IMG/VR virus record: IMGVR_UViG_3300010218_000004
Coordinates: 1-64,000 of that record
Source: a virus
Strand: one strand, 5' to 3'
Length of the DNA stretch: 64,000 nucleotides
Of this stretch, positions 1-64,000 are shown piece after piece (positions within the stretch are counted from its first letter, which is position 1; every line of letters starts with the position of its first letter). Under the pieces are notes generated by a model. It saw nothing but the letters and a program-made list of their open reading frames with translations. It searched no databases and was not told the origin of the DNA. The translations under genes and the position numbers were made by a program.

Positions 1-1
1 C

Positions 2-478
2 CTCGACGTCGCCCCCGGCTCCGAGGTGCTGCAACTCGCCGCGCTCGCCGCCGCCGACTACGTCCTGATCCCCTCGAAGTCCGACCCGTCGTCCCGCAAG
101 GGACTGCGCGCCGTCGCAAAGCGCTTCGCCGTCGCTTCGGAGATGAACGAGGTACTCCAGCTCCTCGGCGTCGTCCTCTTCGCGACGAACAGCAGCGCAA
201 CGAACGTCCACAAGAAGATCCGCGAGCACCTGGAGGCCGACCTCAACGGGTCCGCCCCGCTGTTCGAGCAGGCCATCCGCCACGTCGAGGCCGCGGCCGT
301 CGAGGCACGTCTACGCGGGAAGGTACCGCAGGAGTTGCGCACGGCCAGCGACCTCCCGTCCGGCATGCTCAAGTCCATGAAGGGCCTCGCCGGGGACTAC
401 CAGTCCCTCACGGTGGAGATCTTGCAGGAGATGACCGCCCGGATCGCCGCCGCACAGGAGGCGGGTGACGAGGCGTGA
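2..478 (+). CDS. parA: ParA/Soj-family partition ATPase, C-terminal part (5' end outside the window)
   Basis: The frame is open to the window edge. LDVAPGSEVLQLAALAAADYVLIPSKSDPSSRKGL matches the ParA/MinD core. The stop overlaps the next start (GTGA). Confidence 0.75.
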   Translation, partial: LDVAPGSEVLQLAALAAADYVLIPSKSDPSSRKGLRAVAKRFAVASEMNEVLQLLGVVLFATNSSATNVHKKIREHLEADLNGSAPLFEQAIRHVEAAAVEARLRGKVPQELRTASDLPSGMLKSMKGLAGDYQSLTVEILQEMTARIAAAQEAGDEA

Positions 479-1419
479 GCGACGTCAACAGCACACTTCC
501 CGACGACGACGCCCTCAAGGCGTTCGCGAACTCCGCCCTCGGCCGCGGCAGCCGCCGACGCCGCGGCCAGGGCGCCAGCGGCACAGAGGCGCCCGCCGAG
601 ACCCAGGCGACGACCCCGGCCGCAGACGACGCCCCTCCGGTCGACGAACCGCCGGCGACCGCCGACGCGGCACCCGCCGCCGAGGAGGCCGCACCGGCCC
701 GGGCGGCCGCTCCCGAGCCCGCACCGGCGCAGGAGCCCGCGCCGACGGTCGCCGAGCCGGTAGGGGAGGAGACGGCGACCGTGCCCGCCCCGGCCCCGAC
801 TCCGGCCCCGGAGACTGCGCCCGCGCCGGCTCCCGCCCCGGCTGTCGAGTCCCCGGCCGCGCCCGCGCCGGCCGCGGAGGTCGCGGTGCGTGCCGTCGCC
901 GTGCCCCACGTCCGCACGTCCCCGCTGCCCGCCGGGCTCCAGGACGGCGCGGTCATCGAGGTCCGTGTGCCTCAGCTCGGCCCGGCCGGTACCCGTGGCG
1001 TGCAGTGCACGGTGATGATCCGGCAGGAGGTTCGGGACCGGTTCGCCCGTTACCAGCTGGAGAAGAAGTTGCAGGGGGAGGACGAGCCGTCGAACTCGAT
1101 GGTGGTCCGCCGCGCATTCCTGCACGCCCAACGGAACGACCTCTTCGGGGAGATCCTGCGGGACGTCTACCATGCGGCGAACGCCCTCGGCGAGGAGGAC
1201 TACGACGAGGGCGGCCTGCTCGGTGACGTGGTCGGCCGGCGCACGACCCGCGGCCGCACCCGGCACACCACACAGCAGTCGTTCCGGCCGTCCGAGCAGG
1301 AACTGGCGGCCTACGACGCGTTCCAGACGGCGTACGGGTTCCCCGACCGGTCGGCGTTCATCGACGGCCTCCTCGACCGGTTCCTGCCGCCGCTGCCCCC
1401 GCCGGGGAGGCGCCGCTGA
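475..1419 (+). CDS. Putative partition partner protein with a Pro/Ala-rich linker and an RHH-like C-terminus
   Basis: Translationally coupled to parA. The C-terminal ...SFRPSEQELAAYDAFQTAYGFPDRSAFIDGLLDRFL resembles CopG/ParG-type ribbon-helix-helix. No classical ParB N-domain was seen. Confidence 0.4.
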   Translation: MSDVNSTLPDDDALKAFANSALGRGSRRRRGQGASGTEAPAETQATTPAADDAPPVDEPPATADAAPAAEEAAPARAAAPEPAPAQEPAPTVAEPVGEETATVPAPAPTPAPETAPAPAPAPAVESPAAPAPAAEVAVRAVAVPHVRTSPLPAGLQDGAVIEVRVPQLGPAGTRGVQCTVMIRQEVRDRFARYQLEKKLQGEDEPSNSMVVRRAFLHAQRNDLFGEILRDVYHAANALGEEDYDEGGLLGDVVGRRTTRGRTRHTTQQSFRPSEQELAAYDAFQTAYGFPDRSAFIDGLLDRFLPPLPPPGRRR

Positions 1420-1571
1420 CCGAACCCTACGGGCGGGGGTAGCGGTTTGCCGCGGCACCGATCTACAATCGCCCGCATGCCGGGTGTGTCTCGGCCCCCT
1501 TGCGGGACTCGCCGTCTCCACCGTTCGCGATCATGTCGGCAAACCTGGGCGTGAACGGCGGAGGCGGCTCA

Positions 1572-1599
1572 TTTATGGCCGGATAACGGTGGGTAGAGT
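1572..1599 (+). promoter_or_regulatory. Sigma-70-like promoter TTTATG-N16-TAGAGT
   Basis: Read directly from the sequence, upstream of the 1751 gene. The -10 matches the Streptomyces TAGAPuT type. Confidence 0.4.
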
Positions 1600-1750
1600 G
1601 ACGGACCGCGCATTATGTAGGGGTTAAGCGTTCGACGAAACGGTGGCGGTTCCGGGTACTTGTCTGCCACCCTGCCGGTATATGACCCGCGACGGCAGCA
1701 CCTCGTCTCCGTGCCGACGCCCGCCATTACCCCGTACGAAGAGAGACACC

Positions 1751-2146
1751 ATGCCGTCCGTGGCCCATCAAGCTCCCGACGAGGAGCCCACCTCTCTTGC
1801 ACCGGTCGTCGACCTCACCAGCCGGCGCGGGGGTAAGGCAGTCTCCGTCGAGGACGCCATGCGGAACGTGACGGACGCTGACCTCCAGGAGCGGGCCGCC
1901 GAGCACTGGCGGCGCGTCTTCGAGGACGCCGGCATGAACCTCAGCGACCGAGACACCGCCGCCACCGCCGTACTCCTCGCCCGCGAGCTGGAGCGCCTCG
2001 TCGGCGGCCTCCTCGTCATCCGCGAGGGCCGCGAAGACCTGCCCGCCAACCCGGACGCCGGCGTCGACTTCACGTCCGCCGTCGAGGTGACCGGCGTCCT
2101 CCGCGACCTCGCCCGCGCCGCGCAGCCGGGCACCAAGCGCGACTGA
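1751..2146 (+). CDS. Hypothetical protein
   Basis: Internal ATG of ORF 1643..2146 in a GC3-rich frame. The start is uncertain (GTG 1643 is the alternative). Confidence 0.55.
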   Translation: MPSVAHQAPDEEPTSLAPVVDLTSRRGGKAVSVEDAMRNVTDADLQERAAEHWRRVFEDAGMNLSDRDTAATAVLLARELERLVGGLLVIREGREDLPANPDAGVDFTSAVEVTGVLRDLARAAQPGTKRD

Positions 2147-2209
2147 CGACGTCCCTCCGGTCGCCATCGCCTCACCCGAACATCTGGCAAACCGTCAAAA
2201 ACGGGCACG

Positions 2210-2243
2210 CCGGGCATGGTTGTACGCGATGCCCGGTTTTTTT
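2210..2243 (+). terminator. Rho-independent terminator
   Basis: Stem CCGGGCAT/ATGCCCGG followed by TTTTTTT. Confidence 0.8.
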
Positions 2244-2452
2244 GATGCCATGCGTCAAAGGTTCGTCAAGGAATCGGTAAAGGCTTTTCGACTGCTTGAG
2301 CATTCCCTCACCTCACCTCCACACATGACGGTCCCGCCTGGCAGTATGTGAGCGCCCGGCTACAACCGGAATAGATCCCACCGGTCGCCGACGGCCCGTC
2401 AGGCCGACGCAGGGCAACCCGCCCGGGCACGAACCACAAGGGGGCGCCTCGA

Positions 2453-3013
2453 ATGAGTCAACCGCAGCAAGCACACCGGCGAACCGCCCTCGCCTACGGC
2501 ATCGCCGCCGACCCCCACTGGGCGACCGCCGGAGCAACGCGCATCGCCGGCGCCCTCGCCCTCCCCGAACGCCGGGCCACCCGCACCAACGCGGGCACCC
2601 CGTACAACCTCAGCGTCTACGACCTCGCCCTCGAACACGACCGCGCCCTCGAGGACTTCGCCCGCCGACACGGCCACCCCCTCGAGATCCCCGCCGGCCG
2701 GACCGCGCTCGCCGACTACGCCGCGAACCTCGCCGACACCAACGACGCCGCCCGCATCGACTACGCGCAACTGCGCCTCATCCACGACCTGCGGGCCGCA
2801 CTCACCATCGGCGACGCCGACGACCTCATGGGCAAACTCGCCTGCCCCGGCTGCCTCTGCTGGTCCCTCGTCGGCACCCGCACCCCCTCCGGCGCATGGG
2901 GCGCAACCTGCCGCATGCTCCGCTGCGCAACCGCACCCGGCGAACCCCGCGTCTTCACCCTCGCCCAGGTGGCCCTCCACCACATCAACCACAGCGACGA
3001 CGCCGCCGCCTGA
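2453..3013 (+). CDS. Hypothetical protein (C-terminal Cys cluster)
   Basis: ORF track entry with high GC3. Contains CPGCLCW...C...C. No family was recognised. Confidence 0.6.
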   Translation: MSQPQQAHRRTALAYGIAADPHWATAGATRIAGALALPERRATRTNAGTPYNLSVYDLALEHDRALEDFARRHGHPLEIPAGRTALADYAANLADTNDAARIDYAQLRLIHDLRAALTIGDADDLMGKLACPGCLCWSLVGTRTPSGAWGATCRMLRCATAPGEPRVFTLAQVALHHINHSDDAAA

Positions 3014-3029
3014 CCCACCGACGGACCGC

Positions 3030-3311
3030 ATGCCCACCATCGCAACCCGACGCGCCCCGAGCTGCGTCACCGCCGCGTTCTTCCGCACGCCGCCCCCCGA
3101 CCTGATCAACTGGAACCAGGCCGAGGCCGCCGTCGCGACGAGCCCGCACCCGATGAGCGCCCGCGACCTGCGCCGCAAGTACAAGGCCGCCGACCGCCCC
3201 CTCTACAAGATCCCCGGCCGGCGCGGCGAGCACGTCAGCCGGTCGGCGCTCCTCGAGTTCCACCGCGACCTCGTCCACGGCTGGCTCACCGCCAGCGGCC
3301 GGCGCGCATAA
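3030..3311 (+). CDS. Putative small DNA-binding protein (excisionase/AlpA-like HTH)
   Basis: 93 aa. MSARDLRRKYKAADRPLYKIPGRRGEHVSRSALLEF resembles the Xis/AlpA pattern. A terminator follows. Confidence 0.4.
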   Translation: MPTIATRRAPSCVTAAFFRTPPPDLINWNQAEAAVATSPHPMSARDLRRKYKAADRPLYKIPGRRGEHVSRSALLEFHRDLVHGWLTASGRRA

Positions 3312-3326
3312 CCGCACACCCCGCAA

Positions 3327-3355
3327 GGCCCCGCCCCGAGTCCCCGGGCGGGGCC
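3327..3355 (+). terminator. Rho-independent terminator
   Basis: Stem GGCCCCGCCCC / GGGCGGGGCC followed by TTTGT. Confidence 0.7.
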
Positions 3356-3424
3356 TTTGTCATGCCCCGAGTGACGACCGGCACTTACCTCACCTGGGAA
3401 AACAGCCTCAAAGGGCTACGCGCG

Positions 3425-3445
3425 CGCATGACTTTTGTGTAAGGT
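3425..3445 (+). promoter_or_regulatory. Promoter-like element GCGCATGACTT..TAAGGT (weak third copy of the ATGAC motif)
   Basis: Shares GCGcATGACtT-N-TA(A/G)GGT with the 9006-9038 and 11226-11258 elements. Confidence 0.35.
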
Positions 3446-3504
3446 GGTTCACGCCGACAGGGCAGCAGGGCCCAACCAGCCCACGCTGCTCGATCACTCC
3501 ACAC

Positions 3505-3852
3505 GTGGAGGACCCAGTGACCACCTGCACCATGGCCCCGACCATCGGACGCCACCGCATCCCCCGCGCCGAACTCACCGCGCCCCAGGTCCGGTTCGTC
3601 ATCGGACACGTCCTCGACCGCCTGGGCACCACCCACGGCATCGTCGACCCCGCCCCGGAGATCCCGCACACGGAGACCGCGGAACGCCTCTCCCTCTCCG
3701 TCCTCGCCGCCTGGCAGCTCGGCCTCGACCTCACCCCGGGCCACGAGATCACCCAGTGCGCCGACTGCGCGGACATCGTCGACGGCGCCCTCACCGTCGA
3801 GGCCGGCGGCCGCATCACCTGCGACCGCTGCACCGGCCCCCAGACCACCTGA
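3505..3852 (+). CDS. Hypothetical protein with a C-terminal zinc-ribbon (CxxC...CxxC)
   Basis: ORF track entry. Contains CADCADIV...CDRC. The start is either GTG 3505 or GTG 3517. Confidence 0.6.
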   Translation: MEDPVTTCTMAPTIGRHRIPRAELTAPQVRFVIGHVLDRLGTTHGIVDPAPEIPHTETAERLSLSVLAAWQLGLDLTPGHEITQCADCADIVDGALTVEAGGRITCDRCTGPQTT

Positions 3853-3854
3853 CG

Positions 3855-3896
3855 GCCCGGCCCTCCCCACCCCCTCCCCCCGGGGGAGGGCCGGGC
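3855..3896 (+). terminator. GC-rich hairpin, terminator-like
   Basis: 14-bp stem GCCCGGCCCTCCCC / GGGGAGGGCCGGGC. Confidence 0.5.
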
Positions 3897-3982
3897 ACCC
3901 CCAAGCAGGTCGGGGCGGCGTGACCACACCGCCGCCCCGGCCGGCCAACCACCGAGACACCCCGCACACGGGAGACCCAGAC

Positions 3983-4417
3983 ATGCCCGAAAACAGCACG
4001 CCCGACGTCGCCATCGCCGACCACCTCCTGACCATGGCCGCCGACATCGACCGCTACGGCCTGTGGACCGGCGGCCCCAGCTTCATCGACCCCAACAGCG
4101 AACGCCTCGACGTCCCGGCCGCCGCCTACAAGGCCACCGCCGGCTCCGTGCCGTTCCACTTCGCCCTCCCCACCGAGGACGCCGCCGCCGTCGCCCGCTC
4201 CTACATCGAGCACACCCCGGCCGCGATGGCCGTCCTCAACGCCATCGCAGCCCACATGGCCGCCACCTGGCCCGACCTCGACTGGACCGACGACCCCATC
4301 GACCGCCTGTCCGCCTGGCCCGACCTCCTCGGCGTCCAGCCGGGCGAGATCCCGCAGACCCTCCGCGACCTCGCCCACCGCATCACCACCGGCGCCACCG
4401 CCCCGGCCGCCGCCTAA
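3983..4417 (+). CDS. Hypothetical protein
   Basis: ATG preceded by a GGAGA RBS, inside ORF 3920..4417. Confidence 0.6.
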   Translation: MPENSTPDVAIADHLLTMAADIDRYGLWTGGPSFIDPNSERLDVPAAAYKATAGSVPFHFALPTEDAAAVARSYIEHTPAAMAVLNAIAAHMAATWPDLDWTDDPIDRLSAWPDLLGVQPGEIPQTLRDLAHRITTGATAPAAA

Positions 4418-4491
4418 CCCACGCCGACCATGGGCCGCCGCCCCTCGACCGGCGGCGGCCCGACCCCGACACACGCCAAGGAGCCCAGCAC

Positions 4492-5013
4492 GTGAGCAGC
4501 AACTTCCCCACCCGGGTCCTCCAGGAGGTCGCGATGACCGCCCTCCACAAGGAACTCGGCGACACCCTCGGCACCCTGCGCGCCGACATGCAGACCGCCC
4601 TCGAGGAGATGGGCGCCGAGCGGATCGCCGCGAAGCTGCCCGACGGCACGAAGGTCGGCGCGCTCACCGTCTCCAACCCCACCCCGAAGCCCGCCATCAC
4701 CGACGAGCAGGCATTCATCCGCTTCGTCGAGGACATCGCCCCCGGCGAGATCATGACCGTGAAGGTGGTCCGCCCCTCCTACGCGAAGAAGCTCCTCGAC
4801 GACATGGAGCAGCGCGGCGCCGCCGAGATCATCGACCCCGGCAACGGGGAGATCGTCGAGGTCGACGGCGTCGAGATGAAGACGGCCCGCGCCGCCTCCC
4901 ACTCCGTCACCTTCAGCGAGGACGGCCGCGCCGCGATCGCCGCCGCCTGGCGCGCCGGCCACCTCGCCCACATCGACGGCCTGCCCCAGCTGCCCGCCGG
5001 GAGCGACGGATGA
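4492..5013 (+). CDS. Hypothetical protein
   Basis: GTG preceded by an AAGGAG RBS, in the tail of ORF 4063..5013. The upstream part of that ORF is Arg/Pro-rich and looks non-coding. Confidence 0.65.
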   Translation: MSSNFPTRVLQEVAMTALHKELGDTLGTLRADMQTALEEMGAERIAAKLPDGTKVGALTVSNPTPKPAITDEQAFIRFVEDIAPGEIMTVKVVRPSYAKKLLDDMEQRGAAEIIDPGNGEIVEVDGVEMKTARAASHSVTFSEDGRAAIAAAWRAGHLAHIDGLPQLPAGSDG

Positions 5014-5453
5014 CCGCCGACACCCCGAAACCGCGGCCCACCCCGGCGGAGGAGGCCCAGGCCCGCGCCTACATGTACGGCGTCATCTACGGCTTCGGCA
5101 TCCTCATCGAGGAGTGGTTCGGCTGGCCCAACGGCACCGCCTCCCACTCCGACGGCGAGGGCAACCGGCTCATCTACACCGGCGACGAACTCCACCTCTT
5201 CGACGCCGTCATCCCCTGCCGCGTCCACGGCAAGCACCGCGTCGGCGTCACCTACGCCCACGACTTCGCCAAGGCCCGCGCCGACACCGCCGCATGCAGC
5301 GCGAAGGCGCCCGCGCCGCCGAAGCCGGCCGGGGACACGCCGACCATGCAGATCAACGCCCCCACCCTCAAGCCGCCGGTGAAGCCGACCCCGCTGTGGC
5401 TCATCACCCGCGCCGCCGACACCCCCGGCAAAGACCGCCAGAAGCCCGCCTAA
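5010..5453 (+). CDS. Hypothetical protein
   Basis: ATGA start/stop overlap with the preceding gene. Confidence 0.65.
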   Translation: MTADTPKPRPTPAEEAQARAYMYGVIYGFGILIEEWFGWPNGTASHSDGEGNRLIYTGDELHLFDAVIPCRVHGKHRVGVTYAHDFAKARADTAACSAKAPAPPKPAGDTPTMQINAPTLKPPVKPTPLWLITRAADTPGKDRQKPA

Positions 5454-5470
5454 ACCTCCGGAGGAACCCC

Positions 5471-5656
5471 GTGACCCGCAACGCCCTCGCCGCCAGCAGT
5501 GGCCTGCCCCTCACCCGCGACGAACTCGTGGCGTCCGTCATCGCCGGCCTCGGCGACGCCGAGGACGTCCTGTCGACCGAGAACCTCGGCGACGGCGACA
5601 TCGGCGTGGAGACCACCGGCGGCCGCTTCTTCATCACCGTCACCGCCCACGACTGA
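5471..5656 (+). CDS. Hypothetical small protein (61 aa)
   Basis: GTG preceded by a GGAGGA RBS, in the tail of ORF 5114..5656. Confidence 0.5.
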   Translation: MTRNALAASSGLPLTRDELVASVIAGLGDAEDVLSTENLGDGDIGVETTGGRFFITVTAHD

Positions 5657-5733
5657 CCCTCGCCCCCCATGCCCGGGCCGCCGCCCCTCGACCTGGCGGC
5701 GCCCCGGGCCCCGCACCCCACCGGAGTTGCCCC

Positions 5734-6237
5734 GTGTCCACCCCCGCCTCCGCATGCGCCGCCCCGGCCGTCGACAAGCCGCTGTTCTCCCTCACCGTGT
5801 ACGGCATCCCCGCCCCGCAGGGCAGCAAGAAGACCGCCGGCAAGCGCCGCACCAGCACCGGCAAACTCGTCCCCCGCCTCGTCGAGTCGTCGAAGAAGGT
5901 CAAGCCGTGGCGGGAGGCCGTCCACGACGCCGCCATCGCCGAACTCCTCCGCATTCGGCGGACGTTCGTGAAGCTCGACGGCCCCCTCGAGGCCACCATG
6001 TACTTCACCCTCCCCGCCCCACAGAACATGCCGAAGGACCGCGTCGCCGCGACCGTCTACCCCGACCTGTCGAAACTCCTCCGCTCCACCGAGGACTCCC
6101 TCACCACGGCCGGCGTGTGGGCCGACGACGCCCGCGTCATCCGCTACCGCGACCTCCGCAAGACCTACCCCGGCCTCGGCCCGTACGCCCTCACCCGGCC
6201 CGGCGTGACCCTCCACATCTGGAAGGCCCAGCCGTGA
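5734..6237 (+). CDS. rusA: RusA-family Holliday junction resolvase
   Basis: Carries the RusA hallmarks: GIPAPQGSKK...KPWREAV...GPLEATMYFTLPAP...PDLSKLLRSTEDSLTTAGVWADDARV. Confidence 0.85.
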   Translation: MSTPASACAAPAVDKPLFSLTVYGIPAPQGSKKTAGKRRTSTGKLVPRLVESSKKVKPWREAVHDAAIAELLRIRRTFVKLDGPLEATMYFTLPAPQNMPKDRVAATVYPDLSKLLRSTEDSLTTAGVWADDARVIRYRDLRKTYPGLGPYALTRPGVTLHIWKAQP

Positions 6238-6710
6238 CCGGCCGCCGCCTGGTCCGGACCGCGCCCGTCATCCCGGGCGCGGTCCCCATCGCCGCCATCT
6301 GGGCATTCCGCGACCGCCTCGACCGGGTCGGACAGCACCGCATCTGGAACGGCATGACGTCCAAGGGCACCACGCCCGTCCTGTTCCACGACGACACCCT
6401 GTACCCCGCCCGGCACATCGCCTGGGTCCTCCACCACGGCACCGCCCCCGTCGGCCTCGTCAAGGCCGACTGCGGCGTCCGCCTGTGCATGCACGCCCCG
6501 CACCTCACCGACGCCGCCAGCCGGCAGCGCGAACGCGTCCTGTACGCCGCCCTCCTCGGCGTCACCCTCGCCGGCCCCTGCCCCGCCGGCCACCACGACC
6601 TCGCCGAGTACGGGTACGCCCGCCCGACCGGCTTCATCGAATGCCGCGGCTGCGACAACGCCCGCCGCCGCAACGCAGCCACGTCCCCGGAAGGAGCTGT
6701 TGCAGCATGA
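6234..6710 (+). CDS. HNH-like (HNH_3-type) endonuclease or DNA-binding protein
   Basis: GTGA coupling to rusA. RIWNG...YPARHIAWVLHHG...VKADCGVRLCMHAPHL resembles the actinophage HNH_3 pattern, but the His before the Cys is missing. Confidence 0.5.
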   Translation: MTGRRLVRTAPVIPGAVPIAAIWAFRDRLDRVGQHRIWNGMTSKGTTPVLFHDDTLYPARHIAWVLHHGTAPVGLVKADCGVRLCMHAPHLTDAASRQRERVLYAALLGVTLAGPCPAGHHDLAEYGYARPTGFIECRGCDNARRRNAATSPEGAVAA

Positions 6711-7282
6711 GCAGCACGGCCGAAGCCCGCGGCGACCTCGTCGAGGAACTCCTCCCCCTGGCCGCCCACCTCGCCTGCATCGTGCGCGGTGACGGCGGCC
6801 CGGAGGACATCGCCGAGGCCCTCGACGCCCTCACCCCGTACGAGCAGACGGCCCTCATCGTCAGCCTCGCCGGCCTCGTCAACCCCGACACCCACCTCCA
6901 CGAGGCCCTCGGCTACCTCACCTGGGACGAACACGGCAATGAGACGCCGCCGGTACGGGCCGACCACCGCACCATCCGGACCCTCGCCACCCGCTACCGC
7001 ATCCGCTACTCGAACATCGACATGGCCCGCGTCATCCGCTGCCTCCACGGCGAGCCGTTCGCCCTCACCGCACCCGAGCGACGGGCCGCGATCGAGTACG
7101 GGGCGCGCCGTATGGACCTCCCCTTCGACATCATCGCCGCCCGCCTCGACATGGAACTCCCCGCGGTCAAGCGGTCGTGGGAGCGCATCAAGCGGAGGGC
7201 CCGGAAGTCCGGGGAGACGTGGCCGAACCAGCCGCGGTTCACCACCGAGGCCGCGGTCCTGGGCAAGGCGAGGACGGCATGA
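6707..7282 (+). CDS. Putative HTH DNA-binding protein (sigma-70 region-4-like C-terminus)
   Basis: ATGA coupling to the preceding gene. The C-terminus reads DIIAARLDMELPAVKRSWERIKRRARK. Confidence 0.45.
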   Translation: MSSTAEARGDLVEELLPLAAHLACIVRGDGGPEDIAEALDALTPYEQTALIVSLAGLVNPDTHLHEALGYLTWDEHGNETPPVRADHRTIRTLATRYRIRYSNIDMARVIRCLHGEPFALTAPERRAAIEYGARRMDLPFDIIAARLDMELPAVKRSWERIKRRARKSGETWPNQPRFTTEAAVLGKARTA

Positions 7283-7527
7283 GCCGCCTCGAGGACATCG
7301 TCTGCACGACGAAGGTCACGTACTACAGCCGGTCGCAGGCGAAACGCGCCTGGAAACGGCTACGCCGGCAGCCCGGCCGCCGCCACCTCGAACGCTACCG
7401 GTGCTCCTTCTGCCACTTCTGGCACCTCGGCAACCCGCCCGGCCACCAGACCTACATCCGCAAGGGCTTGCCGACCCTCACCCCGCACCGCCCTCCCGCC
7501 CCGGCCCGTCACCTCAACGCGGCCTGA
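7279..7527 (+). CDS. Hypothetical small basic protein (C..CxxC)
   Basis: Internal ATG of ORF 7177..7527, overlapping the upstream stop. Confidence 0.5.
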
Positions 7528-7549
7528 ACACACAGGAGCAGAACAGCCC

Positions 7550-8131
7550 ATGGCAGGCGAGACCATCATCACCGTCGTCGGGAACCTCGTCGACGACCCC
7601 GAACTCCGCTTCACCCCCTCCGGCGCGGCCGTCGCGAAGTTCCGCGTCGCATCCACCCCCCGCGTCTTCGACCGGCCCACCAACGAGTGGAAGGACGGCG
7701 ACAGCCTGTTCCTCACCTGCTCCGTGTGGAGGCAGGCCGCGGAGAACGTCGCCGAGTCGTTGCAGCGCGGCATGCGCGTCATCATCCAGGGCCGCCTCAA
7801 GCAGCGCTCGTACGAGGACAACGAGGGCGTGCGACGGACCGTGTACGAACTCGACGTCGAGGAGGTCGGCGCGTCCCTGCGGAACGCGACCGCGAAGGTG
7901 GAGAAGGTCCGCCGCAACAGCGACGGCTACGGCAACGGCAGCGGCAGCGGCAGCGCGCCGGCCTCGTCCGGCGGGGGCGGCTGGAACGGCGGCGGACAGC
8001 AGCAGTCGGGCGGCGGCGACCCGTGGGCGGGGGGCCCGCCGGCCGGCGGCGGCTGGTCCAACGGCGGCAACAACAGCGGCAGCTGGTCCGGCGGCGATGC
8101 CGGCGGCTACTCCGATGAGCCCCCGTTCTGA
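7550..8131 (+). CDS. ssb: Single-stranded DNA-binding protein
   Basis: N-terminal OB fold ([29 protein letters not shown]), a Gly-rich linker and the acidic tail DEPPF. Confidence 0.95.
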
Positions 8132-8289
8132 TGCCCGCCGACACCATCCGCACGGGGCGGTGCGATACCGGCCGCCCCCTCTGCGGGAAACCCGCCCGCC
8201 TCTATGCCGCCGGCTGGCGCTGCGACGACCACATCCCCCGCGCCTACACCCGGCCCGCCACCGCCGACACCCGCAAGGAGGACTCGTGA
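8131..8289 (+). CDS. Hypothetical small Cys-containing protein (52 aa)
   Basis: Translated by hand; it is below the ORF-track size cutoff. ATGA overlap with ssb and GTGA overlap with the next gene. Confidence 0.45.
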   Translation: MPADTIRTGRCDTGRPLCGKPARLYAAGWRCDDHIPRAYTRPATADTRKEDS

Positions 8290-8582
8290 ACGCCACCCCT
8301 CGCCCGTCCGGCGCGACACTCCGCCGGGCCGGCGCGGCCGCCGCCGTCGCCGTCATGCTCGCCGCCGCCCTCACCGACTACGACCGGACCCGGCACGACG
8401 ACACACCCCGTACCGGGGTCGTCGACACCGGGCCCGCGGACGGCATCCGCATGCCCGACGGCTACTCCACCGCCGACACGAAGTGCTTCCACGGCGACCG
8501 CGTGTACGCCCGCTACCACGGCGAGACCCGCTACGACGACAACGTCCTCGTCCCCGCCGACCCCACCTGCAAGCAGCACTAG
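8286..8582 (+). CDS. Secreted or membrane-anchored protein, paralogue of 8605..8910
   Basis: GTG start in the tail of ORF 6789..8582. Has an N-terminal hydrophobic segment. Shares G(V)V..(G)PAD.IRMPDG(Y/F)S.A.TKC.HG.R.Y..YHG...Y......PADPTC with the next gene. Confidence 0.6.
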   Translation: MNATPRPSGATLRRAGAAAAVAVMLAAALTDYDRTRHDDTPRTGVVDTGPADGIRMPDGYSTADTKCFHGDRVYARYHGETRYDDNVLVPADPTCKQH

Positions 8583-8604
8583 CCCACACCACACGGGAGA
8601 ACAC

Positions 8605-8910
8605 ATGAAGCACACCGACCAGCCGACCACCCCGCGCCGGATCAAGAAGGCGTACATCGCCGCCGGAGGCGCCGCCGTCCTCGCCCTCCTCCTCGGCGCC
8701 TGCGACAAGTACACCGAGCCCTTCAAGGACTCGCCGCGCTCGGGTGTCGTGAACAACCAGCCCGCCGACATCATCCGCATGCCCGACGGGTTCTCCGCCG
8801 CGGCAACCAAGTGCGACCACGGAAACCGGATCTACACCCTGTACCACGGCGACTCGAAGTACGGCGCCATCTGGGGTGTCCCCGCCGACCCCACCTGTCG
8901 CGGCAAGTGA
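8605..8910 (+). CDS. Putative lipoprotein
   Basis: Signal peptide with a lipobox (LLLGAC). Paralogous to 8286..8582. Confidence 0.7.
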   Translation: MKHTDQPTTPRRIKKAYIAAGGAAVLALLLGACDKYTEPFKDSPRSGVVNNQPADIIRMPDGFSAAATKCDHGNRIYTLYHGDSKYGAIWGVPADPTCRGK

Positions 8911-8921
8911 CGTCCCCTTAG

Positions 8922-8951
8922 GGCGCCCCGGCACTCGACCGCCGGGGCGCC
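8922..8951 (+). terminator. Hairpin with the conserved loop ACUCGACC
   Basis: GGCGCCCCGGC-ACTCGACC-GCCGGGGCGCC. Confidence 0.65.
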
Positions 8952-9005
8952 GAATACCGCCGGCCGCCACCTCTGGCGCCCGGCCCCTCATACATAGCCC
9001 GATAA

Positions 9006-9038
9006 AGTCATGCGCGTGCGTATGACTTACGATAGGGT
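9006..9038 (+). promoter_or_regulatory. Promoter/operator AGTCAT-N10-ATGAC-N6-TAGGGT
   Basis: Inverted repeat AAGTCAT...ATGACTT overlapping a -10-like TAGGGT, 12 nt before the ATG at 9051. The same architecture occurs at 11226-11258. Confidence 0.5.
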
Positions 9039-9050
9039 TGTGAAGCCGAC

Positions 9051-9623
9051 ATGACCCACCCAGACACAAAGGACACGCGCACCATGACCCTCCGCCGCCC
9101 GAAGATCACACGCCGAGACTGCTACGCCACCGCCGCCCTCATCGCCTACATCGCCACCATCCCTGGCGCGAACTGGCTCGTGACCCACCTCGGCCCCGTC
9201 AGTGTCGGCTTCGGCTACAGCGCCCCGGCTGGCGTATACCTCGTCGGCCTCACCCTCGTCCTGCGTGACGCCGTGCAGCAGCTCCTCGGCCGCCGCGCCG
9301 CCCTCCTGGCCGTCGCCCTCGGCGTCGCCGTCTCATACGCCCTCGCTGACCCAACCCTGGCCCTCGCGTCCGTCGTCGGGTTCGCCGTCTCCGAACTCGC
9401 CGATACCGCCGTCTACACCTCACTCCGCGACCGCGGCCTCATCGGCGCCGTCCTCGCCGCGAACGCCGTCGGTCTCGTCCTCGACAGCGTGCTGTTCCTC
9501 GGGATCGCCTTCCACAGCCAGGAGTACCTGCCCGGCCAGATCCTCGCGAAGACGTACATGACGCTCGCCGCCGTCGTCGTCATAGCCGCCTACCGGCGCC
9601 CGGCCCGGAGGCTCGTCGCGTGA
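9051..9623 (+). CDS. yhhQ: YhhQ/VUT-family queuosine-precursor (preQ0/preQ1) transporter
   Basis: Multi-pass membrane protein. Carries ANWLV...LRDAVQ...SELADTAVYTSLR...ANAVGLVLDSVLF, typical of the YhhQ/DUF165 family. Confidence 0.8.
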   Translation: MTHPDTKDTRTMTLRRPKITRRDCYATAALIAYIATIPGANWLVTHLGPVSVGFGYSAPAGVYLVGLTLVLRDAVQQLLGRRAALLAVALGVAVSYALADPTLALASVVGFAVSELADTAVYTSLRDRGLIGAVLAANAVGLVLDSVLFLGIAFHSQEYLPGQILAKTYMTLAAVVVIAAYRRPARRLVA

Positions 9624-10531
9624 GAGCCAAGCTCATGCTTGGTACCTGCGAGGATCACTGGCTCTGGTCGGATGACCCCCGTTTCGACGGCATCACCTTC
9701 TTCGTCTCCCGTAACCGCTTCGCGCGGCGCAAGAAGGAGATGCCGCGGGCCCTCCACCCCTTCGCCATGGATTCCGGCGGATACACGGAGCTCCAGCGGC
9801 ACGGCCGCTGGCGCTCCACCCCGCAGGAATACGTCGACGAGGTACGCCGCTACATCAGCGAACTCGGCGAGGACATGGTCCTGTGGATCGCCCCGCAGGA
9901 CTGGATGACCGAGCCCTGGACGATCTTCGGCGGATGGCACGACGGCCAGCACTTCGTCGGTACCCGCGAGGCCCGCGGCCTCGCCCCCGGCGACCCCGAG
10001 CAGGACCTCACCACCGCCGCCCGTATCCACATCCGTTACACCGTCGACAACTTCCTCGAGCTGAGGCGAATCGCCCCCGACCTCAAAATCATCCCGGTAC
10101 TCCAGGGCCAGAAGCTCGACGACTACAAGTACTGCGCCAGCCTCTACGAGGCAGCCGGTATCGACCTCGCCGCCGAACCCGTCGTCGGCCTCGGCAGTGT
10201 CTGCCGCCGTGAGGCCACCCTCGAAATCGCCGAACTCGTCGCCCACTTCACCGACCTCGGCCTCAACCTCCACGGCTTCGGAGTCAAGTCGAGCGGCCTC
10301 AGCCTCTACGGAGACGACCTCGTCTCCGCCGACTCCCAAGCCTGGTCCTTCGGGATGCGCCGTCGCAAGAAGGGCCCCGACGGCAGCCGCCGCCTCCCCG
10401 GATGCACACACCGCGCCCAGACATGCGCGCACTGCCCGGAGGCCGCAGTCCGCTGGTACCGCCGTGCTCTCAACAGCGCGCACCCCGAGAACGGCTGGCA
10501 AATGACGCTGGACATGGCCGTCGTCGCGTGA
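9620..10531 (+). CDS. dpdA: DpdA-like (tRNA-guanine transglycosylase superfamily) 7-deazaguanine DNA transglycosylase
   Basis: Has the TGT catalytic motif AMDSGGYTELQ, a second Asp region (DDLVSADSQAWSF) and a C-terminal Cys cluster (C..C..C). Coupled to yhhQ. Confidence 0.8.
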   Translation: MRAKLMLGTCEDHWLWSDDPRFDGITFFVSRNRFARRKKEMPRALHPFAMDSGGYTELQRHGRWRSTPQEYVDEVRRYISELGEDMVLWIAPQDWMTEPWTIFGGWHDGQHFVGTREARGLAPGDPEQDLTTAARIHIRYTVDNFLELRRIAPDLKIIPVLQGQKLDDYKYCASLYEAAGIDLAAEPVVGLGSVCRREATLEIAELVAHFTDLGLNLHGFGVKSSGLSLYGDDLVSADSQAWSFGMRRRKKGPDGSRRLPGCTHRAQTCAHCPEAAVRWYRRALNSAHPENGWQMTLDMAVVA

Positions 10532-11154
10532 ACGCGCCCGCCCCGCCACGAGATAGGAACCGACCGGTGACCGTAGCCCTCATCCCGCCCATCACCGGGT
10601 ACCCGGGCCGTATCGAGGCGACCGCTCTGACCGAGGGCCCCCGCTTCGTCCGCACCGAGGCCATGACCCGCTGGCACCGGCCCCGCTCCGCGTTCCTCCG
10701 GCACCGCGACTCGGTCACCGTCTTCGACCTGTGGTGCGGGCAGATCACGTTCAGCTACAAGGCCCTCACCGCCGACACCGTCCCGGCTGGCGACCGGGTG
10801 TGCGCCACCTGCGACGGTCGCGCGGTCGGCGCCGGCCAGGAGACGGACGGCCCGGCCGGCCGCACCCTCACCTTCCAGCCCCGCCACCTCAACCCGCCCC
10901 GCAACTGCCCCGGTTCCCGGACCGGCATGTTCGAGGAGCTCCCCGGCGGCCGCGCCGGCCGATGCCTCGTCTGCGGCGACTGCCAGCCGCTGCGCGCCAT
11001 GGGAGGCCCGTACGCCTCCCGCTACGCGATCGTCCAGCACGACCCCGGCAAGGCCCTCGTCGCACCGTGCCCGTTCCACCGCTGGCGCGCCCTGTCCGCC
11101 CGTGACGGCCGCATCTACTGCCCGTGCGGCACCGAGTTGAGGCCCGTCACGTAG
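10528..11154 (+). CDS. Hypothetical Cys-rich protein
   Basis: GTGA coupling to dpdA (GTG 10567 is the alternative start). Contains several CxxC pairs. Confidence 0.55.
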   Translation: MNAPAPPRDRNRPVTVALIPPITGYPGRIEATALTEGPRFVRTEAMTRWHRPRSAFLRHRDSVTVFDLWCGQITFSYKALTADTVPAGDRVCATCDGRAVGAGQETDGPAGRTLTFQPRHLNPPRNCPGSRTGMFEELPGGRAGRCLVCGDCQPLRAMGGPYASRYAIVQHDPGKALVAPCPFHRWRALSARDGRIYCPCGTELRPVT

Positions 11155-11225
11155 GCCCGCCCATCCCGCCGTTCCCCCCGGCCCGCCCGACGGGTGCGGG
11201 GTAGTGGCGCATCACACCAAACAAA

Positions 11226-11258
11226 AGTCATATGCACGCGCATGACATACGCTAGTGT
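11226..11258 (+). promoter_or_regulatory. Promoter/operator AGTCAT-N10-ATGAC-N6-TAGTGT
   Basis: Same spacing and flanks as the 9006-9038 element. Confidence 0.5.
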
Positions 11259-11290
11259 CGTGCCACCGCACCCCACCCCGGAGTCGCCGC

Positions 11291-11425
11291 ATGCCCGCAC
11301 ACCGCCATGACGTCGACGTGCCGTTCACCATCACCGGCACCGTCGCGGCCGTCGTCCTCGTCGCCCTCGCCGTCACCGTCGGCACCGCCGCCGTCCTCGC
11401 CCACGCCGCCCGCACCGTCCGATAG
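11291..11425 (+). CDS. Hypothetical small membrane protein (44 aa)
   Basis: Translated by hand. GGAG RBS and a single TM segment (GTVAAVVLVALAVTVGTAAVLA). Confidence 0.4.
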   Translation: MPAHRHDVDVPFTITGTVAAVVLVALAVTVGTAAVLAHAARTVR

Positions 11426-11441
11426 GCCCGGGACCCACCGC

Positions 11442-11876
11442 ATGCCCACCGACACCTCGACACCCACCCTCGAGCAGCTCCTCAACCTCGCCGACCGCGC
11501 CGAGTACAACGGCGGCCTCACCCACGCCGAGGCGAACCGGCTCCGCGCCGGCCTCCGCACCTACGGCCTGCCCATCGAGGCCCACGTCGCGGAACTCCGC
11601 CGAAGCAACTGGGATCTCGGCAACCGCCTCGGGCGCGTCACCACCGCCCACAAGTCGATCTCGGCCCGGTTCGCCGCCCTCCGCCAGAACAACCGCAGCC
11701 TCAGTAACCGCCTCTGGCGCGCCACCACCGCCCACCGAACGACCGTCGACGCGGAGGCGCACGCCGCCGTCCACCGCGTCACCGCCCTCGCGCAGCGCTG
11801 GTCGTTCATCCCCGCCAAGCGGCAGGCCGCCGCCGCCATCCTCGCCGCCCTCCACAACAAGGACACCGATGACTGA
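11442..11876 (+). CDS. Hypothetical coiled-coil protein
   Basis: Internal ATG of ORF 11307..11876. The upstream part of that ORF is Ser/Pro-rich and looks non-coding. Confidence 0.6.
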   Translation: MPTDTSTPTLEQLLNLADRAEYNGGLTHAEANRLRAGLRTYGLPIEAHVAELRRSNWDLGNRLGRVTTAHKSISARFAALRQNNRSLSNRLWRATTAHRTTVDAEAHAAVHRVTALAQRWSFIPAKRQAAAAILAALHNKDTDD

Positions 11877-12243
11877 CAACCCCTCCACGCCCGGCCCCGC
11901 CCCGAAACCGCCCGTGCCGGCCGTGAAGTTCCTCCCCTGGCCGCGCATCCCCGTCGACACCGCCGACGGCAGCATCCACTACCAGCTCACGAACATCGGC
12001 CGTCGCGTCGCCTACGACTGGATCATGGGCCCCGACGGCCCGTACGAGCACCCCGAGCAGTCCATGTCCGCGACCGTCCGCGGCCTCGTCGGCGTCACCC
12101 TCCTCCACCTCCTGGAGCTCGGCCTCATCGACGTCGACACCGACCGCATGGCGGCCGCCGACGGCATCCCCTGGGGCCTCACCGACTGCCGCCCCAACCC
12201 CACGGAGCAGCCGGCCGGCCGCACGGAGGCCACCGATGCGTGA
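11869..12243 (+). CDS. Hypothetical protein, paralogue A
   Basis: Shares WPRI(P/D)VDTA...GPDGP(Y/F)..P.QS......RG.....LLHL.ELGLIDVDTDR with 12236..12565. Confidence 0.65.
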   Translation: MTDNPSTPGPAPKPPVPAVKFLPWPRIPVDTADGSIHYQLTNIGRRVAYDWIMGPDGPYEHPEQSMSATVRGLVGVTLLHLLELGLIDVDTDRMAAADGIPWGLTDCRPNPTEQPAGRTEATDA

Positions 12244-12565
12244 CGCCAAGCCGCCCGTACCCGCGCGCACGTTCGACGACTGGCCGCGCATCGACGTCGA
12301 CACCGCCCGCGGCGGCCCGTACCACCACGTCGAACGCCTCGCCGTCTCCGCCGCCAACCACTGGGCCCTCGGCCCCGACGGCCCGTTCAAACAGCCCGGC
12401 CAGTCCCTCGCCGAGATCGTCCGCGGCGCCGTCCACGAGGGACTCCTCCACCTCGCCGAACTCGGCCTCATCGACGTCGACACCGACCGCCTCAACGCCG
12501 CCCACGGCTACCCCACCGACCGCACCGGCCTCCGCCCCAACACCGAGGACTCCGCCCGTGGCTGA
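12236..12565 (+). CDS. Hypothetical protein, paralogue B
   Basis: Tandem paralogue of 11869..12243 with overlapping start and stop. Confidence 0.65.
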   Translation: MRDAKPPVPARTFDDWPRIDVDTARGGPYHHVERLAVSAANHWALGPDGPFKQPGQSLAEIVRGAVHEGLLHLAELGLIDVDTDRLNAAHGYPTDRTGLRPNTEDSARG

Positions 12566-12908
12566 CACGCCCACACCCCGCCGTGCCTTCATCGAGGAAG
12601 TCACCCGCGTCGTCGCACGGATCGGGGAGCAGCACCACCCCGCCCTCTCCGGCCCCACCCCCGTCCAGGCGGAGGCCCGCGCGCTGTTCGCCCGCTACGC
12701 CCGCAACTACGGCCGTATCAACCGCGGCCTCTACGACCCGCGCGACCAGGACCCCGTACCGGACTGGACCGGCCTCCTCCTCGAGCCCGTCTACGACGCG
12801 CTCGCCCAACCTGACCCCGCCCGGCAGCGCGACCACCTCGTCAACGTCGCCGCTACCGCCATCGCCTGGGCCGCCGACATCGACCGACAGGAGCCCACCC
12901 GTGGCTGA
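12558..12908 (+). CDS. Hypothetical protein
   Basis: GTG in the junction CCCGTGGCTGACAC. The N-terminus is VADTP. Confidence 0.6.
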   Translation: MADTPTPRRAFIEEVTRVVARIGEQHHPALSGPTPVQAEARALFARYARNYGRINRGLYDPRDQDPVPDWTGLLLEPVYDALAQPDPARQRDHLVNVAATAIAWAADIDRQEPTRG

Positions 12909-14343
12909 CACCCCCTGCATCGCGCACCCGAACGCACCCGTTATCGGTGGTGTATGCGGAGGATGCACCCAATACCCCGCCGACCTCGCGGACGCAGACA
13001 ACGGCGTGTGCTCGCGCCACCCGAGGGCCTCCCTCGCCGACGGGGCAGCGTGCACGGCCTGCTTCCTCGACCCGCTCGTCAACCGCGACCTCCTCGGCCA
13101 CACCGCACGGCACGGCGAGGCCGCCGACGAATTCGGGCCGACCCTCCAGCCCGGCGACACCCCCGGCACCACCACCGTCGAGATCACCGCCGACCTCAGC
13201 AAGTGGTACACGGCCCTCGCCGGCCGGCGTCAACGGCCGCCCCGCCACGCCGACAAAGCGCGCCGCAGCCGGTACGCGGCCGCGATCCGTGACCACCTCA
13301 AGGCGTTCACCCTCGCGCCCCTCACCCCCGGCGGGCCGCCCGCCCTCGGCGAGACCGAGTACGACATCGCCGACGTCGTCCTGGCCGAACGCGACACTGA
13401 CCTCGAACGCCTCCGCGCCGAACGCGACCAGGCCCGCGCCGAACGCGACGCCGCCCTCCGTCTCGCCGGCGTGTGGGCCGACGCCCCCGACCCCCTCGTC
13501 CGCCACTCCGCCGCCGACCTCCGCTCCGCCATCTACGGCGCCCTCCCGGCAGCGACGGAAGCGACCGACGCCCCCATGTGCGGCGCTGCAACGCCCGGCG
13601 CGTTCCTGCGCCTCATCGGCCCATGCGTCAAGGGCCCGGGCCATGCCAGCCAGTGGCACCGCGACGCCCGTGGAACCGAGTTCACGAACCACACCACCGA
13701 GACGGAGCCCGGTCCCGACCCGTGCTCCGGATGCCGCATCGTGCCCTGCGGTGCCTGCACCACGCCCGCGCCCCGGCTCCTCGACTGCGGCCTCTGCTAC
13801 GAGGAGAACGGCGAGGAGGTACACCCGCACCCCGAGTGCCGCATGGGAGGCCGCGCCCCACGCAACCTCCGGAAAGCGCTTGCCCGCGCTCTCCGCCGCG
13901 GCGAGCGTGGCGACGCCGCCCTCCACTGGGTCAGCGCCGAACGGGACCGCCTCCAGCGCGCCGTCGACGGCCTCCGCCGCCTCAACGAGGTCACCGCCGA
14001 CGCCTCCTGCCGTGTCCAGGCCCGCGAGCACGCACGCGACAACCTCGCCCTCCTCAACGGCATCCTCGGCGAACCCGTCACCGTGCCCGACGTGAGCAAG
14101 GCGTCCAGCGCCCGCGAAGACCTCCTCAACCTCATGGCCCTGTGGGGACTCACAACCGGCCGCGGGTCCCGCGAGCACGCCGACCGCATCCTCAACCGGC
14201 GCGCCCACGAGGCCGCCGAAGACCTCCGCGCCTGGGCAGCCACCGGAGACGCAGGCGCCGACGAATACGGGTCGGCGGACAACGTCCTCGAGGGCGCCGA
14301 CCGCATCGACCCCCACTCCGACCGCTACGTGCCGCGCCCCTGA
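12901..14343 (+). CDS. Hypothetical large protein (480 aa) with Cys clusters and coiled-coil segments
   Basis: GTG in a second copy of CCCGTGGCTGACAC. The N-terminus is again VADTP. It is the tail of ORF 12583..14343. Confidence 0.65.
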   Translation: MADTPCIAHPNAPVIGGVCGGCTQYPADLADADNGVCSRHPRASLADGAACTACFLDPLVNRDLLGHTARHGEAADEFGPTLQPGDTPGTTTVEITADLSKWYTALAGRRQRPPRHADKARRSRYAAAIRDHLKAFTLAPLTPGGPPALGETEYDIADVVLAERDTDLERLRAERDQARAERDAALRLAGVWADAPDPLVRHSAADLRSAIYGALPAATEATDAPMCGAATPGAFLRLIGPCVKGPGHASQWHRDARGTEFTNHTTETEPGPDPCSGCRIVPCGACTTPAPRLLDCGLCYEENGEEVHPHPECRMGGRAPRNLRKALARALRRGERGDAALHWVSAERDRLQRAVDGLRRLNEVTADASCRVQAREHARDNLALLNGILGEPVTVPDVSKASSAREDLLNLMALWGLTTGRGSREHADRILNRRAHEAAEDLRAWAATGDAGADEYGSADNVLEGADRIDPHSDRYVPRP

Positions 14344-14475
14344 ACCCGGCGCGCCCCACTGGACACGGCCGAACGGGTCAACAAGCTTGCAAGCCTGGCG
14401 AGTTGCCGCGTTCGGCCTGGTCACCGGGCCCACGGCACTCCCGGCACCGTCCACACCGATCGGAAGGGAACCACC

Positions 14476-14655
14476 GTGCTCAACAGTGTCGAGGCATCCG
14501 CCGTGTTCGTGCTCGCCGTCACCCTCTACGCCGCCGGCCCCCTCACCGCCCCCCGCCCGGCCCCCGCACCGTCCTCCCGGCCCCGCCCGTCCTGGGCGCG
14601 CGGCCCCATCACCGCGACCCGCTACACCCGCACCCACACCCGGAGACACCGATGA
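14476..14655 (+). CDS. Hypothetical small protein (59 aa)
   Basis: Translated by hand. GGAAGGGA RBS and an ATGA overlap with the next gene. Confidence 0.4.
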   Translation: MLNSVEASAVFVLAVTLYAAGPLTAPRPAPAPSSRPRPSWARGPITATRYTRTHTRRHR

Positions 14656-14942
14656 CGTCCACGCTGCCCGTCCTCCTCCTCCACGCCGCCCTCAGCCTGC
14701 TCGGTCTCGCCGCCTTCGCCCTCTGGGCCGCGCACCGCATCACCTACCGCACGTGCGCCGGCCTCGTCGCCGTCCCCTTCGCCGTCGCCAGCATCGAATC
14801 CTTCGCCGTCGGCGACACCCTCGGCGGCCTCCTCCAACTCGCCGTCACCCTCGGCCTCATCCTCGTCTGGCGGACCCGCATCGTCATCACCCGCACCGGG
14901 CCCGGGCAGCCGTCCCGTCCGGACACCACGAAGGTGTCGTGA
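14652..14942 (+). CDS. Hypothetical membrane protein (3 TM segments)
   Basis: Tail of ORF 13473..14942, hydrophobic throughout. Confidence 0.6.
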   Translation: MTSTLPVLLLHAALSLLGLAAFALWAAHRITYRTCAGLVAVPFAVASIESFAVGDTLGGLLQLAVTLGLILVWRTRIVITRTGPGQPSRPDTTKVS

Positions 14943-15283
14943 CCCTCTACGTGAGCCCGGGGCGCCCCTGCTACTGGATCATCCAGGGCGCCCCGTGCGG
15001 CCTCCTCCACGACCACGACGGCGACCACACCCCGCACGAGGTCGGCGGATACCTCCCCGCCCCCCTCCTCCACCCCCTCGCCATCCTCGCGCTCCACCGC
15101 CCCGCCTGGCCCAAGCGCTGCCCCCTGTGCCGGGCCGTCATCGACACCGCCAGCTGGAGCAGCGAAACCCTCATCTACCCCGCCGACGACTTCCACCCAG
15201 CCGTCACGCAAACCGTCTGGGAGTTCGGGCCATGCGGATGCGAGGGCCGAACCCTCCTCACCCCGCCCACGGAGCACACATGA
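14939..15283 (+). CDS. Hypothetical protein
   Basis: GTGA coupling to the preceding gene. Tail of ORF 14387..15283. Confidence 0.55.
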   Translation: MTLYVSPGRPCYWIIQGAPCGLLHDHDGDHTPHEVGGYLPAPLLHPLAILALHRPAWPKRCPLCRAVIDTASWSSETLIYPADDFHPAVTQTVWEFGPCGCEGRTLLTPPTEHT

Positions 15284-15792
15284 CCGACCTGCGGCACACC
15301 CTCGACGCCCTCAACGCCCTCGACCTCCAGCGCGTCCGCTACGAACTCGAAACCCTCGAGGCCATCCGCGACTGGGCCATGCAGCAACTCCACATCGACT
15401 ACCGGCCCGGGGACCGCATCGTCATCGTCGACGACCGCCCCTCATCCGTCGGCCGCGAACACGGCTGGTACACGTACCGCGAGGCCCTCGCCCCCGGACA
15501 GACCGGCACCGCCGGCCCCATCCGCTTCAACACCGCGAGCAAGACCTGGAACGTCGAGGTCTGCATGTCCCGCACCTGGACAGTCGAGGAACGCGACACC
15601 CACGGCCCGAACGGCGTCGACCGGACCCTCATCCGCCACTGGAACGGCCCCGCCTCCGAAACCCCCGACGGCTACCAGCCGCCCAGCCCGTACCGGCAGG
15701 AGCAGCACCCCGACGGCCGCACCGTCTCCTTCTGCATGGACGTCACCTACGTCGCCAAGGCCCCCGACACCCCCGGAGACACACCGTGCTGA
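15280..15792 (+). CDS. Hypothetical protein
   Basis: ATGA coupling to the preceding gene. Tail of ORF 14995..15792. Confidence 0.6.
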   Translation: MTDLRHTLDALNALDLQRVRYELETLEAIRDWAMQQLHIDYRPGDRIVIVDDRPSSVGREHGWYTYREALAPGQTGTAGPIRFNTASKTWNVEVCMSRTWTVEERDTHGPNGVDRTLIRHWNGPASETPDGYQPPSPYRQEQHPDGRTVSFCMDVTYVAKAPDTPGDTPC

Positions 15793-15936
15793 CCTGGCTC
15801 CTACGACGCCTCCGCGTCCACCACCGCTCCACGCGAGCACAACGCCGACGCCCCCACTGCGGATGCGGCCGCTACCACCCCGGCCCACGCCGCCGATAAC
15901 CCCCGTCCCTCACCACCTTTCCGGAGCCACCACCGC

Positions 15937-16722
15937 ATGCGCACCGTCCAGCCCCAGGTACACCTCATCGGCCGCCCCACCCTCGACTACGACGCCATCG
16001 CCGCATACCTCCACGACGTCGGCGGCCACACATGGCTCGAACGCCTCGACCGCGGCGAACTCGACGGCGCCCAGAACCTCGCAGAGCTCGCCGGCCGCAT
16101 CTGCTACCGATCATGGGAGCCCGGACTCAACCCCAACGTGACCCGGGTACGCACCGATCAGGACGACTACCTCGGCAACATCCTCGCCGCCACCCACGGC
16201 TCCGTAGTCGAACACGCCACCTTCAACTTCATCCTCCACAACGTCAGCCGCGTCGTCACCCACGAACTCGTGCGCCACCGCGTCGGCGTCGCCGTCTCTC
16301 AGGAATCCCTCCGCTACGTACGCCTCACCGACCTCCCGTTCTGGTTCCCCGACTGGGCACACGACGACGACGAACTCACCACCCGCGCAACCACCCTCCT
16401 CGAGCAGATGGAGGCGTTCCAGCAGTGGATGGCCGACCACTTCGCCCTCGACGACCCCGGCGTCCCCTTCACAGAGAAGAAGGCCAAGACCTCATTCATG
16501 CGCCGCTTCGCCCCGGAGGGCCTGGCCACCGGCCTCGTCTGGTCCGCGAACATCCGCACCCTCCGACACGTCATCGAGACCCGCACCGCACCCGGAGCCG
16601 AAGAGGAGATACGCCTCGTCATCGGCAAGGTCGCCGAACTCGTACAACGGGAGGCCCCGGCCCTGTTCGGCGACTACACCATCGAAGACGGCGCATGGGT
16701 CCCCGGCTGGCGCAAGGTGTGA
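15937..16722 (+). CDS. thyX: FAD-dependent thymidylate synthase ThyX
   Basis: ThyX signature RHRVGVAVSQESLRYV (RHR-x7-S-x-R type), and the length fits. Confidence 0.92.
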   Translation: MRTVQPQVHLIGRPTLDYDAIAAYLHDVGGHTWLERLDRGELDGAQNLAELAGRICYRSWEPGLNPNVTRVRTDQDDYLGNILAATHGSVVEHATFNFILHNVSRVVTHELVRHRVGVAVSQESLRYVRLTDLPFWFPDWAHDDDELTTRATTLLEQMEAFQQWMADHFALDDPGVPFTEKKAKTSFMRRFAPEGLATGLVWSANIRTLRHVIETRTAPGAEEEIRLVIGKVAELVQREAPALFGDYTIEDGAWVPGWRKV

Positions 16723-16766
16723 CCACAGCCGCGTAGCTACACCCGTAGCGACACACCCCACCCCAT

Positions 16767-16811
16767 GGTCATGACGGTCACCGTTCCCGCCGCAGGTCAT
16801 GACGGTTCACA
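16767..16811. repeat. Direct repeat GGTCATGACGGT x2 (palindromic core GTCATGAC)
   Basis: Copies start at about 16767 and 16794, in the gap between the convergent blocks. Confidence 0.5.
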
Positions 16812-16818
16812 CGCGTAA

Positions 16819-16844
16819 GCCCCCGAGCCTCGATGCTCGGGGGC
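16819..16844. terminator. Hairpin between the convergent blocks, loop CTCGAT
   Basis: GCCCCCGAGC-CTCGAT-GCTCGGGGGC. Confidence 0.65.
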
Positions 16845-16866
16845 CTTCGTGTGTTTCCGGGGCTGG

Positions 16867-17034
16867 TCAGCCGATGACGGTCAGCAGGGCGGCCGGCAGT
16901 TCGTACGCCTGGCCGCTGTCCTCGGCGGTGACTGTCCAGATGTCGCCGCAATAGGCGTCCTGCTCGCCGACGATGGCGGTGCGCAGCGTGCCCTGGATCA
17001 GGACTCGGGCGCCGTTGCGGATGTTCTGCTCCAT
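16867..17034 (-). CDS. Hypothetical small protein (55 aa)
   Basis: Internal ATG with an AAGGAG RBS. Downstream of promoter cassette P1. Confidence 0.55.
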   Translation of the reverse strand: MEQNIRNGARVLIQGTLRTAIVGEQDAYCGDIWTVTAEDSGQAYELPAALLTVIG

Positions 17035-17072
17035 GGTGTTCTCCTTCGTCGGGGGGCTTGTTGCCCCGTCCT

Positions 17073-17110
17073 TGTAGCTACAGCTTGGCATGCCGTGTAG
17101 CTACACGCAA
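17073..17110 (-). promoter_or_regulatory. Promoter cassette P1: TTGCGT(-35)-TGTAGCTACA...-10-TGTAGCTACA
   Basis: Perfect palindromes at 17073-17082 and 17096-17105. The -35 TTGCGT is the complement of 17105-17110. Confidence 0.7.
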
Positions 17111-17176
17111 GGGGGTCGGGGGAGGATGACCATGCCGACCGTCACCCCTCGACCGGGTGGCGGCCGGCGCAGCACG

Positions 17177-17776
17177 TCAGTGGTCCGGCGCGCCGTACAT
17201 GTCGGGGGTTTCGTCGAGGCAGCCGGGGCACATGCAGCGGCACGACTCCTCGTAGCCCGTGCACGGTCCCGGCCGTCCCGGCTCCCCGTCCTCGTGCGCG
17301 AGGACGCCCGGGCACGGCGGCCCCGGGTTCGGGCAGTCGGCGACGGCCATCTCATGCCGGGCGCACCAGGTGCGCATGCCGACGTCCAGCTGTGCGTCAC
17401 CCCAGGCGTGGTCGTACCGTCGGGCGTCCGGCTCCCACGGGCACAACGCCTCCACCGTCGGGAGCGGGCAGGCCGGCGGCCCCATGTGGTCGCCGGGCGC
17501 CGTGTGCCAGGTACGGCCGTCGGGGCCGACCCAGTCCACCCACTCCAGCTCCTCGACGCCGAACCGGGACCGCTGCCGCCACCAGCGGGTAGCGGCGACA
17601 CCGCAGTCCAGGCAACGCCGGTACTCCCTACCGACCGCCTCGTCCCGGTGCCCCAGCTCCCACCGGTGCTCTCCCCACACTGCCCGGGCCCGCTCGGTGA
17701 GCTGCGCACGGAAGGCGTCAACCACGGCCCGGTCGCCGGGCGTCAGGCGGGCGCGCGGGTCGTTACCGCAGCGCAT
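17177..17776 (-). CDS. Hypothetical Cys-rich protein
   Basis: Internal ATG of ORF 17177..17884 that overlaps the upstream stop (TGATG). Confidence 0.6.
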   Translation of the reverse strand: MRCGNDPRARLTPGDRAVVDAFRAQLTERARAVWGEHRWELGHRDEAVGREYRRCLDCGVAATRWWRQRSRFGVEELEWVDWVGPDGRTWHTAPGDHMGPPACPLPTVEALCPWEPDARRYDHAWGDAQLDVGMRTWCARHEMAVADCPNPGPPCPGVLAHEDGEPGRPGPCTGYEESCRCMCPGCLDETPDMYGAPDH

Positions 17777-18051
17777 CACCGGGCCACCGCCGCGAGGCAC
17801 GCCGCGATGATGACCACCGACGGGGTGTCGCTCGGGAAGTCGACGACGGCGCCGTTCGGGCAGGTGAGGCCGGAGTCGTTGCACTCGTTGGTGACCGCGA
17901 ACACGGCACCGTCACGGCGCACCATGCTGAGCGGGTACTCGGGGTCGGCGGTCCAGCCGGCGGCCTCGAGGGCCTCGACGACGTCGACGCGGTCGAGCCA
18001 CCCCGGCTCGGGCCGGTCGAAGGCGATACGGACCCGCCCCGCGGTGCTCAC
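17776..18051 (-). CDS. Hypothetical protein (91 aa)
   Basis: GTGA coupling to the 18048..19037 gene. Tail of ORF 17776..18609. Confidence 0.55.
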   Translation of the reverse strand: MSTAGRVRIAFDRPEPGWLDRVDVVEALEAAGWTADPEYPLSMVRRDGAVFAVTNECNDSGLTCPNGAVVDFPSDTPSVVIIAACLAAVAR

Positions 18052-19037
18052 CGGCCCGCCTCGATGCCGAGGGCCTTCCGGCAGCCGGGGCACGTGACGG
18101 CCCTGCCACGGCCCGCGGGCACCGTCGCCTTCGGGATCTCGCCGCACGCCGTCGCCTGCTTCCCGTATCCGTTCACCGGCACCATGCGGGTCGCGTGGAC
18201 GTTCCGGCCGCCCTTCACCCGGTGACGGCCCTGGTAGTCGTCCGCGCCGGCCGCCTCCGTCTCGCCGGGGCACGGGCACGGCGGGTGTTCGGTGCGAGTC
18301 TCCCGCGTGCCGGAGGCGATGACGCCGCAGGGACCGCGCCCCGTGCACGTGCGATGCCCACACCGGGCGCACGCGTCGGCGGGCGGGGCGGCGAGGAGGA
18401 TCGCTCCGGTCGTCACGGTCTTCCGTTCGACGGTCCAGCCGGCCGCCTCCAGCGTGGCCGCGTACGCGTTGGCCTGACGGCGCGCCTCCGTCCAGCGCTG
18501 AGCGTTGCTCATGCGGGCGGGGTCGAGGACGTTGAGGTTGGGGAACCGGTGGTGCACACGGGCCCGGCCGTCGGTGCCGGCGGTGACGGCGTACCCGGCG
18601 GCCGTGCACGACCCGTAGGCGTTACGGACGGCCGCGGTGTGGGCGGGGGCGAGGAGCAGCGCGGCGGCCCGTACGACCGCGGGGACGGACGGCCCGCAGT
18701 AGTCGTGGTCGTCGCAGCGGCAGGACCCGCAGGTGAGGCAGCGCTCGCCCTTCACCGTGTCGCAGGCGGGGCAGCATCCGCACGCGGCCGCGTCCGGCCC
18801 GTCGCAGTTGTCGCACGGCTCCGGGGCGGGGGTGTCGTCGGCGGTGTCGATGCCGGCGAACAGGTCGAGGGTGCCGCAGCCGTCGTCGGCGGGGGCGTCC
18901 ATGAACGGGAACAGGGACGCCTGTACGGGGCGCACGGGCCGCCCGAAGTCGTCCGGGGTCATCTTGTTCCACGGGCGGCCCTGCGGGCCGTGTGCGGCCG
19001 CCTGGCGGCCGGCGGTGGGCGTCTCGGGGGTGTTCAT
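18048..19037 (-). CDS. Hypothetical Cys-rich protein (329 aa)
   Basis: ORF track entry. Contains many CxxC motifs. Confidence 0.65.
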   Translation of the reverse strand: MNTPETPTAGRQAAAHGPQGRPWNKMTPDDFGRPVRPVQASLFPFMDAPADDGCGTLDLFAGIDTADDTPAPEPCDNCDGPDAAACGCCPACDTVKGERCLTCGSCRCDDHDYCGPSVPAVVRAAALLLAPAHTAAVRNAYGSCTAAGYAVTAGTDGRARVHHRFPNLNVLDPARMSNAQRWTEARRQANAYAATLEAAGWTVERKTVTTGAILLAAPPADACARCGHRTCTGRGPCGVIASGTRETRTEHPPCPCPGETEAAGADDYQGRHRVKGGRNVHATRMVPVNGYGKQATACGEIPKATVPAGRGRAVTCPGCRKALGIEAGR

Positions 19038-19058
19038 CGGTGGGTGTCCCTTCCGGGG

Positions 19059-19466
19059 TCAGGCGGCGGCGCGGTCGGCGCGACGGGCGGCGGCGAGGAG
19101 GTCGTCGTACTGGGTGCGGGTGATGCGGGGGTGGCGCTCCCAGAACTCGCGGAGTTCCTCGGAGGCGTAGCGGGCGGCGCGGGCGAGGGGGCCGGCCCAC
19201 AGGTCGTAGGGGTTGATCCCGGCGGCGCGGCCGGCCTTCGACAGGAGGTAGCCGTTGCAGGCGAGTTCGGCGGCCTGCACCTGCGCCGCGGTGTGCTCGG
19301 CCCACAGGGCGGAGACGGCGTCGTACCGGGCCTTCGTGTCGGCGCGCTTGCGGTCGAGGGCGTCACGGCGGTCGCACTCGCGACGGATGGCGTCCTGCGT
19401 CTTCTCGTCGGCGGTGCCGTACAGCTCGCACAGCTTCTCGTCGGTGAGGTTCCGCAGGCGCTTCAT
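19059..19466 (-). CDS. Hypothetical protein
   Basis: ORF track entry. First gene downstream of P2. Confidence 0.65.
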   Translation of the reverse strand: MKRLRNLTDEKLCELYGTADEKTQDAIRRECDRRDALDRKRADTKARYDAVSALWAEHTAAQVQAAELACNGYLLSKAGRAAGINPYDLWAGPLARAARYASEELREFWERHPRITRTQYDDLLAAARRADRAAA

Positions 19467-19488
19467 CGGGGCTCCCTTCTCCGTGGTG

Positions 19489-19527
19489 TGTAGCTACATC
19501 ATATGCGTGTCGTGTAGCTACACGCAA
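19489..19527 (-). promoter_or_regulatory. Promoter cassette P2
   Basis: TGTAGCTACA at 19489-19498 and 19513-19522. On the minus strand: -35 TTGCGT, -10 TATGAT. Confidence 0.7.
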
Positions 19528-19547
19528 GAGGGTTGGGGGAAACGACT

Positions 19548-19580
19548 TCACCCCCGGCCAGGTCGAGTGGCCGGGGGTGA
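19548..19580 (-). terminator. Hairpin, RNA loop CUCGACC
   Basis: 13-bp stem TCACCCCCGGCCA/TGGCCGGGGGTGA. The plus-strand loop is GGTCGAG. Confidence 0.65.
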
Positions 19581-19593
19581 AGTGCGGGGGACG

Positions 19594-20001
19594 TCAGGGG
19601 CGGGCGGCGAGAATCGCGCGGGCGGAGGCGAGCAGGCCGGCGACCGCCTGCGTCACCGTCTCGCCCGGGCGGACGGTGTTGTTGCGCTCCAGGCAGAACA
19701 CCCGGAACTTCTCCCGCGTCGACCCGAACTCCACCGGCTCGTACGCGGCCAGCCACTCCCGGGCGCGCTCCGCGTCCTGCTCCCACTTCGCCTGCGCCCC
19801 GGCCGCCTGGTTGGCGACCCAGGTGGACTTGCGGCCGAGGGCGCGGGCGGCGCACGCGGTGCCGTAGTAGACGACCTCGCCCTCCTCGTTCCCGTCGACA
19901 TCCAGGGGCATGAGGGCGACGACCCGCTTGAGGCCGCGCCGGGTGCAGCAGCCGCAGGTGTCGGTGTCGTCGTTGATGCCCTTGATGATGAAGCCGGCCA
20001 T
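19594..20001 (-). CDS. Hypothetical protein
   Basis: ORF track entry. Monocistronic between P3 and the hairpin. Confidence 0.65.
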   Translation of the reverse strand: MAGFIIKGINDDTDTCGCCTRRGLKRVVALMPLDVDGNEEGEVVYYGTACAARALGRKSTWVANQAAGAQAKWEQDAERAREWLAAYEPVEFGSTREKFRVFCLERNNTVRPGETVTQAVAGLLASARAILAARP

Positions 20002-20030
20002 GGTGTCCTCCGCGTGTTCCGCGCCGTCCG

Positions 20031-20069
20031 TGTAGCTACAGACTAAGTGCCGTGTGTAGCTACACGCAA
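20031..20069 (-). promoter_or_regulatory. Promoter cassette P3
   Basis: TGTAGCTACA at 20031-20040 and 20055-20064. TTGCGT-N18-TAGTCT. Confidence 0.7.
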
Positions 20070-20140
20070 GCGGGTGGGTGAGCGAAACCGCCCCACCCGG
20101 GAGGGTGCGGCGGACTGGCGAGGAGTGAACGACCGGCGAG

Positions 20141-20173
20141 GCGCACCCCGGCCCGGTCGAGTGGCCGGGGCGC
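20141..20173 (-). terminator. Hairpin, RNA loop ACUCGACCG
   Basis: Stem CCCCGGCC/GGCCGGGG with extensions. The plus-strand loop is CGGTCGAGT. Confidence 0.6.
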
Positions 20174-20186
20174 CGCAGGGGGTGGG

Positions 20187-20525
20187 TCAGGCGGCGAGCG
20201 CCATGCGGGCGACGGCCGCCTTGTACTCGTCCTTCCGCGGTCGGTAGTTGGCGCGCAGCACGGCGACCTGGGCCGGCGTGTACCGGTAGGAGGGGCGCAG
20301 CCGGTCGGCGTCCCGGTGGGTGCGCGCCACCTTCACCGGCTGCACGTTGAGGCGCTTCGCGACGGAGCGCAGGCCGGAGGCGACGCCGTCGGCGGTCTTC
20401 GCGTCGACCCCGGCGGCGAGGGCGTGCGTCTTGAGGGAGCGGCCCCGGCGGAGGGAGGTGACGAGGCGGGTGGCGGCGGAGCGCTCGCGGATGATGCGGC
20501 GGGCGGTGCGTGAGTTCTGGTTCAT
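20187..20525 (-). CDS. Hypothetical basic protein
   Basis: ORF track entry. Lies between P4 and the hairpin. Confidence 0.65.
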   Translation of the reverse strand: MNQNSRTARRIIRERSAATRLVTSLRRGRSLKTHALAAGVDAKTADGVASGLRSVAKRLNVQPVKVARTHRDADRLRPSYRYTPAQVAVLRANYRPRKDEYKAAVARMALAA

Positions 20526-20566
20526 CGGTGCCTCCTGTGCTGTCCGGCCGGGCCGTCCCCGTTCCG

Positions 20567-20604
20567 TGTAGCTACAGACTAAGTGCTGTGTAGCTACACA
20601 CCAA
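20567..20604 (-). promoter_or_regulatory. Promoter cassette P4
   Basis: TGTAGCTACA at 20567-20576 and 20589-20598. TTGGTG-N17-TAGTCT. Confidence 0.65.
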
Positions 20605-20640
20605 GGGGGTTTTGCCTGGTCAAGCCACCGAAAAACGCGG

Positions 20641-20671
20641 CCGCCCCCGTCAGGTCGAGTGACGGGGGCGG
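20641..20671 (-). terminator. Hairpin, RNA loop CUCGACC
   Basis: CCGCCCCCGTCA-GGTCGAG-TGACGGGGGCGG. Confidence 0.65.
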
Positions 20672-20687
20672 CCGGCGCGCGCAGGGG

Positions 20688-21056
20688 TTAGGCGGCCTGG
20701 CGACGCAGGCGCCGGGTGTTGCGGAGGAAGTTGCGGGCGGCGTCACGCCGCATGCGCTCGAGGTCGTTCGTGATCGCGCACGTGCTCTGCGACTCGCTGC
20801 GCTCCAGCAGGAGTTCGGTGCACTCCTCGCGGACGCTGTCCAGGGCCTCGAGGGCGCCGGCCTTCTCTAGGCGGTTGAGCACCTGCCGCCACGGCAGGGC
20901 CTCCGCCTGGGCCGTCATGACGGGCTTGAGGGTGTGGGCGTCGATGTAGCCGCCGGTGGAGACGACGTCGGCGAGCGCCTTGCGGGCCCGGCCCTCGGTG
21001 TCGATGGCGCAGCCGGCGTTGAAGCGGATCGTCTCGGCGAGGTCGGTGTTCGTCAT
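20688..21056 (-). CDS. Hypothetical protein
   Basis: ORF track entry. Downstream of P5. Confidence 0.65.
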   Translation of the reverse strand: MTNTDLAETIRFNAGCAIDTEGRARKALADVVSTGGYIDAHTLKPVMTAQAEALPWRQVLNRLEKAGALEALDSVREECTELLLERSESQSTCAITNDLERMRRDAARNFLRNTRRLRRQAA

Positions 21057-21100
21057 GTCGGGCTCCCTGTCGGGGTGGTGGGGCGGTCCGTCCCGCTCCG

Positions 21101-21138
21101 TGTAGCTACAGACTAGAGGTGCGTGTAGCTACACGCAA
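21101..21138 (-). promoter_or_regulatory. Promoter cassette P5
   Basis: TGTAGCTACA at 21101-21110 and 21124-21133. TTGCGT-N17-TAGTCT. Confidence 0.7.
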
Positions 21139-21206
21139 GGGGGTTGGGGGAGATGGCTGCGCCCCGACGGGACTACCTCCCGCCGGGGCGCAGCGCACGC
21201 GGCACG

Positions 21207-21650
21207 TCACACGGCCACCGGCTGCAACTCCTCCCGAGTTACCGCGTCGTCGGCCGGGGGCACGTGGTGGACGATGCACGTGCCGGAGTTGCAGGGCCGG
21301 CCCACCTCTCCGTCCCAGTAGGCGCGGTGCGCGTCGATGGCGGCGGCCTCCCAGTCGTCGCCATCGGTGAACTCCGGGCGCCGCTCGGCCCACTTGGCGA
21401 ACGCGCGGGCCAGGTCGGGGCGGGTGTAGAACTCGGACAGGCCGTGGTACTTCACCAGGTTGACCCAGGAGGCCCGGACGGAGTCGTAGGAGCGGCGGGA
21501 GTAGTCGTGGCCGCTGCTGGGGTCGATGTCCTCAAGGGCGGTACCCGACTCGATACAGAGGGCGGTACGGGCGTCCGCCATCGATGTGCGGTTGTCGGCC
21601 ATCCCGTGACAGTTGGCGTAGCGCATGATCAGGAACGTGGAGCGCTTCAT
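21207..21650 (-). CDS. Hypothetical protein
   Basis: ORF track entry with a GAGGAGG RBS. It has no promoter cassette of its own and lies behind the hairpin at 21691-21727. Confidence 0.65.
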   Translation of the reverse strand: MKRSTFLIMRYANCHGMADNRTSMADARTALCIESGTALEDIDPSSGHDYSRRSYDSVRASWVNLVKYHGLSEFYTRPDLARAFAKWAERRPEFTDGDDWEAAAIDAHRAYWDGEVGRPCNSGTCIVHHVPPADDAVTREELQPVAV

Positions 21651-21690
21651 GCGGCCCCTCCTCGATGGTTGTGCGGCGTGTGGTCGGGGT

Positions 21691-21727
21691 GGGCCGCCCC
21701 TGCCCGGTCGAGTGGCGGGGGCGGCCC
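21691..21727 (-). terminator. Intra-operon hairpin, RNA loop ACUCGACCG
   Basis: 14-bp stem with one mismatch. The plus-strand loop is CGGTCGAGT. Confidence 0.55.
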
Positions 21728-21743
21728 GTGGTGGTGCCGGGTG

Positions 21744-22088
21744 TCAGGCGAGCGTGTTGAGCGGGATACGGAGCGGGGCGCCGGTGAACGGGATCTCCGC
21801 GAGGAGGTCGCGGAGCCGTTCGGCGCCCGCGATCCGCCTCCGGGCCTGCTCGGCGAACGGGTTGCCCTCCTCCGGGGCGTGCGCGAGGAGCGGCACGAAC
21901 AGGAACCCGCCGGAGGCGTTGCGCAGGACGCCCTCGGTGAGGGACCAGCGCCGGCGGTCGAAGTTCACGAGAATCGTGAGCGACTCGAAGGTGCCGATGC
22001 GCTCCTCCACCGCGGCCGCCTGACGGGCGGCCCGGATGAGGTCCGGCGAGATGTAGTCGACGGAGAGTTCAGCGGCAGTGTTGTGCAA
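21744..22088 (-). CDS. Hypothetical protein
   Basis: TTG start six nt after a GGGAGGA RBS, inside ORF 21744..22166. The upstream part of that ORF is the promoter cassette. Confidence 0.55.
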   Translation of the reverse strand: MHNTAAELSVDYISPDLIRAARQAAAVEERIGTFESLTILVNFDRRRWSLTEGVLRNASGGFLFVPLLAHAPEEGNPFAEQARRRIAGAERLRDLLAEIPFTGAPLRIPLNTLA

Positions 22089-22129
22089 GGGGAATCCTCC
22101 CTGGTGGGCCGGGGCCCTGCGCCCTGGCG

Positions 22130-22168
22130 TGTAGCTACAAGCTAAGTGGCCTATGTAGCTACACACAA
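22130..22168 (-). promoter_or_regulatory. Promoter cassette P6
   Basis: TGTAGCTACA at 22130-22139 and 22154-22163. TTGTGT-N18-TAGCTT. Confidence 0.65.
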
Positions 22169-22180
22169 GGGGTCGGGTGA

Positions 22181-23092
22181 TCAGAAGAACGCGACCTGAC
22201 CAGGCTCTACCGGCTCCTCCGGCGCGTCATCGACGACGTCGACGGGCACGGCCGCACGGAACGCGGCCGCCACCTCCGCCGTGCTCCGGCCCGGCACGTT
22301 CCCCCACATCAGGACCGTCCCCCGAAGCTGCCGCGCCGCCTCCCAGTCGTCGCCGCTGAGGTTCAGCGGGCCACCCGTCAGGTGTTCGACGAGCAGCCGG
22401 GGAACGGCCGGCCGCACCGCCCAGTAGGCGCGCCACGCATCACTCTCGGCCGAAGACGGCTTCGCCGCGACGAGTGCCCGGTCCAGGGCGTGGAGCATCG
22501 TGCACGGCGCCGAGTCGACGTACCCGGCCGGGTCGTGCGTCTCCCCGCCCGGCCGGTGCCCGACGTCCTCGATGTGCGCGGCCGCCCACTCCAGCACGCC
22601 CGCCACGGTCACCGGGCGCAGCGCACGCGCAGGCCGGCCCGGCCGTACAGCGGCCGCCAGGACGTCGTCCGCGACCCCGGCGGCCTCCCGGAACAGGGCG
22701 GCCACGTCGGCGCCCGTACGCCCCTCCTGCATGCCCCAGTGGTGCACGACGAACCGGCGGTGCCGCTCCTCGTCGGCCCATTCCATGTCGTGCACCATCG
22801 CGCCGCCGGCGGCGAGGTCGGAGACGACGTCGAGGGCCAGGCGCGCCGCGGCCCGGATCGCCGGATAGTCGTAGGTGCGGGCGCTGGCCATTCGGCCGTC
22901 GCCGCCGGCGACGTCGAGGGCGCCGAGGATGCCCGGGCGCAGGAGCCGTGTCGTGGTGGTGGAGCCGTCCCGGCCGAACCGTTCGCCGTCGCGGCCGTCG
23001 TGGAACCCGCGGGCCTCGATGTGCGCGGCCGCCCACTCGAGCAGGTCGGGCGCCGTGGTCGGCAGGACGGTGGACTCGACGCTGTAACGCAT
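22181..23092 (-). CDS. Hypothetical protein with an internal tandem domain duplication
   Basis: LLEWAAAHIEARGFHDG... and VLEWAAAHIEDVGHRPGG... each begin a ~130-aa repeat that ends in ...GR(T/S).A(D/E)VAA.FR.AA.V. Confidence 0.65.
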   Translation of the reverse strand: MRYSVESTVLPTTAPDLLEWAAAHIEARGFHDGRDGERFGRDGSTTTTRLLRPGILGALDVAGGDGRMASARTYDYPAIRAAARLALDVVSDLAAGGAMVHDMEWADEERHRRFVVHHWGMQEGRTGADVAALFREAAGVADDVLAAAVRPGRPARALRPVTVAGVLEWAAAHIEDVGHRPGGETHDPAGYVDSAPCTMLHALDRALVAAKPSSAESDAWRAYWAVRPAVPRLLVEHLTGGPLNLSGDDWEAARQLRGTVLMWGNVPGRSTAEVAAAFRAAVPVDVVDDAPEEPVEPGQVAFF

Positions 23093-23119
23093 GATGCCTC
23101 CGTAGGGGCGTGCAGGGGT

Positions 23120-23150
23120 GCGCCCGGGCGCGGTCGAGGGGCCCGGGCGC
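23120..23150 (-). terminator. Intra-operon hairpin, loop contains GGTCGAG
   Basis: GCGCCCGGGC-GCGGTCGAGGG-GCCCGGGCGC. Confidence 0.55.
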
Positions 23151-23164
23151 GGAGATCGGGTGGG

Positions 23165-23368
23165 TCAGGCGGTGGCGGTGGCGGCGATGGCCTCGCGGCG
23201 CAGCGCGTAGCCGTAGCCGAGGAAGCCGTTCGCGGTGTCCTCGACGGGCCGGCCGTTCGCGTCGAAGGCGCGGAAGGTGCCGAGGTGGCCGGTGACGTAG
23301 CCCTTGCGGACGCCGTTGCGGTAGACGTCGAGGCGGCCGTGTCCGGCGCGGCGGGTGGTGACGTGCAT
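23165..23368 (-). CDS. Hypothetical small protein (67 aa)
   Basis: ORF track entry, flanked by two conserved-loop hairpins. Confidence 0.55.
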   Translation of the reverse strand: MHVTTRRAGHGRLDVYRNGVRKGYVTGHLGTFRAFDANGRPVEDTANGFLGYGYALRREAIAATATA

Positions 23369-23401
23369 GGGTGACTCCTCGAGAGTGTCGGAACGGGTGA
23401 T

Positions 23402-23436
23402 GCGGGCTCCGGCGCGGTCGAGGTGCCGGAGCCCGC
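23402..23436 (-). terminator. Intra-operon hairpin, loop contains GGTCGAG
   Basis: GCGGGCTCCGGC-GCGGTCGAGGT-GCCGGAGCCCGC. Confidence 0.55.
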
Positions 23437-23447
23437 CCGGGCGGGGA

Positions 23448-24128
23448 CTACGCCCGCAACGTGGTCAGGATGTTCACGGCGCCCTCGACGGCCGTGACCG
23501 AGTCGCGGCCGACGTGCACGGCCGCCGCGTACCAGCCGCCCCCCGTGCAGGGCGCCATCAGCTGGTATCCCTCGCAGTCGCCGTAGCAGTCGCGCGCCTC
23601 GCACTCCATCACCCAGAAACGGCCGCCCGACAGCTGCTTGAGGGAGCCGTGGTAGGTGACCTGGGTACCGTCGCGCAGCGGCACGGGGCGCACCGGGCGC
23701 ACCGGCGCGGGAGCCTGGTACGGCTCCGGCTCGACGTCGACGGCGAGGCCCTGCCCGGCCGCCTGGCGGGCGTTGACGACCTGCGCCGCGCCCTGGCGGA
23801 GGTTGCGGGTCGTACCGGCGGCGAAGAAGTCGCCGTTGACGACGTCGAACCACTCGACGTGCACGCGGGTGCCCGCGCCCTGGAGGAGGACGCCGACGAC
23901 GTCGCCGCCCTGCACGACCTTCCAGCCGCGCACGGTGAGGAGGAACTGCGCCTCGTCCCAGCCGCGGGTGTTGAGGCCGGCGGCCGCCCACTCCCAGTCC
24001 GCGAGCTCGGCGGGCAGCATGCCCTCCAGGGTGACGGTGACGTCGCCGACGGTGCGGAGGACCAGGGCGCCCGCCGCGTCGCGCTCGCCGGCGAGGACGT
24101 TGCGGGTGGTGAAGGTGATCGCCTTCAT
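23448..24128 (-). CDS. Hypothetical protein
   Basis: ORF track entry. First gene downstream of P7. Confidence 0.65.
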   Translation of the reverse strand: MKAITFTTRNVLAGERDAAGALVLRTVGDVTVTLEGMLPAELADWEWAAAGLNTRGWDEAQFLLTVRGWKVVQGGDVVGVLLQGAGTRVHVEWFDVVNGDFFAAGTTRNLRQGAAQVVNARQAAGQGLAVDVEPEPYQAPAPVRPVRPVPLRDGTQVTYHGSLKQLSGGRFWVMECEARDCYGDCEGYQLMAPCTGGGWYAAAVHVGRDSVTAVEGAVNILTTLRA

Positions 24129-24172
24129 GGTGGCCTCCGTGGAGGTTGGTGGTGCGGGTCCGTCCCGCTCCG

Positions 24173-24211
24173 TGTAGCTACACTCTAAGGAGTTTGTGTA
24201 GCTACACGCAA
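24173..24211 (-). promoter_or_regulatory. Promoter cassette P7
   Basis: TGTAGCTACA at 24173-24182 and 24197-24206. TTGCGT-N18-TAGAGT. Confidence 0.7.
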
Positions 24212-24239
24212 GCCTGGTTCGGCCAGGAATCTCAACCCA

Positions 24240-25349
24240 TCACGCGGAGGCGCACAGTTCCCCCACCTCGTCCCGCAACGCGGCCACCACATCCGCGTCG
24301 AGGGAGTACCGGGCGACCTCCTCATCAGTCGGCACCCAGCCGGTCGGCCGCTTCCGCCACGTGTGCGTGAACGGCACGCCCTCCACGCAAGCCCACGCCT
24401 GCCGCATCCGCTCCTGCAACTCCTCCGCCGCGGCCCGCTTCTCCCACTCCGCCAACCACCGCGCACGCTCGACGCACCGCCGCTCCTCCTCGGCCCAGAA
24501 CGCCCGGGAGCGGCGGGCCTGCTCCTCACCGCCGCGCAGTGGCCGCAGAGGCTCCCGCCACCGGTTACGCGGCAACTCGACCGGAGTGGGGCGCACACGC
24601 TCCCACGCCGCCAGCGCGCGGCGTCCGTCGACGGTCGGCGTGATGTGGCGGCGGCCGCCGTCGTCGGGATCGCCGACCGTCAGGAACCAGGCGTCGGTGA
24701 GGGCATCGAGCGGGGTGGCGGCGACGCGGCGCCCAACGCGGCCCGGTGCGGTGACGCGGCGCAGCACGCCAGCGGCGTCGATGAGGAGTTGCCCGGCGGC
24801 GGCCCACGTCACGAGGTCGGCATGCCGGGTGGACCAGTGCAGGGCGGCGGCCTGCTCCTCCAGGCGGTGCTCATCGTGCACGTCTACGGCCGGCTCCTCC
24901 ACCACCGTCTCGACGGCCGACTCCTCAACAGCCGGCTCCTCGAGGGCCGTCTCGGCGGCCGGCTCCTCGATGGCCGCGGCCGGCTGCTCAACGACAGGCT
25001 CGGCTACGGGAGCGACAGGGGCGGCCTCGACCGCCACCGGGGCGGTCTCACGGACGCGGGGGCCCGAGTTCATGATCGACGTGAACGGGCGGCCGCTGTC
25101 GCTGTACCGGACGGAGACGCGGAACGGGAAACCGCTAGCGTCCGTCCTTTCCTCGATCTCGTCGGCGTTGGCGGCGATGACCTCCTCGGCGTGCCGGCTG
25201 TAGACGACGACGTACGTGTAGAGGCGCTCGCCGTTGCGGTACTCGCCGGTGACCCGGAAGTCTCCGCCGCGCCCCTGAGTCAGGCCGAGGCGGCGCAGCT
25301 CGCGGGCGAGTCCGACGGTGGGGGTGGTGGGCGGGGCGATGAGGGTCAT
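24240..25349 (-). CDS. Hypothetical protein with an acidic EEPA(V/A)E repeat linker
   Basis: Internal ATG with an AAGGAG RBS. The upstream part of ORF 24240..25451 is promoter sequence. Confidence 0.65.
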   Translation of the reverse strand: MTLIAPPTTPTVGLARELRRLGLTQGRGGDFRVTGEYRNGERLYTYVVVYSRHAEEVIAANADEIEERTDASGFPFRVSVRYSDSGRPFTSIMNSGPRVRETAPVAVEAAPVAPVAEPVVEQPAAAIEEPAAETALEEPAVEESAVETVVEEPAVDVHDEHRLEEQAAALHWSTRHADLVTWAAAGQLLIDAAGVLRRVTAPGRVGRRVAATPLDALTDAWFLTVGDPDDGGRRHITPTVDGRRALAAWERVRPTPVELPRNRWREPLRPLRGGEEQARRSRAFWAEEERRCVERARWLAEWEKRAAAEELQERMRQAWACVEGVPFTHTWRKRPTGWVPTDEEVARYSLDADVVAALRDEVGELCASA

Positions 25350-25385
25350 GATGGCTGCTCCTTCCGGGGGCCGATCGCCCCGTTG

Positions 25386-25423
25386 TGTAGCTACAGCTTG
25401 CCTGATCGTGTAGCTACACGCAA
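25386..25423 (-). promoter_or_regulatory. Promoter cassette P8
   Basis: TGTAGCTACA at 25386-25395 and 25409-25418. -35 TTGCGT. Confidence 0.65.
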
Positions 25424-25451
25424 GGAATGTTGTGCCAGATCGGCGAGACAA

Positions 25452-25931
25452 TCACAGTCGGGGCAGAAACTCATCGAACGCGGCCTCCGCGGCCTCCGCG
25501 TGCGTGACCGGCGTGAGGGTGACGAAGGGCTCCGTGTCGCCCCACGTCACGCTGGCGCCCGTCGAGGGGTTCAGGAACGTCCCCTCCCACGGTCCGCGGG
25601 AGCGTTCGCCGACGGTGCCGCCCTCAACGAGGGAGACCTCGGCGCGCACGGTGCTACTCCCGGGGACTGCTCCGGACCACTCGGGCCCGGCGGCCTGGTC
25701 CCTCACCTGCTCGGGGAACACCGGCCGGTAGTAGGCACGGATGATGTCGGCGGCGTCCGGGGCGAGGTCGGCGTCGCCGGCGTGGATGAGGGTCCGGAAG
25801 ACGCTCCGGTGCCCCTTCCCCCACTCCTCGGCCCTGAGGGCGAGTTCCGTTGCGGCGTCGATGATGGCGTCGGGCATGACGTCCAGTTCGGCGGCGAGCG
25901 CGAGGGCGCTGACGTTGACACGGGTGCGCAT
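25452..25931 (-). CDS. Hypothetical protein
   Basis: ORF track entry. Confidence 0.6.
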   Translation of the reverse strand: MRTRVNVSALALAAELDVMPDAIIDAATELALRAEEWGKGHRSVFRTLIHAGDADLAPDAADIIRAYYRPVFPEQVRDQAAGPEWSGAVPGSSTVRAEVSLVEGGTVGERSRGPWEGTFLNPSTGASVTWGDTEPFVTLTPVTHAEAAEAAFDEFLPRL

Positions 25932-26027
25932 GACGATCGGTCCTTCCAGGGGTGGGATGGCGGGGCGCCCCGACGGGGGATGTCGGGGCGGTTGCGGCGC
26001 TGGGTATGGGGCAGGGGGGTTGCGGGG

Positions 26028-26270
26028 TCAGCGGTTGCCCGTCGCCGGCGGGGTGTCGGCGTCGGCGTCGGGGAGGGCGTTGCGGAGGCCCCTGTCGCAC
26101 CCCGTCCCGTCGGCGGTTCGCGATGCGGTCTCGTAGGCGCGTCGGGCTTCGGTGGCCCCAGCGGTGAGCCGCTCCGCGGCGGCGCGAGCGTCGGCGGCGG
26201 CCTTCTCCATCTGTAGTGCTGCGACGTACAGGGCGCTGATCAGTTCGGGCGCAGGCTCCGGGGTGGCCAC
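26028..26270 (-). CDS. Hypothetical protein
   Basis: ORF track entry. Confidence 0.5.
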   Translation of the reverse strand: MATPEPAPELISALYVAALQMEKAAADARAAAERLTAGATEARRAYETASRTADGTGCDRGLRNALPDADADTPPATGNR

Positions 26271-26274
26271 CGAC

Positions 26275-26463
26275 TTAGCCCCTGCCCGCGACGATCACCG
26301 GCTGATGCTTCGGGTAGGTGACCTGATCTCCGTTGGAGTAGGTGATCGTCACGGTGTCTGCCTCTTCCTCGACTCGGTCGACGAGGTACGGGAACGGGTC
26401 GTCCTCGCGGATCACTCGGTCGTTGCGAGTGAGGCTGTCGGCGGTGGTGATGCTGGCCTTCAT
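26275..26463 (-). CDS. Hypothetical small protein
   Basis: ORF track entry with a GGAGGA RBS. First gene downstream of P9. Confidence 0.55.
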   Translation of the reverse strand: MKASITTADSLTRNDRVIREDDPFPYLVDRVEEEADTVTITYSNGDQVTYPKHQPVIVAGRG

Positions 26464-26506
26464 GGGAGTCCTCCGTGGAGATTAGTGGGGCGACTTGCCT
26501 GCTGCG

Positions 26507-26545
26507 TGTAGCTACACTTTAAAGGTAATGTGTAGCTACACGCAA
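26507..26545 (-). promoter_or_regulatory. Promoter cassette P9
   Basis: TGTAGCTACA at 26507-26516 and 26531-26540. TTGCGT-N18-TAAAGT. Confidence 0.7.
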
Positions 26546-26557
26546 GGGGTGGTGGGC

Positions 26558-26935
26558 TCAAAGGCCGATCGCGCCCCGCGCCCCTTCCGGGGCGGTCTCC
26601 GGGTTCCCGTCCCACGGGTTCTCGGGGTCCTCGCCGTCCAGGAGGATCGGGTCGGGGTCGGGGGCGTCGACGTCGCACCAGCACGGGCGGCGCGTCTTGC
26701 AGTCCGCGCACCACGTCGGCGACGGCGCGCACCCGGGCCGGTAGCAGCCCTCGTCCCAACACAGCGGGCAGACGTCCCGGTTGTCGCGGGTGCGGTGCCA
26801 GCCACGGGAGCGGAGGAGCCGGCGGATCTTCTCTGCCGTGGTGTGCCACGGGTACAGGCCGCGCCCCTCGGCCGGGCACGCGGTGCCGGGCCCTCCGGGT
26901 GTGCCGTCGCAGCCGATGACGAGTCGAATGGTCAC
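26558..26935 (-). CDS. Hypothetical Cys-rich protein
   Basis: ORF track entry. Contains CPLCWDEGC...CADCKTRRPCWC. Confidence 0.6.
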   Translation of the reverse strand: MTIRLVIGCDGTPGGPGTACPAEGRGLYPWHTTAEKIRRLLRSRGWHRTRDNRDVCPLCWDEGCYRPGCAPSPTWCADCKTRRPCWCDVDAPDPDPILLDGEDPENPWDGNPETAPEGARGAIGL

Positions 26936-27225
26936 GACGTCTCACCCCCGCGCGGCGCCCAGGCGGGGCAGTGGACGCGCAGGCCGGCGTCCAGGTCGCG
27001 CCCGGCGTTGCAGCCCTCCGGCCAGCCGGGGTGCTGCTCGTACGGGCCCTCCTCCGCCGGCTCGTAGTGCACGCACGTCTTGCAGGCCCGGACGGCCGGG
27101 TTCTGCCAGCAGCGGCCGATGTGCGCCGTGGCGGCCGCCTTCTTCGCCCGGGTGATGCGGCAGAACGGGCACTGATGCCGGACGACGACGACGGGGATGG
27201 GCAGGGTGACGAGTGTGGGCTTCAA
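26932..27225 (-). CDS. Hypothetical zinc-finger-like protein
   Basis: Contains CPFC...CKTC...C..C. The stop overlaps the next start. Confidence 0.6.
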   Translation of the reverse strand: MKPTLVTLPIPVVVVRHQCPFCRITRAKKAAATAHIGRCWQNPAVRACKTCVHYEPAEEGPYEQHPGWPEGCNAGRDLDAGLRVHCPAWAPRGGETS

Positions 27226-27290
27226 TGCAGCCTCCTCCTCGCATGGTTGGGCCCGGCCGCCGGGGTGGGCGGCCGGGCGTACGGGCAGGG

Positions 27291-27983
27291 TCAGGGGCGG
27301 CTGACGTTGCGGGCGATGTTGTCCAGGGAGGCCCGGATCTCGTCGAGGACGGCGATGAGGGCCTGGGTCTCCGCGGACGGGCGCGGCGCCGGCTCCGGCA
27401 TCCGCTTCGGGCCCTGACGGCGGGCGAGGAGGACGTCATACGCCCGGTTGAATCGGTCGTCGGCGAGCTTGAGCCCGGTGAACGCCCCCGACGCGTAGAC
27501 CCGGAAGTCACCGACGAGCAGCACGTGTCCCTCCTCCTCGTCGAAGGAGGCGTGCACGCTGTAGAGGCTGCGCTGCGGGTCGGCGTGCGCCAGCAGGGCG
27601 GGGACGAGGCGGCCGTCGCGCGCGGTGGCCGGCTCGATGGGGGTGATGCCGAGTTCGGCGAGGTGCGTGTTGACGTCCTTCGCGAGGTCGGCGACCCACT
27701 CCGCGCTGTAGCGCTCGGCCTCGGCCTCCCGGGCGGCGTACTTCGCCTCCTCCACGGCGAGCCAGTCCGGGGTGACGTCACCGGTCGCCCAGGAGTCCTC
27801 GACGGCCGCCTCCGACAGCCCGTACTGCGTGGCGTACGAGAGGGCGCGGTCGCGGACGCGGAAGCGGGCCGGGTTCGTCTCCTGCGGGCTGAGCCGCACC
27901 ACGTAGCGGGCGGGCTGCTCCTCCATGACGTCCGCCTCTACGGTGCTCTCCGGCTCGCGAGCGGCGTTGGTGTCGGTGCTCAT
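27291..27983 (-). CDS. Hypothetical protein
   Basis: ORF track entry. Confidence 0.65.
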   Translation of the reverse strand: MSTDTNAAREPESTVEADVMEEQPARYVVRLSPQETNPARFRVRDRALSYATQYGLSEAAVEDSWATGDVTPDWLAVEEAKYAAREAEAERYSAEWVADLAKDVNTHLAELGITPIEPATARDGRLVPALLAHADPQRSLYSVHASFDEEEGHVLLVGDFRVYASGAFTGLKLADDRFNRAYDVLLARRQGPKRMPEPAPRPSAETQALIAVLDEIRASLDNIARNVSRP

Positions 27984-28009
27984 GGTGTTCCCTTCAATCG
28001 GTGGGTGCC

Positions 28010-28038
28010 GCGCCCCGGTAGGTCGAGGACCGGGGCGC
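28010..28038 (-). terminator. Intra-operon hairpin, loop contains GGTCGAG
   Basis: GCGCCCCGGT-AGGTCGAGG-ACCGGGGCGC. Confidence 0.55.
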
Positions 28039-28052
28039 AGCGTGACGGGCGG

Positions 28053-28463
28053 TCAGTGCTGGTCGAAGAGGTGGACGTCGACGGACTCCTCGCCGACGCT
28101 GATGCGGTACGCGAGGTAGTCGTCCGCGGTGTCCGTGTGGACGATGCGGACGGGGAACTCCGCGCCCGCCCAGGTGCGCACCCTCGGGTCGAGGGTGGCG
28201 TCGATGTAGTGCGTGGCGACCCAGGCGGCGGCGTAGTCGTCGAGGGTGCCGGCGTGCATGACGCCGTCGATGAGGAACACGTACCGGGTCGGGGCCTCGC
28301 CGGTGCGGACGGGCTCCCATTCGCCGCCCGGCTCGCGGTACACGGCGGTGAGGTGGGACGCCTCGGCGGCGACCTCCTCGGCCGTCACGCGGTCGGCGGC
28401 GGGCAGGAGCGTGCTGGTCACGGCGAGGGTGGCCCAGTCGCGTTCGGTGTCGGTGGCGAGCAT
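28053..28463 (-). CDS. Hypothetical protein
   Basis: Internal ATG after a GGAGAAAGGA RBS. First gene downstream of P10. Confidence 0.6.
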   Translation of the reverse strand: MLATDTERDWATLAVTSTLLPAADRVTAEEVAAEASHLTAVYREPGGEWEPVRTGEAPTRYVFLIDGVMHAGTLDDYAAAWVATHYIDATLDPRVRTWAGAEFPVRIVHTDTADDYLAYRISVGEESVDVHLFDQH

Positions 28464-28499
28464 GCGGTGTCCTTTCTCCGGCCGCCCCATGCGGTCCGG

Positions 28500-28538
28500 T
28501 GTAGCTACACGCTATGGGGGCGTGTAGCTACGCGTCAA
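28500..28538 (-). promoter_or_regulatory. Promoter cassette P10
   Basis: TGTAGCTACA at 28500-28509 and TGTAGCTACg at 28523-28532. TTGACG-N18-TAGCGT. Confidence 0.65.
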
Positions 28539-28556
28539 GCGGTTGATGAGGATTCG

Positions 28557-28614
28557 TGTACCTACACGGCGACGCACACGATCACTTGCGCATGTAGCTA
28601 CATGGCTGTACGGT
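28557..28614 (+). promoter_or_regulatory. Divergent rightward promoter with the same operator (P11)
   Basis: TGTAcCTACA at 28557-28566 and TGTAGCTACA at 28593-28602, lying inside TTGCGC(28586)-N17-TACGGT(28609). The ATG at 28622 lies 8 nt after the -10, so the mRNA is probably leaderless. Confidence 0.55.
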
Positions 28615-28621
28615 GACCGGC

Positions 28622-28921
28622 ATGATGACCCCCGGATACCTCCCCGAGACCCACACCCCGCCCCGTCAGGTACGCATCGGCGACGAGTGGTACGAGTTGC
28701 AGGCCGCCCTCGAGCTGATGGGAGGCAGCGCCATCGGCGGCGGTTCCGAGCGCGCGGAGAACCTGCGCGACTACATCGCCTGGTTTACGCGCCAGCCCGG
28801 GGCGACCATGCCGAAGCGGCCGCCGGCCGAGATGCGGGACCAGATCGTCAAGCGCGGCGCCGAGTTGAAGGCGGAGGCGGAGGCCAAGGCCAAGGCCCGC
28901 ACCCGGAAGAGGAGCGCGTGA
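28622..28921 (+). CDS. Hypothetical small protein with a Lys/Ala/Glu-rich basic tail
   Basis: ORF 28613..28921. ATG 28622 is preferred because of the promoter geometry. Confidence 0.55.
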   Translation: MMTPGYLPETHTPPRQVRIGDEWYELQAALELMGGSAIGGGSERAENLRDYIAWFTRQPGATMPKRPPAEMRDQIVKRGAELKAEAEAKAKARTRKRSA

Positions 28922-28947
28922 ACGGCGCGCCGTGAAGGGAGTAGCAG

Positions 28948-29124
28948 ATGGCGAAGAACGTCCCGCCGCGGGTGGTGTGTCACCTCTACGGCATGCTCAA
29001 CCACCATCGGCACGCCTACCGTCGTGGCGACCAAGAGGCGCATTGCCCTGGCCGGCACGCGCCGGGCGTGCAGTACGTCAGCACGAAGCGCAAGGCGCAA
29101 GTCGTCCCGGACGGCGGCGAGTAG
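28948..29124 (+). CDS. Hypothetical small His/Cys-rich protein (58 aa)
   Basis: Translated by hand. GGGAG RBS and high GC3, followed by a strong terminator. Confidence 0.45.
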   Translation: MAKNVPPRVVCHLYGMLNHHRHAYRRGDQEAHCPGRHAPGVQYVSTKRKAQVVPDGGE

Positions 29125-29139
29125 CCTCCGCGCACACGT

Positions 29140-29177
29140 AGGGCCCCGACGAGGGAATCGGTCGGGGCCCATCGTTT
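29140..29177. terminator. Rho-independent terminator between convergent genes
   Basis: GGGCCCCGAC / GTCGGGGCCC followed by ATCGTTTTCTC. Confidence 0.75.
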
Positions 29178-29223
29178 TCTCTACGCAGCGTTACGAAAGT
29201 GGTGGAGCTCCACGGGCCGGAGC

Positions 29224-30072
29224 CTACGCTCCGTCACCCGGCCCGATTGAGGGCGCCGTCGCGGAGGCGACAGGGCGGAGGCGGGCGGGACCGCCAGGGT
29301 AGCCCGAACTCGCGGCAGAAGGGGAGGGAACGGACACAGGCCCTCCGGAGTCCTCACGCCACCAGCGCAGACCCTCCGGCTCCGGCCGCCCCTGCTCACC
29401 GTCGACGTCGGCGAGGCCCTGGTCCCATCGCGCGACCGCGTCCGCCGCATGCTCCCGCTGCTCGGTCGTCATGTTCTGCGTGAGCCACCGCCAATTGCCG
29501 TGGAGCCACACCGACCCCCACGCCCCGTCCGCCATCCCAGCCGGGGCGTCCGTGGTGACACCGCCGCTCGCCGGACAGTCGGGCGCGCAATCACATGTCT
29601 CCTCCCACGACGGGCGGCGCGGGCCGGCCGCCCGGGTCGTGCCGCACGGGTGCGGGTCCCCGCACGTGCACCGGCCGGTGGGCAGGCCCCCGCCGTCCAT
29701 GGCCGGTCGGTGCCGCTCGAGGGCGCGGCCGAGGCGCGCGCCCACGTTGATCGCGCGGCGCTTCCAATGCCCCCACCACGCCCGCGCCTTCTCCAGGTCG
29801 CCGCCGAGCGCGTTGATCGAGGTTCGGGCGGCGGCGACGTCACGCGCCCACTCGACCGGGGTGTGCCGGCCCACGTGCTCGGTGACGAGTTCCTCCAGCG
29901 CCCGGAGGCTCTTGGGTGAGGCCGTGTCGGCGGCGGCCGACAGGAAGTCGTCGAGGGAGCGGGGGGCAGCCAGGTGCGGGTCGATGACGCGCATCGTGGC
30001 GGGGCCGGCCGACGCGTAGTCGACGGTCCAGCCGCACGTCGACAGGGGGCAGGTGTAGCGGACGACGGGCAT
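29224..30072 (-). CDS. Hypothetical Cys-containing protein
   Basis: Internal ATG two nt after the upstream stop. Part of ORF 29224..30288. Confidence 0.55.
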   Translation of the reverse strand: MPVVRYTCPLSTCGWTVDYASAGPATMRVIDPHLAAPRSLDDFLSAAADTASPKSLRALEELVTEHVGRHTPVEWARDVAAARTSINALGGDLEKARAWWGHWKRRAINVGARLGRALERHRPAMDGGGLPTGRCTCGDPHPCGTTRAAGPRRPSWEETCDCAPDCPASGGVTTDAPAGMADGAWGSVWLHGNWRWLTQNMTTEQREHAADAVARWDQGLADVDGEQGRPEPEGLRWWREDSGGPVSVPSPSAASSGYPGGPARLRPVASATAPSIGPGDGA

Positions 30073-30074
30073 GG

Positions 30075-30938
30075 TCAGGTCCCCAGCGTGGTCGATGCGG
30101 CGTCCGGTGCGGTGCAGTCGATGCGGGAGCAAGTGACATATCCGCCGTCGCCGAGGAACAGGCTCGCCGAGCCGCACGCCGGGCACTTGCCCTTCACGAG
30201 GGGCAGGCCGGCCGCGAGCGGCGCCGTCGATGCCTGGGGGGTGGGGTGCGCACACGGGCCGCCGGCGCAGGCTCCCGTTCCTCCGCACCCGGTGCAGTCG
30301 GCGGTCTCAGCCTCCGCGGCCAGGCGCAGCAACTCATCCGCCGCCGCCTGCGTGTTGGGGTCGGTGTCCATGCCGCGGACGACCGCGGATGCCTCGCGGA
30401 AGAGGGGCCCGCGGAACGGCTGCCGTGCCCGGTGCTGGTCCGGGGGGACGCCGCAGCCGGCCAGGCGGTGCAGCTCGGTCATGACGTCGAGGGCGCCGGT
30501 GCTCCGCTCGAACTCCTGCTGCTCCCGCAGGCCCTCGGCGACGTTCTCCGCGACCGTCGAGGCGTCGCACAGGATGGCGTCGACGACCGTCCCTGGGATA
30601 CCGGCCTGCGCCTGCTGTTCCCGGAGGACGAGGACGGCGGAGGCGAGCGCGGACTGGTGGACGTCGGAGAAGAACGCTTGCCAGCCGGGACCGATCTGAT
30701 CGCGGACGTGGTTGAGGGTGGCGTAGTAGGCGGCCCACGCCACCCGGAACGCCTCGTCGTCGGCGCCGCGGAGCGCCATGACGGCCTCCACGTGCTCGGG
30801 GCCGGTGAGGCGGATGCACTCACGGCACGTCAGGCCCTTCTCGTGGCCGATGCTTCGGCACGGGCGGGAGCCGTCGGGCAGGGTCTCGTGCTCGTCCTCG
30901 CGGTGCGAGCAGAGGGAGCAGCGGGTGGAGGGGTCCAT
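30075..30938 (-). CDS. Hypothetical protein with N- and C-terminal zinc-ribbon-like motifs
   Basis: The second ATG follows a GGAAAGGG RBS. Contains CSLCSH...CRECI and KCPACGSASLFLGDGGYVTCSRIDC. Confidence 0.6.
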   Translation of the reverse strand: MDPSTRCSLCSHREDEHETLPDGSRPCRSIGHEKGLTCRECIRLTGPEHVEAVMALRGADDEAFRVAWAAYYATLNHVRDQIGPGWQAFFSDVHQSALASAVLVLREQQAQAGIPGTVVDAILCDASTVAENVAEGLREQQEFERSTGALDVMTELHRLAGCGVPPDQHRARQPFRGPLFREASAVVRGMDTDPNTQAAADELLRLAAEAETADCTGCGGTGACAGGPCAHPTPQASTAPLAAGLPLVKGKCPACGSASLFLGDGGYVTCSRIDCTAPDAASTTLGT

Positions 30939-31004
30939 GGTCACCCTTTCCATGGTGCGCAGGGGTACGACAGCGGGCGGGGCCGCCGGCGTGGCGTCTG
31001 GTCG

Positions 31005-31033
31005 TTTACGGGGTGGGGGCCCGCCTGTAGTAT
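31005..31033 (+). promoter_or_regulatory. Sigma-70-like promoter TTTACG-N17-TAGTAT
   Basis: Read directly from the sequence, in the divergent gap upstream of the 31147 gene. Confidence 0.5.
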
Positions 31034-31146
31034 GCCCCCGTTATGGGGGCAAACTCGATAGGATGCCAGGCCGGAAAGGGGGTGAGACCCGATTGATCGG
31101 CACTCTTTCGCTACCGTGGTCCCCGCCACGACGACAGGGAGTAGAT

Positions 31147-31404
31147 GTGCCGCCGGACGATGACGACCCCTACCTCGACACCGCGCAGGTGGGAGAGCGA
31201 ATCGGCGTCACCCCGGCGACTGTCCGCCTGTACCTCAAGCGCACCCGGAAACGGCTCTCCGACGGGTTGAAGGTGCGCCCGCAGGATCTCCCGTTGCCCG
31301 ACGGCCAGTTCCGTCGGTCCCCGGTGTGGCATGAGTCGACGATCACCGCATGGGTCGCGCGCCGTCCCGGCCGCGGGCACCGCGCGCCGGAGGAGCAGCC
31401 GTAA
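31147..31404 (+). CDS. HTH DNA-binding protein (excisionase/MerR-like)
   Basis: YLDTAQVGERIGVTPATVRLYLKR is a helix-turn-helix. GTG start after a GGGAG RBS. Confidence 0.55.
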   Translation: MPPDDDDPYLDTAQVGERIGVTPATVRLYLKRTRKRLSDGLKVRPQDLPLPDGQFRRSPVWHESTITAWVARRPGRGHRAPEEQP

Positions 31405-31441
31405 AACGCAACCGTCTTGACCCTCGGCTTTTTTCGCCCTA

Positions 31442-31468
31442 AGTTTGACCCTGTCACAGGGTCAAACT
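31442..31468. repeat. 27-bp perfect inverted repeat AGTTTGACCCTGT-C-ACAGGGTCAAACT
   Basis: Read directly from the sequence. An extra TTGACCCT half-site lies at 31417-31424. Confidence 0.85.
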
Positions 31469-31489
31469 GATTCTGAGGCGGCCTCACCT

Positions 31490-31574
31490 GGTGTTGGAGC
31501 ACCTCGTGAAGTCGAACGGCCCCGGCCGGTGTTGGAGCACCGACCGGGGCCGGGCCCGACGGTGTTGGAGCACC
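31490..31574 (+). repeat. Three direct iterons GGTGTTGGAGCACC
   Basis: Copies at 31490-31503, 31528-31541 and 31561-31574. The last two extend to GGTGTTGGAGCACCGACCGGG. Confidence 0.85.
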
Positions 31575-31612
31575 GACCGGGCCTGATCACACCACCTGCC
31601 GCAACAGGAGGA

Positions 31613-31813
31613 ATGACCGTGCCCAACGGTACCGGTAAACCCGCGCCCAACCAGATCATGGCCACCCCGGCGACCCCCGCCGCCTGCGCCAACGACCGCG
31701 CCGGACACCTCGAGCGCACCGACAACGGCCGCTCCAACGCGGCGGGTCCGCAGAGCGGCAACGTCTACACCTCGGCGCAGAACGGCATCCCGAGCACCAC
31801 CGGAGGCCGCTGA
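31613..31813 (+). CDS. Hypothetical small protein
   Basis: ATG after an AGGAGGA RBS. The upstream part of ORF 31445..31813 is iteron DNA. Confidence 0.5.
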   Translation: MTVPNGTGKPAPNQIMATPATPAACANDRAGHLERTDNGRSNAAGPQSGNVYTSAQNGIPSTTGGR

Positions 31814-32073
31814 TGGGCGCCTTCGGCAACTTCGTTCGCAGTCTCGTCGGCGGTAACGACCACGAACTCGCCGCCACCCAGTACGCGGGCCGTGAGTCCG
31901 CCTCCGCGGCCGCCGCCCGCAAGACGGCCGAGCGGGAGCAGCGGGCGGCCGAGCGCCGCCGTCAGCAGCACCGTTCCAGCGGCATCCGTGAGGCGTCCCG
32001 GGCCAGCGAGCGGTGGGAGGCCGGCGACCGTCGCAGGCAGCGCACCGGCGCCAGCTGGAACCGCACCGCCTAA
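31813..32073 (+). CDS. Hypothetical highly charged protein
   Basis: TGATG coupling to the preceding gene. ORF track entry. Confidence 0.5.
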   Translation: MGAFGNFVRSLVGGNDHELAATQYAGRESASAAAARKTAEREQRAAERRRQQHRSSGIREASRASERWEAGDRRRQRTGASWNRTA

Positions 32074-32085
32074 CCCCCGCAGACC

Positions 32086-32121
32086 GGCAGCCCCCGCGAA
32101 CCTCCCCCCGCGGGGGCTGCC
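32086..32121 (+). terminator. 13-bp-stem hairpin without a U-tract
   Basis: GGCAGCCCCCGCG / CGCGGGGGCTGCC. Confidence 0.4.
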
Positions 32122-32143
32122 ACGCTTCCAGGAGGAACCTCCC

Positions 32144-33502
32144 ATGCCGACGCCCCCCGCAGGGGTCCCGCTCACCAGCCTGCAACGCAAGGTCATTGGT
32201 GCTGTCGCCGTCGGAGCCGCCGTCATCGCCGCCATCGGCTTCGTAGGCTCCTACGCGGCCGTCCGGAGCCTCGCCGTGGCCAAGGGTTTCGGCGCGTTCG
32301 CCCTGGCCTTCCCGATCGGGCTCGATGCCGGAATCCTCGTACTCCTCGCCCTCGACCTCCTCCTCACGTGGCTGCGCATGCCGCTCGGCATCCTCCGCCA
32401 CACGGCGTGGCTCCTCACCGCCGCCACCATCGCCTTCAACGCGGCCGCCGCCTGGCCCGACCCTGTCGGTACGGGCATGCACGCCGTCATCCCGGTCCTG
32501 TTCGTCGTCGTCATCGAGGCGGCCCGGCACGCGGTCGGGCAGGCCGCGGACATCGTCGCCGGCCGCCGCATGGAGTCGGTGCGCGTCTCCCGCTGGCTCC
32601 TCGACCCGATCTCGACGTTCCGCCTGTGGCGGCGCATGAAGATGTGGGAGCTGCGTTCCTACGACGACGTCATCGCCCTCGAGCAGCAGCGCCTCATCGA
32701 ACGGGCGCGCCTCCGGGCCCGCTTCGGCCCTCGGTGGCGGTCGAAGGCCCCCGTCGACGCCGTCCTCGCGCTGCGCCTCACCCGGTACGGCCGCGCACTC
32801 GACGCCCCGATCGTCAGCGTCCTCGACGCCGCACCCGTCCCGGCCGCATCCGTGCCGGCGGTCGCCGCAAGTTCGCCAGTGGTTCCTTCCAGGCCCGAAG
32901 CGGAACCGGCCATCGTGGTTCCCCGAACGGATGCGCAGCCGTCGCACACGGATGCGCCCGACGACTTCGACACCCGTGCCGCATCCGCAATCGCCGTCAC
33001 CCGGCAGGCAGATGCGCACCTGGACCCGTGGCCGGAGAAGGAGCCGGAGCCGAGTGCGCAACCGGATGCGGATGCGCAGCCGGACGGCGGCGAGTGCGCA
33101 GCCGACACCCCCGACCCCGCCGAGGAGGATGCGCAACCGGATGCACTCGTACTCGACCTCGCACGGATGCGGCCGCCGCATCCCGACGTGTGCGCACCCG
33201 CACCCGGTACAGATGCGCAACCGCCCGCCCGCCGTAGCCGGCGCACGTCGGCGGCCCGGCGGTCCGGGGCCCGTCGCGGCGCCGTGACCGTGCAGCTTGC
33301 CGACGGGGACGCGGCCTACCTCGAAAAGGCCCGCGCGCTGAACGTGCAGTCGCTCCGCGACGACGGCCGCAGGGCCCCGCTCCGGCTGCTCCAGACCGAA
33401 CTCGGTATCGGCCAGGCGCGCGCCCAGCGCATCCAGGCCGCCCTCCCCGACACCCTCGCCGCCGCCCTCGCGGAGGCGCAGCCCCACGCCAAGGAGGCGT
33501 GA
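32144..33502 (+). CDS. DUF2637-like polytopic membrane protein with a long DAQP-repeat linker (plasmid Spd-like)
   Basis: ATG after an AGGAGG RBS. The N-terminal 4 TM segments (SYAAVRSLAVAKGFG..AFPIGLDAGILVLLALDL..) resemble actinobacterial DUF2637/Spd proteins. This family call is from memory. Confidence 0.5.
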   Translation: MPTPPAGVPLTSLQRKVIGAVAVGAAVIAAIGFVGSYAAVRSLAVAKGFGAFALAFPIGLDAGILVLLALDLLLTWLRMPLGILRHTAWLLTAATIAFNAAAAWPDPVGTGMHAVIPVLFVVVIEAARHAVGQAADIVAGRRMESVRVSRWLLDPISTFRLWRRMKMWELRSYDDVIALEQQRLIERARLRARFGPRWRSKAPVDAVLALRLTRYGRALDAPIVSVLDAAPVPAASVPAVAASSPVVPSRPEAEPAIVVPRTDAQPSHTDAPDDFDTRAASAIAVTRQADAHLDPWPEKEPEPSAQPDADAQPDGGECAADTPDPAEEDAQPDALVLDLARMRPPHPDVCAPAPGTDAQPPARRSRRTSAARRSGARRGAVTVQLADGDAAYLEKARALNVQSLRDDGRRAPLRLLQTELGIGQARAQRIQAALPDTLAAALAEAQPHAKEA

Positions 33503-34330
33503 CGTGACCGACCACAAGAACCCGACCACACCCGGCGCCCCCGACGACGATGAGCTGAGCATCCGGGCCATCCTCCGCCTGCGCGGCGTCAACTACGGTG
33601 ACGCGGCACCGCATCCGGACCCGATCGGCACCGCGGCCGCGGCCGCGGTCGCAACCATGCATCCGCATCCGGTCCCCGCGTCGAGTGCGCAACCGGATGC
33701 GGATGCGGATGCGCAGCCGTCCGCCGGCGACTGGTGGGATGCGCTCTACGCGGCCGCCGCAACCGACACCCACGACACGGATGCGCAGTCGAGTGCGCAA
33801 CCGGGTGCGGATGCGCAGCCGTCCGCTACGGAGGAGCCCGTCGAGAAGACGGATGCGGATGCGCAACCGGACCGCACCCGCACCCCCTGGTGGGCCCGCC
33901 GCACTCCGGTACCGGCCCCCGTCGACGACGACGCCGACGAGGACGACGACCCCACCGTCCCCATCGACGACGACGAGGACGACGCCGGCGACGAGGGGAG
34001 TGCGGATGCGCAGCCGCGCCGCACCCCGAGTGCGCATCCGAAGCGCACCCGCATCCGTGCCGGAGGTCGCAAGGGCGGCGGGAACCGCAATCGCGGCCGC
34101 GGACCCGCATCCGGCCCGAACGTGGCCGCCTACGCACCCGCACCCCGGATGTCGCTCCTCGACGCCGTCGCCAACGTCCCCCCGCGCATCCGCTGGTTGA
34201 TCCTCCACGGCAGCGCGGCCGGAGTCGGATACGCACTCGGCTGGGTGCGCTACTCCACCCGCACCGCCGCGTGGATCGCCGACCACGGCCTCCTCACCGT
34301 CAGCGGCATCTTCTGGTGCGGATGCGCAAT
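32929..34330. repeat. Dense field of (G/A)(A/G)TGCGCA(A/G)CC repeats
   Basis: About 18 TGCGCA hexamers in 1.4 kb by my count, spread across two genes. A 19-bp perfect palindrome GGATGCGGCCGCCGCATCC lies at 33165-33183. Confidence 0.8.
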
Positions 34331-34469
34331 CGGCGCCGAGGCCCTCCGCAACCGGTTCAGCACCTACCGCCTCCCCGTCCGCCTCCTCGCGGCCGTCCCT
34401 ATCGCGTCCATCGTCCTCGGCTCCCTCCTCTACGGAACCGGCTGGCAGAACCTGGAGCTTCCCCTGTGA
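33504..34469 (+). CDS. Membrane protein with an acidic DAQP-repeat N-terminal half
   Basis: GTG after an AAGGAGG RBS. The TM segments are C-terminal. Confidence 0.6.
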   Translation: MTDHKNPTTPGAPDDDELSIRAILRLRGVNYGDAAPHPDPIGTAAAAAVATMHPHPVPASSAQPDADADAQPSAGDWWDALYAAAATDTHDTDAQSSAQPGADAQPSATEEPVEKTDADAQPDRTRTPWWARRTPVPAPVDDDADEDDDPTVPIDDDEDDAGDEGSADAQPRRTPSAHPKRTRIRAGGRKGGGNRNRGRGPASGPNVAAYAPAPRMSLLDAVANVPPRIRWLILHGSAAGVGYALGWVRYSTRTAAWIADHGLLTVSGIFWCGCAIGAEALRNRFSTYRLPVRLLAAVPIASIVLGSLLYGTGWQNLELPL

Positions 34470-34870
34470 ACAGCATCTTCGGCAACCTCGGCACCGTGGG
34501 CCTGGCCCTCGCCCTCACCGTGCTGTTGTTCGTCGGCATCCCCGGCGGCGGCAAGCTCAAGCCGCTCGGCTGGTGGACCACGGTCTTCGTCTCGATGCTC
34601 GCGGGCAGCGCCTACAAGGCCGCGGGCGGAATGTTCAAAGTCGTCCCCGACTTCGTCGGCTGGCTGGTCTCCTTCGCTCAGGGCTTCTGGCGGGGTGCGA
34701 CCATGCCCAGCCTCGCCGTCTGCCTGCTCATCATCATGTTGTGGAAGAAGATGACGACGAAGCAGGTCGCGATCGTCTCCCTGATCTTCTTCTACGTCGC
34801 CGCCGGCGCCGGCGGTAACTGGTCGTACATCAGCGACGCCATCCAGAACGCCCGGATGGGCCTGCAATGA
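34466..34870 (+). CDS. Polytopic membrane protein
   Basis: GTGA coupling to the preceding gene. Tail of ORF 33734..34870. Confidence 0.6.
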   Translation: MNSIFGNLGTVGLALALTVLLFVGIPGGGKLKPLGWWTTVFVSMLAGSAYKAAGGMFKVVPDFVGWLVSFAQGFWRGATMPSLAVCLLIIMLWKKMTTKQVAIVSLIFFYVAAGAGGNWSYISDAIQNARMGLQ

Positions 34871-35586
34871 CGTACTTCTCCCTGCGGAAGCAGGACCCCG
34901 AGACCGAGCCGGACGAGGCGGCGGAGGACGTCGTCGAGGCGCAGGACGAGGGCGACGAGCAGGGAACGGAGGAGGCGCCGGCCGTGGAGACGGTCGGCGC
35001 CATCGCCGCGTTCCGTCAGGGCGTCGCCGGCTATTTCACCTGGTGGGCGGCCCGCATCGGCTACTGGGCGTACCTCATCCACTTCATCGCCGTGTGGGCC
35101 GTGTTCCACTACGCCAACCGCTGGGTGCCCGTCGGCGTCTGCGGCGCCCTGGCGTTCGGGATCTCCCTGTTCATGCCCCGTGAGTGGTTCGAAGGGGTCG
35201 CCGCCCGCCTGGACGCCCGCAGCGCCCGTTTCGGCGGCCGCCGGAAGGGTTCCGTCGAGGCGGAGACGGACGGCCCGCAGGAGGCCACGCAGGAGGCCCC
35301 CGGCGACCCCCTGGCGGCCCTCATGCGGAGCCTGATCGGAGAGGCCCCCGGGGTGCACCTCAAGACCCTCACCGAGGCCCTCGCGAAGGGGGCCGCGGAG
35401 GCCGGCAGTCCCGCCCCCTCCAAGGCCGATGTGGAGAGGGCCCTCGAGGCCCGGCAGATACCCCTCCGGGACTCCGTCCGGGACACCCGCAGGAAGGTCA
35501 ACCGGGGGGTGCACCGGGAGGACCTGGAGGCATACGAAAAGGGCCTCTCCCCGGCCCCAACCGCGCCCCCCGCTACAGGGGTGTAG
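34867..35586 (+). CDS. Membrane protein with a charged C-terminal domain
   Basis: ATGA coupling to the preceding gene. ORF track entry. Confidence 0.6.
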   Translation: MTYFSLRKQDPETEPDEAAEDVVEAQDEGDEQGTEEAPAVETVGAIAAFRQGVAGYFTWWAARIGYWAYLIHFIAVWAVFHYANRWVPVGVCGALAFGISLFMPREWFEGVAARLDARSARFGGRRKGSVEAETDGPQEATQEAPGDPLAALMRSLIGEAPGVHLKTLTEALAKGAAEAGSPAPSKADVERALEARQIPLRDSVRDTRRKVNRGVHREDLEAYEKGLSPAPTAPPATGV

Positions 35587-35662
35587 CAAACCATGTAGTA
35601 GCCCTCTGACCTGCGGTGTAGTAAACCTGCTACAGCCGTAGCGGCCGTGTAGTAGCGGTCCC
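35571..35662. repeat. Cluster of TGTAG/CTACA half-sites
   Basis: Contains GCTACAGGGGTGTAGC, ATGTAGTAGC, TGTAGTAAACCTGCTACA and GTGTAGTAGC. Confidence 0.7.
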
Positions 35663-35684
35663 CGCACCACCCACGGAGCACCCT

Positions 35685-35933
35685 GTGCCACACCTCTACG
35701 AGTGCCTTCAATGCCGCACCCAGTCGCCCGAAACGCGCGACACGTACGCGGCCGCCGAGGACGACCAGCAGCGCCATCGGGACGCCGCCCACGGGGGCGA
35801 CGCCCCGATGGACGGCGACCGCATCCGGAGGGTGCACGCGGACGCCCGCGGTGACGGCATCCTGCCCCGGCACACGTTCCTCGCGGTGCTCGTACTCCTC
35901 GCGCTGGTCCTCGCGAACTGCTGGGGGCGATGA
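35685..35933 (+). CDS. Hypothetical small protein (N-terminal CxxC, C-terminal TM segment)
   Basis: ORF track entry. Confidence 0.5.
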   Translation: MPHLYECLQCRTQSPETRDTYAAAEDDQQRHRDAAHGGDAPMDGDRIRRVHADARGDGILPRHTFLAVLVLLALVLANCWGR

Positions 35934-35950
35934 CCCCGGCGTCGGGTCGT

Positions 35951-36451
35951 CTACGAGCGGGGCGCCGACAGTGCGGGGAGCGGCGTCCTCGGCCGTGGCG
36001 GTCCGTCGTTGTGCCAGTCCTGCACCCATAGGCCGTCGCCGGCGAGGCGACGGCACATCTCGTTGTGGGCGTCCCGGAGGGCTGCGGTGCAGTAGCCGGA
36101 GCGGATGAGCCAGATCGAGCGCCCGCGGGTCTCCAGGCAGAACGCGTAACGCCCGGCCGGCATGCTGGAGGCGGGCACGATCTTCCAGACCGCTTCGGCG
36201 AGGTTGAGGCCCTCGGCGGGCTCCTGCATCCGCCCCTCATGCGTCCAGTGCTGACGCCAGAACTCCATGCCGACCATGTGGCGGGTGGCCCAGTTCAGGT
36301 CCCACACGGCCGGTTCGCGGATGTGGAGCGGGTGTACGTAGATGTCCGCCTGGCCGCCCGGGTGGTCTTCCACGTGGAGTACCTGACCCCGGGGGACGCG
36401 GCCATCGAAGTCGATGTGGTACACCGCGGATGGCGTCAGCTCGTCTCGCAC
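35951..36451 (-). CDS. Hypothetical protein
   Basis: GTG after an AGGAGG RBS, inside ORF 35951..36544. Confidence 0.55.
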   Translation of the reverse strand: MRDELTPSAVYHIDFDGRVPRGQVLHVEDHPGGQADIYVHPLHIREPAVWDLNWATRHMVGMEFWRQHWTHEGRMQEPAEGLNLAEAVWKIVPASSMPAGRYAFCLETRGRSIWLIRSGYCTAALRDAHNEMCRRLAGDGLWVQDWHNDGPPRPRTPLPALSAPRS

Positions 36452-36641
36452 GTGGCCTCCTGTCACTCCGGTAGGCGTCGCGCAGCAGCGGCGGACAGGC
36501 ATGCGTCGCCGTTCGGCTCCGCTCCGCAGACGGGCGCCCATCATGCACCGGCCGGTGACTATCAGCCAATACTCCTTGGACGTCCTGTAATCGCCGTATG
36601 TGAACTGTCCACGCTGGTAGGGCCGTTGACTTGAAAAAAAG

Positions 36642-37043
36642 TCAGGAGTCGCGGACCGGTCGGTTCGCCTCCATGTGGGCCCACACCTTCGCCTGGTCCT
36701 CCGGGCTCAACTCCTCCCAGCCGCGGATGAAGGCGCGTACCTGCCCGTCGTCGGTGTGGAGGGTGTCGATGCCGAAGAACTGTTGACTCGCGGCAATCTT
36801 CACCTCGTTCTCCGGCAGCTGGAGCGCGACGGCGAGGGCGCGGAGCCTTGCGGGGTTCGGCGGCATGATGCGCCGGCCCTTGAGGAGGTTGTCCAGGGTG
36901 CCGCGTTTCCAGAGCGGTGCCGCGCCCTCGCCCGGTGGGGTGGTGAGTTCCTCGAGTCGGCGCAGGCTGAGACCGAGTGCGGTCATGCGGGTGCGGACGA
37001 GGTCGGAGAGTTCGGTGCGCTGCCGCGGCTGGTCTGCCGCCAT
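36642..37043 (-). CDS. XRE-family HTH regulator (candidate immunity repressor)
   Basis: The HTH reads LSDLVRTRMTALGLSLRRLEELT...GTLDNLLKGRR. Alternative starts lie at 37079 and 37115. Three operators lie just upstream. Confidence 0.7.
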   Translation of the reverse strand: MAADQPRQRTELSDLVRTRMTALGLSLRRLEELTTPPGEGAAPLWKRGTLDNLLKGRRIMPPNPARLRALAVALQLPENEVKIAASQQFFGIDTLHTDDGQVRAFIRGWEELSPEDQAKVWAHMEANRPVRDS

Positions 37044-37144
37044 GACTGTCGTCCCCTCGTCCTCGTCGTGGGTGCTCATACCCGGTGGTACGTCTCGGTG
37101 ATCGTTGTTGCTCATTGTGCAATGCCCGGGCGTGCTCGCCTCAG

Positions 37145-37271
37145 TGTCCATGTTTCTGGACAGGCGGCAATAGCCGGGTGGTCTTTTCGGGGTGGGGGAG
37201 GGAGGTTGTCCAAAATCATGGACATGGGGGCCGTGGGGTGGCAGATTCGGGAGTGTCCATACCTTTGGACG
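37145..37271. promoter_or_regulatory. Three operators TGTCCA-N6-TGGAC(A/G)
   Basis: O1 at 37145-37162, O2 at 37207-37224 and O3 at 37254-37271. Confidence 0.75.
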
Positions 37272-37866
37272 CGGACGAGTGAGGGCGGGTTCTGCTCGGG
37301 TACTCGGTCTGCGGCCGCCCTGCCCCACGGGGCCACGGTCTCGGAGGACGTGGCGCGTGCACTCCTGTAGTGGGGGGTCGCCGGGCGGGGAGCCGGCCCG
37401 TAGAAATACTCGACGGTAACTCTCGCATTGGAGATCGTCGTGGATGGTCGGGCTTTTACCTATAACCGGCCGGGCGCCCCGGAAAAACCTGAACGGCGGT
37501 GCGTATGTGTATCCGGCACCTATAGAGAAGGTCACGGTTCCCTAATCGCCGCTTGGCCGTCCGCAAATGATCATCGCGGGTGACGCATATGCCCGGAACG
37601 CGGGATTCCGGTGACTCTGCGACGTTCGGTCAAACGCGGAGAGTTAGCGTCGAGATGCCCCTCCCGTCACCCTTGGCCAAAGCTGCCACGGGTTACCGCA
37701 GGTAGCAGTATCAGTGGTGCGTCTGCGTAGTCACCACGACGGCGACCGACGCGGTCCAGTCACGACCGCGCCGAGACCGGGCGGCTATTTCCCTGCAAAT
37801 CTCGCAGGCAAATGAGATCGGAAAGTAGTCCATGATGTGTGTCGTTCACGGTTCAACTCGGGGGGC

Positions 37867-38721
37867 ATGGAAGTGATACAGGGGGCGTTGAAGGAGGCGT
37901 TGCAGCACCTCCTCCAGAATCGCCGGGCGGAACTCGACCCGGCTGACTTCGGCATCACCCGCGGCGCCCGACAGGGGCGACGCGCAGCCGGCGGGGGTCT
38001 CTCCCAGACGCAGGTCGACGACCTCCTCGGCTTCGGCCGGGGCACGTACGAGCGCCTCGAAAACGGCCGCTACCGGGAGGCTCCCGAGCACGTCCTCAAG
38101 GCGGTGGGGGAGCTGTTCGACCTCAACGCACACGAGTGGGTATGGCTGTGGCGCATGACCTGGCGCCGCGACCCCCCGTACCCGCTCCGCCCGGAGACCG
38201 AGGAGGTCATCCCCGCCTCATGGCACCGGGTCCTCGACGGCCAGCCCCACCCGGCCTACCTCACCAACCACCGCTGGGAGGTCGTCGCCTACAACCAGCA
38301 CTTCCCGCGCATCTTCCCCGACCGTCGTGTCCCCCCGAACACGATGGAGTGGATGCTGCTGTCGCCCGACGCCCGCTGGGTTCTCGGCGACTGGAAAAAC
38401 GCCTGGGCGCCGTTCATCGCACCCCACGTCTGGGCCGCCCGGGCCGCGCACCCGAAGGACGAGTACCTCGCCGACTTCGAGCGGCGCATCCTCGCCGACG
38501 AGGAGGCCGGCCCGATCTACCAGGACTTCGGGCCGATCTTCGTTCACCCCGACGGGGCGTGCCGCCCCTTCAACCACCCCGAACTCGGGCCCGGCTGGAT
38601 CACCCTCCACACGTCGGTCCCCAGGTCGTCATCCAGCTTCACCACCATGCTCATGATCTTCGATCCGGGCCCGGAGCGTCCCCAAGTCCTCCCACCGCTC
38701 CACGCCCGCTACGGCGGCTGA
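37867..38721 (+). CDS. MmyB-like transcriptional regulator (XRE HTH plus a C-terminal ligand-binding-type domain)
   Basis: LQNRRAELDPADFGI...GLSQTQVDDLLGFGRGTYERLENGR is followed by a ~190-aa domain with ...AYLTNHRWEVVAYNQ..., as in MmyB-family proteins. Confidence 0.65.
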   Translation: MEVIQGALKEALQHLLQNRRAELDPADFGITRGARQGRRAAGGGLSQTQVDDLLGFGRGTYERLENGRYREAPEHVLKAVGELFDLNAHEWVWLWRMTWRRDPPYPLRPETEEVIPASWHRVLDGQPHPAYLTNHRWEVVAYNQHFPRIFPDRRVPPNTMEWMLLSPDARWVLGDWKNAWAPFIAPHVWAARAAHPKDEYLADFERRILADEEAGPIYQDFGPIFVHPDGACRPFNHPELGPGWITLHTSVPRSSSSFTTMLMIFDPGPERPQVLPPLHARYGG

Positions 38722-38812
38722 CACCCGCCCCATGACCGGGGTGGCGGGCAACACGCCCCCGATGCCCGCCACCCCGTCACCGCACCACCGTTCACCCATC
38801 CCGGAGGCACCC

Positions 38813-39868
38813 ATGCCCGCACACATCAGACGGCCCGTCATACGGCTCGCTGAACATCCCGTCACCACCGACGCCCTCCTCACGCACGTCCGCGACACGC
38901 ACTCCGCCGACCACCCCCGCATGCCGCTGTGGGAGCGCCTCATCCGCAACACCGGCGTCCGGGAGCGGCGTTGGGCCCGGCCGCTCCCGGAGGCGACCGT
39001 GCGTACCGGTGTCGCCCACCGCGCCAAGACGGCGTTCGGCGATGCTCTCGACCTCGCCGAAACCGCCGCCCGCGAGGCCCTCGACGTCGCCGGACTCGAC
39101 CCCGGCGACGTCGACGCCCTCGTCACCAGCCACACCACCAGCTGGACCGTGCCCGGCATCGACGTCCACCTCGTCGAACGCCTCGGCCTCCGCCCCACCC
39201 TGGCCCGCATGCCACTGTCCACCCTCGCCTGCGCCGGCGGCGCCACCGCCCTCATCCGCGCCCTCGACTACACCCGAGCCTGGCCCGGCGCCCGCGTCCT
39301 CGTCGTCGTCGCCGAAACCCTCTCGACCATCTACCACGACACGGAGACCACCCCGGAGTCGATGATCTACCGGGGCCTCTTCGGGGACAGTGCCGGAGCG
39401 TGCATCGTCACCGGCATCCACCCCGGCCACCCGGCCCCTGACGGCGGCGGGTTCCTCGTCGAACGCCCCTACGAACTGACGATGCCGGGCACCCGCGACC
39501 GCTACTGGGGCGCCATCGACGGCGACGGCCTCCACTTCCTCTCCACCCGCGCCGCCGCCCGCGCGGCCGCCGACGCCATCCCGTACATCGCCGACTGGCT
39601 CGGCGATCGCCCCGTCGAGTGGACGGTCGCGCACCCCGGCGGGCCCCGCATCATCGACGACTTCGTCAACGGCCTCGGCCTCGACGCGGAGAAGGACGGC
39701 CGGCACTCCCACGCCTCCCTCGCCGAGAACGGCAACCTCGGCGGCGTCGCCGTCCTCGACGTCCTCCGCCGCACCCACGACGACCCACCCGCACCCGGCG
39801 CCTCCGGTGTGCTCGCCGGGTTCGGCCCGGGCTTCAACGTCGCCGCCCTACACGGCTCCTGGACCTGA
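38813..39868 (+). CDS. Type III polyketide synthase (chalcone/stilbene synthase superfamily, RppA-like)
   Basis: Cys-His-Asn triad contexts are present: STLACAGGATAL, FGDSAGACIV, AHPGGPRIID, NGNLGGVAVLDVL and GFGPGFNV. ATG 38813 follows a GGAGG RBS (ATG 38732 is the alternative). Confidence 0.85.
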   Translation: MPAHIRRPVIRLAEHPVTTDALLTHVRDTHSADHPRMPLWERLIRNTGVRERRWARPLPEATVRTGVAHRAKTAFGDALDLAETAAREALDVAGLDPGDVDALVTSHTTSWTVPGIDVHLVERLGLRPTLARMPLSTLACAGGATALIRALDYTRAWPGARVLVVVAETLSTIYHDTETTPESMIYRGLFGDSAGACIVTGIHPGHPAPDGGGFLVERPYELTMPGTRDRYWGAIDGDGLHFLSTRAAARAAADAIPYIADWLGDRPVEWTVAHPGGPRIIDDFVNGLGLDAEKDGRHSHASLAENGNLGGVAVLDVLRRTHDDPPAPGASGVLAGFGPGFNVAALHGSWT

Positions 39869-39924
39869 CACTCACCAATCGCGCGACCCCCACCGCGCCC
39901 GGCCAAGCGAGGAACCCCCTACCG

Positions 39925-40524
39925 ATGACTCCCGATGCAGCACGTCCCCGCTCCGTCCGTGGTGGTACCGCCCGCCTCACGCTCGTCCCCAGCCCGGGGG
40001 AGGACACAGACACCAAGACGACGGACACCCAGCCGCCGGTCACGGACGCCGTCCGGCACCGCAGACTCAGCGTCGCCGGCAGCGCGACCGTCCGCGCCCT
40101 CATCGCCCTCGGCGCCCTCTCCGGCGCCGTCGGTATCCCGGTGAGCCGGGCGGACGCCGTCTACAAGTCGCACGAGGAACCGGACCGCGTCGAGGCCGAC
40201 CCCGGCAGCGCCTCCCTCGTCGACACCGCCCCGCCCGCCCGTGCGGCCGCCCACACGGTGACGGCGAGCGCAGGCTCATGGGCCCCGGCCCACACCACCA
40301 CGGTCGCCTACCGGACGACGCCGAAGGTCACCGCCGGCACGGGCCGTCACCGCAAGGCCCACTCATCCGGTGACCACAAGCCGGTGAGGGTCGGGAGCGG
40401 CCGCCACCGCCGGCCCGGACCGCCGACCGTGACCGCGCACCGGCCCGTGACCGCTGCCGTGGCGTCCCTCAAGGTCACCCTGTCCGGTCCCGGCGTACGC
40501 CTCGCCGCGAGCGCCCACCTGTGA
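39925..40524 (+). CDS. Putative secreted protein
   Basis: HRRLSVAGSATVRALIALGALSGAVGIPVSRA-DA resembles a Sec/Tat signal peptide. The remainder is basic and low-complexity. Confidence 0.5.
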   Translation: MTPDAARPRSVRGGTARLTLVPSPGEDTDTKTTDTQPPVTDAVRHRRLSVAGSATVRALIALGALSGAVGIPVSRADAVYKSHEEPDRVEADPGSASLVDTAPPARAAAHTVTASAGSWAPAHTTTVAYRTTPKVTAGTGRHRKAHSSGDHKPVRVGSGRHRRPGPPTVTAHRPVTAAVASLKVTLSGPGVRLAASAHL

Positions 40525-40634
40525 CGATTTGACTTCGTGGGCAAAATGAGCCCACTATTTGATCAGCTGGAACATCTGCCACCAAGGGCCGCCCATAGAG
40601 GCGGCCTTCGGCGTTTCTGGGGAGGCCCCACGCG

Positions 40635-40832
40635 ATGTCCTATCGCCCCGTTCTGATGGCCCCCTCCGACATCGCCCACCTCATCGGCCGCCCCGTCGGC
40701 ACCGTGAAGCGCTGGGCGAGCGAGGGACGGATCACCTCCCACGACGGCCGGTACGACTACCTCGAACTACGCGACGTCGCGACCGGCGCCCTCAAGCGGC
40801 CGCCGAAGAAGGCGCTCGTTCCCGCGGCCTGA
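40635..40832 (+). CDS. Excisionase-family HTH DNA-binding protein
   Basis: LMAPSDIAHLIGRPVGTVKRWASEGRI is an HTH_17/Xis-type motif. Confidence 0.6.
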   Translation: MSYRPVLMAPSDIAHLIGRPVGTVKRWASEGRITSHDGRYDYLELRDVATGALKRPPKKALVPAA

Positions 40833-40849
40833 CCCGCCGCCACATAGAC

Positions 40850-40889
40850 CGGCCCCGCGCGGATCAATGGATTCCGGCGGGGCCGTTTG
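40850..40889 (+). terminator. Terminator hairpin
   Basis: CGGCCCCGC / GCGGGGCCG followed by TTTGA. Confidence 0.55.
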
Positions 40890-40961
40890 ACGTCGGCCGC
40901 CACGCATTGAGGGGTGCGCGGCGGCCGACACCCTCACCCCTCACCCCCCTCCGGAGTCCCC

Positions 40962-41153
40962 ATGCAGACGCTGCCCCCCGGCTACCGCCCGCGCGCACCC
41001 CGCTCCGAGCGGCGTGCCGTGTCCCGACGCACCGCCCGTGACCAGACCCGGGCCATGCACACGTTCCTCGGCACCACGCCCCGGTACGAGCCCGCCCGGG
41101 ACACCTCCTGCGCGGTCCATTACCGCCGGAACCCCTGCAAGCGCTGCGCGTAG
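40962..41153 (+). CDS. Hypothetical small basic protein (63 aa)
   Basis: Internal ATG after a GGAG RBS, with very high GC3. Confidence 0.5.
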   Translation: MQTLPPGYRPRAPRSERRAVSRRTARDQTRAMHTFLGTTPRYEPARDTSCAVHYRRNPCKRCA

Positions 41154-41211
41154 AGCGCCCCCGCCGCCCCACAGAAACCCGACACCCACCCCGCCACGGA
41201 AGGCGCTCACC

Positions 41212-41589
41212 ATGTCTGTCCTCGACGAACTCCACGACATCATCACCGACCTCGAGGGCGAGGGTCACCAACTCGCCGGCCGGTTCCGCGACTTCTACGA
41301 CCGCGTCAAGCACGAGGTCGGTGACCTCCTCGACGGCGGCAAGAGCGAACTCGAACAGTTCCTGGGCGGCCTCGTCAGCACCCTCCGCCCCGAGCTGGAC
41401 AAGCTCAAGGCGGACATCGTCGCCGAGGTCGTCGCCGAACTCGGCAAGGTGACCGGCGCCGTACAGGACGTCGTCCACGAGGTCCAGGTCGTCGTCGGCG
41501 GCAAGGCCGTCAGCGAGAGCACCGTCGCCGAGGTCGCGGGCCGGGTCGCCGAGCAGGCCGGCCGCGACGGCCGCGCCGCCCGCCGCTGA
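41212..41589 (+). CDS. Hypothetical helical or coiled-coil protein
   Basis: Tail of ORF 41014..41589. Confidence 0.6.
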   Translation: MSVLDELHDIITDLEGEGHQLAGRFRDFYDRVKHEVGDLLDGGKSELEQFLGGLVSTLRPELDKLKADIVAEVVAELGKVTGAVQDVVHEVQVVVGGKAVSESTVAEVAGRVAEQAGRDGRAARR

Positions 41590-41660
41590 CGAACCGCCAC
41601 CCCGGCCCCGGGCCCGGTCGAGCCGCCTGCACCGGCTCCCGCCCACGGGCCAACCCCACC

Positions 41661-41698
41661 GCGGGGCCCCGGCCGACGACTCCCGGCCGGGGCCCCGC
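41661..41698 (+). terminator. 14-bp-stem hairpin
   Basis: GCGGGGCCCCGGCC / GGCCGGGGCCCCGC. Confidence 0.5.
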
Positions 41699-41725
41699 GC
41701 CCCCCACCTCGCACGAGGAGACACC

Positions 41726-41833
41726 GTGCTGCGCTTCCATCGCGCCGTGTACGTCGTCGACGGCGTCCGCAAGCAGACCACCTGGTGGCAGTTGGGCGAC
41801 CGCATCCTCCGGCACCGCACCCGGGCCGTCTGA
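41726..41833 (+). CDS. Hypothetical micro-protein (35 aa)
   Basis: Translated by hand. GTG six nt after a GAGGAG RBS. Confidence 0.35.
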   Translation: MLRFHRAVYVVDGVRKQTTWWQLGDRILRHRTRAV

Positions 41834-41872
41834 CCCGCCCCACGTCCCCCCGACCCTCACGGGAGACCCCGC

Positions 41873-43435
41873 ATGCCCGCCGTCTACATCGACACCCGTG
41901 ACGTCCCCCTCGACGAGCTGACGCCGTTCCCCGGGAACGCCAAGCGGGGCCGCCCGGACGAGATCCTCGTCAGCCTCCGCCGTAACGGCCAATACCGCGG
42001 CCTCGTCGTCCGGCAGACCGGCGGCGCGCTCATCGTCCTCGCCGGCAACCACACGTTGCAGGCCCTCAAGGCCCACGGGCCGGGCCGCTGCGAGTACGCC
42101 GACCACGAGGACGCGCCGTGTGGCATGTGCGCGGACGGCACGTGGGACGGCACCACCGCCCGCTGCGAGATCATCGACTGCGACGACCAGGACGCGCGCC
42201 GTATCAACCTCGCCGACAACCGGCTGGCCGAGCTCGGCGGGTACGACAATGATGACCTCGCCGAACTCCTCTCCTACATGGACGGGGACTACGCCGGTAC
42301 CGGTTACAGCGAGGCCGACGTCATGCGGCTGATCACGCCGCCGGACGTCGACGACCTCCTCGACGGCGACGGCGAGGACGCGGAGCCTGCGGAGGCGCCG
42401 TCGCTCGCGGAACGGTTCCTCATCCCGCCGTTCGACGTCCTCGACGCCCGACAGGGATGGTGGCGCACCCGGAAGCGGCAGTGGCTGTCCCTCGGCATCG
42501 TGTCGGAGGTCGGCCGCGACGGGAACCTCGCCTTCGCCGACGTGTCGATGGCGGACCCGGACTACTACCGGAAGAAGGAAGAGGCGCAGCAGCAGGCAGG
42601 CCGCGCCCTGACGAACGCCGAGTTCGAGGCCGACTACTACACGCCGCTCGATACGTCATGGAGTGGCGGAACGTCGGTGTTCGACCCCGTCATGTGCGAA
42701 CTGGCCTACCGCTGGTTCTCCCCGCAGGGCGGCACGGTCCTCGACCCGTTCGCGGGCGGTTCCGTCCGCGGCCTCGTCGCCGGCATCCTCGGCCGCCCCT
42801 ACCGTGGAAACGACCTGCGGCCGGAGCAGGTGGAGTCGAACCGGGAGCAGCGCGACGCGTTCGCCCGGCGCGGCCTCCTCGCCGCCGACCCGGAATGGAC
42901 GATCGGGGACTCCGCGGACTGGGTCACCACCCTGGAGCCGGAGAGCGCCGACATGGTGTTCACCTGCCCGCCCTACTACGACCTCGAGGAGTATTCCTCG
43001 AACCCGGCCGACCTGTCGGCCATGTCATACGACGACTTCGACGCCGCGTACGCCCGGATCATCGCCGGTGCCGCCCGCGCGTTGAAGGCGAACCGGTGGG
43101 CAGTGTTCGTCGTCGGTGACGCCCGCGACAGCAAGGGTGCGCTGCACGACCTGCGCGGCTCCACGGTCCGCGCCGCGACGGCTGCGGGACTCACCTACGC
43201 CTCCGGTGGCGTCCTCGTCACCCCGGTCGGGTCCACGGCCATCATGGCCGGGAAGGTGTTCACCGCGACCCGAGGTCTCGGCCGCGTCCACCAGGACGTG
43301 CTCGTGTTCTGCAAGGGCAGCCGCTCCCTCGCCGCGCAGGCATGCGGCGACGTCGACGTCCACCTCCCCGACGGCGCCGCCGACGCGTTCGCCGATGCTG
43401 AGGACGACGACGAGAACCTTCCCGAAGCGGCTTGA
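41873..43435 (+). CDS. ParB-like nuclease domain fused to a DNA methyltransferase
   Basis: The N-terminus (LTPFPGNAKRG...VLAGNHTLQA) is ParB/Srx-like. The AdoMet motif VLDPFAGGS is followed about 75 aa later by the catalytic motif FTCPPYY. Confidence 0.8.
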   Translation: MPAVYIDTRDVPLDELTPFPGNAKRGRPDEILVSLRRNGQYRGLVVRQTGGALIVLAGNHTLQALKAHGPGRCEYADHEDAPCGMCADGTWDGTTARCEIIDCDDQDARRINLADNRLAELGGYDNDDLAELLSYMDGDYAGTGYSEADVMRLITPPDVDDLLDGDGEDAEPAEAPSLAERFLIPPFDVLDARQGWWRTRKRQWLSLGIVSEVGRDGNLAFADVSMADPDYYRKKEEAQQQAGRALTNAEFEADYYTPLDTSWSGGTSVFDPVMCELAYRWFSPQGGTVLDPFAGGSVRGLVAGILGRPYRGNDLRPEQVESNREQRDAFARRGLLAADPEWTIGDSADWVTTLEPESADMVFTCPPYYDLEEYSSNPADLSAMSYDDFDAAYARIIAGAARALKANRWAVFVVGDARDSKGALHDLRGSTVRAATAAGLTYASGGVLVTPVGSTAIMAGKVFTATRGLGRVHQDVLVFCKGSRSLAAQACGDVDVHLPDGAADAFADAEDDDENLPEAA

Positions 43436-43460
43436 AGAAGCCCCCACACCTTCCGCATCA

Positions 43461-43476
43461 TGTAGCTACACGCAAG
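43461..43476. promoter_or_regulatory. Single TGTAGCTACA operator copy (with the CGCAAG flank) upstream of the late genes
   Basis: TGTAGCTACACGCAAG is identical to the -35-proximal half of cassettes P1-P9. Confidence 0.6.
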
Positions 43477-43497
43477 CTACTGACCTGGGAGAACGTG

Positions 43498-43758
43498 ATG
43501 GGACTTGCCCGCGACCTGACCATGGGAAGCCGTCGCCCCCGCCGGAACGGGATCGCCGCAAACCCCGACTACGCCGCCCTGCGTCGCCTCACCCAGGCTG
43601 CCGCCCCGGACACCGACCTCATGCGCAGCATCCTCGAACGCGTCGGGGCCAGCCCGGCCCGGATGCGTTTCAAGGAGGGCGCCATCTACATCGAGGCGTG
43701 CAAGCGGTACCGGGAGATCACCGGCGAGGACTTCGGGCCCCGCCTCGGCACCTACTGA
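43498..43758 (+). CDS. Hypothetical protein
   Basis: ATG after a GGGAGA RBS, inside ORF 43432..43758. Confidence 0.55.
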   Translation: MGLARDLTMGSRRPRRNGIAANPDYAALRRLTQAAAPDTDLMRSILERVGASPARMRFKEGAIYIEACKRYREITGEDFGPRLGTY

Positions 43759-43775
43759 CCCACCTCACTGCATCG

Positions 43776-43818
43776 CGGCTGCGGCCCGCACCCCGTCACC
43801 GGGTGCGGGCCGCAGCCG
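43776..43818 (+). terminator. 18-bp perfect-stem hairpin
   Basis: CGGCTGCGGCCCGCACCC-CGTCACC-GGGTGCGGGCCGCAGCCG. Confidence 0.6.
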
Positions 43819-43843
43819 TGTTCCCCTCACGAGGAGGCCGGCC

Positions 43844-44170
43844 GTGTCCGACGAGCCTCACGACGACCCGACGGCCGGGCAGGCCCTCGCCCTGGCCCTC
43901 GCCGGCGTCGACTGGCACACCATCGCCGACCGCCTGAACTACGCCGACCCCGCCGACGCCCTCGACGCCGCTATGGCGGTCGCCGAGACGCAGTACGACG
44001 GCCCCCCGGCCGACCCGCAGCGCATCCTCGAGGTACTCCGCCTCAACCGGTTGCAGGCCGCCGTGTGGAAGGACGCCATGAAGGGCGACCTCAACGCCGT
44101 CTCCACCGTCCTGAACATCCAGGACCGGCGCGTGCGCACCCTGCGCCTCAACCAGAGGAGCCGGGATTGA
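43844..44170 (+). CDS. Putative small DNA-binding or terminase accessory protein
   Basis: ILEVLRLNRLQAAVWKDAMKGDLNAVSTVLNIQDRRVRTLRL is typical of actinophage small-terminase-type proteins. It sits immediately upstream of the packaging genes. Confidence 0.45.
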   Translation: MSDEPHDDPTAGQALALALAGVDWHTIADRLNYADPADALDAAMAVAETQYDGPPADPQRILEVLRLNRLQAAVWKDAMKGDLNAVSTVLNIQDRRVRTLRLNQRSRD

Positions 44171-44754
44171 GCCTGCGTCCCGAGCACGCCGAGGACGGCA
44201 AGCCGAAGTGCGGCGCGCAGAAACGGCAGGGCGCCAAGGGGGAGACGTGCACGTTCGTCGCCGGCTGGGGCACCGACCACGTCGGCGTCGGCCACTGCCG
44301 CCTCCACGGTGGTAACACCCGCACGCAGCGGACGGCCGCCCGGGCGGCGCAGGCCGAGAGCGAGGCCCGGCAGGTACTCGCGAACCTCAACGTCCCCGCC
44401 GTCGACGACCCGTTCGCCGCGCTCTCCCGCCTCGCCGGGCAAGTCCTCGCCTGGCAGGAGGCCATCAGCGGCATCGTCAACAACCTCGGCGACCGCGTCC
44501 GCTACGAGGGCGCCTCCGGGTCCGAGCAGCTCCGCGCCGAGATCGCCCTGTACGAGCGGGCGATGGACCGCACCGGCCACGTCCTCGGCATGATCGCCAA
44601 GCTGAACATTGAGGACCGCATGGCGCGGGTGACCGAACGCCAGGCCGACGCCCTCGTATCCGCGCTTGAGGCGGCACTCGCCGCAGCCGGCGTGACCGGC
44701 ACCGCCGCCGACGACGCACGGCAGGCCGCGGCCCGCCACCTCCGCGCCGTGTAA
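44167..44754 (+). CDS. Putative terminase small subunit (N-terminal zinc-ribbon type)
   Basis: TTG start overlapping the upstream stop. KCGAQKRQGAKGETCTFVAGWGTDHVGVGHCRLHGG matches a motif I recall from actinophage small terminases. It precedes the large terminase. Confidence 0.5.
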   Translation: MSLRPEHAEDGKPKCGAQKRQGAKGETCTFVAGWGTDHVGVGHCRLHGGNTRTQRTAARAAQAESEARQVLANLNVPAVDDPFAALSRLAGQVLAWQEAISGIVNNLGDRVRYEGASGSEQLRAEIALYERAMDRTGHVLGMIAKLNIEDRMARVTERQADALVSALEAALAAAGVTGTAADDARQAAARHLRAV

Positions 44755-44775
44755 CCCCCTCATGGAGGCGCCGAC

Positions 44776-46403
44776 GTGTCCAGCGACATGGACGCGCTCG
44801 CGCTCGCCGCCGACCGTCTGGAAGGCCGCAGCGCGGCCGCCGACCGCTACCCCACCCCCCACGACCTCGCCAAGGCCCTCGATCCCAAGGTGGTTCGGAC
44901 CCCGGCCCTGGCCCTCCTCGATCAGAACCTCATCGACGTCGCCGAGGGCCGCTGTAAGCGCCTCATCTGGACCATGCCTCCCCAGGAGGGAAAAGCCAGA
45001 GGGTCAGCCGCACGTTCCCGGCGTGGCTGCTGGCCCGCGACCCCGACAAGCGCATCGCGATTGCCTCCTACGAGTTGGGCACCGCCCGACGGTGGGGCCG
45101 CGCGATCCGTAACGACATCAAGGCGAACCGGGACAAGTTCGGGCTGGCCATCCGCACCGACACCTCGTCGGCGCAGGAGTGGCAGATCCAGGACCACGCC
45201 GGCGGCGTGTACTCGGTCGGTGTGCAGGGCGCCCTCACCGGCCGCCCCGTCGACGTCCTCATCATCGACGACCCGATCAAGGACCGTGCGCAGGCCGAGT
45301 CGCTGGTGTTCCGCGAGCGCGTCTGGGACTTCTGGACCGACACCGCCCGCACGCGATTCGGCCCGGACACCTGCGTGATCGTCGTCCTCACCCGCTGGCA
45401 TGAGGACGACCTCGCCGGCCGGCTCCTCGCGCAGGACGTGCGCGGCGAGTGGCGGCACATCAACATCCCCGCGGAGGCCGACCACAAGCCGGAGGAGGGG
45501 CAGACCGACCCGCTCGGTCGGGCGCCCGGCGAGTTCCTCAAGTCGGCGCGTGGCCGCACCCCGCAGGACTGGCAGGACACCCGGCACGACGTCGGCTCCC
45601 GCACGTGGACGAGCCTCTACCAGGGCCGTCCGTCCCCGGAGTCCGGCGACGTGTGGAAACGCCCCTGGTGGCGCCGCTATCAGACGCCGCTGTGGTCGCA
45701 GCATCCCGAGCACCCCGACGCGTACACGGTCGAGGAGTTCGACCAGCTCATCATGTCGTGGGACATGGCTTTCAAGGACACGAAGTCGTCCGACTATGTG
45801 GTGGGTCAGGTGTGGGGGCGGCGCGGCGCGAACGTCTACCTCCTCGACCACATCCGTAAGCGCCTGTCGTTCACGGACACCCTCGCCGCGTTCCAGGCGA
45901 TGGTGAGGCGGTGGCCGCAGGCGACGGGGAAGCTCGTCGAGGACAAGGCGAACGGCACGGCCGTCATCTCCACCCTCAAATCGAAGATCCCCGGCATCAT
46001 CGCGGTCACCCCGACCGAGTCGAAGTACGCCCGCGCGAACGCCGTTGCCCCCGTCATCGAGGCCGGCAACGCGTTCCTCCCGGAGAAGGGCATCGCCCTG
46101 TTCGACCCGGAGGAACTGATCGAAGAGGCCGCGTCGTTCCCGAACGCCACGCATGACGACCAGGTCGACGCCACCAGCCAGGCCCTGGCCTACCTCCTCC
46201 TCGACCAGACCGGCGCGCACGCGTGGATCAACCACTACCGCGCCAAGGCCGCGGCCGCCGCCGCGGACCCCGACGACACCACGGACGGCGAGGAAGGCGT
46301 GCCGGACAAACCGGCCGACCCGACCCCGCCGGCCGTACCCGTCGAGGACGCGGCCGCCGCCCGGAAACGCCTACGCGACTCCCAAGTCCGCAACCAACGA
46401 TGA
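44776..46403 (+). CDS. terL: Terminase large subunit, reading frame broken at 44988-44994 (needs a -1 shift or a 1-nt correction)
   Basis: Frame 1 gives ...RLIWTMPPQEGK. Frame 0 continues SQRVSRTFPAWLLARDPDKRIAIASYE...DVLIIDDPIKD...LTRWHEDDL (Walker-B-like and nuclease regions). The frame-0 stop at 44955-44957 prevents an upstream start in that frame. Confidence 0.85.
44777..44794. promoter_or_regulatory. Fourth TGTCCA-N6-TGGACG site, overlapping the terL start codon
   Basis: TGTCCAGCGACATGGACG has the same half-sites and spacing as O3. Confidence 0.45.
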
Positions 46404-46594
46404 GCGGAGGCTCAATGGCGTCCCTCGGCTCCAGCGTGCCCGTGGACTGCCCCGTGTGCGACACCCCGGTACGGCTGCCGGTAAGGGACCTCGGCCGGGC
46501 GGGAAGCGTCCTGTCGGTCACCATCGACACCGGCCCCCTCCACGCACACGTCGCCGACGCACACCCGCCGTCGACGGCGGGGGCCGAGCGGTGA
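46400..46594 (+). CDS. Hypothetical small protein (CxxC)
   Basis: ATGA coupling to terL. An alternative ATG at 46415 follows a GGAGG RBS. Confidence 0.5.
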   Translation: MSGGSMASLGSSVPVDCPVCDTPVRLPVRDLGRAGSVLSVTIDTGPLHAHVADAHPPSTAGAER

Positions 46595-46947
46595 GCGGCC
46601 TCCCGAGCACCGCGAACTTCGTCACCGGCGCGGGCAGCCAGTGGACGCAGACGTTCCAGCTCCAGGGCGTGGACATCACCGGCCTCACCTGGGAGTTCGT
46701 GATCCGCCCCAACAGCCTCGACACGGCGCAACCGCCGCTGATCAAGGTCACCGGGACGCAGTCCGCGCAGGGGCAGGTCATCGCCGACCCGGTGGCGCGC
46801 ACCGTGCAGGTCGTCCTCACCCCGGCCGCTACCGCCCTCCTCGGACGTGGCTCCCGCCCCTATGCCCTGTGGTCCAACCCGGGCACCACGTCCGCCACCT
46901 CATGGTGCGCGGGCGTCTTCAACAGCGTGCTGATCCCCGCACCGTAG
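46591..46947 (+). CDS. Hypothetical protein
   Basis: GTGA coupling to the preceding gene. Tail of ORF 46153..46947. Confidence 0.55.
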   Translation: MSGLPSTANFVTGAGSQWTQTFQLQGVDITGLTWEFVIRPNSLDTAQPPLIKVTGTQSAQGQVIADPVARTVQVVLTPAATALLGRGSRPYALWSNPGTTSATSWCAGVFNSVLIPAP

Positions 46948-46956
46948 GAGGTCGGC

Positions 46957-48978
46957 GTGACGACTCCCGTGACGCTCGCGCTACCGCCGGCCGTCGTCAT
47001 CGCCCCGACCGGCGTGCAGGGCCTCCGCGGCAACGCCGTCCTCACCGGCAGCGGCACGCCGAGCGCGTCGACCGGCATGGACGGCGACTACTACATCGAC
47101 GTCGCCAACTACCCGACCACCGCGACCCTCTACGGGCCGCGGACGGCCGGCACCTGGCCGTCGACGGGAGTCACCGTCGGCGGAGGCGGGTCGACGGCCG
47201 GCGCGCTCCTCGCGATCAACAACCTCAGCGACCTCGGTGACGCGGCGATCGCCCGCGGCCACCTCGGCCTCGGTACGGCCGCCACCGCCGCCACCACCGA
47301 CTTCGACGCCGCCGGCGCCGCCGGGAACGCCTACAGCGGCGCCGTCTCGGACGCGGCAGGGAAGTACCGGCGCCTCCAGCCGTGGGTCTTCGACATCACC
47401 GACCACGGGGCGGTCGCGGACGGTGTCGTCGTCCACGACGGGCAGATATCCGTCGGCGTCGCAACGCTCACCTGCTCCACGAGCAGCCCGTTCCACCCCG
47501 ACCTGGTCGGCAAGCCGGTCCTCGTCCAAGGCGCGGGCACGTTCGGCGTCACCGCGTGGAAGACGACGTTCGCCTCCTACGGCGGCCCGACCAGCATGGG
47601 TCTGACCGACACCCCGCCCACGAGCATCACCGGCGCGGTCGTCGCCTTCGGAACGAACAACTACGACGCCGTCCGCGCCGCGACGGCCGCCGCCGACGCC
47701 TACCTGACGGCCGGGCACACCGTGGCGGAGGTCTACACCCCGCCGGGGGCGTTCGTCATCGACGGCCCGCTCGACACCAGCAAGGCGGGCAACGGGCAGG
47801 CCGTGTTCGGCCCGTACGTGACGACCGACGTCAAGAAGATCCTCCGGTTCCGGGGGGCCGCGTCCGGCGCCGCCGTCCGGCACTGGGACCAGTTGGTGCC
47901 GCAGTACGGCGGCTCCTGCTGGCTCTCCTTCGGGTTCTACTCGTCGACGTCGGCGCAGCTCAACGACCTCAACCTCAACGGCAACCCGGGGATCATCAGC
48001 GGTCCGAACGAGGGCACCAGCAACGGCCTCGCCTACGGTGCCAGCGCCCGGTACAGCAACGTCATGCCGGTGATCAAAAACATGACGTTCCTCGTCCCGC
48101 ACACCGCCTACGGCATCACCTACGGCGCGTTCAACCTGTACGGCTGCGCCAACGCCCACATCCAGAACGTGTCGATAGCGACCCTCGGTGTCGTCGGCGG
48201 CTCCGACTACACCACCCCCGGCACCTTCGCGACGGGCCTGTCCATCGCCTGCCTCATGCCGGCACCCGGCAACAACGACCTCAGCATCGTCGACAACCTG
48301 TCGATTCAGGGCGGCTTCACCTACGGCATCTTCTTCTCCGAACACACCCTGATCAGCCGAATCATGATCCTGTACTGCTGGTCGGCGCTCTGCGCCGTCG
48401 GCTCGTACGCGGGCAGCGTCGGCGCCGCCCACTCCATGCGGGTGCTGTCCGCGTCGGTGGAGGCGTGCACCCACGAGGTCTACATCATCGGCGTCGGATC
48501 GAACGGTGAGGGACCCCTCATCGACATCGAACTGTCGACGGAGTCCAGCACACCGAACATCGACGGGAACTCCGTGGGCGGCCTCATGGGCGCGGCCGGC
48601 CCGCTACGCCTCACCGGCCTGTTCAACACGGCCGGCGTCAGCGTCGCACACCCCACCGGAATCGAGATCATCAACGGGCAGTCTCCGCGGGCCATCGCCC
48701 GCAAGACGGCCTCGTTCACGTGCTCGCCCATCGACCGGACCCTCCTGTGCGACACCACCGGGGGCGCGATCACCGCGACCCTGCCGGACGCCGACGTCAA
48801 CCCCGTCGAGTACGTCCTGCGGAACACCGGGCCCGGCACCCTCACCGTCGCCGCGACGAACAGTCAGCTCATCTACGTCGGCACCTCCGGGGCCGTCACG
48901 GCGACCGTGGCGCCCGGCGCCGTCCTGCGCGTCGAGGCGTCCTACGACGGCACCGCGTGGGCCTGGTACGCCCTCTAA
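46957..48978 (+). CDS. Tail-fibre/tailspike-like protein with a pectate-lyase-type beta-helix (putative depolymerase)
   Basis: N-terminus GMDGDYYIDVAN...TLYGPRTAG and NLSDLGDAAIARGHLGLGTAA are actinophage minor-tail motifs. VFDITDHGAVADGVVVHDG matches the pectate_lyase_3 N-cap. Confidence 0.65.
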   Translation: MTTPVTLALPPAVVIAPTGVQGLRGNAVLTGSGTPSASTGMDGDYYIDVANYPTTATLYGPRTAGTWPSTGVTVGGGGSTAGALLAINNLSDLGDAAIARGHLGLGTAATAATTDFDAAGAAGNAYSGAVSDAAGKYRRLQPWVFDITDHGAVADGVVVHDGQISVGVATLTCSTSSPFHPDLVGKPVLVQGAGTFGVTAWKTTFASYGGPTSMGLTDTPPTSITGAVVAFGTNNYDAVRAATAAADAYLTAGHTVAEVYTPPGAFVIDGPLDTSKAGNGQAVFGPYVTTDVKKILRFRGAASGAAVRHWDQLVPQYGGSCWLSFGFYSSTSAQLNDLNLNGNPGIISGPNEGTSNGLAYGASARYSNVMPVIKNMTFLVPHTAYGITYGAFNLYGCANAHIQNVSIATLGVVGGSDYTTPGTFATGLSIACLMPAPGNNDLSIVDNLSIQGGFTYGIFFSEHTLISRIMILYCWSALCAVGSYAGSVGAAHSMRVLSASVEACTHEVYIIGVGSNGEGPLIDIELSTESSTPNIDGNSVGGLMGAAGPLRLTGLFNTAGVSVAHPTGIEIINGQSPRAIARKTASFTCSPIDRTLLCDTTGGAITATLPDADVNPVEYVLRNTGPGTLTVAATNSQLIYVGTSGAVTATVAPGAVLRVEASYDGTAWAWYAL

Positions 48979-48994
48979 CCCCTCGGGAGTAGGC

Positions 48995-49474
48995 ATGCTC
49001 GTCCCCCAGCCGATAGAGGCGCTCGCACCGGAGCCGGCCGAGGAGCTGCCCGCCGAGCTGCGGATGTTCGCCGCCGCCCGGGCCATGGCCGTCGACGGCC
49101 TCGTCACCTCCGCCCCCGAATGCGGGGCCTGCGGGGCCGACGCCGTCGTCAACTGGATGCGCCGCCCCACGGACGACGAGGTCGCCGAGGTCATCGCGAC
49201 CGAGGAGGAACGGCGCGCCCAGCTCCTCCTCCTCGCCGACCCGCAGGCCCCGGCCCCCGACTTCGGGCCCCTGCCGACCGGCGACGGCATGACGCGCACC
49301 GTGTACGCGTGCGTCACGCACGCCATCCCACTCGACGCCGCGTCCCGCGTCCACGCCAAGGAGTGCACGGCGCCGGCCACGGCCTGCACGTGCACCCCGG
49401 AACCCCCGCCCCACGCGCCGCTCGACGGTGGCACGACGGGCCCGCAGCTCCCCGACACCTGGATCAGCGGTTGA
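48995..49474 (+). CDS. Hypothetical protein
   Basis: ATG after a GGGAG RBS. Tail of ORF 48506..49474. Confidence 0.55.
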   Translation: MLVPQPIEALAPEPAEELPAELRMFAAARAMAVDGLVTSAPECGACGADAVVNWMRRPTDDEVAEVIATEEERRAQLLLLADPQAPAPDFGPLPTGDGMTRTVYACVTHAIPLDAASRVHAKECTAPATACTCTPEPPPHAPLDGGTTGPQLPDTWISG

Positions 49475-49507
49475 TGACCGCCTACCGCCGATAGGAGGCA
49501 TGACCGT

Positions 49508-52500
49508 ATGGGCCTCCTCGACCGCGTCAGCAAGGTGTTCGGGAACCGTCCGCCGGCCGACGTGCAGGCCGCTACGGACGTCGCGCAGATGGGGCCGACG
49601 AGCCCGTTCTCCCCGGGCGAGCCGATCAGCCCGTACGACGGGTACAGCCGCACGCCGCGGAGCAAGGACTACGTCACCGGGTACAACATCTCGGCGCGGC
49701 CGAAGGCGCATGAGCGGGTCAGCTACGAAACGCTGCGCGGCCTCATCGAGGCGTACGACGTCGCCCAGATGTGCATTTGGCACCGCATCGACTCCATCCG
49801 CGCCCTCGACTGGTCCCTCGTCCCGGCGCGCGGGTTCAGCGGCGACGCGGATGCAGCGATCGCGCAGGGCATGGCCGTCCTCGCGAAGCCGGACCGTAAG
49901 ACCCCGTTCGGGTCGTGGCTCGCCACCTGGCTGTACGACATCCTGGCGTACGACGCCGGCGCCCTCTACCGGCTCCGCAACCGCGGCGGCCGCGCGATCG
50001 GCCTCCGCGTCGTCGACGGCACGACGATTGCGCCGCTGCTCGACTACTGGGGCGACTCCCCGGCCGACCCGGCGCCGGCGTACGTGCAGTACGCGCAGGG
50101 CCTGCCCTGGTCGTGGCTCACCCGGAAAGACCTCATCTACGTCCCGTTCCGGCCCCGCTCCAACTCGCCGTATGGGTACGCCCCGCTTGAGTCGATCTTG
50201 CTCAATGCGAATACAGACTTGCGGTTTCAGGCGTACTTCCTCCAGCGGTTCACCGACGGGAACATCCCGGAGGCGTTCGCGTCGGCGCCGGAGACATGGA
50301 CGCCGCAGCAGATCGAGGAGTTTCAGGGCTACTGGGACGCCGCCATGTACGGCGACCAGGCCGCGAAGCACCAGATCCGATGGATGCCGGGCGGCGGCAA
50401 GATCGAATGGAGCAATGAGAAGGAGTTCTCCGACGCCTTCTCCCTGTTCCTGATGAGGAAGACGTGCGCGGCCTACCACATCGTGCCCGCCGACCTCGGG
50501 TTCACGGAGTCCGTCAACCGGTCCTCCGGTGAGACGCAGGCGGACGTGCAGCACCGCGTCGGCGACCTGCCCCTCGTCACCCACGTGCAGGACGTCCTCA
50601 CCGACTTCCTCCAGCACGACATGGGCCTCCCGGTCGAGTTCAGTTTCGACACCGGGCAGGAGAAAGAGGACCGGCTCACCCTCGCGCAGGCGTGGCAGAT
50701 CTACATTGAGTCCGGCATGGCCAGCCCCGACGAGGGCCGCGAGGAACTCCTCGGCCTGCCCGCCGACCCGCGGCAGCCCACGCCCCGCTTCTTCAACACC
50801 AGCCGGTCCGGGCCGGTTCCACTGCTGTCCATCATGGGCCTCGGCGGCCGCATCGACCCGGAGACGTACGCGCCGGCCGACGACCAGCCCATCCCCGCGC
50901 AGCCCGCGGTCCCGGCCCCCGGCACCGTCCCGGCGTCCGGCACCACGGACGCAGCATCGGCCGCGGCCGCTGAGGACGCCTACCGGTCCAGCGTGCACGA
51001 CGCCGTCCTCGCCAAGGAGGCGGCGGCCGCGGAGGGCATCACCACCGGCACCGGCCTCCACGGCTACGACCTCGACGAGGGGGAGGACGCCGACGATGTG
51101 GCCGAGCTGACCAAGGAGATGGCCGCGTTCCGGTCGTTCCGCAAGGCCCGCCGCCGCAACGGCGTGTGGCGCGACTTCGAGTTCCGGCACGTCGACGCCC
51201 GCACCGGCCGCCGCCTCAACCAGGCCGGCCGCGCGCGGCTACGGAAGGACGCCGGTGAGATCGCCTGTGCGGGCCTCGCCGTGCAGGCCCTCGACACCGG
51301 CCGCGTCCTCATGCTCCAGCGCGCCCTCGACCCGGACGACCCGGCCGGCGGAATGTGGGAGTTCCCCGGCGGACACCTCGAGGGTGAGGAGTCCGCGATC
51401 GCGGCCGCCGCCCGCGAATGGTCGGAGGAGACCGGGCTGATCCTGCCCTTCGACCCCGAGGCCATGGCCGCCCTGGCCTTCGGCAACGGCCGCGGGTGGA
51501 CGTCCGGCATCTACGCCGGGTACGTCTACCCGATCCGTTCCGAGTCGCTCCTCGACCTCGGCCGCCGCGACCAGGTGACCAACCCCGACGACCCCGACGG
51601 AGACATCGTCGAGGCCGTCGCCTGGTGGGAGCCCGCGCAACTGCGCGGCAACCCGGCCGTCCGCCCCGAACTCCTCGACGCGCTCGACGACGTCCTCACC
51701 GCCCTCGGCAGCGAGCCGGCAGGCCCGGAGGACGGCACGGAGGCCATGTGCCCGTGCGGGATGCCCGCACGGTTCGACGCCATGGACGGCTGGCAGCACC
51801 TCGACGGCTCCCACGGACACGACGACGACGAGTCGGTGGCGGAGAAGCTGGGGTTCGCGAAGGCGGCCCACCCAAAAGGTGACGGCGGCTCCGACCGGTG
51901 GCCCGGCTGGGCGATGGACCTCAAGGCCATCGCCCACTGGACGCCCCGGATCGTCGCCGCCCTCCGCGGCTCCGTCGCCGCACGCCGCCTCGTCGACGCC
52001 TGGCTCGCCCTCAACCCCCGCTCCACCGCCTCCCGTAAGGCGGACCGGCTGCGGGAGCTGAACGGGCAGGCGCAGAAGTGGCTGGAGAAGTACGCGCCCG
52101 ACGTCGAGGCGGCCCTCACCGACGTCCTCGGCGGTGTCTACGCCGACGGCTACCTCATCGGCCTCCTGTGCGCGGAGAACGTCACCGCAGGCGCGGCCAC
52201 CGCCATCGACTGGGGGGCCTGGACGCCGGGCGACACCGCCGCCGCCCGACTCCTCGCCGGCAGCCTCGGCGACGGCCGGGGCCTCGAGGCCCTGCTCCGC
52301 GACAGCGGCGTCACCATCCGCTCTATCGCCGCGAACCGGCTCAAGGCCCTCGGCATGATCCTCGCCGACGGCGCCGAACGCGGCGACAGCGTGGACACGA
52401 TCGCCTCCGCAATCCAAGGTCTGCTGTCCAACCCGTCCCGCGCCGAGATGATCGCGACGACGGAACTCAACCGGGCCGTATCGCGGGCGAGTCTCGGCTC

Positions 52501-52690
52501 CTACATCCGCAACGGCATCGACGCCGTCGAGTGGATCAGCGCCGGAGACGGCCGCGTCTGCAACATCTGCGCCGACAACGCCGACGGCGGCCCCCGCCCG
52601 CCCGGCGACTTCTTCCCCTCCGGTGTGACCGCACCGCCCGGGCACCCCTGGTGCCGCTGCGCCCTCGTGCCCGTGATCGGAGGCCCGTGA
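49508..52690 (+). CDS. Portal protein fused to a Nudix hydrolase domain and a MuF/SPP1-gp7-like head morphogenesis domain
   Basis: 1060 aa. The N-terminal ~470 aa are portal-like by position and size. A perfect Nudix box GGHLEGEESAIAAAAREWSEETGL lies at about 51.37-51.44 kb. The C-terminus MIATTELNRA...GDGRVCNICADN...PPGHPWCRCALVPV is the MuF motif. Confidence 0.8.
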   Translation: MGLLDRVSKVFGNRPPADVQAATDVAQMGPTSPFSPGEPISPYDGYSRTPRSKDYVTGYNISARPKAHERVSYETLRGLIEAYDVAQMCIWHRIDSIRALDWSLVPARGFSGDADAAIAQGMAVLAKPDRKTPFGSWLATWLYDILAYDAGALYRLRNRGGRAIGLRVVDGTTIAPLLDYWGDSPADPAPAYVQYAQGLPWSWLTRKDLIYVPFRPRSNSPYGYAPLESILLNANTDLRFQAYFLQRFTDGNIPEAFASAPETWTPQQIEEFQGYWDAAMYGDQAAKHQIRWMPGGGKIEWSNEKEFSDAFSLFLMRKTCAAYHIVPADLGFTESVNRSSGETQADVQHRVGDLPLVTHVQDVLTDFLQHDMGLPVEFSFDTGQEKEDRLTLAQAWQIYIESGMASPDEGREELLGLPADPRQPTPRFFNTSRSGPVPLLSIMGLGGRIDPETYAPADDQPIPAQPAVPAPGTVPASGTTDAASAAAAEDAYRSSVHDAVLAKEAAAAEGITTGTGLHGYDLDEGEDADDVAELTKEMAAFRSFRKARRRNGVWRDFEFRHVDARTGRRLNQAGRARLRKDAGEIACAGLAVQALDTGRVLMLQRALDPDDPAGGMWEFPGGHLEGEESAIAAAAREWSEETGLILPFDPEAMAALAFGNGRGWTSGIYAGYVYPIRSESLLDLGRRDQVTNPDDPDGDIVEAVAWWEPAQLRGNPAVRPELLDALDDVLTALGSEPAGPEDGTEAMCPCGMPARFDAMDGWQHLDGSHGHDDDESVAEKLGFAKAAHPKGDGGSDRWPGWAMDLKAIAHWTPRIVAALRGSVAARRLVDAWLALNPRSTASRKADRLRELNGQAQKWLEKYAPDVEAALTDVLGGVYADGYLIGLLCAENVTAGAATAIDWGAWTPGDTAAARLLAGSLGDGRGLEALLRDSGVTIRSIAANRLKALGMILADGAERGDSVDTIASAIQGLLSNPSRAEMIATTELNRAVSRASLGSYIRNGIDAVEWISAGDGRVCNICADNADGGPRPPGDFFPSGVTAPPGHPWCRCALVPVIGGP

Positions 52691-53067
52691 TGTCCGACGA
52701 ACAGCGTTACGTCCTCGGTGTCGCCTACCAGGCCGGCCCCGACCCCATGATCAAGCGGGGTGCGGACGGCGGCCGCGACTACTTCTCCCCGGAGGAGTTG
52801 GAGAAGGCCGCGTGGCGGTTCCTGCAAAACGGGCCCGAGAGCGGCCTGTTCCACGCCGACGGCACCGAGGGCGCCGCCACGGTCGTCGAGTCGTACATCT
52901 ACCGCGGCCCCGACTGGGACATCGGTAACGGCGTCGTCGTCAAGGCGGGGGACTGGCTCGTCGGCGCGATCCTCGACGAACACGCCTGGCAGCTCTACAA
53001 GTCCGGGCGCGTCACCGGCTGGTCCCCGCAGGGCTCGGCGCGCCGTATCACCCCACGGAGTAGCTGA
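52690..53067 (+). CDS. XkdF-like putative prohead serine protease domain protein
   Basis: VLGVAYQAG.PD......FSPEELEKAAWRFL....GLFHADGTEGAATVVESYIY...W..G.W..G...D...W......G...G.S..G fits the XkdF (S78-like) pattern. Confidence 0.55.
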   Translation: MSDEQRYVLGVAYQAGPDPMIKRGADGGRDYFSPEELEKAAWRFLQNGPESGLFHADGTEGAATVVESYIYRGPDWDIGNGVVVKAGDWLVGAILDEHAWQLYKSGRVTGWSPQGSARRITPRSS

Positions 53068-54683
53068 TGCCCCAGACCCCCGACGCCGACCCGTTCACCG
53101 AACTCGTCGACGCCAACATCGACCGCGTCGACCTCGTCGACAAGGCCGCGAACGGCCTGCCGTTCCTCATGGCCAAGTCCGCCGAGGACGGCGGCCCGGC
53201 CGGCCTCATCGACCCGGACCTCGTCCGCGGCCTCATCGGGAAGACCGCGGCACCCGAACCGGCGGCCGCCGCCGACACGGTGACGATGACCGGCAGCCCG
53301 GGCGCGATCGCCCGACTCATCCACGAGGCCGCCGTCCGTAAGGACGCCGAGACGGCCGACCCCATCGCGAAGGACGCGGACGCCATGCCCGACACCGAGC
53401 TGGACCCCACCACGGTCCTCGCCGAGCCCACCGAGTCGGCCCCGGGCGACGCCAACACCCCCGGCAGCCCGGCGTGGGAGGCCGTCGACGCGGCCACCGC
53501 CCGCAAGTGGACGTCCATCCTGTCCCGGGCGAAGGCCGCACTCGGCGTCATGGCCGACCGTGAGGCCCTGGAGGCCGCCGCCGGCGACGACTGCGACCTC
53601 GACAACGCGTTCGAGCTCGACGACGCCGCCTGCGCCATCGACTACGCGATCAGCGTCCTCGCACCTTTCGCGGTCGATGAGGAGGCCGAGGTCGTACGCG
53701 GCACCGCCGAACTCGGCGCCGTCGGCAAGGCCCTCGCCGACCTGCCCGGGCCGCTGGAGGTCATCGAGTCCCTCGGCCAGGTGCAGAAGGCCGGCCGTGC
53801 CCTGTCCGCCGCGAACGAGCAGGCCATCCGCACGGCCGTCGAGTCCCTCCAGAAGGTGCTCGCCTCCCTCCCGGCCGCCCCCGACACCCAGGAGAGCGGC
53901 CGCCCGGTCGCCAAGAAGGAGCGCGACATGCAGCCGGAGACCGGCACCGCATCCGAGACCACCATCGAGACCCCGGCTGCGGCCGTCGTCGACCCGGTCG
54001 GCAAGGCCGACGGCGAGGGCGAGGGCAAGCCGGCGATGGTCGCCGTCTACGACGCCAAGGGCAAGCTCGTCGGCATCGTCTCCCCGGACGAGATCACCCC
54101 GATCTCCGGGGCCGACGCCGCCGAGGAGAAGCCGGAGGAGCCGGAGACGCCCGCGGCCGCGGACCTCGAGCCCGCACCGGCCGCCGCCGTCGGCACGCCC
54201 TCCGGTGAGGGCGTGGCCAAGGAGGCCGACACCCCCGCCGACCCCGACGCCGCCGCCGGCGACGTCACCAAGAGCACCACCGACACCGACACCGACTCGG
54301 ACGACGTACTCAAGAGCAGCGACCTCCGTGAGCTGGTCAAGGGCCTGCTCGACGAACACAGCGCCACTCAGGCGGCACAGCTCACCAAGACCGGTGAGGC
54401 CGTCCTGGAACTGGCGGGCGTCGTCGAGACCCTCAAGGGCCGACTCACCGCGGTCGAGGAGCAGCCCGCCGAGCCCAAGGTGTTCGCCAACGGAGCCGTA
54501 CCGCCCGCGCACATGCTGCGCGGTCAGGACCACGGCGCCGCCCCCGTCGACATGGCCAAGGCCGCCGAACTGCGCAAGGGGCTCTACAGCCACAGCGCGG
54601 GCGAGCAGAACGAGGCCGCCGTGGCCATGCAGGGCGCCGCCATCGAGGCCCTCGCGGCGATCCACCGCGGCGGCGCGCGCTAG
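53067..54683 (+). CDS. Scaffolding-like acidic protein
   Basis: ATGA coupling to the preceding gene. N-terminal VDLVDKAANGLPFL motif, very acidic and Ala/Pro/Glu-rich, lying just upstream of the capsid gene. Confidence 0.6.
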   Translation: MPQTPDADPFTELVDANIDRVDLVDKAANGLPFLMAKSAEDGGPAGLIDPDLVRGLIGKTAAPEPAAAADTVTMTGSPGAIARLIHEAAVRKDAETADPIAKDADAMPDTELDPTTVLAEPTESAPGDANTPGSPAWEAVDAATARKWTSILSRAKAALGVMADREALEAAAGDDCDLDNAFELDDAACAIDYAISVLAPFAVDEEAEVVRGTAELGAVGKALADLPGPLEVIESLGQVQKAGRALSAANEQAIRTAVESLQKVLASLPAAPDTQESGRPVAKKERDMQPETGTASETTIETPAAAVVDPVGKADGEGEGKPAMVAVYDAKGKLVGIVSPDEITPISGADAAEEKPEEPETPAAADLEPAPAAAVGTPSGEGVAKEADTPADPDAAAGDVTKSTTDTDTDSDDVLKSSDLRELVKGLLDEHSATQAAQLTKTGEAVLELAGVVETLKGRLTAVEEQPAEPKVFANGAVPPAHMLRGQDHGAAPVDMAKAAELRKGLYSHSAGEQNEAAVAMQGAAIEALAAIHRGGAR

Positions 54684-54720
54684 GCGCCCCGCCCGCTCCT
54701 CCCCACACAAGACCCCCGAA

Positions 54721-54750
54721 CCCCCGGACGCGTGACGCGCCGGGGGTTTT
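54721..54750 (+). terminator. Hairpin plus TTTT upstream of the capsid gene
   Basis: CCCCCGG(A)CGCG-TGA-CGCGCCGGGGG followed by TTTT. Confidence 0.55.
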
Positions 54751-54771
54751 CGCATGCCCAGGAGGCACCCC

Positions 54772-56268
54772 TTGAGCGCTGCGCTCGAAAACGTCACCGA
54801 GGAGACCCTGGCGAACATCGCCAAGGCCCAGACCACCGGCATCATGGAGTCGACGGGTTTCTACTCGTACGACCTCTCCGGGCTGGTCTCCCTCATCCCG
54901 GTCGTCACCCCGTTCCGCGACCGGGTCGCCCGCGTCCGGAGCAAGGACGGTAACCCGTACGCGGTGTGGAGGGCGATCCTCGACACCACGGCCTCGCAGC
55001 CCGACCCGTCCATGGGCTTCGACTACGCGGCCAACGAGGTCATCTTCTCCGAGCAGGACTTCCAGGCGAAGTACAAGCCGACGGGCCTGGCCGGTATGGC
55101 CACGCAGGACGCGTTCGACATGGCCACCGGCTACGCCGACCCGTTCCAGGTCGCCACCTTCCAGACCCTCAACCAGGTTCTGATCGGCGACGACCGCAAG
55201 CTGATCGGCGCGCAGTCGTTCGCGCTGGCCCGGCCGGCCGCGCCGACCATCGTGCAGGCCGCGACCGGAGGCACCATCGGTGCCGCCACCGTGTACGTCG
55301 GTGTCGCCGCCCGTACCGGCTCCGGCTACTACTACGGCTCGGGCAACTCCCAGGGCAACAGCGCGTCGACCACGTTCGCGTCGGGCTCGACGAACAGCCT
55401 GACCGCGACCGTCGGCGCGGTCCGCGGCGCCGTCTGCTACGACTGGTTCCAGTCGGCGAACGGCACGACCTGGTACTACTACACGACCACCACGGTCAAC
55501 ACCGTGTCGATGACCAAGGTCATCGGCGCTGACCAGGCCCTGCCGTCGGGCATCGCGGTCCCGGACCTCACCAGCAACTGGAAGGGCGTCCTCGGCGCCA
55601 AGCCCACGTTCAACGCGGCCGCCGACAACGGCAGTGCGAACGCCAACGACTACGACGGCTTCCTGTCGACGTTGTCGGGCGACTACAACGGCAACGGCCA
55701 GTGGGTGCAGCCCGGCACCGGCACCGCGAACCCGTCGGTCTTCAAGTCGCTGGACGGCGCCGCTCTGACGCTGACCGGCGGCACCGTGGCGGAGATCGAG
55801 AACTACGTGTTCCTGCCGCTGTGGAACCAGATCAAGGCGTCTCCGACCGCGCTCATGATGAACGCGGCGCAGGCGCAGGAGATCGCGAACCTGGTCCTGT
55901 CGTCGTCGTCCGCGACTACGTTCCTCAACACCGACTCCAGCGGTCGCATCAGTGTGACCGCGGGCGGCCGGGTCGGGGAGATCGTCAACGCCCCGGCGGG
56001 CGGCGTCACCGTCCCGATCGAGGTTCACACCTCCCTGCCCCCGGGCACGATCATCGCCCGCACCGACCGGGTGCCCTTCCCCAACGCAAACATCTCCAAC
56101 GTCCTGGAGTACCGGAACCTGCGTGACTGCGCGCAGTTCGACTACGGCATCAACCGCAACGCCGGCGTTGCCGGCGGCGGTCCGCGCCGGGAGTTCGAGA
56201 TCCGGTCCGTGGGTGCGTTCGTGAACCGCGCTCCGGTCGCCATGGCGACCCTGTCCAACGTCGGCTAG
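54772..56268 (+). CDS. Major capsid protein
   Basis: TTG six nt after a GGAGG RBS (ATG 54754 is the alternative). The call rests on its position after the scaffold and on its size. Confidence 0.7.
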   Translation: MSAALENVTEETLANIAKAQTTGIMESTGFYSYDLSGLVSLIPVVTPFRDRVARVRSKDGNPYAVWRAILDTTASQPDPSMGFDYAANEVIFSEQDFQAKYKPTGLAGMATQDAFDMATGYADPFQVATFQTLNQVLIGDDRKLIGAQSFALARPAAPTIVQAATGGTIGAATVYVGVAARTGSGYYYGSGNSQGNSASTTFASGSTNSLTATVGAVRGAVCYDWFQSANGTTWYYYTTTTVNTVSMTKVIGADQALPSGIAVPDLTSNWKGVLGAKPTFNAAADNGSANANDYDGFLSTLSGDYNGNGQWVQPGTGTANPSVFKSLDGAALTLTGGTVAEIENYVFLPLWNQIKASPTALMMNAAQAQEIANLVLSSSSATTFLNTDSSGRISVTAGGRVGEIVNAPAGGVTVPIEVHTSLPPGTIIARTDRVPFPNANISNVLEYRNLRDCAQFDYGINRNAGVAGGGPRREFEIRSVGAFVNRAPVAMATLSNVG

Positions 56269-56280
56269 ACCGCGCCCGTC

Positions 56281-56308
56281 GGGGCCCCGCAGCGTGCTGC
56301 GGGGCCCC
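56281..56308 (+). terminator. Hairpin after the capsid gene
   Basis: GGGGCCCCGC / GCGGGGCCCC. Confidence 0.5.
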
Positions 56309-56346
56309 ACCCCGGACCGACCCCCTCACCCCTGATTGGAGCAGGC

Positions 56347-56763
56347 ATGCGCCTGTACTCACGAACCGGCGCGACGCGTCTCGACGACCCCGAGTACGGC
56401 ACCTTCGACGCCGACGACGCGGGCGGGTTCGACTTCCCCGACGACGTCTCCGACCGGCTCATCGGCTTCCACGTGGCCGGCAAGCCGATGTGGGAGAACG
56501 ACATCCAGCGGCAGCAGCGCCTCATCAGCGAGGAGCTGGAGCGGCGCAAGGACCCGGCGACGCTCCTCGGCGCGGTCGAGGCCCTCGTCAAGGCGGCCGG
56601 TGCCGCCGGCGCGCTCACCGCCGCGGCCGCGAACGCCCAGACCGGCGCCCAGGCGCTCGCCGACACCCTCCAGACCGCGCCTCCGGCCGCCCCCGCTGCC
56701 GAGCCCGCTCCGGCCGCGGCGAAGACGCCCCGGAAGCGCGCCCCCAAGACGCCCGCCCAGTAA
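56347..56763 (+). CDS. Hypothetical head-region protein
   Basis: ORF track entry. Confidence 0.6.
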   Translation: MRLYSRTGATRLDDPEYGTFDADDAGGFDFPDDVSDRLIGFHVAGKPMWENDIQRQQRLISEELERRKDPATLLGAVEALVKAAGAAGALTAAAANAQTGAQALADTLQTAPPAAPAAEPAPAAAKTPRKRAPKTPAQ

Positions 56764-56789
56764 CCCGGCAGTGGAGGAGGTGACCGCTC

Positions 56790-57635
56790 ATGCCTGTCAC
56801 CCCGTACGTGACCGCCGCCGAGTTCACCGCCCACCCCACCTACCTCGACCTCGACGACCTCCGGTCGGGCATCCCGAGCACGGACGCGCAGACGGCTGAG
56901 CTGACGAACATCCTGCTCATGTCGTCCGCGTTCGCCGACGAGCACTGCAACCAGCCGCTCGGCGCGCACCAGGTGCGGCACCGCACCACGGGGTACATCG
57001 ACCGGGCCGGGAACCTCGTCGTCTTCCCGGGCGACCGGCCCGTCCGCAGCGTTGAGGCGGTCTCCTACGGCCTGTTCCCCAACCTGACGACGGTGTCCGC
57101 GCCGACGTACCGGGTCGATGCGAACCAGACGATCCGTGTGCACGTCGGGCAGGGCGCGGTGCGCGGCCGCGTCGACGTCGACCTGACGTACACCGCCGGC
57201 TGGGTGTCCACGTTGCTCACGGAGGACGCCGTCGACGGGGTGACGTCGTTGACCGTCGCCGACCCCACTGGCATCCTGCCCGGCGACTCCTACCGCCTGT
57301 GGGAGCCCGGCAGTGAGGAGACGGTGACCGTCGCCGCCTCCTACGCGCCGCCTCCGGTCACCGCCCCGCCGACAGTGACCGCGGTCCCGCTCGCCGCCCC
57401 GACGCGGTTCGCCCACACGGCCGGGTCCGGCTGGTCCGGCATGCCCGGGGATATGCGCCTGGCCGTCGTCAACTACACGATCAGTCAGTTGATGCGGCCC
57501 GACACGGCAGCCGAGGACTCCTACCCGGACACGTCGCTCGCCTCCGGCACCCGGGAGCAGGACAGCCGCAAGGACGGATCGGGTCTCGTCCGGGAGGCCG
57601 AGCGTCTCCTCAACCCGTTCGCGAGGCGCATGTGA
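56790..57635 (+). CDS. Head-tail connector/adaptor (gp6-like N-terminus)
   Basis: YVTAAEFTAHPTYLDLDDL resembles the gp6-like connector N-terminus, and the position fits. Confidence 0.5.
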   Translation: MPVTPYVTAAEFTAHPTYLDLDDLRSGIPSTDAQTAELTNILLMSSAFADEHCNQPLGAHQVRHRTTGYIDRAGNLVVFPGDRPVRSVEAVSYGLFPNLTTVSAPTYRVDANQTIRVHVGQGAVRGRVDVDLTYTAGWVSTLLTEDAVDGVTSLTVADPTGILPGDSYRLWEPGSEETVTVAASYAPPPVTAPPTVTAVPLAAPTRFAHTAGSGWSGMPGDMRLAVVNYTISQLMRPDTAAEDSYPDTSLASGTREQDSRKDGSGLVREAERLLNPFARRM

Positions 57636-58168
57636 GCGTACAGACCGCCCTCGACGGCATGTGCCGCTACTTCGGCGGCCCGTACGACGAGGTGACCCGC
57701 ACCTACCGGTCCTCGCCTCTCGTGCAGTACGGCGTCGGTGTCGTCCGTCGCGCCTGGCCGAAGAGGGACGACCACAACGACTACTTCAACGGGCAGGAGC
57801 CGGGCGCCCGCACCGGCTGCCAGATGGTGGTCTGGATTCCCCGGCACAGCGAACGCCGGGTCGCGCTCGGCGGCGAGCACGGCGGCATGAAGCAGATCAC
57901 GTATGAGGTCGTCCTCAACCTCTACATCCGCTCCCGCTGCGAATACGCCGAGGACGCCCAGGACGACGTCTACGCCCTCCGTGACGCGGTCATCGCGCAT
58001 ATGCGTGAGGACCGGACCCTCGGCGGCGCGGTGTTCCAGGCGGGCGAGCACACCTCCGACGGCATGGACGGCATCGACTTCCGGCAGGCGCAGCCGGAGA
58101 CGAAGGCTGAGATCACCAAGTCGTTCCTAGAGATCACCTTCGCGGCCATCGAGTTCGTCAGCGCCTGA
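57632..58168 (+). CDS. Neck or tail-terminator-like protein
   Basis: GTGA coupling to the preceding gene. The call rests on position only. Confidence 0.4.
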   Translation: MSVQTALDGMCRYFGGPYDEVTRTYRSSPLVQYGVGVVRRAWPKRDDHNDYFNGQEPGARTGCQMVVWIPRHSERRVALGGEHGGMKQITYEVVLNLYIRSRCEYAEDAQDDVYALRDAVIAHMREDRTLGGAVFQAGEHTSDGMDGIDFRQAQPETKAEITKSFLEITFAAIEFVSA

Positions 58169-58230
58169 CCGGCCACGCCGCCGCGCCCCCTCGCCACCTG
58201 TCCCCCCTTTCCTCTGCCTGCGGAGTCCGC

Positions 58231-58590
58231 ATGCCTACTGCCAAGTCCCCCCGGGACGCCGAGCCGACCCCGCAGCCGACGGAGGCCGCGGGGTCGGTCG
58301 TTGAGACCCCCGTCGAGGCGCCCGTCGAGGAGCCCGCCGCGGTCGAGCCGTCCGGGCCGCCGCCCGGTGTGTACGAGTACACGTACTTCGCCGACTGCAC
58401 GTACCCGCACGTGCCGCTCACCGCGCGCGCTGCCTGCTCGGCCGTCTCCGGTCCCGACGGCCACCCCGCCATCGCCGCGACCGTCTTCGACTGGCCGTTC
58501 GGGCCGCCCGACGACGGCCGCTGGGCGCCCACGAAGAAGAAGCCGAACCAGGCCGCGGACAACTGCCCGGCTCTCAGCAGCGAGGAGTAA
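58231..58590 (+). CDS. Hypothetical protein
   Basis: ORF track entry. Confidence 0.55.
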   Translation: MPTAKSPRDAEPTPQPTEAAGSVVETPVEAPVEEPAAVEPSGPPPGVYEYTYFADCTYPHVPLTARAACSAVSGPDGHPAIAATVFDWPFGPPDDGRWAPTKKKPNQAADNCPALSSEE

Positions 58591-58593
58591 CCG

Positions 58594-59847
58594 GTGCCGT
58601 CTACGCCCACAACCTTTGCGCCCGCCAAGCAGTTCGTTGGCATCGCCAACGAAACCGTGCAGGGTACGCCGGTCGCGATGACGGCCACGGTCCTCGTCGA
58701 CGAGGTCAAGCCCAAGGACAACCCGACCTTCCTCGAGGACAAGTCGTGGCGCGGGTCCATGGGTACCGACGTCTTCGCGAAGATCGCCGGAGTGAAGACG
58801 GCCGAGGTTGAACTCGGCGGCCCCGCCTACGGCGACGGCATCGGCTACTTCCTGCGGAACATCCTCGGTGACCTGTCCATCGTCGGCACCTCCACCGGGT
58901 CCGGCGGCACCACGCTGTCGGCCTCGGTGGCCGCCGGCGCGACGTCGTTCACGACCACCGCGACGATCGCTGCCGGCACGGCCGTGCAGATCGGTTCGGG
59001 GGCGAAGGCCGAGGTCGTCATCACCGGCACGCCGACCGGCTCGGGCCCGTACACCATCCCCATCACCACCCCGGCGACGGGTGGCCTGATGTTCGCGCAC
59101 GCCTCCGCGGAGGCGGTGCAGCCGGTCACCGGCCCGTACACGCAGGCCCACAGCCTCCTCAACTCGGGCAGCGGCCAGCCCATTTCGCACACGCTGACGC
59201 ACTTCCTCGGCCCCACCGGGACGTCTGGCGCCCGCCAGTACCCGGGCCTGTGCATCAGCGAGTTGGGCCTCAAGTTCAACGCCGAGTCGGAACTCCTGAC
59301 GTGGTCGGCGAAGGGCACCAGCTTCCCGTCCGTGCCGCTCGGAACGGCACCGGTCGCCGCCCCGTCGACGTCGCTGCCCGTCGCCTCCTGGCGCATGCTC
59401 GTCGGCATCGGCGGCCCCGCCTCCGGCGGCACGCTCCTCGGTACCGTCACCGACGGCGAACTCACCATCAAGCGTGAGCTGTCGCCGTACTTCACGGTCA
59501 ACGGCACTCAGGCGCCGTACATCATCCAGCGCGGCGGCCTGTCCGTCGAGGGCAAGCTCAACTTCGTCGCCGCCGACGAGTCGCCCTTGCTCTACATGCT
59601 GAACAACAGTCAGCCGCAGCTCCAGCTCCTCCTCGACAACGGCCTCTCCGGCACGAACAAGGTCACCTTCCAGGTCGACTGCCAGATCGCCGCGTTCACG
59701 GAGAGCGAGGCCGACGGATCGAAGTCCGCCGTCGAGTACGGCAACTCCTTCCAGGCCGTGTTCAACACGACCAACTCGGGCGGGTCGGGCGGCTACAGCC
59801 CGATCAAGGTGTCGATCACCAACAACGTCCCGGCCGGCACCTACTAA
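58594..59847 (+). CDS. Major tail protein
   Basis: Lies immediately upstream of the tail assembly chaperone pair. 417 aa. Confidence 0.65.
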   Translation: MPSTPTTFAPAKQFVGIANETVQGTPVAMTATVLVDEVKPKDNPTFLEDKSWRGSMGTDVFAKIAGVKTAEVELGGPAYGDGIGYFLRNILGDLSIVGTSTGSGGTTLSASVAAGATSFTTTATIAAGTAVQIGSGAKAEVVITGTPTGSGPYTIPITTPATGGLMFAHASAEAVQPVTGPYTQAHSLLNSGSGQPISHTLTHFLGPTGTSGARQYPGLCISELGLKFNAESELLTWSAKGTSFPSVPLGTAPVAAPSTSLPVASWRMLVGIGGPASGGTLLGTVTDGELTIKRELSPYFTVNGTQAPYIIQRGGLSVEGKLNFVAADESPLLYMLNNSQPQLQLLLDNGLSGTNKVTFQVDCQIAAFTESEADGSKSAVEYGNSFQAVFNTTNSGGSGGYSPIKVSITNNVPAGTY

Positions 59848-59882
59848 GCACCCTCACCCCCTCAACACCCCTCGGGAGAGAC

Positions 59883-60242
59883 ATGTCCACAACCGAACGC
59901 GTTCCGCTGCCCTCCGGCGCCTGGGTCCAGCTCCGCGACCCGCACACGCTGCGACGCGGCGACAAGCAGCGCGCCCTCCGCGCGGTCAAGGACACCGAGG
60001 GCGGCGACGTCGGCGCCGCCCTCGACCTCGTCAACGGCCTCCTCAGCGTCCTCATCATCGACTGGAGCTATCCGTTCCCCGTCCCGGCGGAGACGCCGGC
60101 GTCGCTCGACCTCATCCCCCTCGAGGACGACGACGCCCTGTCGGAGGCCGTCGAGCCCGCCCGGGCGCTCCTCTTCCCGGGCAAGCCCGACCCGAAGGAC
60201 GCCAAGGACGAGGCGTCCCCTACCGAGCCCTCCGCCGCCTAA
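59883..60242 (+). CDS. Tail assembly chaperone (G)
   Basis: Acidic 119-aa protein between the major tail protein and the tape measure. Confidence 0.75.
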   Translation: MSTTERVPLPSGAWVQLRDPHTLRRGDKQRALRAVKDTEGGDVGAALDLVNGLLSVLIIDWSYPFPVPAETPASLDLIPLEDDDALSEAVEPARALLFPGKPDPKDAKDEASPTEPSAA

Positions 60243-60466
60243 GGGCGCGGCTGGAGGGGCACGACGTCCCGGCCGGGCACCCGATCACCCCCGTCGACGA
60301 GGCGTACGACTACCTCTGGTACGCCGAGCGGTGGGGGTGGACCCCGGCCCAGGTCGATGAGATCCCGGCATGGCTGGACGTGTGGCTGCCGCAGATGGCC
60401 AACGTCGTCGACGACGCGAAGGAAGCCGCGCACGAGAAGGCCATGCGGGACGCCGAACGGGGGTGA
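59883..60466 (+). CDS. Tail assembly chaperone G-T fusion made by -1 frameshifting
   Basis: The -1 frame is open across the G stop and encodes ...LEGHDVPAGHPITPVDEAYDYLWYAERWGWTPAQVDEIPAWLDVWLPQMANVVDDAKEAAHEKAMRDAERG with no start codon of its own. The candidate slip site is C_CCG_GGC at 60176-60182. Confidence 0.6.
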
Positions 60467-60469
60467 GCC

Positions 60470-60928
60470 ATGGCCGGCGCCGTCGAGGTCGTGGGCGTCA
60501 ACCAACTGTCACTGGCCCTCGAGGGACTCCTCAAGTCGCTCAACGTGGCCACCCGGACCGCGACCGCCCACGCCTCGCATCTCCTTGAGCGGGAGATCAA
60601 GCAGACGTTGTCGACGTCCAGTCACCCGCGGGGCACCCCGACACCGTCCGCGCCGGGGGAGCCTCCGTCGCTCATCAGCGGCACCCTGCGCCGGTCCATC
60701 AGCATCACCGGGCCCATCCCGCTCGGGTCCGGCCGGTGGGAGGCGCAGATCGGGCCGACGGCCGTGTACGGCCGGATTCAGGAACTCGGCGGGCCCACGG
60801 GGCGGGGTGGTGCCACCGAGCTACCGCCCCGCCCGTTCGTGCGGCCGGCCTACGAGAAGTTGGCGGCGACCGGCGCCCTCACCTCCCTCTACCACTCCGC
60901 ATGGCGTGCCGCGCTGAGCCGCCACTGA
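60470..60928 (+). CDS. HK97 gp10-family neck/tail-completion protein
   Basis: PGEPPSLISGTLRRSI...GPTAVYGRIQELG...LPPRPFVRPA matches the gp10-like pattern. Confidence 0.7.
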   Translation: MAGAVEVVGVNQLSLALEGLLKSLNVATRTATAHASHLLEREIKQTLSTSSHPRGTPTPSAPGEPPSLISGTLRRSISITGPIPLGSGRWEAQIGPTAVYGRIQELGGPTGRGGATELPPRPFVRPAYEKLAATGALTSLYHSAWRAALSRH

Positions 60929-60974
60929 TCTACGCGTAGCGCCCGCCGGCGCCCGACCCGGAAAGGGGGGCGCC

Positions 60975-63900
60975 GTGTCCGAGGGCACCCTGTTGCCGCC
61001 CGTCGTCGTCCGCCTCCTCGGCGACATGACCCAGCTCAAGGGGACCTTGGCGGCGGCACGCACGCAGGTCAACGGGACCGCCGCGGGCATGAAGCAGGCC
61101 GGGGCGACCGCGTACGCGGGCCTGGCGAAGATGGGCCGTTCGGTCACCCTCATCGGGGCCGGTGTCGCCGTCGCCTCGACGAAGATGGCGGCCGACTTCC
61201 AGTCCGAGACGATGGTGCTGCACACCGCGGCCGGCGAGTCCCTCAAGGGCCTCCAGACGGTCCGGCAGGGCATCAAGGACATCGCCGGCGACACCGGCAC
61301 CGACTGGCGTGGCCTCACCGACGGCATGTACCAGGTCGAGAAGGCCGGGTATCGGGCGGGCGACGGCCTCAAGGTGCTCCGGGCGGCGGCGCAGGGCGCC
61401 CGTGAGGAGAACGCGCGCCTCGACACCGTCACGAACGCCATGACGTCGGTCATGGCTAGCTATCACCTGGGCGCGGATCAGTCGGTGCGGGTCATGAATG
61501 GCCTTAAAACCGCAGCCGGTGAAGGCAAGATGACCATGGAAGAGTTTGCGGGCTCTCTCTCCACGGTCCTCCCTATCGCCTCCGCGAACAAGGTGAGTTT
61601 CGAGCAGGTGGCGGGTGCGCTCGCCACGCTCACCCAGCACGGCACGTCGGCGCGCGAGGGCACGCAGGAACTCGCCTCCACCATCCGCAACCTGGCCTCC
61701 CCGAACAACGTCGCCGTACAGACCATGCAGCGGTTCGGGCTGTCCGCGACCGACGTGCAGACGAAGCTCGGCAAGCGCGGCCTGACCGGCACGCTCGACC
61801 TGCTCTCGCAGACCGTGCTGTCCAAGATGGGCAAGTCCGGCACGGTGCTGATGTCCGCGTTCAACACGTCGAAGCAGGCGGCATCCGACGCCTACACGAT
61901 GATCAAGCAGATGCCCAAGGGCATCCAAGGTCTCGCGAACTCCTACTCCGCCGGGAAGATCAGCCTCGCCGACTGGCGCAAGGAGTTGAAGGGGCTCCCG
62001 CCGCTCCAGGCGAACATGCTCCAGCAGTACGGGACCCTGCTCAACAAGTCCCGCGGGTTCTCCGACGCCCTCAAGCGGGGCGGGCCGGCCGCGACCACGT
62101 ACACCGACGCCATCAAGAAGATGACCGGCGGCGCCATCGGCCTCAACACCACCCTCCAGCTCACCGGCGAGTCCAGCGAGGGCTTCAAGGACCGGGTCAA
62201 GAAGGTCGGCGACAGCTTCAACCACAGCTCCAAGGACGTCGAGGGCTGGAAGGAGACCTCAAAGCTCCTCAACGTCCAGCTCGCGCAGATGAAGCAGAAG
62301 GCCGAAGTCCTCGCCATCGAGATCGGTTCGAAGCTCATCCCGGTCGTCTCCGCCGTCATCAGCTTCTTCGCCGAGCACAAGAGCGCAGCCGTCGCCCTCG
62401 CGTCGATCATCGGCGGCGTCCTCGCCCTGTCGGTAGTCGCCTACGCGGCGAAGTTGACGATGTCCGCGGCCAAGACGGTCGTCTCCTTCGGGCGCATGGG
62501 CGTCTCCGCCATCAAGGCGGGCGGCCGTGTCGTGCAGGGGTTCCGGTCGGCGCAGGTCGCGTCGTCCGCGTTCTCCGGGAAGGCGGGCAGCTTCGGCGGG
62601 GCCCTCCGTAAGGGCTTCGACGCCGCGGCGCAGGGCGCGAAGACGGCCGGCGGCGCGGTGAAGAACTTCGCGCTCTCCGTGGGCCGGGTGTCGGCGCAGG
62701 CCGGTAAGGCCGCATGGTCCGGCCTGGTGTCCGGGCTCAAGGGCGTCGGCATGGCGATGAAGACCGCCAGCCTCAACGCCCTCCAATTCCTCCGGACCAT
62801 GGCCATGTCGGCCCTGTCCGCGGCCCGGGCCGCGGTCGCGTACACGGCGCAGAAGGTCGCGCTGGTGGCGTCGGCGATCGCGGAGAAGGCGGCCGCGCTC
62901 GCCCAGTGGGCGCTGAACGTGGCGATGGACGCCAACCCGATCATGCTCATCGTTCTCGCGTTGGCGGCCCTCATCGGCGGCCTGATCTTGGCCTACAACA
63001 AGGTCGGCTGGTTCCGCGCGTTCGTGAACGGCGCCTTCCACGGGATCGCCGTCGTCATCGACTGGGTGGTCTCGTTCGTCAAGGCGCACTGGCCGCTGCT
63101 GCTCATCATCCTGACCGGGCCCATCGGTATCGCGGTCGCGCTGATCGTCAAGTACTGGAACAAGATCAGTTCCGGTTTCAAGTCGGCGTACCACACCACG
63201 GTCAACATCGGAAAGAGCCTGGTCAGCTGGGTCGCCGGCCTGCCGGGGTGGGTGAAGGGCGCCCTCAGCTCACTCGCCACGAAGATCGTTACGACGGCGC
63301 TCGACGCGTGGTTCCGCTTCAAGGCGGCCACGATCTCGAAGGCCGGTGAACTCCTCGTCTGGCTGCACGGCCTCCCGTCCAAGATCAAGTCGGGGTTGGG
63401 TGCGCTCGGCTCGCTCCTCGTCTCCGCCGGCAAGGATCTCATCCGCGGCCTCATCCACGGCGTGGAGTCGCTGGGCGCGTCGGCTATCTCGACGGTCAAG
63501 CACATCGGCTCGTCGATGGTGTCGGGGATGAAGTCGGTCCTCGGCATCGCCTCCCCGTCGAGGGTGTTCCGGCAGCTCGGCATCTACGTCAACGAGGGCC
63601 TCGTCGACGGCCTCACCGGGTCCACGGCGCGGGTGAAGGCGGCGACGCGGCGTATCGAGTCGCTGCTGATGCAGACCTACAACCGGGTCGCCGACCTCAA
63701 GGGGCATGGCGCCAGCACGGCGTGGGTGAAGTCCCACGAGCGGACACTCAAACGGCTTGAGGCGTACGCGAAGAAGGAGGACAAGGTCCTCCGCGGGCTG
63801 GCCGCCCGACGGGACTCCGTCGCCAAGGAGATCAAGGCGACGCAGAAGAAGCTCGCCGACCTCCAGAAGGCGTGGAAGGACGAGGTCAAGAACGTCGCGT

Positions 63901-64000
63901 CGGGCATCATGCAGGGCTTTTCCATCGTCACGGAGGCCCCGCAGGAGGGGTTCGCGCTGACCGCGCAGGACGTGGTCAACAAGATGCGCGACCAGATGGC
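60975..64000 (+). CDS. Tail tape measure protein (3' end outside the window)
   Basis: GTG after a GAAAGGGGGG RBS. The frame is open to the window edge (over 1000 aa). It has a TP901-type core (TVTNAMTSVMASY..., MEEFAGSLSTVLPIAS) and hydrophobic central helices. Confidence 0.9.
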   Translation, partial: MSEGTLLPPVVVRLLGDMTQLKGTLAAARTQVNGTAAGMKQAGATAYAGLAKMGRSVTLIGAGVAVASTKMAADFQSETMVLHTAAGESLKGLQTVRQGIKDIAGDTGTDWRGLTDGMYQVEKAGYRAGDGLKVLRAAAQGAREENARLDTVTNAMTSVMASYHLGADQSVRVMNGLKTAAGEGKMTMEEFAGSLSTVLPIASANKVSFEQVAGALATLTQHGTSAREGTQELASTIRNLASPNNVAVQTMQRFGLSATDVQTKLGKRGLTGTLDLLSQTVLSKMGKSGTVLMSAFNTSKQAASDAYTMIKQMPKGIQGLANSYSAGKISLADWRKELKGLPPLQANMLQQYGTLLNKSRGFSDALKRGGPAATTYTDAIKKMTGGAIGLNTTLQLTGESSEGFKDRVKKVGDSFNHSSKDVEGWKETSKLLNVQLAQMKQKAEVLAIEIGSKLIPVVSAVISFFAEHKSAAVALASIIGGVLALSVVAYAAKLTMSAAKTVVSFGRMGVSAIKAGGRVVQGFRSAQVASSAFSGKAGSFGGALRKGFDAAAQGAKTAGGAVKNFALSVGRVSAQAGKAAWSGLVSGLKGVGMAMKTASLNALQFLRTMAMSALSAARAAVAYTAQKVALVASAIAEKAAALAQWALNVAMDANPIMLIVLALAALIGGLILAYNKVGWFRAFVNGAFHGIAVVIDWVVSFVKAHWPLLLIILTGPIGIAVALIVKYWNKISSGFKSAYHTTVNIGKSLVSWVAGLPGWVKGALSSLATKIVTTALDAWFRFKAATISKAGELLVWLHGLPSKIKSGLGALGSLLVSAGKDLIRGLIHGVESLGASAISTVKHIGSSMVSGMKSVLGIASPSRVFRQLGIYVNEGLVDGLTGSTARVKAATRRIESLLMQTYNRVADLKGHGASTAWVKSHERTLKRLEAYAKKEDKVLRGLAARRDSVAKEIKATQKKLADLQKAWKDEVKNVASGIMQGFSIVTEAPQEGFALTAQDVVNKMRDQM

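Follow-up and report, generated by a model that had tools for sequence, protein, structure and literature searches.

Features of the locus

The window analysed is a stretch of 64,000 nucleotides (positions 1 to 64,000 of the IMG/VR virus record IMGVR_UViG_3300010218_000004) with a rightward and a leftward arm of genes. The leftward arm contains at least ten repeats of a repressible promoter cassette, whose core GTAGCTAC was found 23 times against 0.1 expected (Table 1). Ten hairpins of one family were found in the window, all of them read in the sense of their upstream gene and with predicted RNA folding energies of -25 to -39 kcal/mol. The eight that had been listed in the original prediction were all present where it had placed them, with the loop that it had given when read along the upstream gene; the list was incomplete, as it had missed the hairpins at 4432-4461 and 5671-5709. 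The former recurs in two relatives, A and B (L029 9759 and L022 5112), and the latter, together with ORF 5472-5656, is an insertion relative to the same two genomes. The hairpin at 20143-20173 has orthologues in five relatives with a compensated GG/CC swap within the stem, and that at 21691-21727 is identical to its orthologue in relative B, the C.A mismatch included.

Table 1. Hairpins and promoter cassettes located in the window
Feature	Position	Strand	Sequence or structure	Score (bits)	Folding energy (kcal/mol)	Context
Family hairpin, additional to first eight	4432..4461	+	GGGCCGCCGCC-CCTCGACC-GGCGGCGGCCC	36.0	-28.6	14 nt past stop of gene 3920-4417; RBS of next gene directly after
Family hairpin, additional to first eight	5671..5709	+	loop CCTCGACCT	38.2	-31.9	14 nt past stop of 61-codon ORF (5472-5656); 24 nt before rusA start
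Family hairpin	8922..8951	+	loop ACTCGACC	33.9	-29.1	11 nt past stop of 8605-8910
Family hairpin	19545..19583	-	16-bp stem; loop CUCGACC	46.4	-35.8	10 nt past stop of 19594-20001; weak U-rich tail, then promoter cassette 19490-19521
Family hairpin	20143..20173	-	loop ACUCGACCG	46.9		13 nt past stop of 20187-20525
Family hairpin	20638..20674	-	15-bp stem	52.4	-39.3	then T5 run and promoter cassette 20568-20597
Family hairpin	21691..21727	-		48.7		operon-internal; next start 40 nt downstream
Family hairpin	23120..23150	-		39.7		operon-internal; next start 27 nt downstream
Family hairpin	23402..23436	-		49.3		operon-internal; next start 33 nt downstream
Family hairpin	28007..28041	-		44.9		operon-internal; next start 23 nt downstream
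Convergent (bidirectional) terminator hairpin, non-member	16817..16846	.	stem GCCCCCGAGC	21.8		between thyX (+) and leftward arm; stem conserved in five genomes
Chance hairpin, non-member	39079..39116	+	loop ACTCGACC	18.6		inside type III PKS-like ORF
Repressible promoter cassettes, at least 10 repeats	17074..28531	-	CTTGCGT-GTGTAGCTACAC-N9-12-TGTAGCTACAC pairs
Cassette cores	17074/17097, 19490/19514, 20032/20056, 20568/20590, 21102/21125, 22131/22155, 24174/24198, 25387/25410, 26508/26532, 28501/28524	-	GTAGCTAC

The heptamer CTCGACC occurs 50 times in the window against 25 expected, and the true signal is its placement within hairpin loops. It is carried by 12 of the 99 window hairpins with at least nine matched stem pairs, and ten of these 12 scored 33.9-52.4 bits with the covariance model. 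Non-family hairpins in the window all scored 26 bits or less, and the antisense reading of one family hairpin alone reached 28.9 bits. Two candidates were rejected. The CTCGACC-loop hairpin at 39079-39116 was assigned to chance, its orthologue having the loop CCTGCACC. The hairpin at 16817-16846, which had been proposed (as 16819-16844) to carry a variant loop CUCGAU, is not a member; its stem is kept in the orthologues while the loop changes (ATCGTC, GAAGAT, GACGAT and ATCACC).

Loop constancy and stem covariation

The covariance-model search of related genomes that had been suggested with the original prediction was performed on six genomes (183 kb); it yielded 81 family copies, and the relatives retain both the hairpins and the loop. 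The loop core CTCGACC was unchanged in 79 of the 81 copies across genomes diverged by approximately 25-35% (the two exceptions were CTCGACT and CTCAACC), an apparent invariance that is partly circular because the family was first gathered by the loop motif; this circularity is lessened, though not abolished, by the score gap, by comparing orthologues and by a search that started from the operator. Relative C, which was recovered via the operator rather than the loop, has eight copies.

Loops are 7-9 nt and stems 11-16 bp long across the family. In the 81-copy alignment, 96% of the cells were paired, double compensatory changes (on both sides) were found at 11 of the 12 stem pairs, and the covariation score was 0.625, against 0.149 when shuffled and at most 0.13 when slid. 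The stems thus differ among copies, as had been noted earlier, but they are not free: the seven loop-proximal pairs are strongly biased (CCC-S-G-C-C), G12:C26 is almost invariant, the 7 bp adjoining the loop are conserved as CCCSGCC/GGCSGGG, and the stems have the common consensus GCGCCCCGGCC. The 5' arms are C-rich and the 3' arms G-rich, and G.U and A.C pairs numbered 21 vs 10 in the sense reading. In a sample of 127 viral hairpins with the same stem, the loops were diverse and none was CTCGACC. At orthologous sites the stems were altered with compensation and CTCGACC was kept, whereas orthologous non-family hairpins kept their stems and altered their loops. This supports, from comparison of sequences, the earlier proposal that selection acts on the loop. 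A fixed loop above a lower stem with compensating mutations suggests that some factor reads the loop CUCGACC.

Another explanation would be that ordinary gene-end hairpins (U-less terminators or stabilisers) were spread by duplication and gene conversion of a single ancestor, the loop being functionless and constant through recent descent or homogenisation. The copies are indeed homologous and not convergent because the stems have a clear common consensus, neighbouring copies are near-identical and local copying is therefore ongoing, and the absence of the family in the more distant relatives L370 and L374 fits a recent expansion in one clade. However, conversion tracts that homogenised the 7-nt loop would homogenise the 14-nt arms too, and yet the arms of non-adjacent copies are unlike at 6 of their 14 positions (median), against a loop altered in 2 of the 81 copies. 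Orthologues flanked by proteins of 65-88% identity changed their stems and never the loop, the unconstrained loops of other hairpins of these genomes had all changed, and the model scores are gapped, with no continuum of decaying loops. We consider a functionless loop unlikely.

Distribution among relatives and behaviour at the DNA level

The family is hosted by a group of approximately 100-kb Streptomyces phage or phage-plasmid genomes; a seventh relative, beyond the six genomes modelled, also carries it. No match was found in Rfam or among isolated phages, and the hairpins of phiC31 have diverse loops with no CTCGACC family. Behaviour at the DNA level, namely local copying and module boundaries, was absent from the original prediction and is not predicted by an RNA function, and some evidence for it exists. 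Near-identical arms were found in 13 of 50 adjacent pairs of copies vs 15 of 325 distant ones (Fisher p = 7.7e-6), and the genes upstream of like-armed neighbouring copies are unrelated and not paralogues. Homology blocks end at the foot of hairpins, with 18 of 101 block ends located within 15 nt of a hairpin; the hairpins together occupy 2.1% of the sequence.

These data, together with the ORF-plus-hairpin unit inserted relative to relatives A and B and the mosaic gene content between hairpins among relatives, would fit the view that the hairpins are DNA recombination sites or cassette boundaries, by which gene-plus-hairpin modules are inserted, excised or exchanged among related phage-plasmids. 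In tyrosine-recombinase core sites, inverted arms flank an asymmetric overlap of 6-8 bp, which is necessarily identical in partner sites, and the family resembles this architecture in that its conserved inner arms, CCCSGCC/GGCSGGG, are inverted and enclose an invariant, asymmetric core of 7-9 bp; alternatively, the site would be a folded single strand akin to integron attC. On the other hand, neither the scanned window ORFs nor the genes called in L369, L371 and L375 yielded an integrase, HUH or transposase domain, the covariation spans 12-16 bp, well past any duplex binding site, and the hairpins with mismatched arms to which a crossover in the loop would give rise were not seen. Block ends at conserved intergenic islands are expected regardless, the indels examined are not flanked by two hairpins, and the orientation tracks gene direction in two opposed arms. 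We consider a role as recombination sites quite unlikely.

Position relative to genes and promoters

The orientation was that of the adjacent genes in every copy checked (the copies of both window arms, a set of 45 copies, and those of L369 and L371, for which genes had been called). Of 84 copies, 82 are preceded by a stop triplet at no more than 40 nt, the median distance being 11 nt (interquartile range 8-13). The next RBS and start codon directly follow in 30 of the 45 copies, and the next gene directly follows the hairpin in six of the ten window copies. Only 12 of the 84 copies have at least four T within the next 10 nt, and the terminator scan was passed by one of the ten window copies (20638-20674, with its T-run), the sole one that resembles a canonical intrinsic terminator; most copies had been said to lack a U-tract, and this holds. 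The four operon-internal hairpins that had been described as having no promoter cassette downstream do lack one, and the hairpin positions show no relation to the repeated repressible promoters. The earlier argument that the hairpins cannot be complete terminators is thus supported, at the level of sequence, by the lack of a U-tract, by the location of most copies within operons and by the lack of association with promoter cassettes.

Asymmetric motifs that are repeated many times, restricted to short gaps between genes and in a single orientation relative to transcription are reportedly what defines stoperators, the double-stranded DNA regulator sites of mycobacteriophage L5, and the loop motif shares this distribution. 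If it were such a site, with the inverted repeat as a separate terminator-like feature, the stem covariation would be unexplained; moreover, the lineage has another sequence as its operator, namely the promoter-associated palindrome GTGTAGCTACAC, L375 switched its operator yet kept the loop, and the motif is never a conserved intergenic site without a hairpin, so that we regard this as very improbable. Least probable is a reading in which the hairpin serves the gene that follows it, as a 5' element: either a translational operator or, on the model of N4, a hairpin promoter used by a phage RNA polymerase. For this reading, nearly every gene of the leftward arm is preceded by a promoter cassette or a hairpin, and within operons 21-40 nt separate the hairpin from the next start codon. 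Against it, the hairpins keep a narrow spacing from the upstream stop and a loose one from the next start (21 to more than 140 nt), several copies close gene arrays (L369 14020 and window 8922 are examples), a full promoter cassette follows three window copies, and a gene for a large virion-type or single-subunit RNA polymerase was not seen in the window.

Comparison with known systems

Very stable G+C hairpins right past the stop and without a U-tract are known from actinomycetes as U-less ('I-shaped') 3' ends, the class HS-U-lack of Term-seq (PMC8269248), and from the Streptomyces phage phiC31, whose early terminators are cited as poly-U-less (Ingham et al. 1995, cited in PMC2602773). Among highly structured 3' ends of S. 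clavuligerus, stable U-less hairpins were the commoner (353 vs 182), and a C-rich 5' arm and a G-rich 3' arm were also seen at Streptomyces transcript 3' ends by Term-seq (PMC8269248); actinobacterial RNA polymerase did not terminate in vitro at U-less hairpins (PMC3993855). The present family shares the arm composition and the Streptomyces phage early region with these hairpins; they are not known to share any sequence, whereas in the present family more than 80 copies agree in a fixed 7-nt loop and in the upper stem.

REP/BIME elements of enterobacteria are likewise repeated extragenic palindromes, often right past stops and within operons, which also behave as repeats at the DNA level; they stabilise upstream mRNA segments and affect translation when less than about 15 nt from the stop. 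Unlike the present family, REP is defined by stem sequence and a GTAG head and not by the loop, is not a phage feature and occurs in hundreds per chromosome, mobilised by RAYT transposases, for which no similar gene was found here. Lambda boxB, in the nut site, is also a hairpin of phage early transcripts with a loop sequence that a protein reads, but its loop is GNRA-like and 5 nt long, its stem has 5 bp, boxA is nearby and there are one or two promoter-proximal copies. As to the boxB-like target proposed earlier, the hairpins do not qualify as boxB by the size and type of the loop, by copy number (at least ten here) or by position (each copy after a gene), and no conserved box was found in their flanks.

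Stoperators of cluster A mycobacteriophages such as L5 occur in tens in both arms, but as 13-bp duplex repressor operators free of hairpins. T7 RNase III sites and T4 CUUCGG hairpins lie between phage genes in polycistronic transcripts, with conserved sequence features and stable 3' ends; the former are long bulged substrates, for which the present stems are too short, and the loop of the latter is conserved because the tetraloop is exceptionally stable, whereas a CUCGACC loop of 7-9 nt has no known special stability. Each cassette gene of an integron likewise ends in an imperfect palindrome, attC, which is gene-oriented, has a structure maintained by covariation and is found in mosaic arrays, but attC has conserved boxes at the stem base and a variable apex and depends on IntI, attI and Pc; in the present family it is the apex that is constant and the base that varies.

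Possible function

We give about an even chance to the explanation that we favour, namely that the hairpins work as RNA stem-loops between cistrons, where they define or protect the 3' ends of mRNAs or attenuate transcription, with the loop and the upper stem as the handle of a putative factor. From the strand and position rules we infer that RNA is the active form, and the effect on the transcript and the existence of such a factor are inferred as well; a single-stranded DNA hairpin of the sense strand would obey the strand and position rules equally well. Scans of about 70 window ORFs, most of which are orphans, gave no RNA-binding, antiterminator or nuclease domain; approximately 35 kb of genome sequence is located beyond the window.

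As intercistronic RNA elements, the hairpins would act in cis on early and accessory mRNAs of this Streptomyces phage (or phage-plasmid) lineage. Host RNA polymerase would initiate at the repeated sigma-HrdB-like, operator-flanked promoters and would mostly read through the hairpins because nearly all copies lack a U-tract. Each hairpin would be transcribed as the 3' trailer of its gene, from about 11 nt past the stop, and fold into a very stable G+C stem-loop whose action may be post-transcriptional, or conditional during transcription. It would be a barrier to 3'-to-5' exonucleases, by which the 3' end of the upstream cistron is fixed and stabilised, and/or a factor-dependent attenuator, and the few unit-end copies with a U-run may terminate outright. 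The loop CUCGACC and the upper stem would form the recognition surface for a putative trans-acting protein of phage or host origin, which would be sequence-specific and may set stability, processing or read-through jointly at all these gene boundaries.

Source genome and its relatives

The window has a G+C content of 72%, with genes running rightward at 1-17 kb, leftward at 17-31 kb and rightward again from ~33.5 kb; its ORFs include RusA, a DpdA-type transglycosylase, ThyX, the large terminase and a portal-NUDIX-MuF fusion. No close isolated phage was found by megablast of 12 kb, tblastn of the terminase and the ParB-methyltransferase fusion (ParB-MTase) gave distant matches only (<56% identity), and a plasmid collection showed similarity to Streptomyces plasmids at the gene level only. 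Homologues of one early protein were found in Streptomyces assemblies (S. scabiei, e.g. contig JARAXL010000031.1 of GCA_033793925.1, and several NPDC and NRRL strains), nine of the contigs being about 93-115 kb long. Because these homologues are mostly on contigs of 93-115 kb and there is no close isolated phage, the source is assigned by similarity to a group of Streptomyces phages or phage-plasmids of ~100 kb that has not been described before. The relatives compared were two IMG/VR contigs, A (99 kb) and B (98 kb), with 70-84% nucleotide identity to the window in mosaic blocks; a metagenome relative, C, which was retrieved with the promoter operator and not with the loop; and the Streptomyces contigs L369, L371 and L375, which were retrieved via a protein.

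Several other features of these genomes were observed (coordinates are listed in the table). ParA and DUF2637 genes are present both in the window and among its relatives. A DUF2637 membrane protein in the window and L375 and ParA-like genes in the relative L370, together with the occurrence of relatives as separate contigs of ~95-115 kb in Streptomyces assemblies, suggest a plasmid-like (phage-plasmid) lifestyle. A gene for an MmyB-like HTH regulator is followed by one for a type III polyketide synthase (PKS; chalcone/stilbene synthase-like), an unusual metabolic cargo for a phage, with 74.5% nucleotide identity to relative B (L020). The portal-NUDIX-MuF fusion is one ORF of 1060 codons (portal domain, NUDIX hydrolase domain and Mu-F-like head morphogenesis domain), and the ParB-like nuclease/DNA methyltransferase fusion lies upstream of the terminase. 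That the phage DNA carries 7-deazaguanine modifications is suggested by the DpdA-type transglycosylase and by an ORF resembling a Vut_1 transporter. Two isolated AT-richer palindromes, perfect or near-perfect, in non-coding stretches (TAAGTTTGACCCTG-TCA-CAGGGTCAAACTGA and AAGTCATGCG-CGTG-CGTATGACTT) may be protein-binding sites, e.g. with an origin, partition or regulator function.

Coordinates of hairpins, operator palindromes and other features
Feature	Sequence	Positions
Family hairpins, original prediction	window	8922-8951, 19548-19580, 20141-20173, 20641-20671, 21691-21727, 23120-23150, 23402-23436, 28010-28038
Family hairpins, added by the scan	window	4432-4461, 5671-5709
Near-identical neighbouring hairpins	window	4429/5672, 20638/21691
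Near-identical neighbouring hairpins	L150	18359/18762
Near-identical neighbouring hairpins	L369	2951/4246/4937
Near-identical neighbouring hairpins	L371	10360/10704
Hairpin in the PKS gene	window	39079-39116
GTAGCTAC pairs	window	17074/17097, 19490/19514, 20032/20056, 20568/20590, 21102/21125, 22131/22155, 24174/24198, 25387/25410, 26508/26532, 28501/28524
GTAGCTAC single copies	window	16733, 28594, 43462
Repeated hairpins	L370	1737-1762, 2961-2986, 2583-2615, 3839-3877
Repeated hairpins	L374	10435-10460, 786-819, 3355-3389
DUF2637 membrane protein (ranges reported jointly)	window; L375	31892-33502; 1205-2389
ParA-like genes	L370	10556-11725
MmyB-like regulator and type III PKS	window	37837-39868
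Portal-NUDIX-MuF fusion	window	49508-52690
ParB-MTase	window	41873-43435
DpdA-type transglycosylase	window	9620-10531
Vut_1 transporter-like ORF	window	9051-9623
AT-richer palindromes	window	31440-31470, 9005-9028

Census of the hairpin family

All eight hairpins of the original prediction are present, their loops reading (A/C)CTCGACC in the same sense as the gene upstream, and two further members were found by an unbiased hairpin scan of the window. A covariance model built from 36 copies gave ten matches in the window (33.9-52.4 bits), all in the gene sense; non-family hairpins scored at most 26 bits, and the antisense reading of one family hairpin alone reached 28.9 bits. The hairpin in the PKS gene was rejected as a chance look-alike because of its low score (18.6 bits) and the different loop in its orthologue. 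Another hairpin, at 16817-16846, had been taken for a variant of the family but is not a member: its score was 21.8 bits, and in four relatives the stem GCCCCCGAGC is unchanged with the loops ATCGTC, GAAGAT, GACGAT and ATCACC. It is a putative convergent terminator of the ordinary type and serves as an internal control.

Across 183 kb, 81 matches were obtained at E < 1e-4, and five more in L375; A, B, C, L369, L371 and L375 all carry the family. It is absent from the distant relatives L370 and L374 (~63% protein identity) and from the small plasmid L372, where the loops are assorted. Rfam 15 gave no match at gathering thresholds in the window and none on any hairpin at E up to 5 in 19400-23500. 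No CTCGACC hairpin family was found in a scan of the phiC31 genome, the consensus hairpin gave chance-level matches only (E >= 0.5) against 50,697 phage records, and a motif scan of genome contigs for hosts gave, among the matches listed, single scattered ones, few with good stems. The same stem, CCCCGGCC/GGCCGGGG, is shared by 127 viral hairpins whose loops are diverse, none being CTCGACC. By these comparisons the family is a genuine, lineage-specific and previously undescribed set of gene-end hairpins whose defining traits are the invariant loop and upper stem.

The hairpin-negative lineage L370/L374 has its own small sets of repeated hairpins, with the loops GACC within GTCGACCGG, TTGTCC(TC)G and AGCCNCANNGGC. 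The first set contains TCGACC, partly paired, and may be similar to the form from which the CTCGACC family arose. Several Chloroflexi genomes (MAG contigs L040, L104, L108, L114 and L137) share an identical hairpin (GAACCCCGGG-ACTCGACCAC-CCCGGGGTTC), which probably belongs to a conserved RNA or repeat with no relation to the phage family.

Structure and covariation

The consensus hairpin is GCGCCCCGGCC-A-CTCGACC-G-GGCCGGGGCGC, with loops of 7-9 nt (N-CUCGACC-N) on stems of 11-16 bp. The seven positions of the loop core are invariant in 79 of 81 copies (exceptions, CTCGACT and CTCAACC), and the two flanking loop positions are variable. Pairing was found in 96% of the stem cells, with changes on both sides at 11 of the 12 pairs; the covariation score was 0.625 (0.149 when shuffled; at most 0.13 with slid partners). 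The original prediction that the stems differ while the loop is constant holds for the loop core and for about the outer five pairs, to which free variation is limited, but not for the seven loop-proximal pairs, which are strongly biased (CCC-S-G-C-C), G12:C26 being nearly fixed. Conservation is lowest at the stem base (0.2-0.5 bit), and the apex does not vary. The 5' arms contain 255 C and 149 G and the 3' arms 156 C and 248 G. Of 84 copies, 82 have a stop triplet in the 40 nt before the hairpin (median distance, 11 nt; interquartile range, 8-13), and the flanks (+/-40 nt) carry <0.7 bit per position, being C-rich only, with no conserved motif or 5' head. Among the non-Watson-Crick pairs, sense G.U (21) exceeds A.C (10), which weakly favours selection on the sense strand.

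Conservation of the loop

Since the family was first collected via its loop, three loop-independent checks of selection on the loop were made. At orthologous family sites (window 20143, 20638, 21691 and 23120 compared with A, B, C and L369), the differences between stems are compensatory and the core is always CTCGACC, as expected from the original prediction; at three orthologous non-family hairpins (3325, 6256 and 16817), the stems are retained and every loop is different. The family is present in C although the loop played no part in its retrieval, and the model scores show a gap instead of a tail of decaying loops. Homogenisation alone is insufficient to explain the constant loop, because non-adjacent copies from the same genome show a median of 6 differences in 14 arm positions, while their loops are almost always alike.

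Promoter cassettes and transcription units

The 8-mer palindrome core GTAGCTAC occurs 23 times in the window (0.1 expected), mostly as pairs 23-24 nt apart. These belong to a cassette of the form CTTGCGT-GTGTAGCTACAC-N9-12(cTTAG)-TGTAGCTACAC, which, because of its -35-like TTGCGT and -10-like TAGNNT, looks like a repressible promoter of the host (sigma-HrdB) type with putative operators over the -35 element and the start site; the window would thus hold at least ten copies of one repressible early promoter. In the leftward arm, a cassette comes after only three of the seven family hairpins, and about half of the ten cassettes lack a family hairpin upstream. Of 45 hairpins compared across genomes, 30 have the next RBS and start codon immediately downstream. 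The earlier remark that most copies lack a U-tract was borne out: the terminator scan was passed by one window copy only (20638-20674), and at least four T occur in the next 10 nt in 12 of 84 copies. L375 contains no copy of the window operator palindrome and has other palindromes instead (TTGTATCCACAG and GGTTGTAC). Because its hairpins are kept, the loop is independent of the immunity system.

Hairpins as possible recombination sites

Near-identical 5' arms were found in 13 of 50 adjacent pairs (<1.5 kb) and in 15 of 325 non-adjacent pairs (odds ratio 7.3, p = 7.7e-6), and the genes upstream of such hairpins are unrelated, which suggests local copying or conversion of the hairpins at the DNA level. 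Of 101 ends of homology blocks between genomes, 18 lie no more than 15 nt from a family hairpin (about 2 expected), and an extra unit of a small ORF plus a hairpin precedes rusA in the window; these observations show the hairpins as putative module boundaries. The arm similarity, the block ends and the extra unit keep alive a reading that we judge quite unlikely, namely that the hairpins are folded-DNA (or core-type) recombination sites with the invariant asymmetric apex as crossover or recognition core, and that the early arm of these Streptomyces phage-plasmids is an integron-like cassette array whose units, each a gene with its hairpin, can be inserted, excised and swapped among related elements. 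Hints in its favour are that neighbouring hairpins are unusually alike, that the genes separating them are unrelated and that homology blocks stop at the hairpin foot. However, no recombinase was seen among the ORFs scanned in the window and the called genes of three relatives, the covariation spans more than a duplex binding site would, and the hairpins do not bracket the indels examined. If they work at the DNA level, the hairpins would reveal a mechanism by which gene modules are exchanged to shape the accessory regions of actinophages.

Comparison with known elements

Like intrinsic terminators, the family hairpins are stable and G+C-rich (folding energy, -25 to -39 kcal/mol; z-scores, -2 to -7.9), but apart from 20638-20674 they have no U-tract, and they mostly do not lie at the ends of transcription units. 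In vitro, U-less hairpins did not cause termination by mycobacterial RNA polymerase (PMC3993855). Among the highly structured transcript 3' ends of S. clavuligerus, stable U-less hairpins are the more numerous class and show the same asymmetry of a C-rich 5' arm and a G-rich 3' arm (PMC8269248). The criteria of this HS-U-lack class are a folding energy below about -23 kcal/mol and fewer than three U downstream (PMC8269248), and the family resembles the class of actinomycetes in energy, U content and arm composition. REP/BIME elements are likewise repeated extragenic imperfect palindromes of ~35 nt, often after stop codons, but REP conserves the stem and a GTAG-type head, whereas the family conserves the loop and upper stem and has no 5' head; no HUH/Y1 (RAYT-type) domain was found in the scanned ORFs. 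We regard the family, as judged from its sequence, as a kind of U-less gene-end hairpin or REP-like repeat.

The L5-type stoperator is also an asymmetric intergenic motif in a single orientation relative to transcription, and all family copies checked lie in the sense of the neighbouring genes. It has, however, the sequence of the repressor operator at the early promoter and is a duplex site without a hairpin; the operator of the present lineage is GTGTAGCTACAC, the family motif is always inside a covarying hairpin, and L375 swaps the operator and keeps the loop. In integron attC sites, the base boxes R''/L'' and L'/R' are conserved, the apex is variable and extrahelical bases are present, the opposite of the family with its fixed apex; neither the window nor 20-kb stretches from three relatives yielded an IntI-type integrase with attI and Pc. 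A boxB-like target had been proposed for the loop but does not fit, the loops of 7-9 nt on stems of 11-16 bp differing from the short stem and 5-nt GNRA-like loop of boxB; moreover, ten window copies follow stop codons, whereas lambda nut sites are one or two, promoter-proximal and with boxA. A hairpin acting as promoter, a preQ1 riboswitch and a CRISPR-repeat mimic were rejected on the grounds of anatomy, copy pattern and the lack of any Rfam match.

Proposed function and its reader

In Streptomyces and other high-G+C bacteria, U-less gene-end hairpins are the most frequent kind of structured 3' end, and whether they serve in termination, as an exonuclease barrier or in processing is debated. 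For the present family the function that we infer as most likely is that of an RNA 3'-end or attenuation element: the hairpins would be intercistronic RNA stem-loops that set the 3' end of the preceding cistron and shield it, and/or allow conditional attenuation of transcription, and a specific factor would recognise the loop together with the upper stem.

Pfam and PHROG scans of ~70 ORFs gave no candidate RNA-binding protein and no match to an N-like arginine-rich antiterminator, most ORFs being orphans. A ProQ-like lead was dropped: the Phage_ProQ_C_like gene is in the hairpin-negative L370 and has no homologue in the window or the hairpin-positive relatives. The anti-loop GGTCGAG was not found in a conserved non-coding RNA, its opposite-strand occurrences being coding or unremarkable (e.g. 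41616). As for tRNA mimicry, the window has no tRNA genes, and the loop has U at the position of U33 and C at position 37, where a purine is expected.

Free covariation of the stem with a fixed loop is the signature of a specific reader, and the pattern predicts that such a reader is discoverable. The lineage offers more than 80 natural variants of one U-less element; its reader, once found, would give a tractable model for the punctuation of polycistronic mRNA by actinobacterial phages, and the hairpins may be portable parts for Streptomyces engineering, as insulators or stability tags.

Follow-up and report, generated by a model that had tools for sequence, protein, structure and literature searches.

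A coupled transporter and DpdA-family gene pair as a candidate salvage-dependent DNA 7-deazaguanine modification module of a circular phage or phage-plasmid

The DNA analysed here (referred to as the window; 64,000 nucleotides, positions 1 to 64,000 of IMG/VR virus record IMGVR_UViG_3300010218_000004) carries a cassette of two genes, one for a membrane protein of the VUT/YhhQ transporter family and one for a DpdA-family protein. We interpret this cassette, with a probability of about 0.55, as a minimal salvage-dependent module for DNA 7-deazaguanine modification; its carrier is best explained as a circular phage or phage-plasmid of ~97.7 kb with Streptomyces as putative host. Because the part of the element seen here contains no genes for making the replacement base, it is probable that the element shields its DNA by means of a 7-deazaguanine obtained by scavenging. 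Since 2019, the large group of phages with a singleton DpdA in hosts unable to make preQ0 has been a puzzle, the sole tested phage being unmodified (PMC6884629), and a similar puzzle exists for STSV-2 (PMC6884629, PMC10516641). Among phages, plasmids, and integrated elements of actinobacteria, the DpdA clade described here is repeatedly and tightly coupled to an importer of the queuosine-precursor type but hardly ever to genes for synthesis, and this coupling makes the singleton-DpdA question testable.

The cassette is delimited on its upstream side by a GC-rich hairpin on the plus strand (8922-8951; 11-bp perfect stem and 8-nt loop), which lies 12 nt past the stop of the upstream gene and forms a terminator-like boundary; having no T-tract, it is missing from the list of the T-tract terminator scan, which over 8000-11500 gave one chance-level match only, on the minus strand inside dpdA. 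A candidate operator follows, a 24-bp near-perfect palindrome AAGTCATGCGC-GT-GCGTATGACTT (9005-9028), which is abutted on the plus strand by a -10-like element TACGATAGGGT (TAGGGT; 9029-9038). A second copy of the palindrome (11226-11247) is followed by TACGCTAGTGT in the same arrangement as TACGATAGGGT after the first, and this second palindrome/-10 unit AGTCATATGCACGCGCATGACATACGCTAGTGT (11226-11258, plus strand) marks where the next transcription unit begins. About 0.3 matches were expected by chance, and two were reached in 3 of 100 shuffles. The palindrome motif of the window was absent from the other loci. Because a sigma-70 consensus scan of 8000-11500 returned no promoter, the cassette promoter is a putative one. 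A preQ1 or other riboswitch ahead of the transporter was also considered and rejected, with no Rfam match at the gathering threshold over the whole window and chance-level matches only in 8850-9150 at E up to 10.

The stop codon of the transporter gene (TGA, 9621-9623) overlaps the GTG start of dpdA at 9620 by 4 bp (GTGA). The homologues of DpdA begin with M[RK]A[KRH]L, which supports GTG 9620 as the start of dpdA; the JGI annotation places the start at ATG 9635. Downstream, a Cys-rich ORF of 195 aa without assigned function (10567-11154, plus strand; a JGI gene call) starts 36 nt past DpdA and ahead of the second palindrome/-10 unit, and is probably co-transcribed with the cassette. It had no Pfam, PHROG, or PADLOC match and was rejected as a conserved third partner, since a homologue was present in just 3 of 160 loci. 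The preliminary description of this DNA had proposed a yhhQ-dpdA pair, translationally coupled and placed behind its own operator-bearing promoter, with a DSGG motif and a Cys cluster in the DpdA-like protein. Pfam and PHROG agree with both gene identities, the stop/start overlap bears out the coupling, the DSGG motif and Cys cluster can be read off the sequence, with conservation across 34 homologues, and a separate regulatory unit does lie upstream, with promoter function ascribed to it by inference.

The first gene (9051-9623, plus strand) encodes a VUT/QPTR (YhhQ-family) six-helix membrane protein of 190 aa, assigned from Pfam, PHROG, and NCBIfam, and predicted to import a 7-deazaguanine base; translation could also begin further in, at ATG 9084, which has AAAGGA ahead of it. 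The protein matched PHROG 4899 over its full length (3.7e-35) and Pfam Vut_1 PF02592 at residues 101-178 only (7.5e-12, 46.3 bits against a cutoff of 27.2). Scores were below the NCBIfam equivalog cut-offs of TIGR00697 (31.3 vs 50.95 bits) and PRK11212 (21.1 vs 252 bits), and judged by its sequence the protein is a member of the QPTR family, not an equivalog. It is homologous over the whole core to E. coli YhhQ/QPTR (COG1738), a validated preQ0/preQ1 importer (hhalign: 95.5% probability, 134 columns, 26% identity), while its subfamily, at 171-190 aa, is shorter than E. coli YhhQ (221 aa). Hydrophobic segments are present, and the AF2 model (pLDDT 90.4) has six long helices of 18-30 residues. 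When the model was searched against PDB, which holds no solved QPTR structure, no significant match was obtained, and the resemblance to the ECF S-components ThiT and RibU was weak and non-significant. A genomic association with 7-deazaguanine genes was found both in the window, where the gene adjoins dpdA, and for homologues located beside que/dpd genes.

The second gene (9620-10531, plus strand, GTG start) encodes a DpdA-family protein of the TGT superfamily (303 aa), a predicted DNA guanine/7-deazaguanine transglycosylase. It matched Pfam PF23859 (3.8e-56, 190.7 bits against a cutoff of 27) and PHROG 1279 (7.6e-59), and was without a match to the bacterial DpdA models of PADLOC. The sequence profile alone gave no real match in PDB even at E 10, and it was the fold search that worked: for the AF2 model (pLDDT 89.8, pTM 0.88), rank 1 in Foldseek was the DNA preQ0 insertase DpdA (7UI4) at E 1e-7, with a TMq of only 0.53, and ranks 2-3 were bacterial TGT. 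In a profile comparison by hhalign, the similarity to DpdA of phage Rosebush, in which 28% of G is replaced by dPreQ0 (PMC6884629), had a probability of 85%, with DSGG, D94, GLGS, HGFG, and D238 of the window protein in register.

The predicted active site is well conserved. In 34 homologues of 52-85% identity, D51 (DSGG), D94 (PQDW), and D238 (SADS) were invariant and the putative Zn ligands invariant or nearly so. The DSGG codons (D51-S52-G53-G54; 9770-9781, plus strand), with D51 and S52 invariant, align to DSGAF of Rosebush, and D51 is the predicted general acid/base. D238 (codon 10331-10333, plus strand), in the motif SADS(Q/M)AWS, is the predicted nucleophile and aligns to VDSSGW of Rosebush DpdA. 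A Cys/His cluster, C262-x-H264-x4-C269-x2-C272 (10403-10435, plus strand), is predicted to be a structural Zn site; C272 is invariant, C269 nearly so, and position 262 is C or H. Its spacing differs from CxCxxC...H of TGT, and the AF2 model is of lower confidence in the cluster region (pLDDT 72-78). The active-site aspartates of S. Montevideo DpdA are D95, D130, and D256 (PMC10164549), and the equivalence of the window aspartates with residues of 7UI4 was taken from motif order, not from residue-level superposition.

Genes for the synthesis of the base were searched at several levels. Among 70 gene calls in the window, Pfam detected no QueC, PTPS, Radical_SAM, GTP_cyclohydroI, or GCHY-1 domain, and six-frame tblastn with FolE, QueD, QueE, and QueC of CAjan and Rosebush gave no match, while QueC, QueE, and QueD were recovered from a Streptomyces que cluster as the positive control. 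None of the four genes was found in the window or in the covered part of the source contig (Ga0136213_1000014 of JGI 3300010224), a circle of 97,787 bp of which this negative result takes in 73% and leaves ~26 kb (record 31,415-57,598) outside; they were likewise missing from the complete 91-kb QHH-9511 relative with the same cassette. In a sibling 99-kb plasmid of S. graminifolii, que genes are missing from the 10 kb past the tape-measure gene, where genes of tail, lysin, and GntR type are located. Pfam on the window gene calls also found no DndB family member, no DpdB or DpdC, and no tailoring enzyme (QueF, ArcS, Gat, or DpdL/M/N-like). The absence of FolE, QueD, QueE, and QueC from the 64 kb, which had been put forward earlier, thus agrees with both Pfam and tblastn, and the search beyond the window that had been proposed as a check returned none in 73% of the contig nor in the relative. 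The suggestion that the element scavenges its precursors is strengthened by the linkage of the two genes and by the VUT homologues inside preQ0/Dpd islands, both described below.

A single-protein scan of IMG/VR returned nothing, and an alignment-based scan was required. A VUT gene was present at 47 of 160 loci of the DpdA clade, directly upstream on the same strand in 42, and at 26 of the 38 loci with DpdA identity of at least 50%. A 4-bp stop/start overlap of the form [A/G]TGA occurred in 30 of 44 loci with an upstream VUT gene, and the divergences of VUT and DpdA were correlated (Spearman 0.78, p 7e-11). QueC or QueE was found near the DpdA-clade gene at only one of the 160 loci, across which VUT and SSB were the only recurrent neighbours. 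Clustering of neighbours in search of a third partner yielded SSB, prim-pol, FtsK/TraB-like, and methyltransferase genes only, a set characteristic of the carriers. The clade occurs in mobile elements only, and the cassette is found widely in phages, plasmids, and integrated elements of actinobacteria. The idea of uptake is already known, having been raised in 2019; the tight linkage of VUT and DpdA in a cassette appears to be undescribed so far.

The relative mentioned above, plasmid NZ_CP046906.1 of Streptomyces sp. QHH-9511, is a circular phage-plasmid of 91,197 bp with the same gene order as the window (RusA ... HTH-SSB-x-VUT-DpdA), the DpdA being 60% and the VUT 56% identical. Both elements have ParA/ParB and a pair of an XRE regulator and a type III PKS. 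Their virion modules differ, QHH-9511 having a P22-type capsid and the window capsid finding no match in QHH-9511.

On the preferred reading, both genes would be transcribed from the repressor-controlled promoter formed by the palindrome and the -10 element (9005-9038), and their translation would be coupled. The VUT/QPTR protein would insert in the host membrane and import, in free form, a 7-deazaguanine that the element is unable to make, preQ0 being the most likely one, and the DpdA TIM-barrel enzyme would swap guanines in double-stranded DNA of the element for the imported base by double displacement of the TGT type. In this reaction the nucleophile would be D238 and the acid/base D51, D94 would take part in base recognition, and a Zn knuckle would lie at residues 262-272. 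The modified DNA may then resist restriction on entry into a new host. What the analysis demonstrates is the identity of the genes, the predicted fold, the conservation of motifs and of coupling, the lack of synthesis genes within the scope given above, and the association of this VUT subfamily with preQ0/Dpd genes in genomes; transport, the choice of base, DNA and not RNA as target, and protection are inferred.

Two known systems have a transporter and a DpdA in one module together with synthesis genes. The cluster of Escherichia phage CAjan (folE-queD-yhhQ-queC-queE ... dpdA) is like the window in combining YhhQ and DpdA; however, it has the whole preQ0 pathway, and yhhQ is not required there, deletion of this gene leaving DNA modification unaffected (PMC7544227). 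CAjan YhhQ has 159 aa and is 32.5% identical to the window VUT, and CAjan DpdA is barely alignable to the window clade (hhalign probability of 5.7%, at the HGFG...DSS segment only). In Streptomyces chromosomal islands, dpdC-dpdB-dpdA-dpdB is located beside queC-queE-queD-folE2-VUT, and PADLOC identified DpdA (1e-192) and DpdC (1e-109) in such an island. The VUT genes of the islands, placed directly after queC-queE-queD-folE2, are 60-64% identical to the window VUT, and this position beside queC, the preQ0-forming step, and DpdA/B/C points to preQ0 as the likely base, as far as gene context can tell. The window DpdA has a TGT-like fold in common with the bacterial Dpd systems (Streptomyces islands and Salmonella Montevideo), but the window differs from them in having no DpdB, DpdC, or que gene and no match to a bacterial DpdA model. 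Counted against the preferred reading is the co-occurrence of VUT with full synthesis in the chromosomal islands and CAjan, which makes import no more than a presumed direction and role for the transporter. On the same side stand the deletion result for CAjan yhhQ, the varied substrates of the QPTR family (PMC11130926), the scores below the equivalog cut-offs, the fruitless sequence-only search of PDB, the low TM-score to 7UI4, and the ~26 kb outside the search.

The same islands lend themselves to another explanation, unlikely in our view, in which the host supplies the substrate. The element would live mainly in Streptomyces strains with preQ0 of their own, made either by a que/dpd island of the chromosome or by a gene cluster for a deazapurine antibiotic; DpdA would mimic a dPreQ0-type mark of the host for self-recognition of the Dpd type, and VUT would only recapture leaked base. 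The occurrence of dpdA/B/C beside queC/E/D-folE2 and a closely similar VUT in Streptomyces chromosomes favours this, as does the presence of the transporter together with full synthesis in CAjan and the islands; Streptomyces is, moreover, among the main genera with dpd islands, ~9% of which carry YhhQ (PMC12235509). Bacterial DpdA, on the other hand, requires the DpdB ATPase (PMC10164549), and the window DpdA has neither a DpdB partner nor a match to bacterial DpdA models. Nothing indicates that the two enzymes have common target motifs, and no dpdD-K genes, the restriction half, were found beside the Streptomyces islands examined.

Similarly low is the probability that the chemistry is as proposed and the base is a 7-deazapurine or guanine analogue other than preQ0, such as preQ1, queuine, CDG, or a derivative of deazapurine antibiotics in soil. 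Specificities of QPTR proteins vary, preQ0/preQ1 being the substrates in E. coli and queuine in C. trachomatis (PMC11130926, PMC11570991), and for this reason any base assigned to the window VUT is at candidate level only. Phage DpdAs differ in the derivatives they insert (PMC10516641), the window VUT falls below the equivalog cut-offs, and Hutinet et al. (2019), in whose scheme the singletons form the "DpdA-only" group, considered that these may have diverged in function (PMC6884629). Against another base stand the neighbourhood of the nearest VUT homologues, beside queC and DpdA/B/C, and the absence of QueF, ArcS, Gat, and DpdL/M/N-like enzymes among the window genes.

The window DpdA belongs to the singleton clade of mycobacteriophage type. 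The mycobacteriophage singleton DpdAs Orion gp20 and Zavala gp40 (PF23859) resemble it over the full length with 39-41% identity and have the same motifs. Orion gp20, at 39%, lacks an insertion of ~30 residues found in the window protein at about residues 104-133. Like the window, the mycobacteriophages with a singleton DpdA have no preQ0 synthesis genes (Zavala was examined); unlike in the window, no transporter gene adjoins dpdA of Zavala and Orion. In Orion DNA, modifications numbered below 6 per 10^6 nt and no 7-deazaguanine was found, which was ascribed to missing substrate in a host without preQ0 (PMC6884629). Because of this negative result, activity of the singleton-DpdA clade is presumed here rather than demonstrated, and it is counted against the preferred reading that no member of the clade has demonstrated DNA modification.

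The Orion result also suits an explanation that we regard as less probable than the two above, namely a cassette that stays silent in most circumstances or a DpdA whose function has been lost or changed, leaving the DNA unmodified; no PF23859 member has demonstrated activity. However, the catalytic Asp and the putative Zn ligands are invariant down to 52% identity and retained in Orion gp20, and VUT-DpdA persists as a coupled, co-diverging pair in phages, in plasmids, and in integrated elements, a pattern difficult to account for unless some function requiring the two genes is under selection. It is very improbable that the enzyme modifies tRNA of the host or element (queuosine- or archaeosine-like) to tune translation with base fed by the transporter: TGT-superfamily membership, the classical role of QPTR in Q salvage, and the existence of QPTR-bTGT fusions (PMC11130926) would fit, but both the best structural match and the Pfam match are DpdA and not TGT, at 303 aa the protein is short, no tRNA gene occurs in the window, and the clade is restricted to mobile elements.

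An extension of the preferred reading, which we offer as a tentative possibility, is that the cassette makes DNA modification conditional on the environment, with bases taken from neighbours (producers of preQ0, preQ1, queuine, or deazapurine antibiotics) serving as a cross-fed anti-restriction mark. Since Streptomyces and Mycobacterium relatives are mostly without the queuosine pathway, elements with VUT-DpdA would modify their DNA only when bases of neighbours are available. If this is true, the unmodified state of transporter-less singletons like Orion in pure culture would be explained. The preferred salvage reading, if confirmed, would make this two-gene cassette the smallest known DNA hypermodification module and a case in which a mobile element outsources the synthesis of its anti-restriction mark, and the module would be a possible portable means of introducing 7-deazaguanines into DNA.

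The window encodes both ThyX and a ParB-N/N6_N4 methyltransferase, as had been recognized in the preliminary description, where they were added to the cassette to give up to three layers of DNA chemistry. The two genes are indeed present, but this number of layers is an overstatement, because ThyX is a dTMP synthase and not a DNA-modification layer. No DNA near-identical to the window was found among GenBank phages; at the protein level, the window capsid is 41% identical to those of Arthrobacter phages Sonali and Mufasa8.

Two ORFs on one strand take up positions 9051-10531 of the window, which has a G+C content of 71.5%. The first (9051-9623, + strand, 190 aa; Pfam Vut_1, PHROG 4899) is assigned to the VUT/YhhQ family of queuosine-precursor-type transporters, and the second (9620-10531, + strand, 303 aa; Pfam DpdA PF23859, 3.8e-56; PHROG 1279) to DpdA, the TGT-superfamily DNA 7-deazaguanine transglycosylase. 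The GTG start of DpdA overlaps the TGA stop of the transporter as GTGA, and because homologues begin with M[RK]A[KRH]L, GTG at 9620 is favored over the ATG at 9635 called by JGI. The coupling of a VUT/YhhQ importer to a DpdA-like enzyme with a DSGG motif and a Cys cluster, proposed in the preliminary description, has been confirmed by the Vut_1 and PF23859 matches, the GTGA overlap, DSGG at DpdA residues 51-54 and a C-x-H-x4-C-x2-C cluster at residues 262-272. The Vut_1 match (7.5e-12) is above threshold and covers residues 101-178 only, PHROG 4899 matches the full length (3.7e-35), and NCBIfam queuosine-precursor transporter models match below their equivalog cut-offs. The transporter is homologous across the whole core to E. 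coli YhhQ, a validated preQ0/preQ1 importer (hhalign 95.5%), and has 32.5% identity with YhhQ of phage CAjan. Its AF2 model has six long helices (pLDDT 90.4), for which no solved structure was found for comparison.

The AF2 model of DpdA is confident (pLDDT 89.8), and its top PDB match is 7UI4, the DNA preQ0 insertase DpdA of S. Montevideo (E 1e-7), with bacterial TGTs next. In a profile alignment with DpdA of phage Rosebush, whose DNA carries dPreQ0 at 28% of G positions (PMC6884629), DSGG, D94, GLGS, HGFG and D238 are in register, and D51 (of DSGG), D94 and D238 are invariant in 34 homologues. Judged by motif order, they are the counterparts of the three Asp that never vary in DpdA and TGT (PMC10164549). 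Bacterial DpdA models of PADLOC gave no match, and the predicted enzyme is not of the bacterial type. It is barely alignable to the CAjan protein, whereas identity reaches 39% with Orion gp20 and about 40% with cluster-F-type phage proteins, which together form the core of PF23859. Some Streptomyces DpdA homologues (P0034, P0040, P0047, P0058 and P0101) carry a Cys-rich N-terminal extension of ~70 residues (CGHCxCDxCEDCGxC...), and a similar sequence is found at the C-terminus of one VUT homologue (P0168), which points to gene calls that overlap or to a fusion where the two genes meet.

Alignment-based scans yielded 160 loci encoding the same DpdA clade, 80 from IMG/VR and 80 from GTDB species genomes. 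VUT is encoded at 47 of these, directly upstream of DpdA on the same strand at 42 and directly downstream at four, and at 26 of the 38 loci where DpdA identity is 50% or more. VUT and DpdA rise and fall together in their identity to the window copies (Spearman 0.78). When the window is counted with the 43 loci that have VUT upstream, 30 of the 44 show the [A/G]TGA stop/start overlap. Among other genes at 1-16.7 kb of the window, only SSB recurs beside DpdA (19 loci), and de novo clustering of neighbors added only carrier-typical genes (prim-pol, FtsK/TraB-like and methyltransferase). The clade occurs also on 70 actinobacterial plasmids and in about 400 mycobacteriophages. Its plasmid members (H42-H80), usually without the transporter, include plasmids of 100-800 kb, and chromosomal members (L104-L165) have FtsK/TraB-like and prim-pol neighbors of the kind that characterizes integrative conjugative elements of actinomycetes, so that the enzyme is not phage-specific.

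The reported lack of FolE, QueD, QueE and QueC in the 64 kb has held up. When 70 gene calls were searched with Pfam, none matched QueC, PTPS, radical-SAM, GTP cyclohydrolase I or GCHY-1, and six-frame tblastn with the four proteins of CAjan and Rosebush was negative for the window and for two further stretches of the source contig. As a positive control, the same queries picked up QueC, QueE and QueD in a chromosomal cluster of Streptomyces. The search, which the preliminary description had wished extended to the rest of the genome, covered 73% of the ~97.7-kb circle. The circular plasmid of Streptomyces sp. QHH-9511 (91,197 bp, with ParAB, terminase, capsid and tail genes) shares the RusA ... 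SSB-x-VUT-DpdA arrangement and has no que genes, and QueC/QueE lie within 10 kb of DpdA at only one of the 160 loci (L044).

The most economical reading is supply followed by installation: the transporter would supply a 7-deazaguanine base made neither by the element nor, in many actinobacteria, by the host, and DpdA would write it into the DNA of the element as a mark against restriction. The case is comparative and consists of a coupling of exactly these two genes that is tight, conserved and accompanied by joint divergence, the near-total lack of synthesis genes in the clade, and the presence of this transporter subfamily in apparent preQ0/Dpd islands. The commonest Streptomyces homologues of the transporter (171 aa, 60-64% identity) are chromosomal and lie directly 3' of queC-queE-queD-folE2, adjoining a divergent operon in which PADLOC detects DpdC (1e-109) and bacterial DpdA (1e-192), with DndB/DpdB-like genes on the flanks. 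Two such compact islands (L168, 624-8516; L171, 635-8516) read dpdB-dpdA-dpdB-dpdC divergent from queC-queE-queD-folE2-VUT and are flanked by transposases; the restriction half (dpdD-K) was not seen within 8 kb. The transporter may have another direction or role, because full synthesis coexists with it in these islands and in CAjan, where yhhQ is dispensable (PMC7544227).

DpdA might instead use host-made preQ0 and mimic a host Dpd mark. Transporter and DpdA might also handle another base than preQ0, and specificity is known to vary in the transporter family (PMC11130926). The module might be silent: the phage proteins at the core of PF23859 belong to the DpdA-only group, with function uncertain, and 7-deazaguanine is absent from Orion DNA (PMC6884629). 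A last rival has tRNA as the target of DpdA; against it, the closest structural match is a DNA insertase.

It is established that DpdA makes 7-deazaguanine modifications in DNA, that phages encode YhhQ homologues and that about 9% of bacterial dpd islands carry YhhQ (PMC6884629, PMC7544227, PMC12235509). Hutinet et al., who saw YhhQ uncorrelated with any phage group, explicitly suggested that DpdA-only phages might draw on host preQ0 or import precursors (PMC6884629). The literature searched does not describe VUT and DpdA as a translationally coupled two-gene cassette that recurs in phages, plasmids and integrated elements of actinobacteria. The interest of the cassette, which is moderate, lies mainly in making the singleton-DpdA question answerable by a simple base-feeding experiment.

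An operator-bearing promoter had been proposed for the cassette. Its 5' intergenic region has a hairpin with an 11-bp stem (8922-8951) and a 24-bp palindrome (9005-9028) directly followed by TACGATAGGGT; the palindrome recurs once, with TACGCTAGTGT, in the next intergenic gap (11226-11258), against about 0.3 occurrences expected by chance. The palindrome/-10-like unit, AGTCAT-N10-ATGAC-N-TACG-N-TAG-N-GT, has exactly two copies in the 64 kb (9006-9038 and 11226-11258), each in a gap between genes of the early block, and was not found in the other loci examined. A sigma-70 consensus scan near the cassette gave no promoter, and the promoter remains putative; a riboswitch search gave none. Directly 3' of dpdA is a Cys-rich ORF of 195 aa (10567-11154) that Pfam, PHROGs and PADLOC assign to no family and that has homologues in only three of the 160 loci. 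Given the units on both sides, the cassette and this ORF look as if they were transcribed together, bounded by two similar putative operator/promoters.

The window corresponds to a circularly permuted JGI contig, 3300010224 Ga0136213_1000014 (97,787 bp). On that record the transporter gene is found at 74,197 and the gene from window 34,867 at 2,281, which gives a 55-bp end overlap and a ~97.7-kb circle; the end junction is at window 32587-32641. The element encodes ParA, RusA, SSB, ThyX, a ParB-N/methyltransferase fusion, terminase, a portal-MuF-NUDIX fusion, tail tube and tape-measure, with no integrase in the examined part. Its capsid shares no more than 41% identity with the capsids of Arthrobacter phages Sonali and Mufasa8, and GenBank has no phage that resembles the element closely in DNA sequence. 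Since tape-measure homologues (69-78% identity) occur on many 95-99 kb Streptomyces contigs, including a plasmid-labelled S. graminifolii contig with the same virion gene order, the element is most likely a member of a ~97-kb Streptomyces phage-plasmid family.

Up to three layers of DNA chemistry had been suggested. The ParB-like N-terminal region fused to an N6/N4 DNA methyltransferase (41873-43435; type II MTase models, best 2e-11) is a second, independent predicted modification function, but ThyX (15937-16722; Thy1, 1e-39), a flavin-dependent thymidylate synthase, gives no evidence of thymine modification. The 1060-aa protein at 49508-52690 joins portal, Mu-F-like and NUDIX domains, and the S. 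graminifolii sibling plasmid has an equivalent fusion of 1063 aa. At 37837-39868 the gene of an MmyB-like regulator (HTH_31 + MLTR_LBD) precedes that of an RppA-like type III polyketide synthase of the chalcone/stilbene synthase kind; the polyketide synthase is unusual cargo for phage-plasmids, and the same pair is present in the QHH-9511 phage-plasmid, annotated as XRE regulator and "PhlD".

Follow-up and report, generated by a model that had tools for sequence, protein, structure and literature searches.

A 99-amino-acid ribbon-helix-helix (RHH)-like protein probably shuts ten promoters at once, with its dimers placed in the promoter spacer and over the start site of each, and represses its own gene as well. 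The promoters and the regulator gene were found in the window, the 64-kb stretch of DNA analysed here, which is most of the genome of an approximately 98-kb, 72% G+C actinomycete element. This source element is a Streptomyces-type/actinomycete phage or phage-plasmid. Both a ParB-methyltransferase and DpdA are phage-encoded. No integrase was seen within the window, which makes a temperate lifestyle no more than a possibility; nor was a RecA-cleavable repressor domain seen, and no induction mechanism for the ten-promoter switch was evident.

Anatomy of the ten dual-operator promoters

The leftward gene block contains approximately 22 small genes in ten units. Most of these genes lack a known family, and strong hairpins were found between several of the units. 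The palindrome TGTAGCTACA occurs in 21 perfect copies in the window, exactly as originally counted, compared to 0 expected by chance (zero copies in every one of 100 dinucleotide-preserving shuffles). Its 8-bp core GTAGCTAC has 23 exact occurrences in the window and all of them are intergenic. Alignment of the minus strand confirmed ten cassettes at the predicted positions with the order CTTGCGT-GTAGCTACAC-N6-8-(TAnnnT or CAAGCT)-GTAGCTACAC, in which palindrome A fills the -35/-10 spacer and palindrome B lies over the predicted start site, directly after the -10. These cassettes and the other features of the window are as follows.

16867-28463, minus strand: leftward block, approximately 22 small genes in ten units
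28500-28538, minus strand: cassette 1, TTGACG-c-GTAGCTACAC-N7-TAGCGT-GTAGCTACAC; drives 28463 to 26558 (4 genes)
26507-26545, minus strand: cassette 2, -10 TAAAGT; drives genes from 26463 down to 25452
25386-25423, minus strand: cassette 3, CAAGCT class; drives the 369-aa gene 25349 to 24240
24173-24211, minus strand: cassette 4, -10 TAGAGT; drives 24128 to 22181, including a DUF6197 protein
22130-22168, minus strand: cassette 5, -35 TTGTGT, -10 TAGCTT; drives genes 22088 to 21207
21101-21138, minus strand: cassette 6, -10 TAGTCT; drives gene 21056 to 20688
20567-20604, minus strand: cassette 7, -35 TTGGTG, -10 TAGTCT, palindrome spacing 22 bp; drives gene 20525 to 20187
20031-20069, minus strand: cassette 8, -10 TAGTCT; drives gene 20001 to 19594
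19489-19527, minus strand: cassette 9, -10 TATGAT; drives genes from 19466 down to approximately 17177
17073-17110, minus strand: cassette 10, CAAGCT class; drives the last leftward gene, 17035 to 16867
28556-28567, no strand assigned: operator O3, GTGTACCTACAC, one core mismatch, between the divergent promoters
28586-28614, plus strand: regulator promoter, -35 TTGCGC, 17-nt spacer, -10 TACGGT (28609-28614)
28622-28921, plus strand: regulator gene, 99-aa RHH-like protein, proposed cognate repressor of all palindromes
43461-43470, minus strand: lone palindrome joined to CTTGCGT, a half cassette in which palindrome B is absent
16733-16752, no strand assigned: paired site, GTAGCTAC and the degenerate GTAGCGAC, 4 bp apart

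The start-to-start spacing of the two palindromes was 22 bp in one cassette, 23 bp in four and 24 bp in five, which is the range given originally, but a recount from the aligned sequences found the 17-nt spacer in four cassettes and not in two. In all ten cassettes, a Shine-Dalgarno-like motif and start codon follow 31-53 nt downstream of the start of palindrome B, and the gene starts of the ten units agreed with those that JGI had called independently for the source contig. Palindrome A of the 28500 cassette consists of the 8-bp core only (cGTAGCTACg), so that 19 of the 21 perfect 10-mers lie inside cassettes. The two others are located at 28593, in the regulator's own promoter, and at 43461. 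The half cassette at 43461 lies between the ParB-methyltransferase gene and the next gene. The paired site at 16733-16752 is at the convergent junction right after thyX and was found in a relative (L015) too. A leader sequence had been thought to be shared by several units; the exact 15-mer GGAGCGGGACGGACC was found in two leaders only, and the remaining leaders carry GC-rich hairpin variants.

Promoters of the Streptomyces housekeeping sigma factor (HrdB type) have a -35 TTGnnn and a -10 TAnnnT located 16-18 nt apart. Hexamers and spacer of this kind are present in eight of the ten window cassettes; the proposed Streptomyces-type -10 therefore holds for the TAnnnT of these eight and not for the 17073 and 25386 cassettes, which have CAAGCT. 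A scan with the E. coli consensus found no promoter at the cassettes because the -35 and the -10 each match it at only 3 of 6 positions. Cassettes were also recovered in two IMG/VR contigs and a Streptomyces nogalater prophage, giving 51 cassettes in four related elements, the window included (one cassette is possibly a reverse-strand artefact). By information content, only CTTGCGT, both palindromes and the T/A/T of the -10 were conserved in the 51 cassettes. The palindrome spacing was 23-24 bp in 50 of 51, and the -10 hexamers were TAnnnT in 39, CAAGCT in 11 and GGGCGT in one. Together with the window anatomy, these 51 cassettes support the model of a promoter with two operators.

It is extremely unlikely that the palindromes are positive elements, either activator sites or a special promoter for a phage factor such as the 31147-31404 protein, so that the cassettes would be turned on instead of off. 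Against the E. coli consensus the hexamers are weak, CAAGCT in 11 of 51 cassettes hints at a second promoter class, and the phage relatives conserve this small sigma-region-4-like DNA-binding protein. In contrast, a site that fills the 17-18 nt spacer and a site over +1 are where repressors classically bind, the spacer, unlike that of MerR-type activated promoters, already has the optimal length, and the same cassette is found in loci without the sigma-like protein.

The regulator gene and its linkage to the palindromes

The 28622-28921 gene is transcribed divergently from the leftward block. The palindromes of cassette 1 double as operators O1 and O2 of this divergent switch region, O3 is located 34 bp from O2 and 36 bp from O4, and O4 (TGTAGCTACA, 28593-28602) lies inside the spacer of the regulator promoter. 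The -10 of this promoter ends 7 nt upstream of the ATG and a Shine-Dalgarno sequence is absent, so the regulator mRNA is predicted to be leaderless.

When 136 loci were searched by tblastn of the 99-aa protein and with the family HMM, regulator homologues were found in only 20, all independent actinomycete loci, and every match was within approximately 150 bp of the palindromes. Seventeen of the 20 had been retrieved by the bare paired-palindrome pattern alone, and three came from a -35-plus-palindrome search of viral contigs. No other gene was found to co-occur with the palindromes across loci. With the window counted, the four-operator spacing was 23-24, 34-35 and 34-36 bp in 13 of 21 loci, and a further six kept the core spacing with an extra copy or one changed gap. 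The last operator was 26-29 nt upstream of the regulator ATG in 20 of 21 loci (27-28 nt in 18), and a TAC(G/C)(G/C)T -10 was located 6-7 nt upstream of the ATG across loci. A linear 155-kb Streptomyces plasmid carries one dual-operator promoter and the putatively autoregulated gene, and this module adjoins replication-relaxation and conjugation-like genes. At the divergent switch, the chromosomal prophage-like loci and the linear plasmid have no regulator other than the small gene.

This conserved geometry also bears on whether the repeats are non-transcriptional, being mobile or recombination-prone repeats or sites of DNA modification or restriction. The promoter-plus-leader modules of approximately 50-115 bp resemble one another, suggesting spread by duplication, and the phage carries the ParB-methyltransferase and DpdA. 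However, every copy is intergenic, lies on the transcribed strand and keeps one register relative to the -35, the -10, the Shine-Dalgarno sequence and the start codon, and the four-operator geometry is kept in unrelated elements, which leaves a non-transcriptional origin scarcely credible.

The beta-strand of the regulator pairs with the operator core as R-Q-x-R with GTAGCTAC (20 loci), R-K-F-R with GTGGCCAC (3 loci) and R-S-V/I-R with GTACGTAC (4 loci), a covariation that is suggestive rather than statistical because as few as two evolutionary switches may underlie the three specificity classes. The GTGGCCAC and GTACGTAC cores occupy the same positions as the GTAGCTAC cores, and the layout is essentially retained in the R-K-F-R and R-S-V/I-R loci, with O3 or the upstream copy absent in several. 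One exception, locus L100, has the beta-strand R-P-I-R yet the core GTAGCTAC. The residue between the two nearly invariant beta-strand arginines (Q, K or S) may set the central bases of the palindrome, in what would be a simple readable code.

The linkage across loci indicates that the cognate palindrome-binding protein is the 99-aa product of 28622-28921, and it supports the original prediction of one symmetric DNA-binding protein for all promoters. Five helix-turn-helix candidates had been named; the 28622-28921 protein was among them, although it appears to be of the RHH type, and the other four were not linked to the palindromes outside the phage lineage. The Xre-like protein (36642-37151), which has weak matches to PHROG 'transcriptional repressor' families, was undetected in any retrieved locus, the coverage of the relatives being incomplete. 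The products of two further candidate genes, 31147-31404 (sigma-region-4-like) and 6641-7282, were found only in phage relatives and were absent from the chromosomal palindrome loci.

Regulators with the invariant operator core are only 33-50% identical, which could reflect the constraint of a conserved host factor, and no family was assigned directly to the window protein. Both observations would fit binding of the palindromes by another protein, a host factor or a phage helix-turn-helix candidate, with the small gene merely a target. We consider this very unlikely, as the palindromes co-occur with no other gene across loci and the core shifts with the beta-strand of the neighbouring regulator in two further subfamilies, which a fixed host factor would not predict.

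Protein family and fold of the regulator

The regulator family comprises 629 representatives at 50% identity. Among the listed members with a source name, all but three are called 'hypothetical', and one family member was labelled 'CopG family' by its source. No Pfam, NCBIfam or PHROG model matched the window protein. Pfam RHH_1 was matched by 1 of 18, 3 of 60 and 19 of 110 family members (best E 8.2e-5), the 110 being diverse members with family membership set at E <= 1e-10, and RHH_4, RelB or TacA1 were matched by single members. As the RHH_1 matches are in distant members and not in the window protein, the link to RHH proteins is transitive. Family alignments revealed P-R-Q-x-R-I, a helix, a G-T/S-E-R turn and a second helix, and the RHH sequence and fold layout (N-terminal strand, two helices, G-x-S/T/N type turn) is present in the family.

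AlphaFold predicted an extended N-terminus and helices at 22-32 and 43-55 for the window protein (pLDDT 84), and an extended N-terminus and helices at 17-27 and 32-43 for a 70-aa homologue. The beta-strand was unformed in the AlphaFold monomer, as expected for an obligate dimer. Foldseek found no match in the PDB at E <= 0.001. The best superposition was on the Mycobacterium tuberculosis VapB12 antitoxin 7e4j_A, which we take to be an RHH protein (TM 0.63 by target length, E = 7, rmsd 2.7 A over 39 columns), and a PDB sequence search with the regulator gave spurious antibody matches only. Judged by the alignments and the predicted structure, the 99-aa protein is probably of a divergent ribbon-helix-helix type and not a helix-turn-helix protein.

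Proposed mechanism, comparison with known systems and biological role

In the proposed mechanism, each leftward unit would be read from its own housekeeping-sigma-type promoter with two copies of GTGTAGCTACAC, one in the -35/-10 spacer and one at the predicted transcription start. A regulator dimer would bind each palindrome with its beta-ribbon in the major groove, and RNA polymerase would be kept out by the pair of dimers on each promoter, which lie 23-24 bp apart. The ten units would be silent together in the presence of the regulator, and its absence or inactivation would let all of them fire together. The regulator would also repress its own leaderless gene via O4 in the promoter spacer.

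The Streptomyces phage phiC31 reportedly has a gene c repressor and conserved inverted repeats. This repressor is a large helix-turn-helix protein with several isoforms. The original prediction pointed to phiC31, and the likeness stands only as an analogy, with one repressor and a highly conserved inverted repeat whose many copies lie between genes, close to early promoters and to the repressor's own gene. In contrast, the protein found here is a 99-aa RHH type, and there are two operators per promoter at set positions relative to the -35, the -10 and +1. A phiC31-type repressor or repeat was not found, and the 50,697 phage records searched, which may not include phiC31, contained neither regulator nor cassette: tblastn of a family member gave no match, and the cassette DNA matched nothing but an Erwinia phage, by chance.

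P22 Arc and Mnt are small RHH repressors of the immI region that repress through RNA polymerase exclusion or trapping, and Arc binds between the -35 and -10 of Pant. They resemble the regulator as proposed here in their small RHH fold, a symmetric operator within the promoter and the regulation of their own synthesis. However, Arc and Mnt act at one locus each with a single operator whose half-sites are approximately one helical turn apart, whereas the 64-kb window has at least 22 sites, with paired sites 23-24 bp apart and a four-operator switch. No sequence similarity to the regulator was detected for Arc and Mnt, in a comparison with approximate sequences that was uninformative.

Omega (pSM19035/inc18) and F55 (Sulfolobus virus SSV1) are RHH global regulators of mobile elements. 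As proposed here, one small RHH protein coordinates several promoters via repeated short sites and is the master regulator of the element. Omega uses 7-bp heptad arrays upstream of promoters and F55 uses tandem direct repeats, in Firmicutes and Archaea, whereas in the actinomycete element each core promoter contains two sites, both of them perfect palindromes of 10-12 bp.

Mycobacteriophage L5 gp71 is a helix-turn-helix protein, and the Cluster A stoperators are asymmetric 13-14 bp sites that are orientated with transcription and act mostly as elongation blocks away from promoters. The L5/Cluster A phages are likewise actinobacteriophages with dozens of sites for one repressor genome-wide, which silence the genome in lysogeny. 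The present sites are perfect palindromes in promoters, in fixed register with the -35/-10, and differ in this from stoperators. Two identical operators within the core promoter are also found in PLtetO-1 and PLlacO-1, which are very tightly repressed yet strong promoters without the repressor. Those promoters are synthetic, whereas the design here, with operators in the spacer and over +1, is natural and repeatedly used.

With the same operators, the same protein might act in early shut-off, as Cro and P22 Arc do, instead of as an immunity repressor. The ten promoters would then fire immediately on infection and close as the protein accumulates, and the block would be a host-takeover burst. 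The genes in the ten units are small and most lack a known family, as is typical of phage early genes; the regulator appears to repress itself at a simple promoter, and nothing there points to positive autoregulation; and the Xre-like 36642-37151 protein could be the true lysogeny repressor. The window in which neither integrase nor RecA-cleavable domain was seen is also consistent with such a factor. However, the small gene stands alone as regulator at the divergent switch of the prophage-like loci and the plasmid, the usual place of a maintenance repressor, and the Xre-like gene was undetected in the cassette-bearing relatives. Early shut-off in lytic growth is therefore rather unlikely, and maintenance of the prophage or plasmid state is the more likely role.

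Across actinomycetes, the regulator family appears to serve as an on-off switch for prophages and plasmids. A wider proposal, to which we give somewhat less than an even chance, is that it constitutes an unrecognised actinomycete-wide RHH family of master repressors of prophages, phage-plasmids and linear conjugative plasmids, acting via a stereotyped module of four operators and a leaderless gene. As the identical GTAGCTAC operator is found in many unrelated elements, a resident element could silence the early genes of an incoming one. If true, this would imply cross-immunity networks among Streptomyces mobile elements.

Dual-operator cassettes of the leftward block

The window was found to be phage DNA with a G+C content of 72%, and its main landmarks are listed here.

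Landmarks of the element (window positions)
45075-46403: large terminase
49508-52690: portal-NUDIX-MuF fusion, a single 1060-aa protein with portal, NUDIX hydrolase and Mu-F-like head morphogenesis domains
58594-59847: tail tube protein
16867-28463: leftward block of about 22 small genes

A Pfam family (DUF6197) was found for only one gene of the leftward block. RusA, SSB, a YhhQ-like transporter, DpdA and ThyX are encoded in the rightward block, whose genes serve replication, recombination and DNA modification. The YhhQ/Vut_1-like transporter adjoins DpdA at 9051-10531, and the two side by side suggest 7-deazaguanine modification of the phage DNA.

When the ten cassettes of the leftward block were aligned on the minus strand, they read CTTGCGT-GTAGCTACAC-N6-8-hexamer-GTAGCTACAC, with palindrome A between -35 and -10 and palindrome B over the predicted start, and they lay where the original prediction had placed them. 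The perfect 10-mer palindrome TGTAGCTACA was present in 21 copies in the 64-kb window, 19 of them inside the cassettes, compared to 0 copies in each of 100 dinucleotide-preserving shuffles, confirming a copy number far beyond chance. The 8-bp core GTAGCTAC was present in 23 exact copies and in two more with one mismatch. The two palindromes start 22 bp (one cassette), 23 bp (four) or 24 bp (five) apart, all within the range of 22-24 bp that had been predicted. Downstream, 31-53 nt past the beginning of palindrome B, come a GGAG-type ribosome-binding site and a start codon, and the gene calls made independently by JGI on the source contig agree with the gene starts downstream of the cassettes.

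Other details of the prediction were revised. A TA-type -10 in every cassette held for eight, but not for those at 17073 and 25386, both of which have CAAGCT; a 17-nt spacer occurs in four cassettes rather than two, by count from the aligned sequences; the perfect pairing of palindromes fails in the 28500 cassette, where palindrome A is reduced to the 8-bp core; and the 15-mer GGAGCGGGACGGACC, thought to be shared by several leaders, has an exact copy in two only. A scan with the E. coli promoter consensus found no promoter in the block, a result that was not counted against the promoters given the limits of that consensus. The 17073 and 25386 cassettes represent a second promoter class, in which (G)GGCAAGCT replaces the TAnnnT -10 and which makes up 11 of 51 cassettes across related elements. 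Such promoters may be less active or depend on a different sigma factor, which would give two timing classes under one repressor.

The 51 cassettes were pooled from four elements, the window included, and one of them may be a reverse-strand artefact. A motif scan of relatives, proposed with the original prediction, showed that the cassettes recur: in IMG/VR, two contigs of about 98-99 kb that carry many cassettes were found by exact-pattern scan, and a separate genome-wide pattern scan, which was unspecific and gave many chance matches in unrelated phyla but also yielded actinomycete loci in decisive number, had a prophage in Streptomyces nogalater JCM 4799 among the matches listed. Genes common to the window and these three relatives have 69-84% DNA identity. 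Over the 51 cassettes, only CTTGCGT, the two palindromes and the T, A and T of the -10 reach a nearly maximal information content, with spacer filler and flanks at background; palindrome spacing is 23 bp in 28 and 24 bp in 22. Judged by alignment, this pattern is the expected signature of selection on -35, -10 and two protein-binding sites.

A GC-rich hairpin (dG <= -8 kcal/mol, 5-nt loop) was found in 37 of the 51 leaders, approximately 4 nt past the predicted 5' end, with stems that vary in sequence and keep their pairing. Leader hairpins were also found in five comparison loci (L003, L007, L012, L013 and L098).

Leader hairpins just downstream of palindrome B
24150-24172, minus strand
21078-21100, minus strand
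25362-25385, minus strand

These hairpins may act as a 5' stabiliser or as a site for an RNA-binding regulator. Palindrome B itself was rejected as an RNA hairpin, since a loopless perfect palindrome is not credible as one and the conserved hairpin sits just downstream. Strong hairpins without U-tracts (-23 to -35 kcal/mol) lie just upstream of the cassettes at 21101, 19489, 20031 and 26507 and probably terminate the preceding unit; the consensus terminator scan found one classical terminator only, at 20674-20638 on the minus strand. With hairpins between its units, the block looks like ten insulated units under identical control.

Palindromes also occur singly and outside the block. The lone copy at 43461-43470 is half a cassette (CTTGCGT plus palindrome) pointing leftward into the 3' end of the ParB-methyltransferase gene, and similar single-operator promoters are present in relatives L001 and L002. 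A GTAGCTAC/GTAGCGAC pair lies at 16733-16752, at the convergent junction after thyX, and this junction site was also seen in L015.

The divergent switch and its proposed regulator

The leftward block ends at a divergent control region, beyond which lies the gene of a 99-aa protein (28622-28921, plus strand). The plus strand reads TTGCGC-a-TGTAGCTACA-tggctg-TACGGT, followed after 7 nt by the ATG at 28622, without a ribosome-binding site; as read from these elements, the regulator promoter has one palindrome in its spacer and a predicted leaderless mRNA.

To follow co-occurrence with the palindromes, the window proteins were searched by tblastn against the comparison loci, 120 of which had been collected from the DNA pattern GTAGCTACA-N12-15-GTAGCTAC alone. 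The 99-aa protein was the only window protein that matched pattern-derived loci, with 38-89% identity. It matched 20 loci, 17 among the pattern-scan matches listed and 3 from an earlier viral-contig search, in Streptomyces, Kitasatospora, Peterkaempfera, Micromonospora and uncultured viral contigs. A family HMM recovered the identical 20 loci, and approximately 115 unrelated loci had no match. Among other candidates, the Xre-like protein (36642-37151) had no match in any locus fetched, a set that covers the relatives incompletely, and the sigma-region-4-like protein (31147-31404) and the protein at 6641-7282 were found in phage relatives only. These findings support the proposal that one DNA-binding protein serves all promoters, and the cognate protein, left unnamed in that proposal, is assigned on comparative evidence to gene 28622-28921 as the predicted binder of the palindromes.

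In some loci the same palindrome has another setting. Paired GTAGCTACA copies about 22-23 bp apart were seen at a gene start in six loci (L021, L038, L045, L075, L111 and L130) from metagenome-assembled genomes of Acidimicrobiia and other actinomycetes. The product beginning ...VGVRDLKNNLS beside such pairs looks like an antitoxin, and the palindrome seems to serve an unrelated purpose there.

Operator layout was compared over 21 loci, the window included, and a shared arrangement of four operators was found in 13 of them.

Operators of the divergent switch (in the window, O1 and O2 belong to cassette 28500-28538)
O1: over +1 of the leftward promoter
O2: 23-24 bp from O1, in the spacer of the leftward promoter
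O3: 34-35 bp beyond O2, between both promoters
O4: 34-36 bp beyond O3, in the spacer of the regulator's promoter

The core layout is also kept in another six loci, with an extra copy or one altered gap. The distance from the start of O4 to the regulator ATG is 26-29 nt in 20 of the 21 loci (27-28 nt in 18), and a TAC(G/C)(G/C)T hexamer lies 6-7 nt ahead of the ATG. An in-frame 'VAT' reading of O4, seen in many loci, was dropped as coding, because it follows from the fixed -27 distance and the window frame has a stop. The same module, with a single dual-operator promoter, is present on the linear 155-kb plasmid CP108999.1 of Streptomyces sp. NBC_00708, where it adjoins replication-relaxation and conjugation-like genes. 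Multiplication of the leftward promoter type ten-fold or more is a peculiarity of the window's lineage.

From its second methionine on, the 99-aa protein is identical to one on JGI contig Ga0136213_1000014 (97,787 bp), and close homologues lie on 97-99 kb contigs of several other assemblies; because of this recurrence, the element is probably a replicon or complete genome of about 98 kb. The JGI contig (L137) stops inside a DUF2637 gene that the window reads through (31988-33502). Its genome may be circularly permuted, or the element may be a phage-plasmid; no integrase was seen in the window. By megablast, the leftward block matched nothing in the phage collection and a single 200-bp fragment in the plasmid collection, and no close DNA-level relative was found among sequenced phages and plasmids. 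A six-fold repeat, GCGGATGCGCA (33068-34318), was dropped as an iteron array, as it encodes ADAQP peptide repeats of an acidic 321-aa protein (33504-34469) with a hydrophobic C-terminus. Two genes at 37837-39868, for a type III polyketide synthase of the chalcone-synthase family and an MmyB-like regulator, are kept in relative L012 and look like cargo ('moron') genes; G+C dips to 0.66 at 36000-38000.

Protein family and apparent operator specificity

The family comprises 629 representatives at 50% identity (E <= 0.001), in prophage-like regions of Streptomyces, Kitasatospora, Peterkaempfera, Micromonospora, Actinomadura and Streptosporangium and also on a linear plasmid. Among listed members with a source name, all but three are 'hypothetical', and one source labels a member 'CopG family'. 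Searched directly, Pfam, NCBIfam and PHROGs gave no match to the regulator, and a sequence search of the PDB returned antibody light chains only. AlphaFold models give an extended N-terminus followed by two helices; members of the phage and plasmid subfamily carry a further, long helix at the C-terminus (residues 69-98). Foldseek found nothing significant with either model, the best superposition being the M. tuberculosis VapB12 antitoxin, and hhalign against Arc, Mnt, CopG, ParD, NikR and MetJ was uninformative and gave at best NikR with P = 0.03, helix-turn-helix controls being equally poor. Pfam RHH_1 matched 19 of 110 diverse family members (best E 8e-5), and RHH_4, RelB and TacA1 were matched by single members each. 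The regulator family is thus likely RHH, on profile evidence that is transitive through other members. Three proteins (P0123, P0125 and P0130) are single chains of 207-247 aa with three tandem RHH-like domain copies, so that one polypeptide could span several operators.

The N-terminal strand has two arginines that hardly vary, and subfamilies were set by the residue that separates them; genomic neighbourhoods were examined for members of two further subfamilies.

N-terminal strand and operator core
R-Q-x-R: core GTAGCTAC, 20 loci (a 21st, L100, is R-P-I-R)
R-K-F-R: TTGTGGCCACAA, core GTGGCCAC, some hybrid half-sites, 3 loci
R-S-V/I-R: GGTGTACGTACACC, core GTACGTAC, 4 loci

In the clearest R-K-F-R locus, operators lie at -121, -97, -62 and -27 from the ATG, which are the four R-Q-x-R positions; the other two keep three or four sites, partly degenerate or hybrid. 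In the R-S-V/I-R loci, the -10 of the divergent promoter has an operator of the pair on either side, one copy lies at -27/-28 and O3 is absent. The operator core appears to shift with the strand while the layout is essentially kept, as predicted for direct readout by an RHH beta-ribbon, and this covariation argues against a fixed host factor as the binder. There are apparently three separate specificities, GTAGCTAC, GTGGCCAC and GTACGTAC, and perhaps only two evolutionary events may lie behind the three classes. The exception is L100, with an R-P-I-R strand and the core still GTAGCTAC.

Predicted role and significance

The palindrome in the spacer would span roughly -33 to -24 and the second about -6 to +4, so that protein at either one would be incompatible with the open complex. 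Because the sites would block the open complex and the spacer, at 17-18 nt, has the optimal length as it stands, activation is much less likely than repression. The two dimers on a promoter, with centres 23-24 bp apart, would sit on roughly the same helix face and may cooperate. The position of O4 in the regulator's own spacer leads us to propose negative autoregulation. The protein may maintain a prophage or plasmid state or, alternatively, shut early genes off during lytic growth; maintenance is favoured because, both in prophage-like loci and on a plasmid, no regulator but this protein is seen at the divergent switch.

The system is a predicted mobile-element repressor-operator regulon. Its logic is like that of the phiC31 repressor and conserved inverted repeats, of gp71 and the stoperators in L5, of Arc and Mnt of P22, of the omega repressor of pSM19035 and of F55 of SSV1. 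Neither regulator nor cassette was found among the 50,697 phage records of the collection, and the window sites are palindromic and embedded in promoters; the resemblance to phiC31 put forward originally therefore stands as one of logic but not of membership, and the same applies to the L5 system. Full-text searches turned up no account of the motif or palindrome or of the regulator family, and no precedent among Streptomyces RHH phage repressors. Distinctive features would be the uncharacterised RHH family, the fixed dual-operator promoter, the conserved four-operator leaderless switch and the apparent specificity classes.

To our knowledge, it is known for very few Streptomyces elements how lysogeny or plasmid carriage is controlled, essentially for phiC31 and a few Kor and TraR plasmid repressors. 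The regulator-operator pair is concrete, testable and apparently common. Its natural design, a predicted strong promoter whose spacer holds one operator and whose +1 is covered by another, together with the GTAGCTAC, GTGGCCAC and GTACGTAC specificities, could give tight, independent switches for Streptomyces engineering. It also allows one to ask whether shared operators lead to cross-immunity between unrelated mobile elements.
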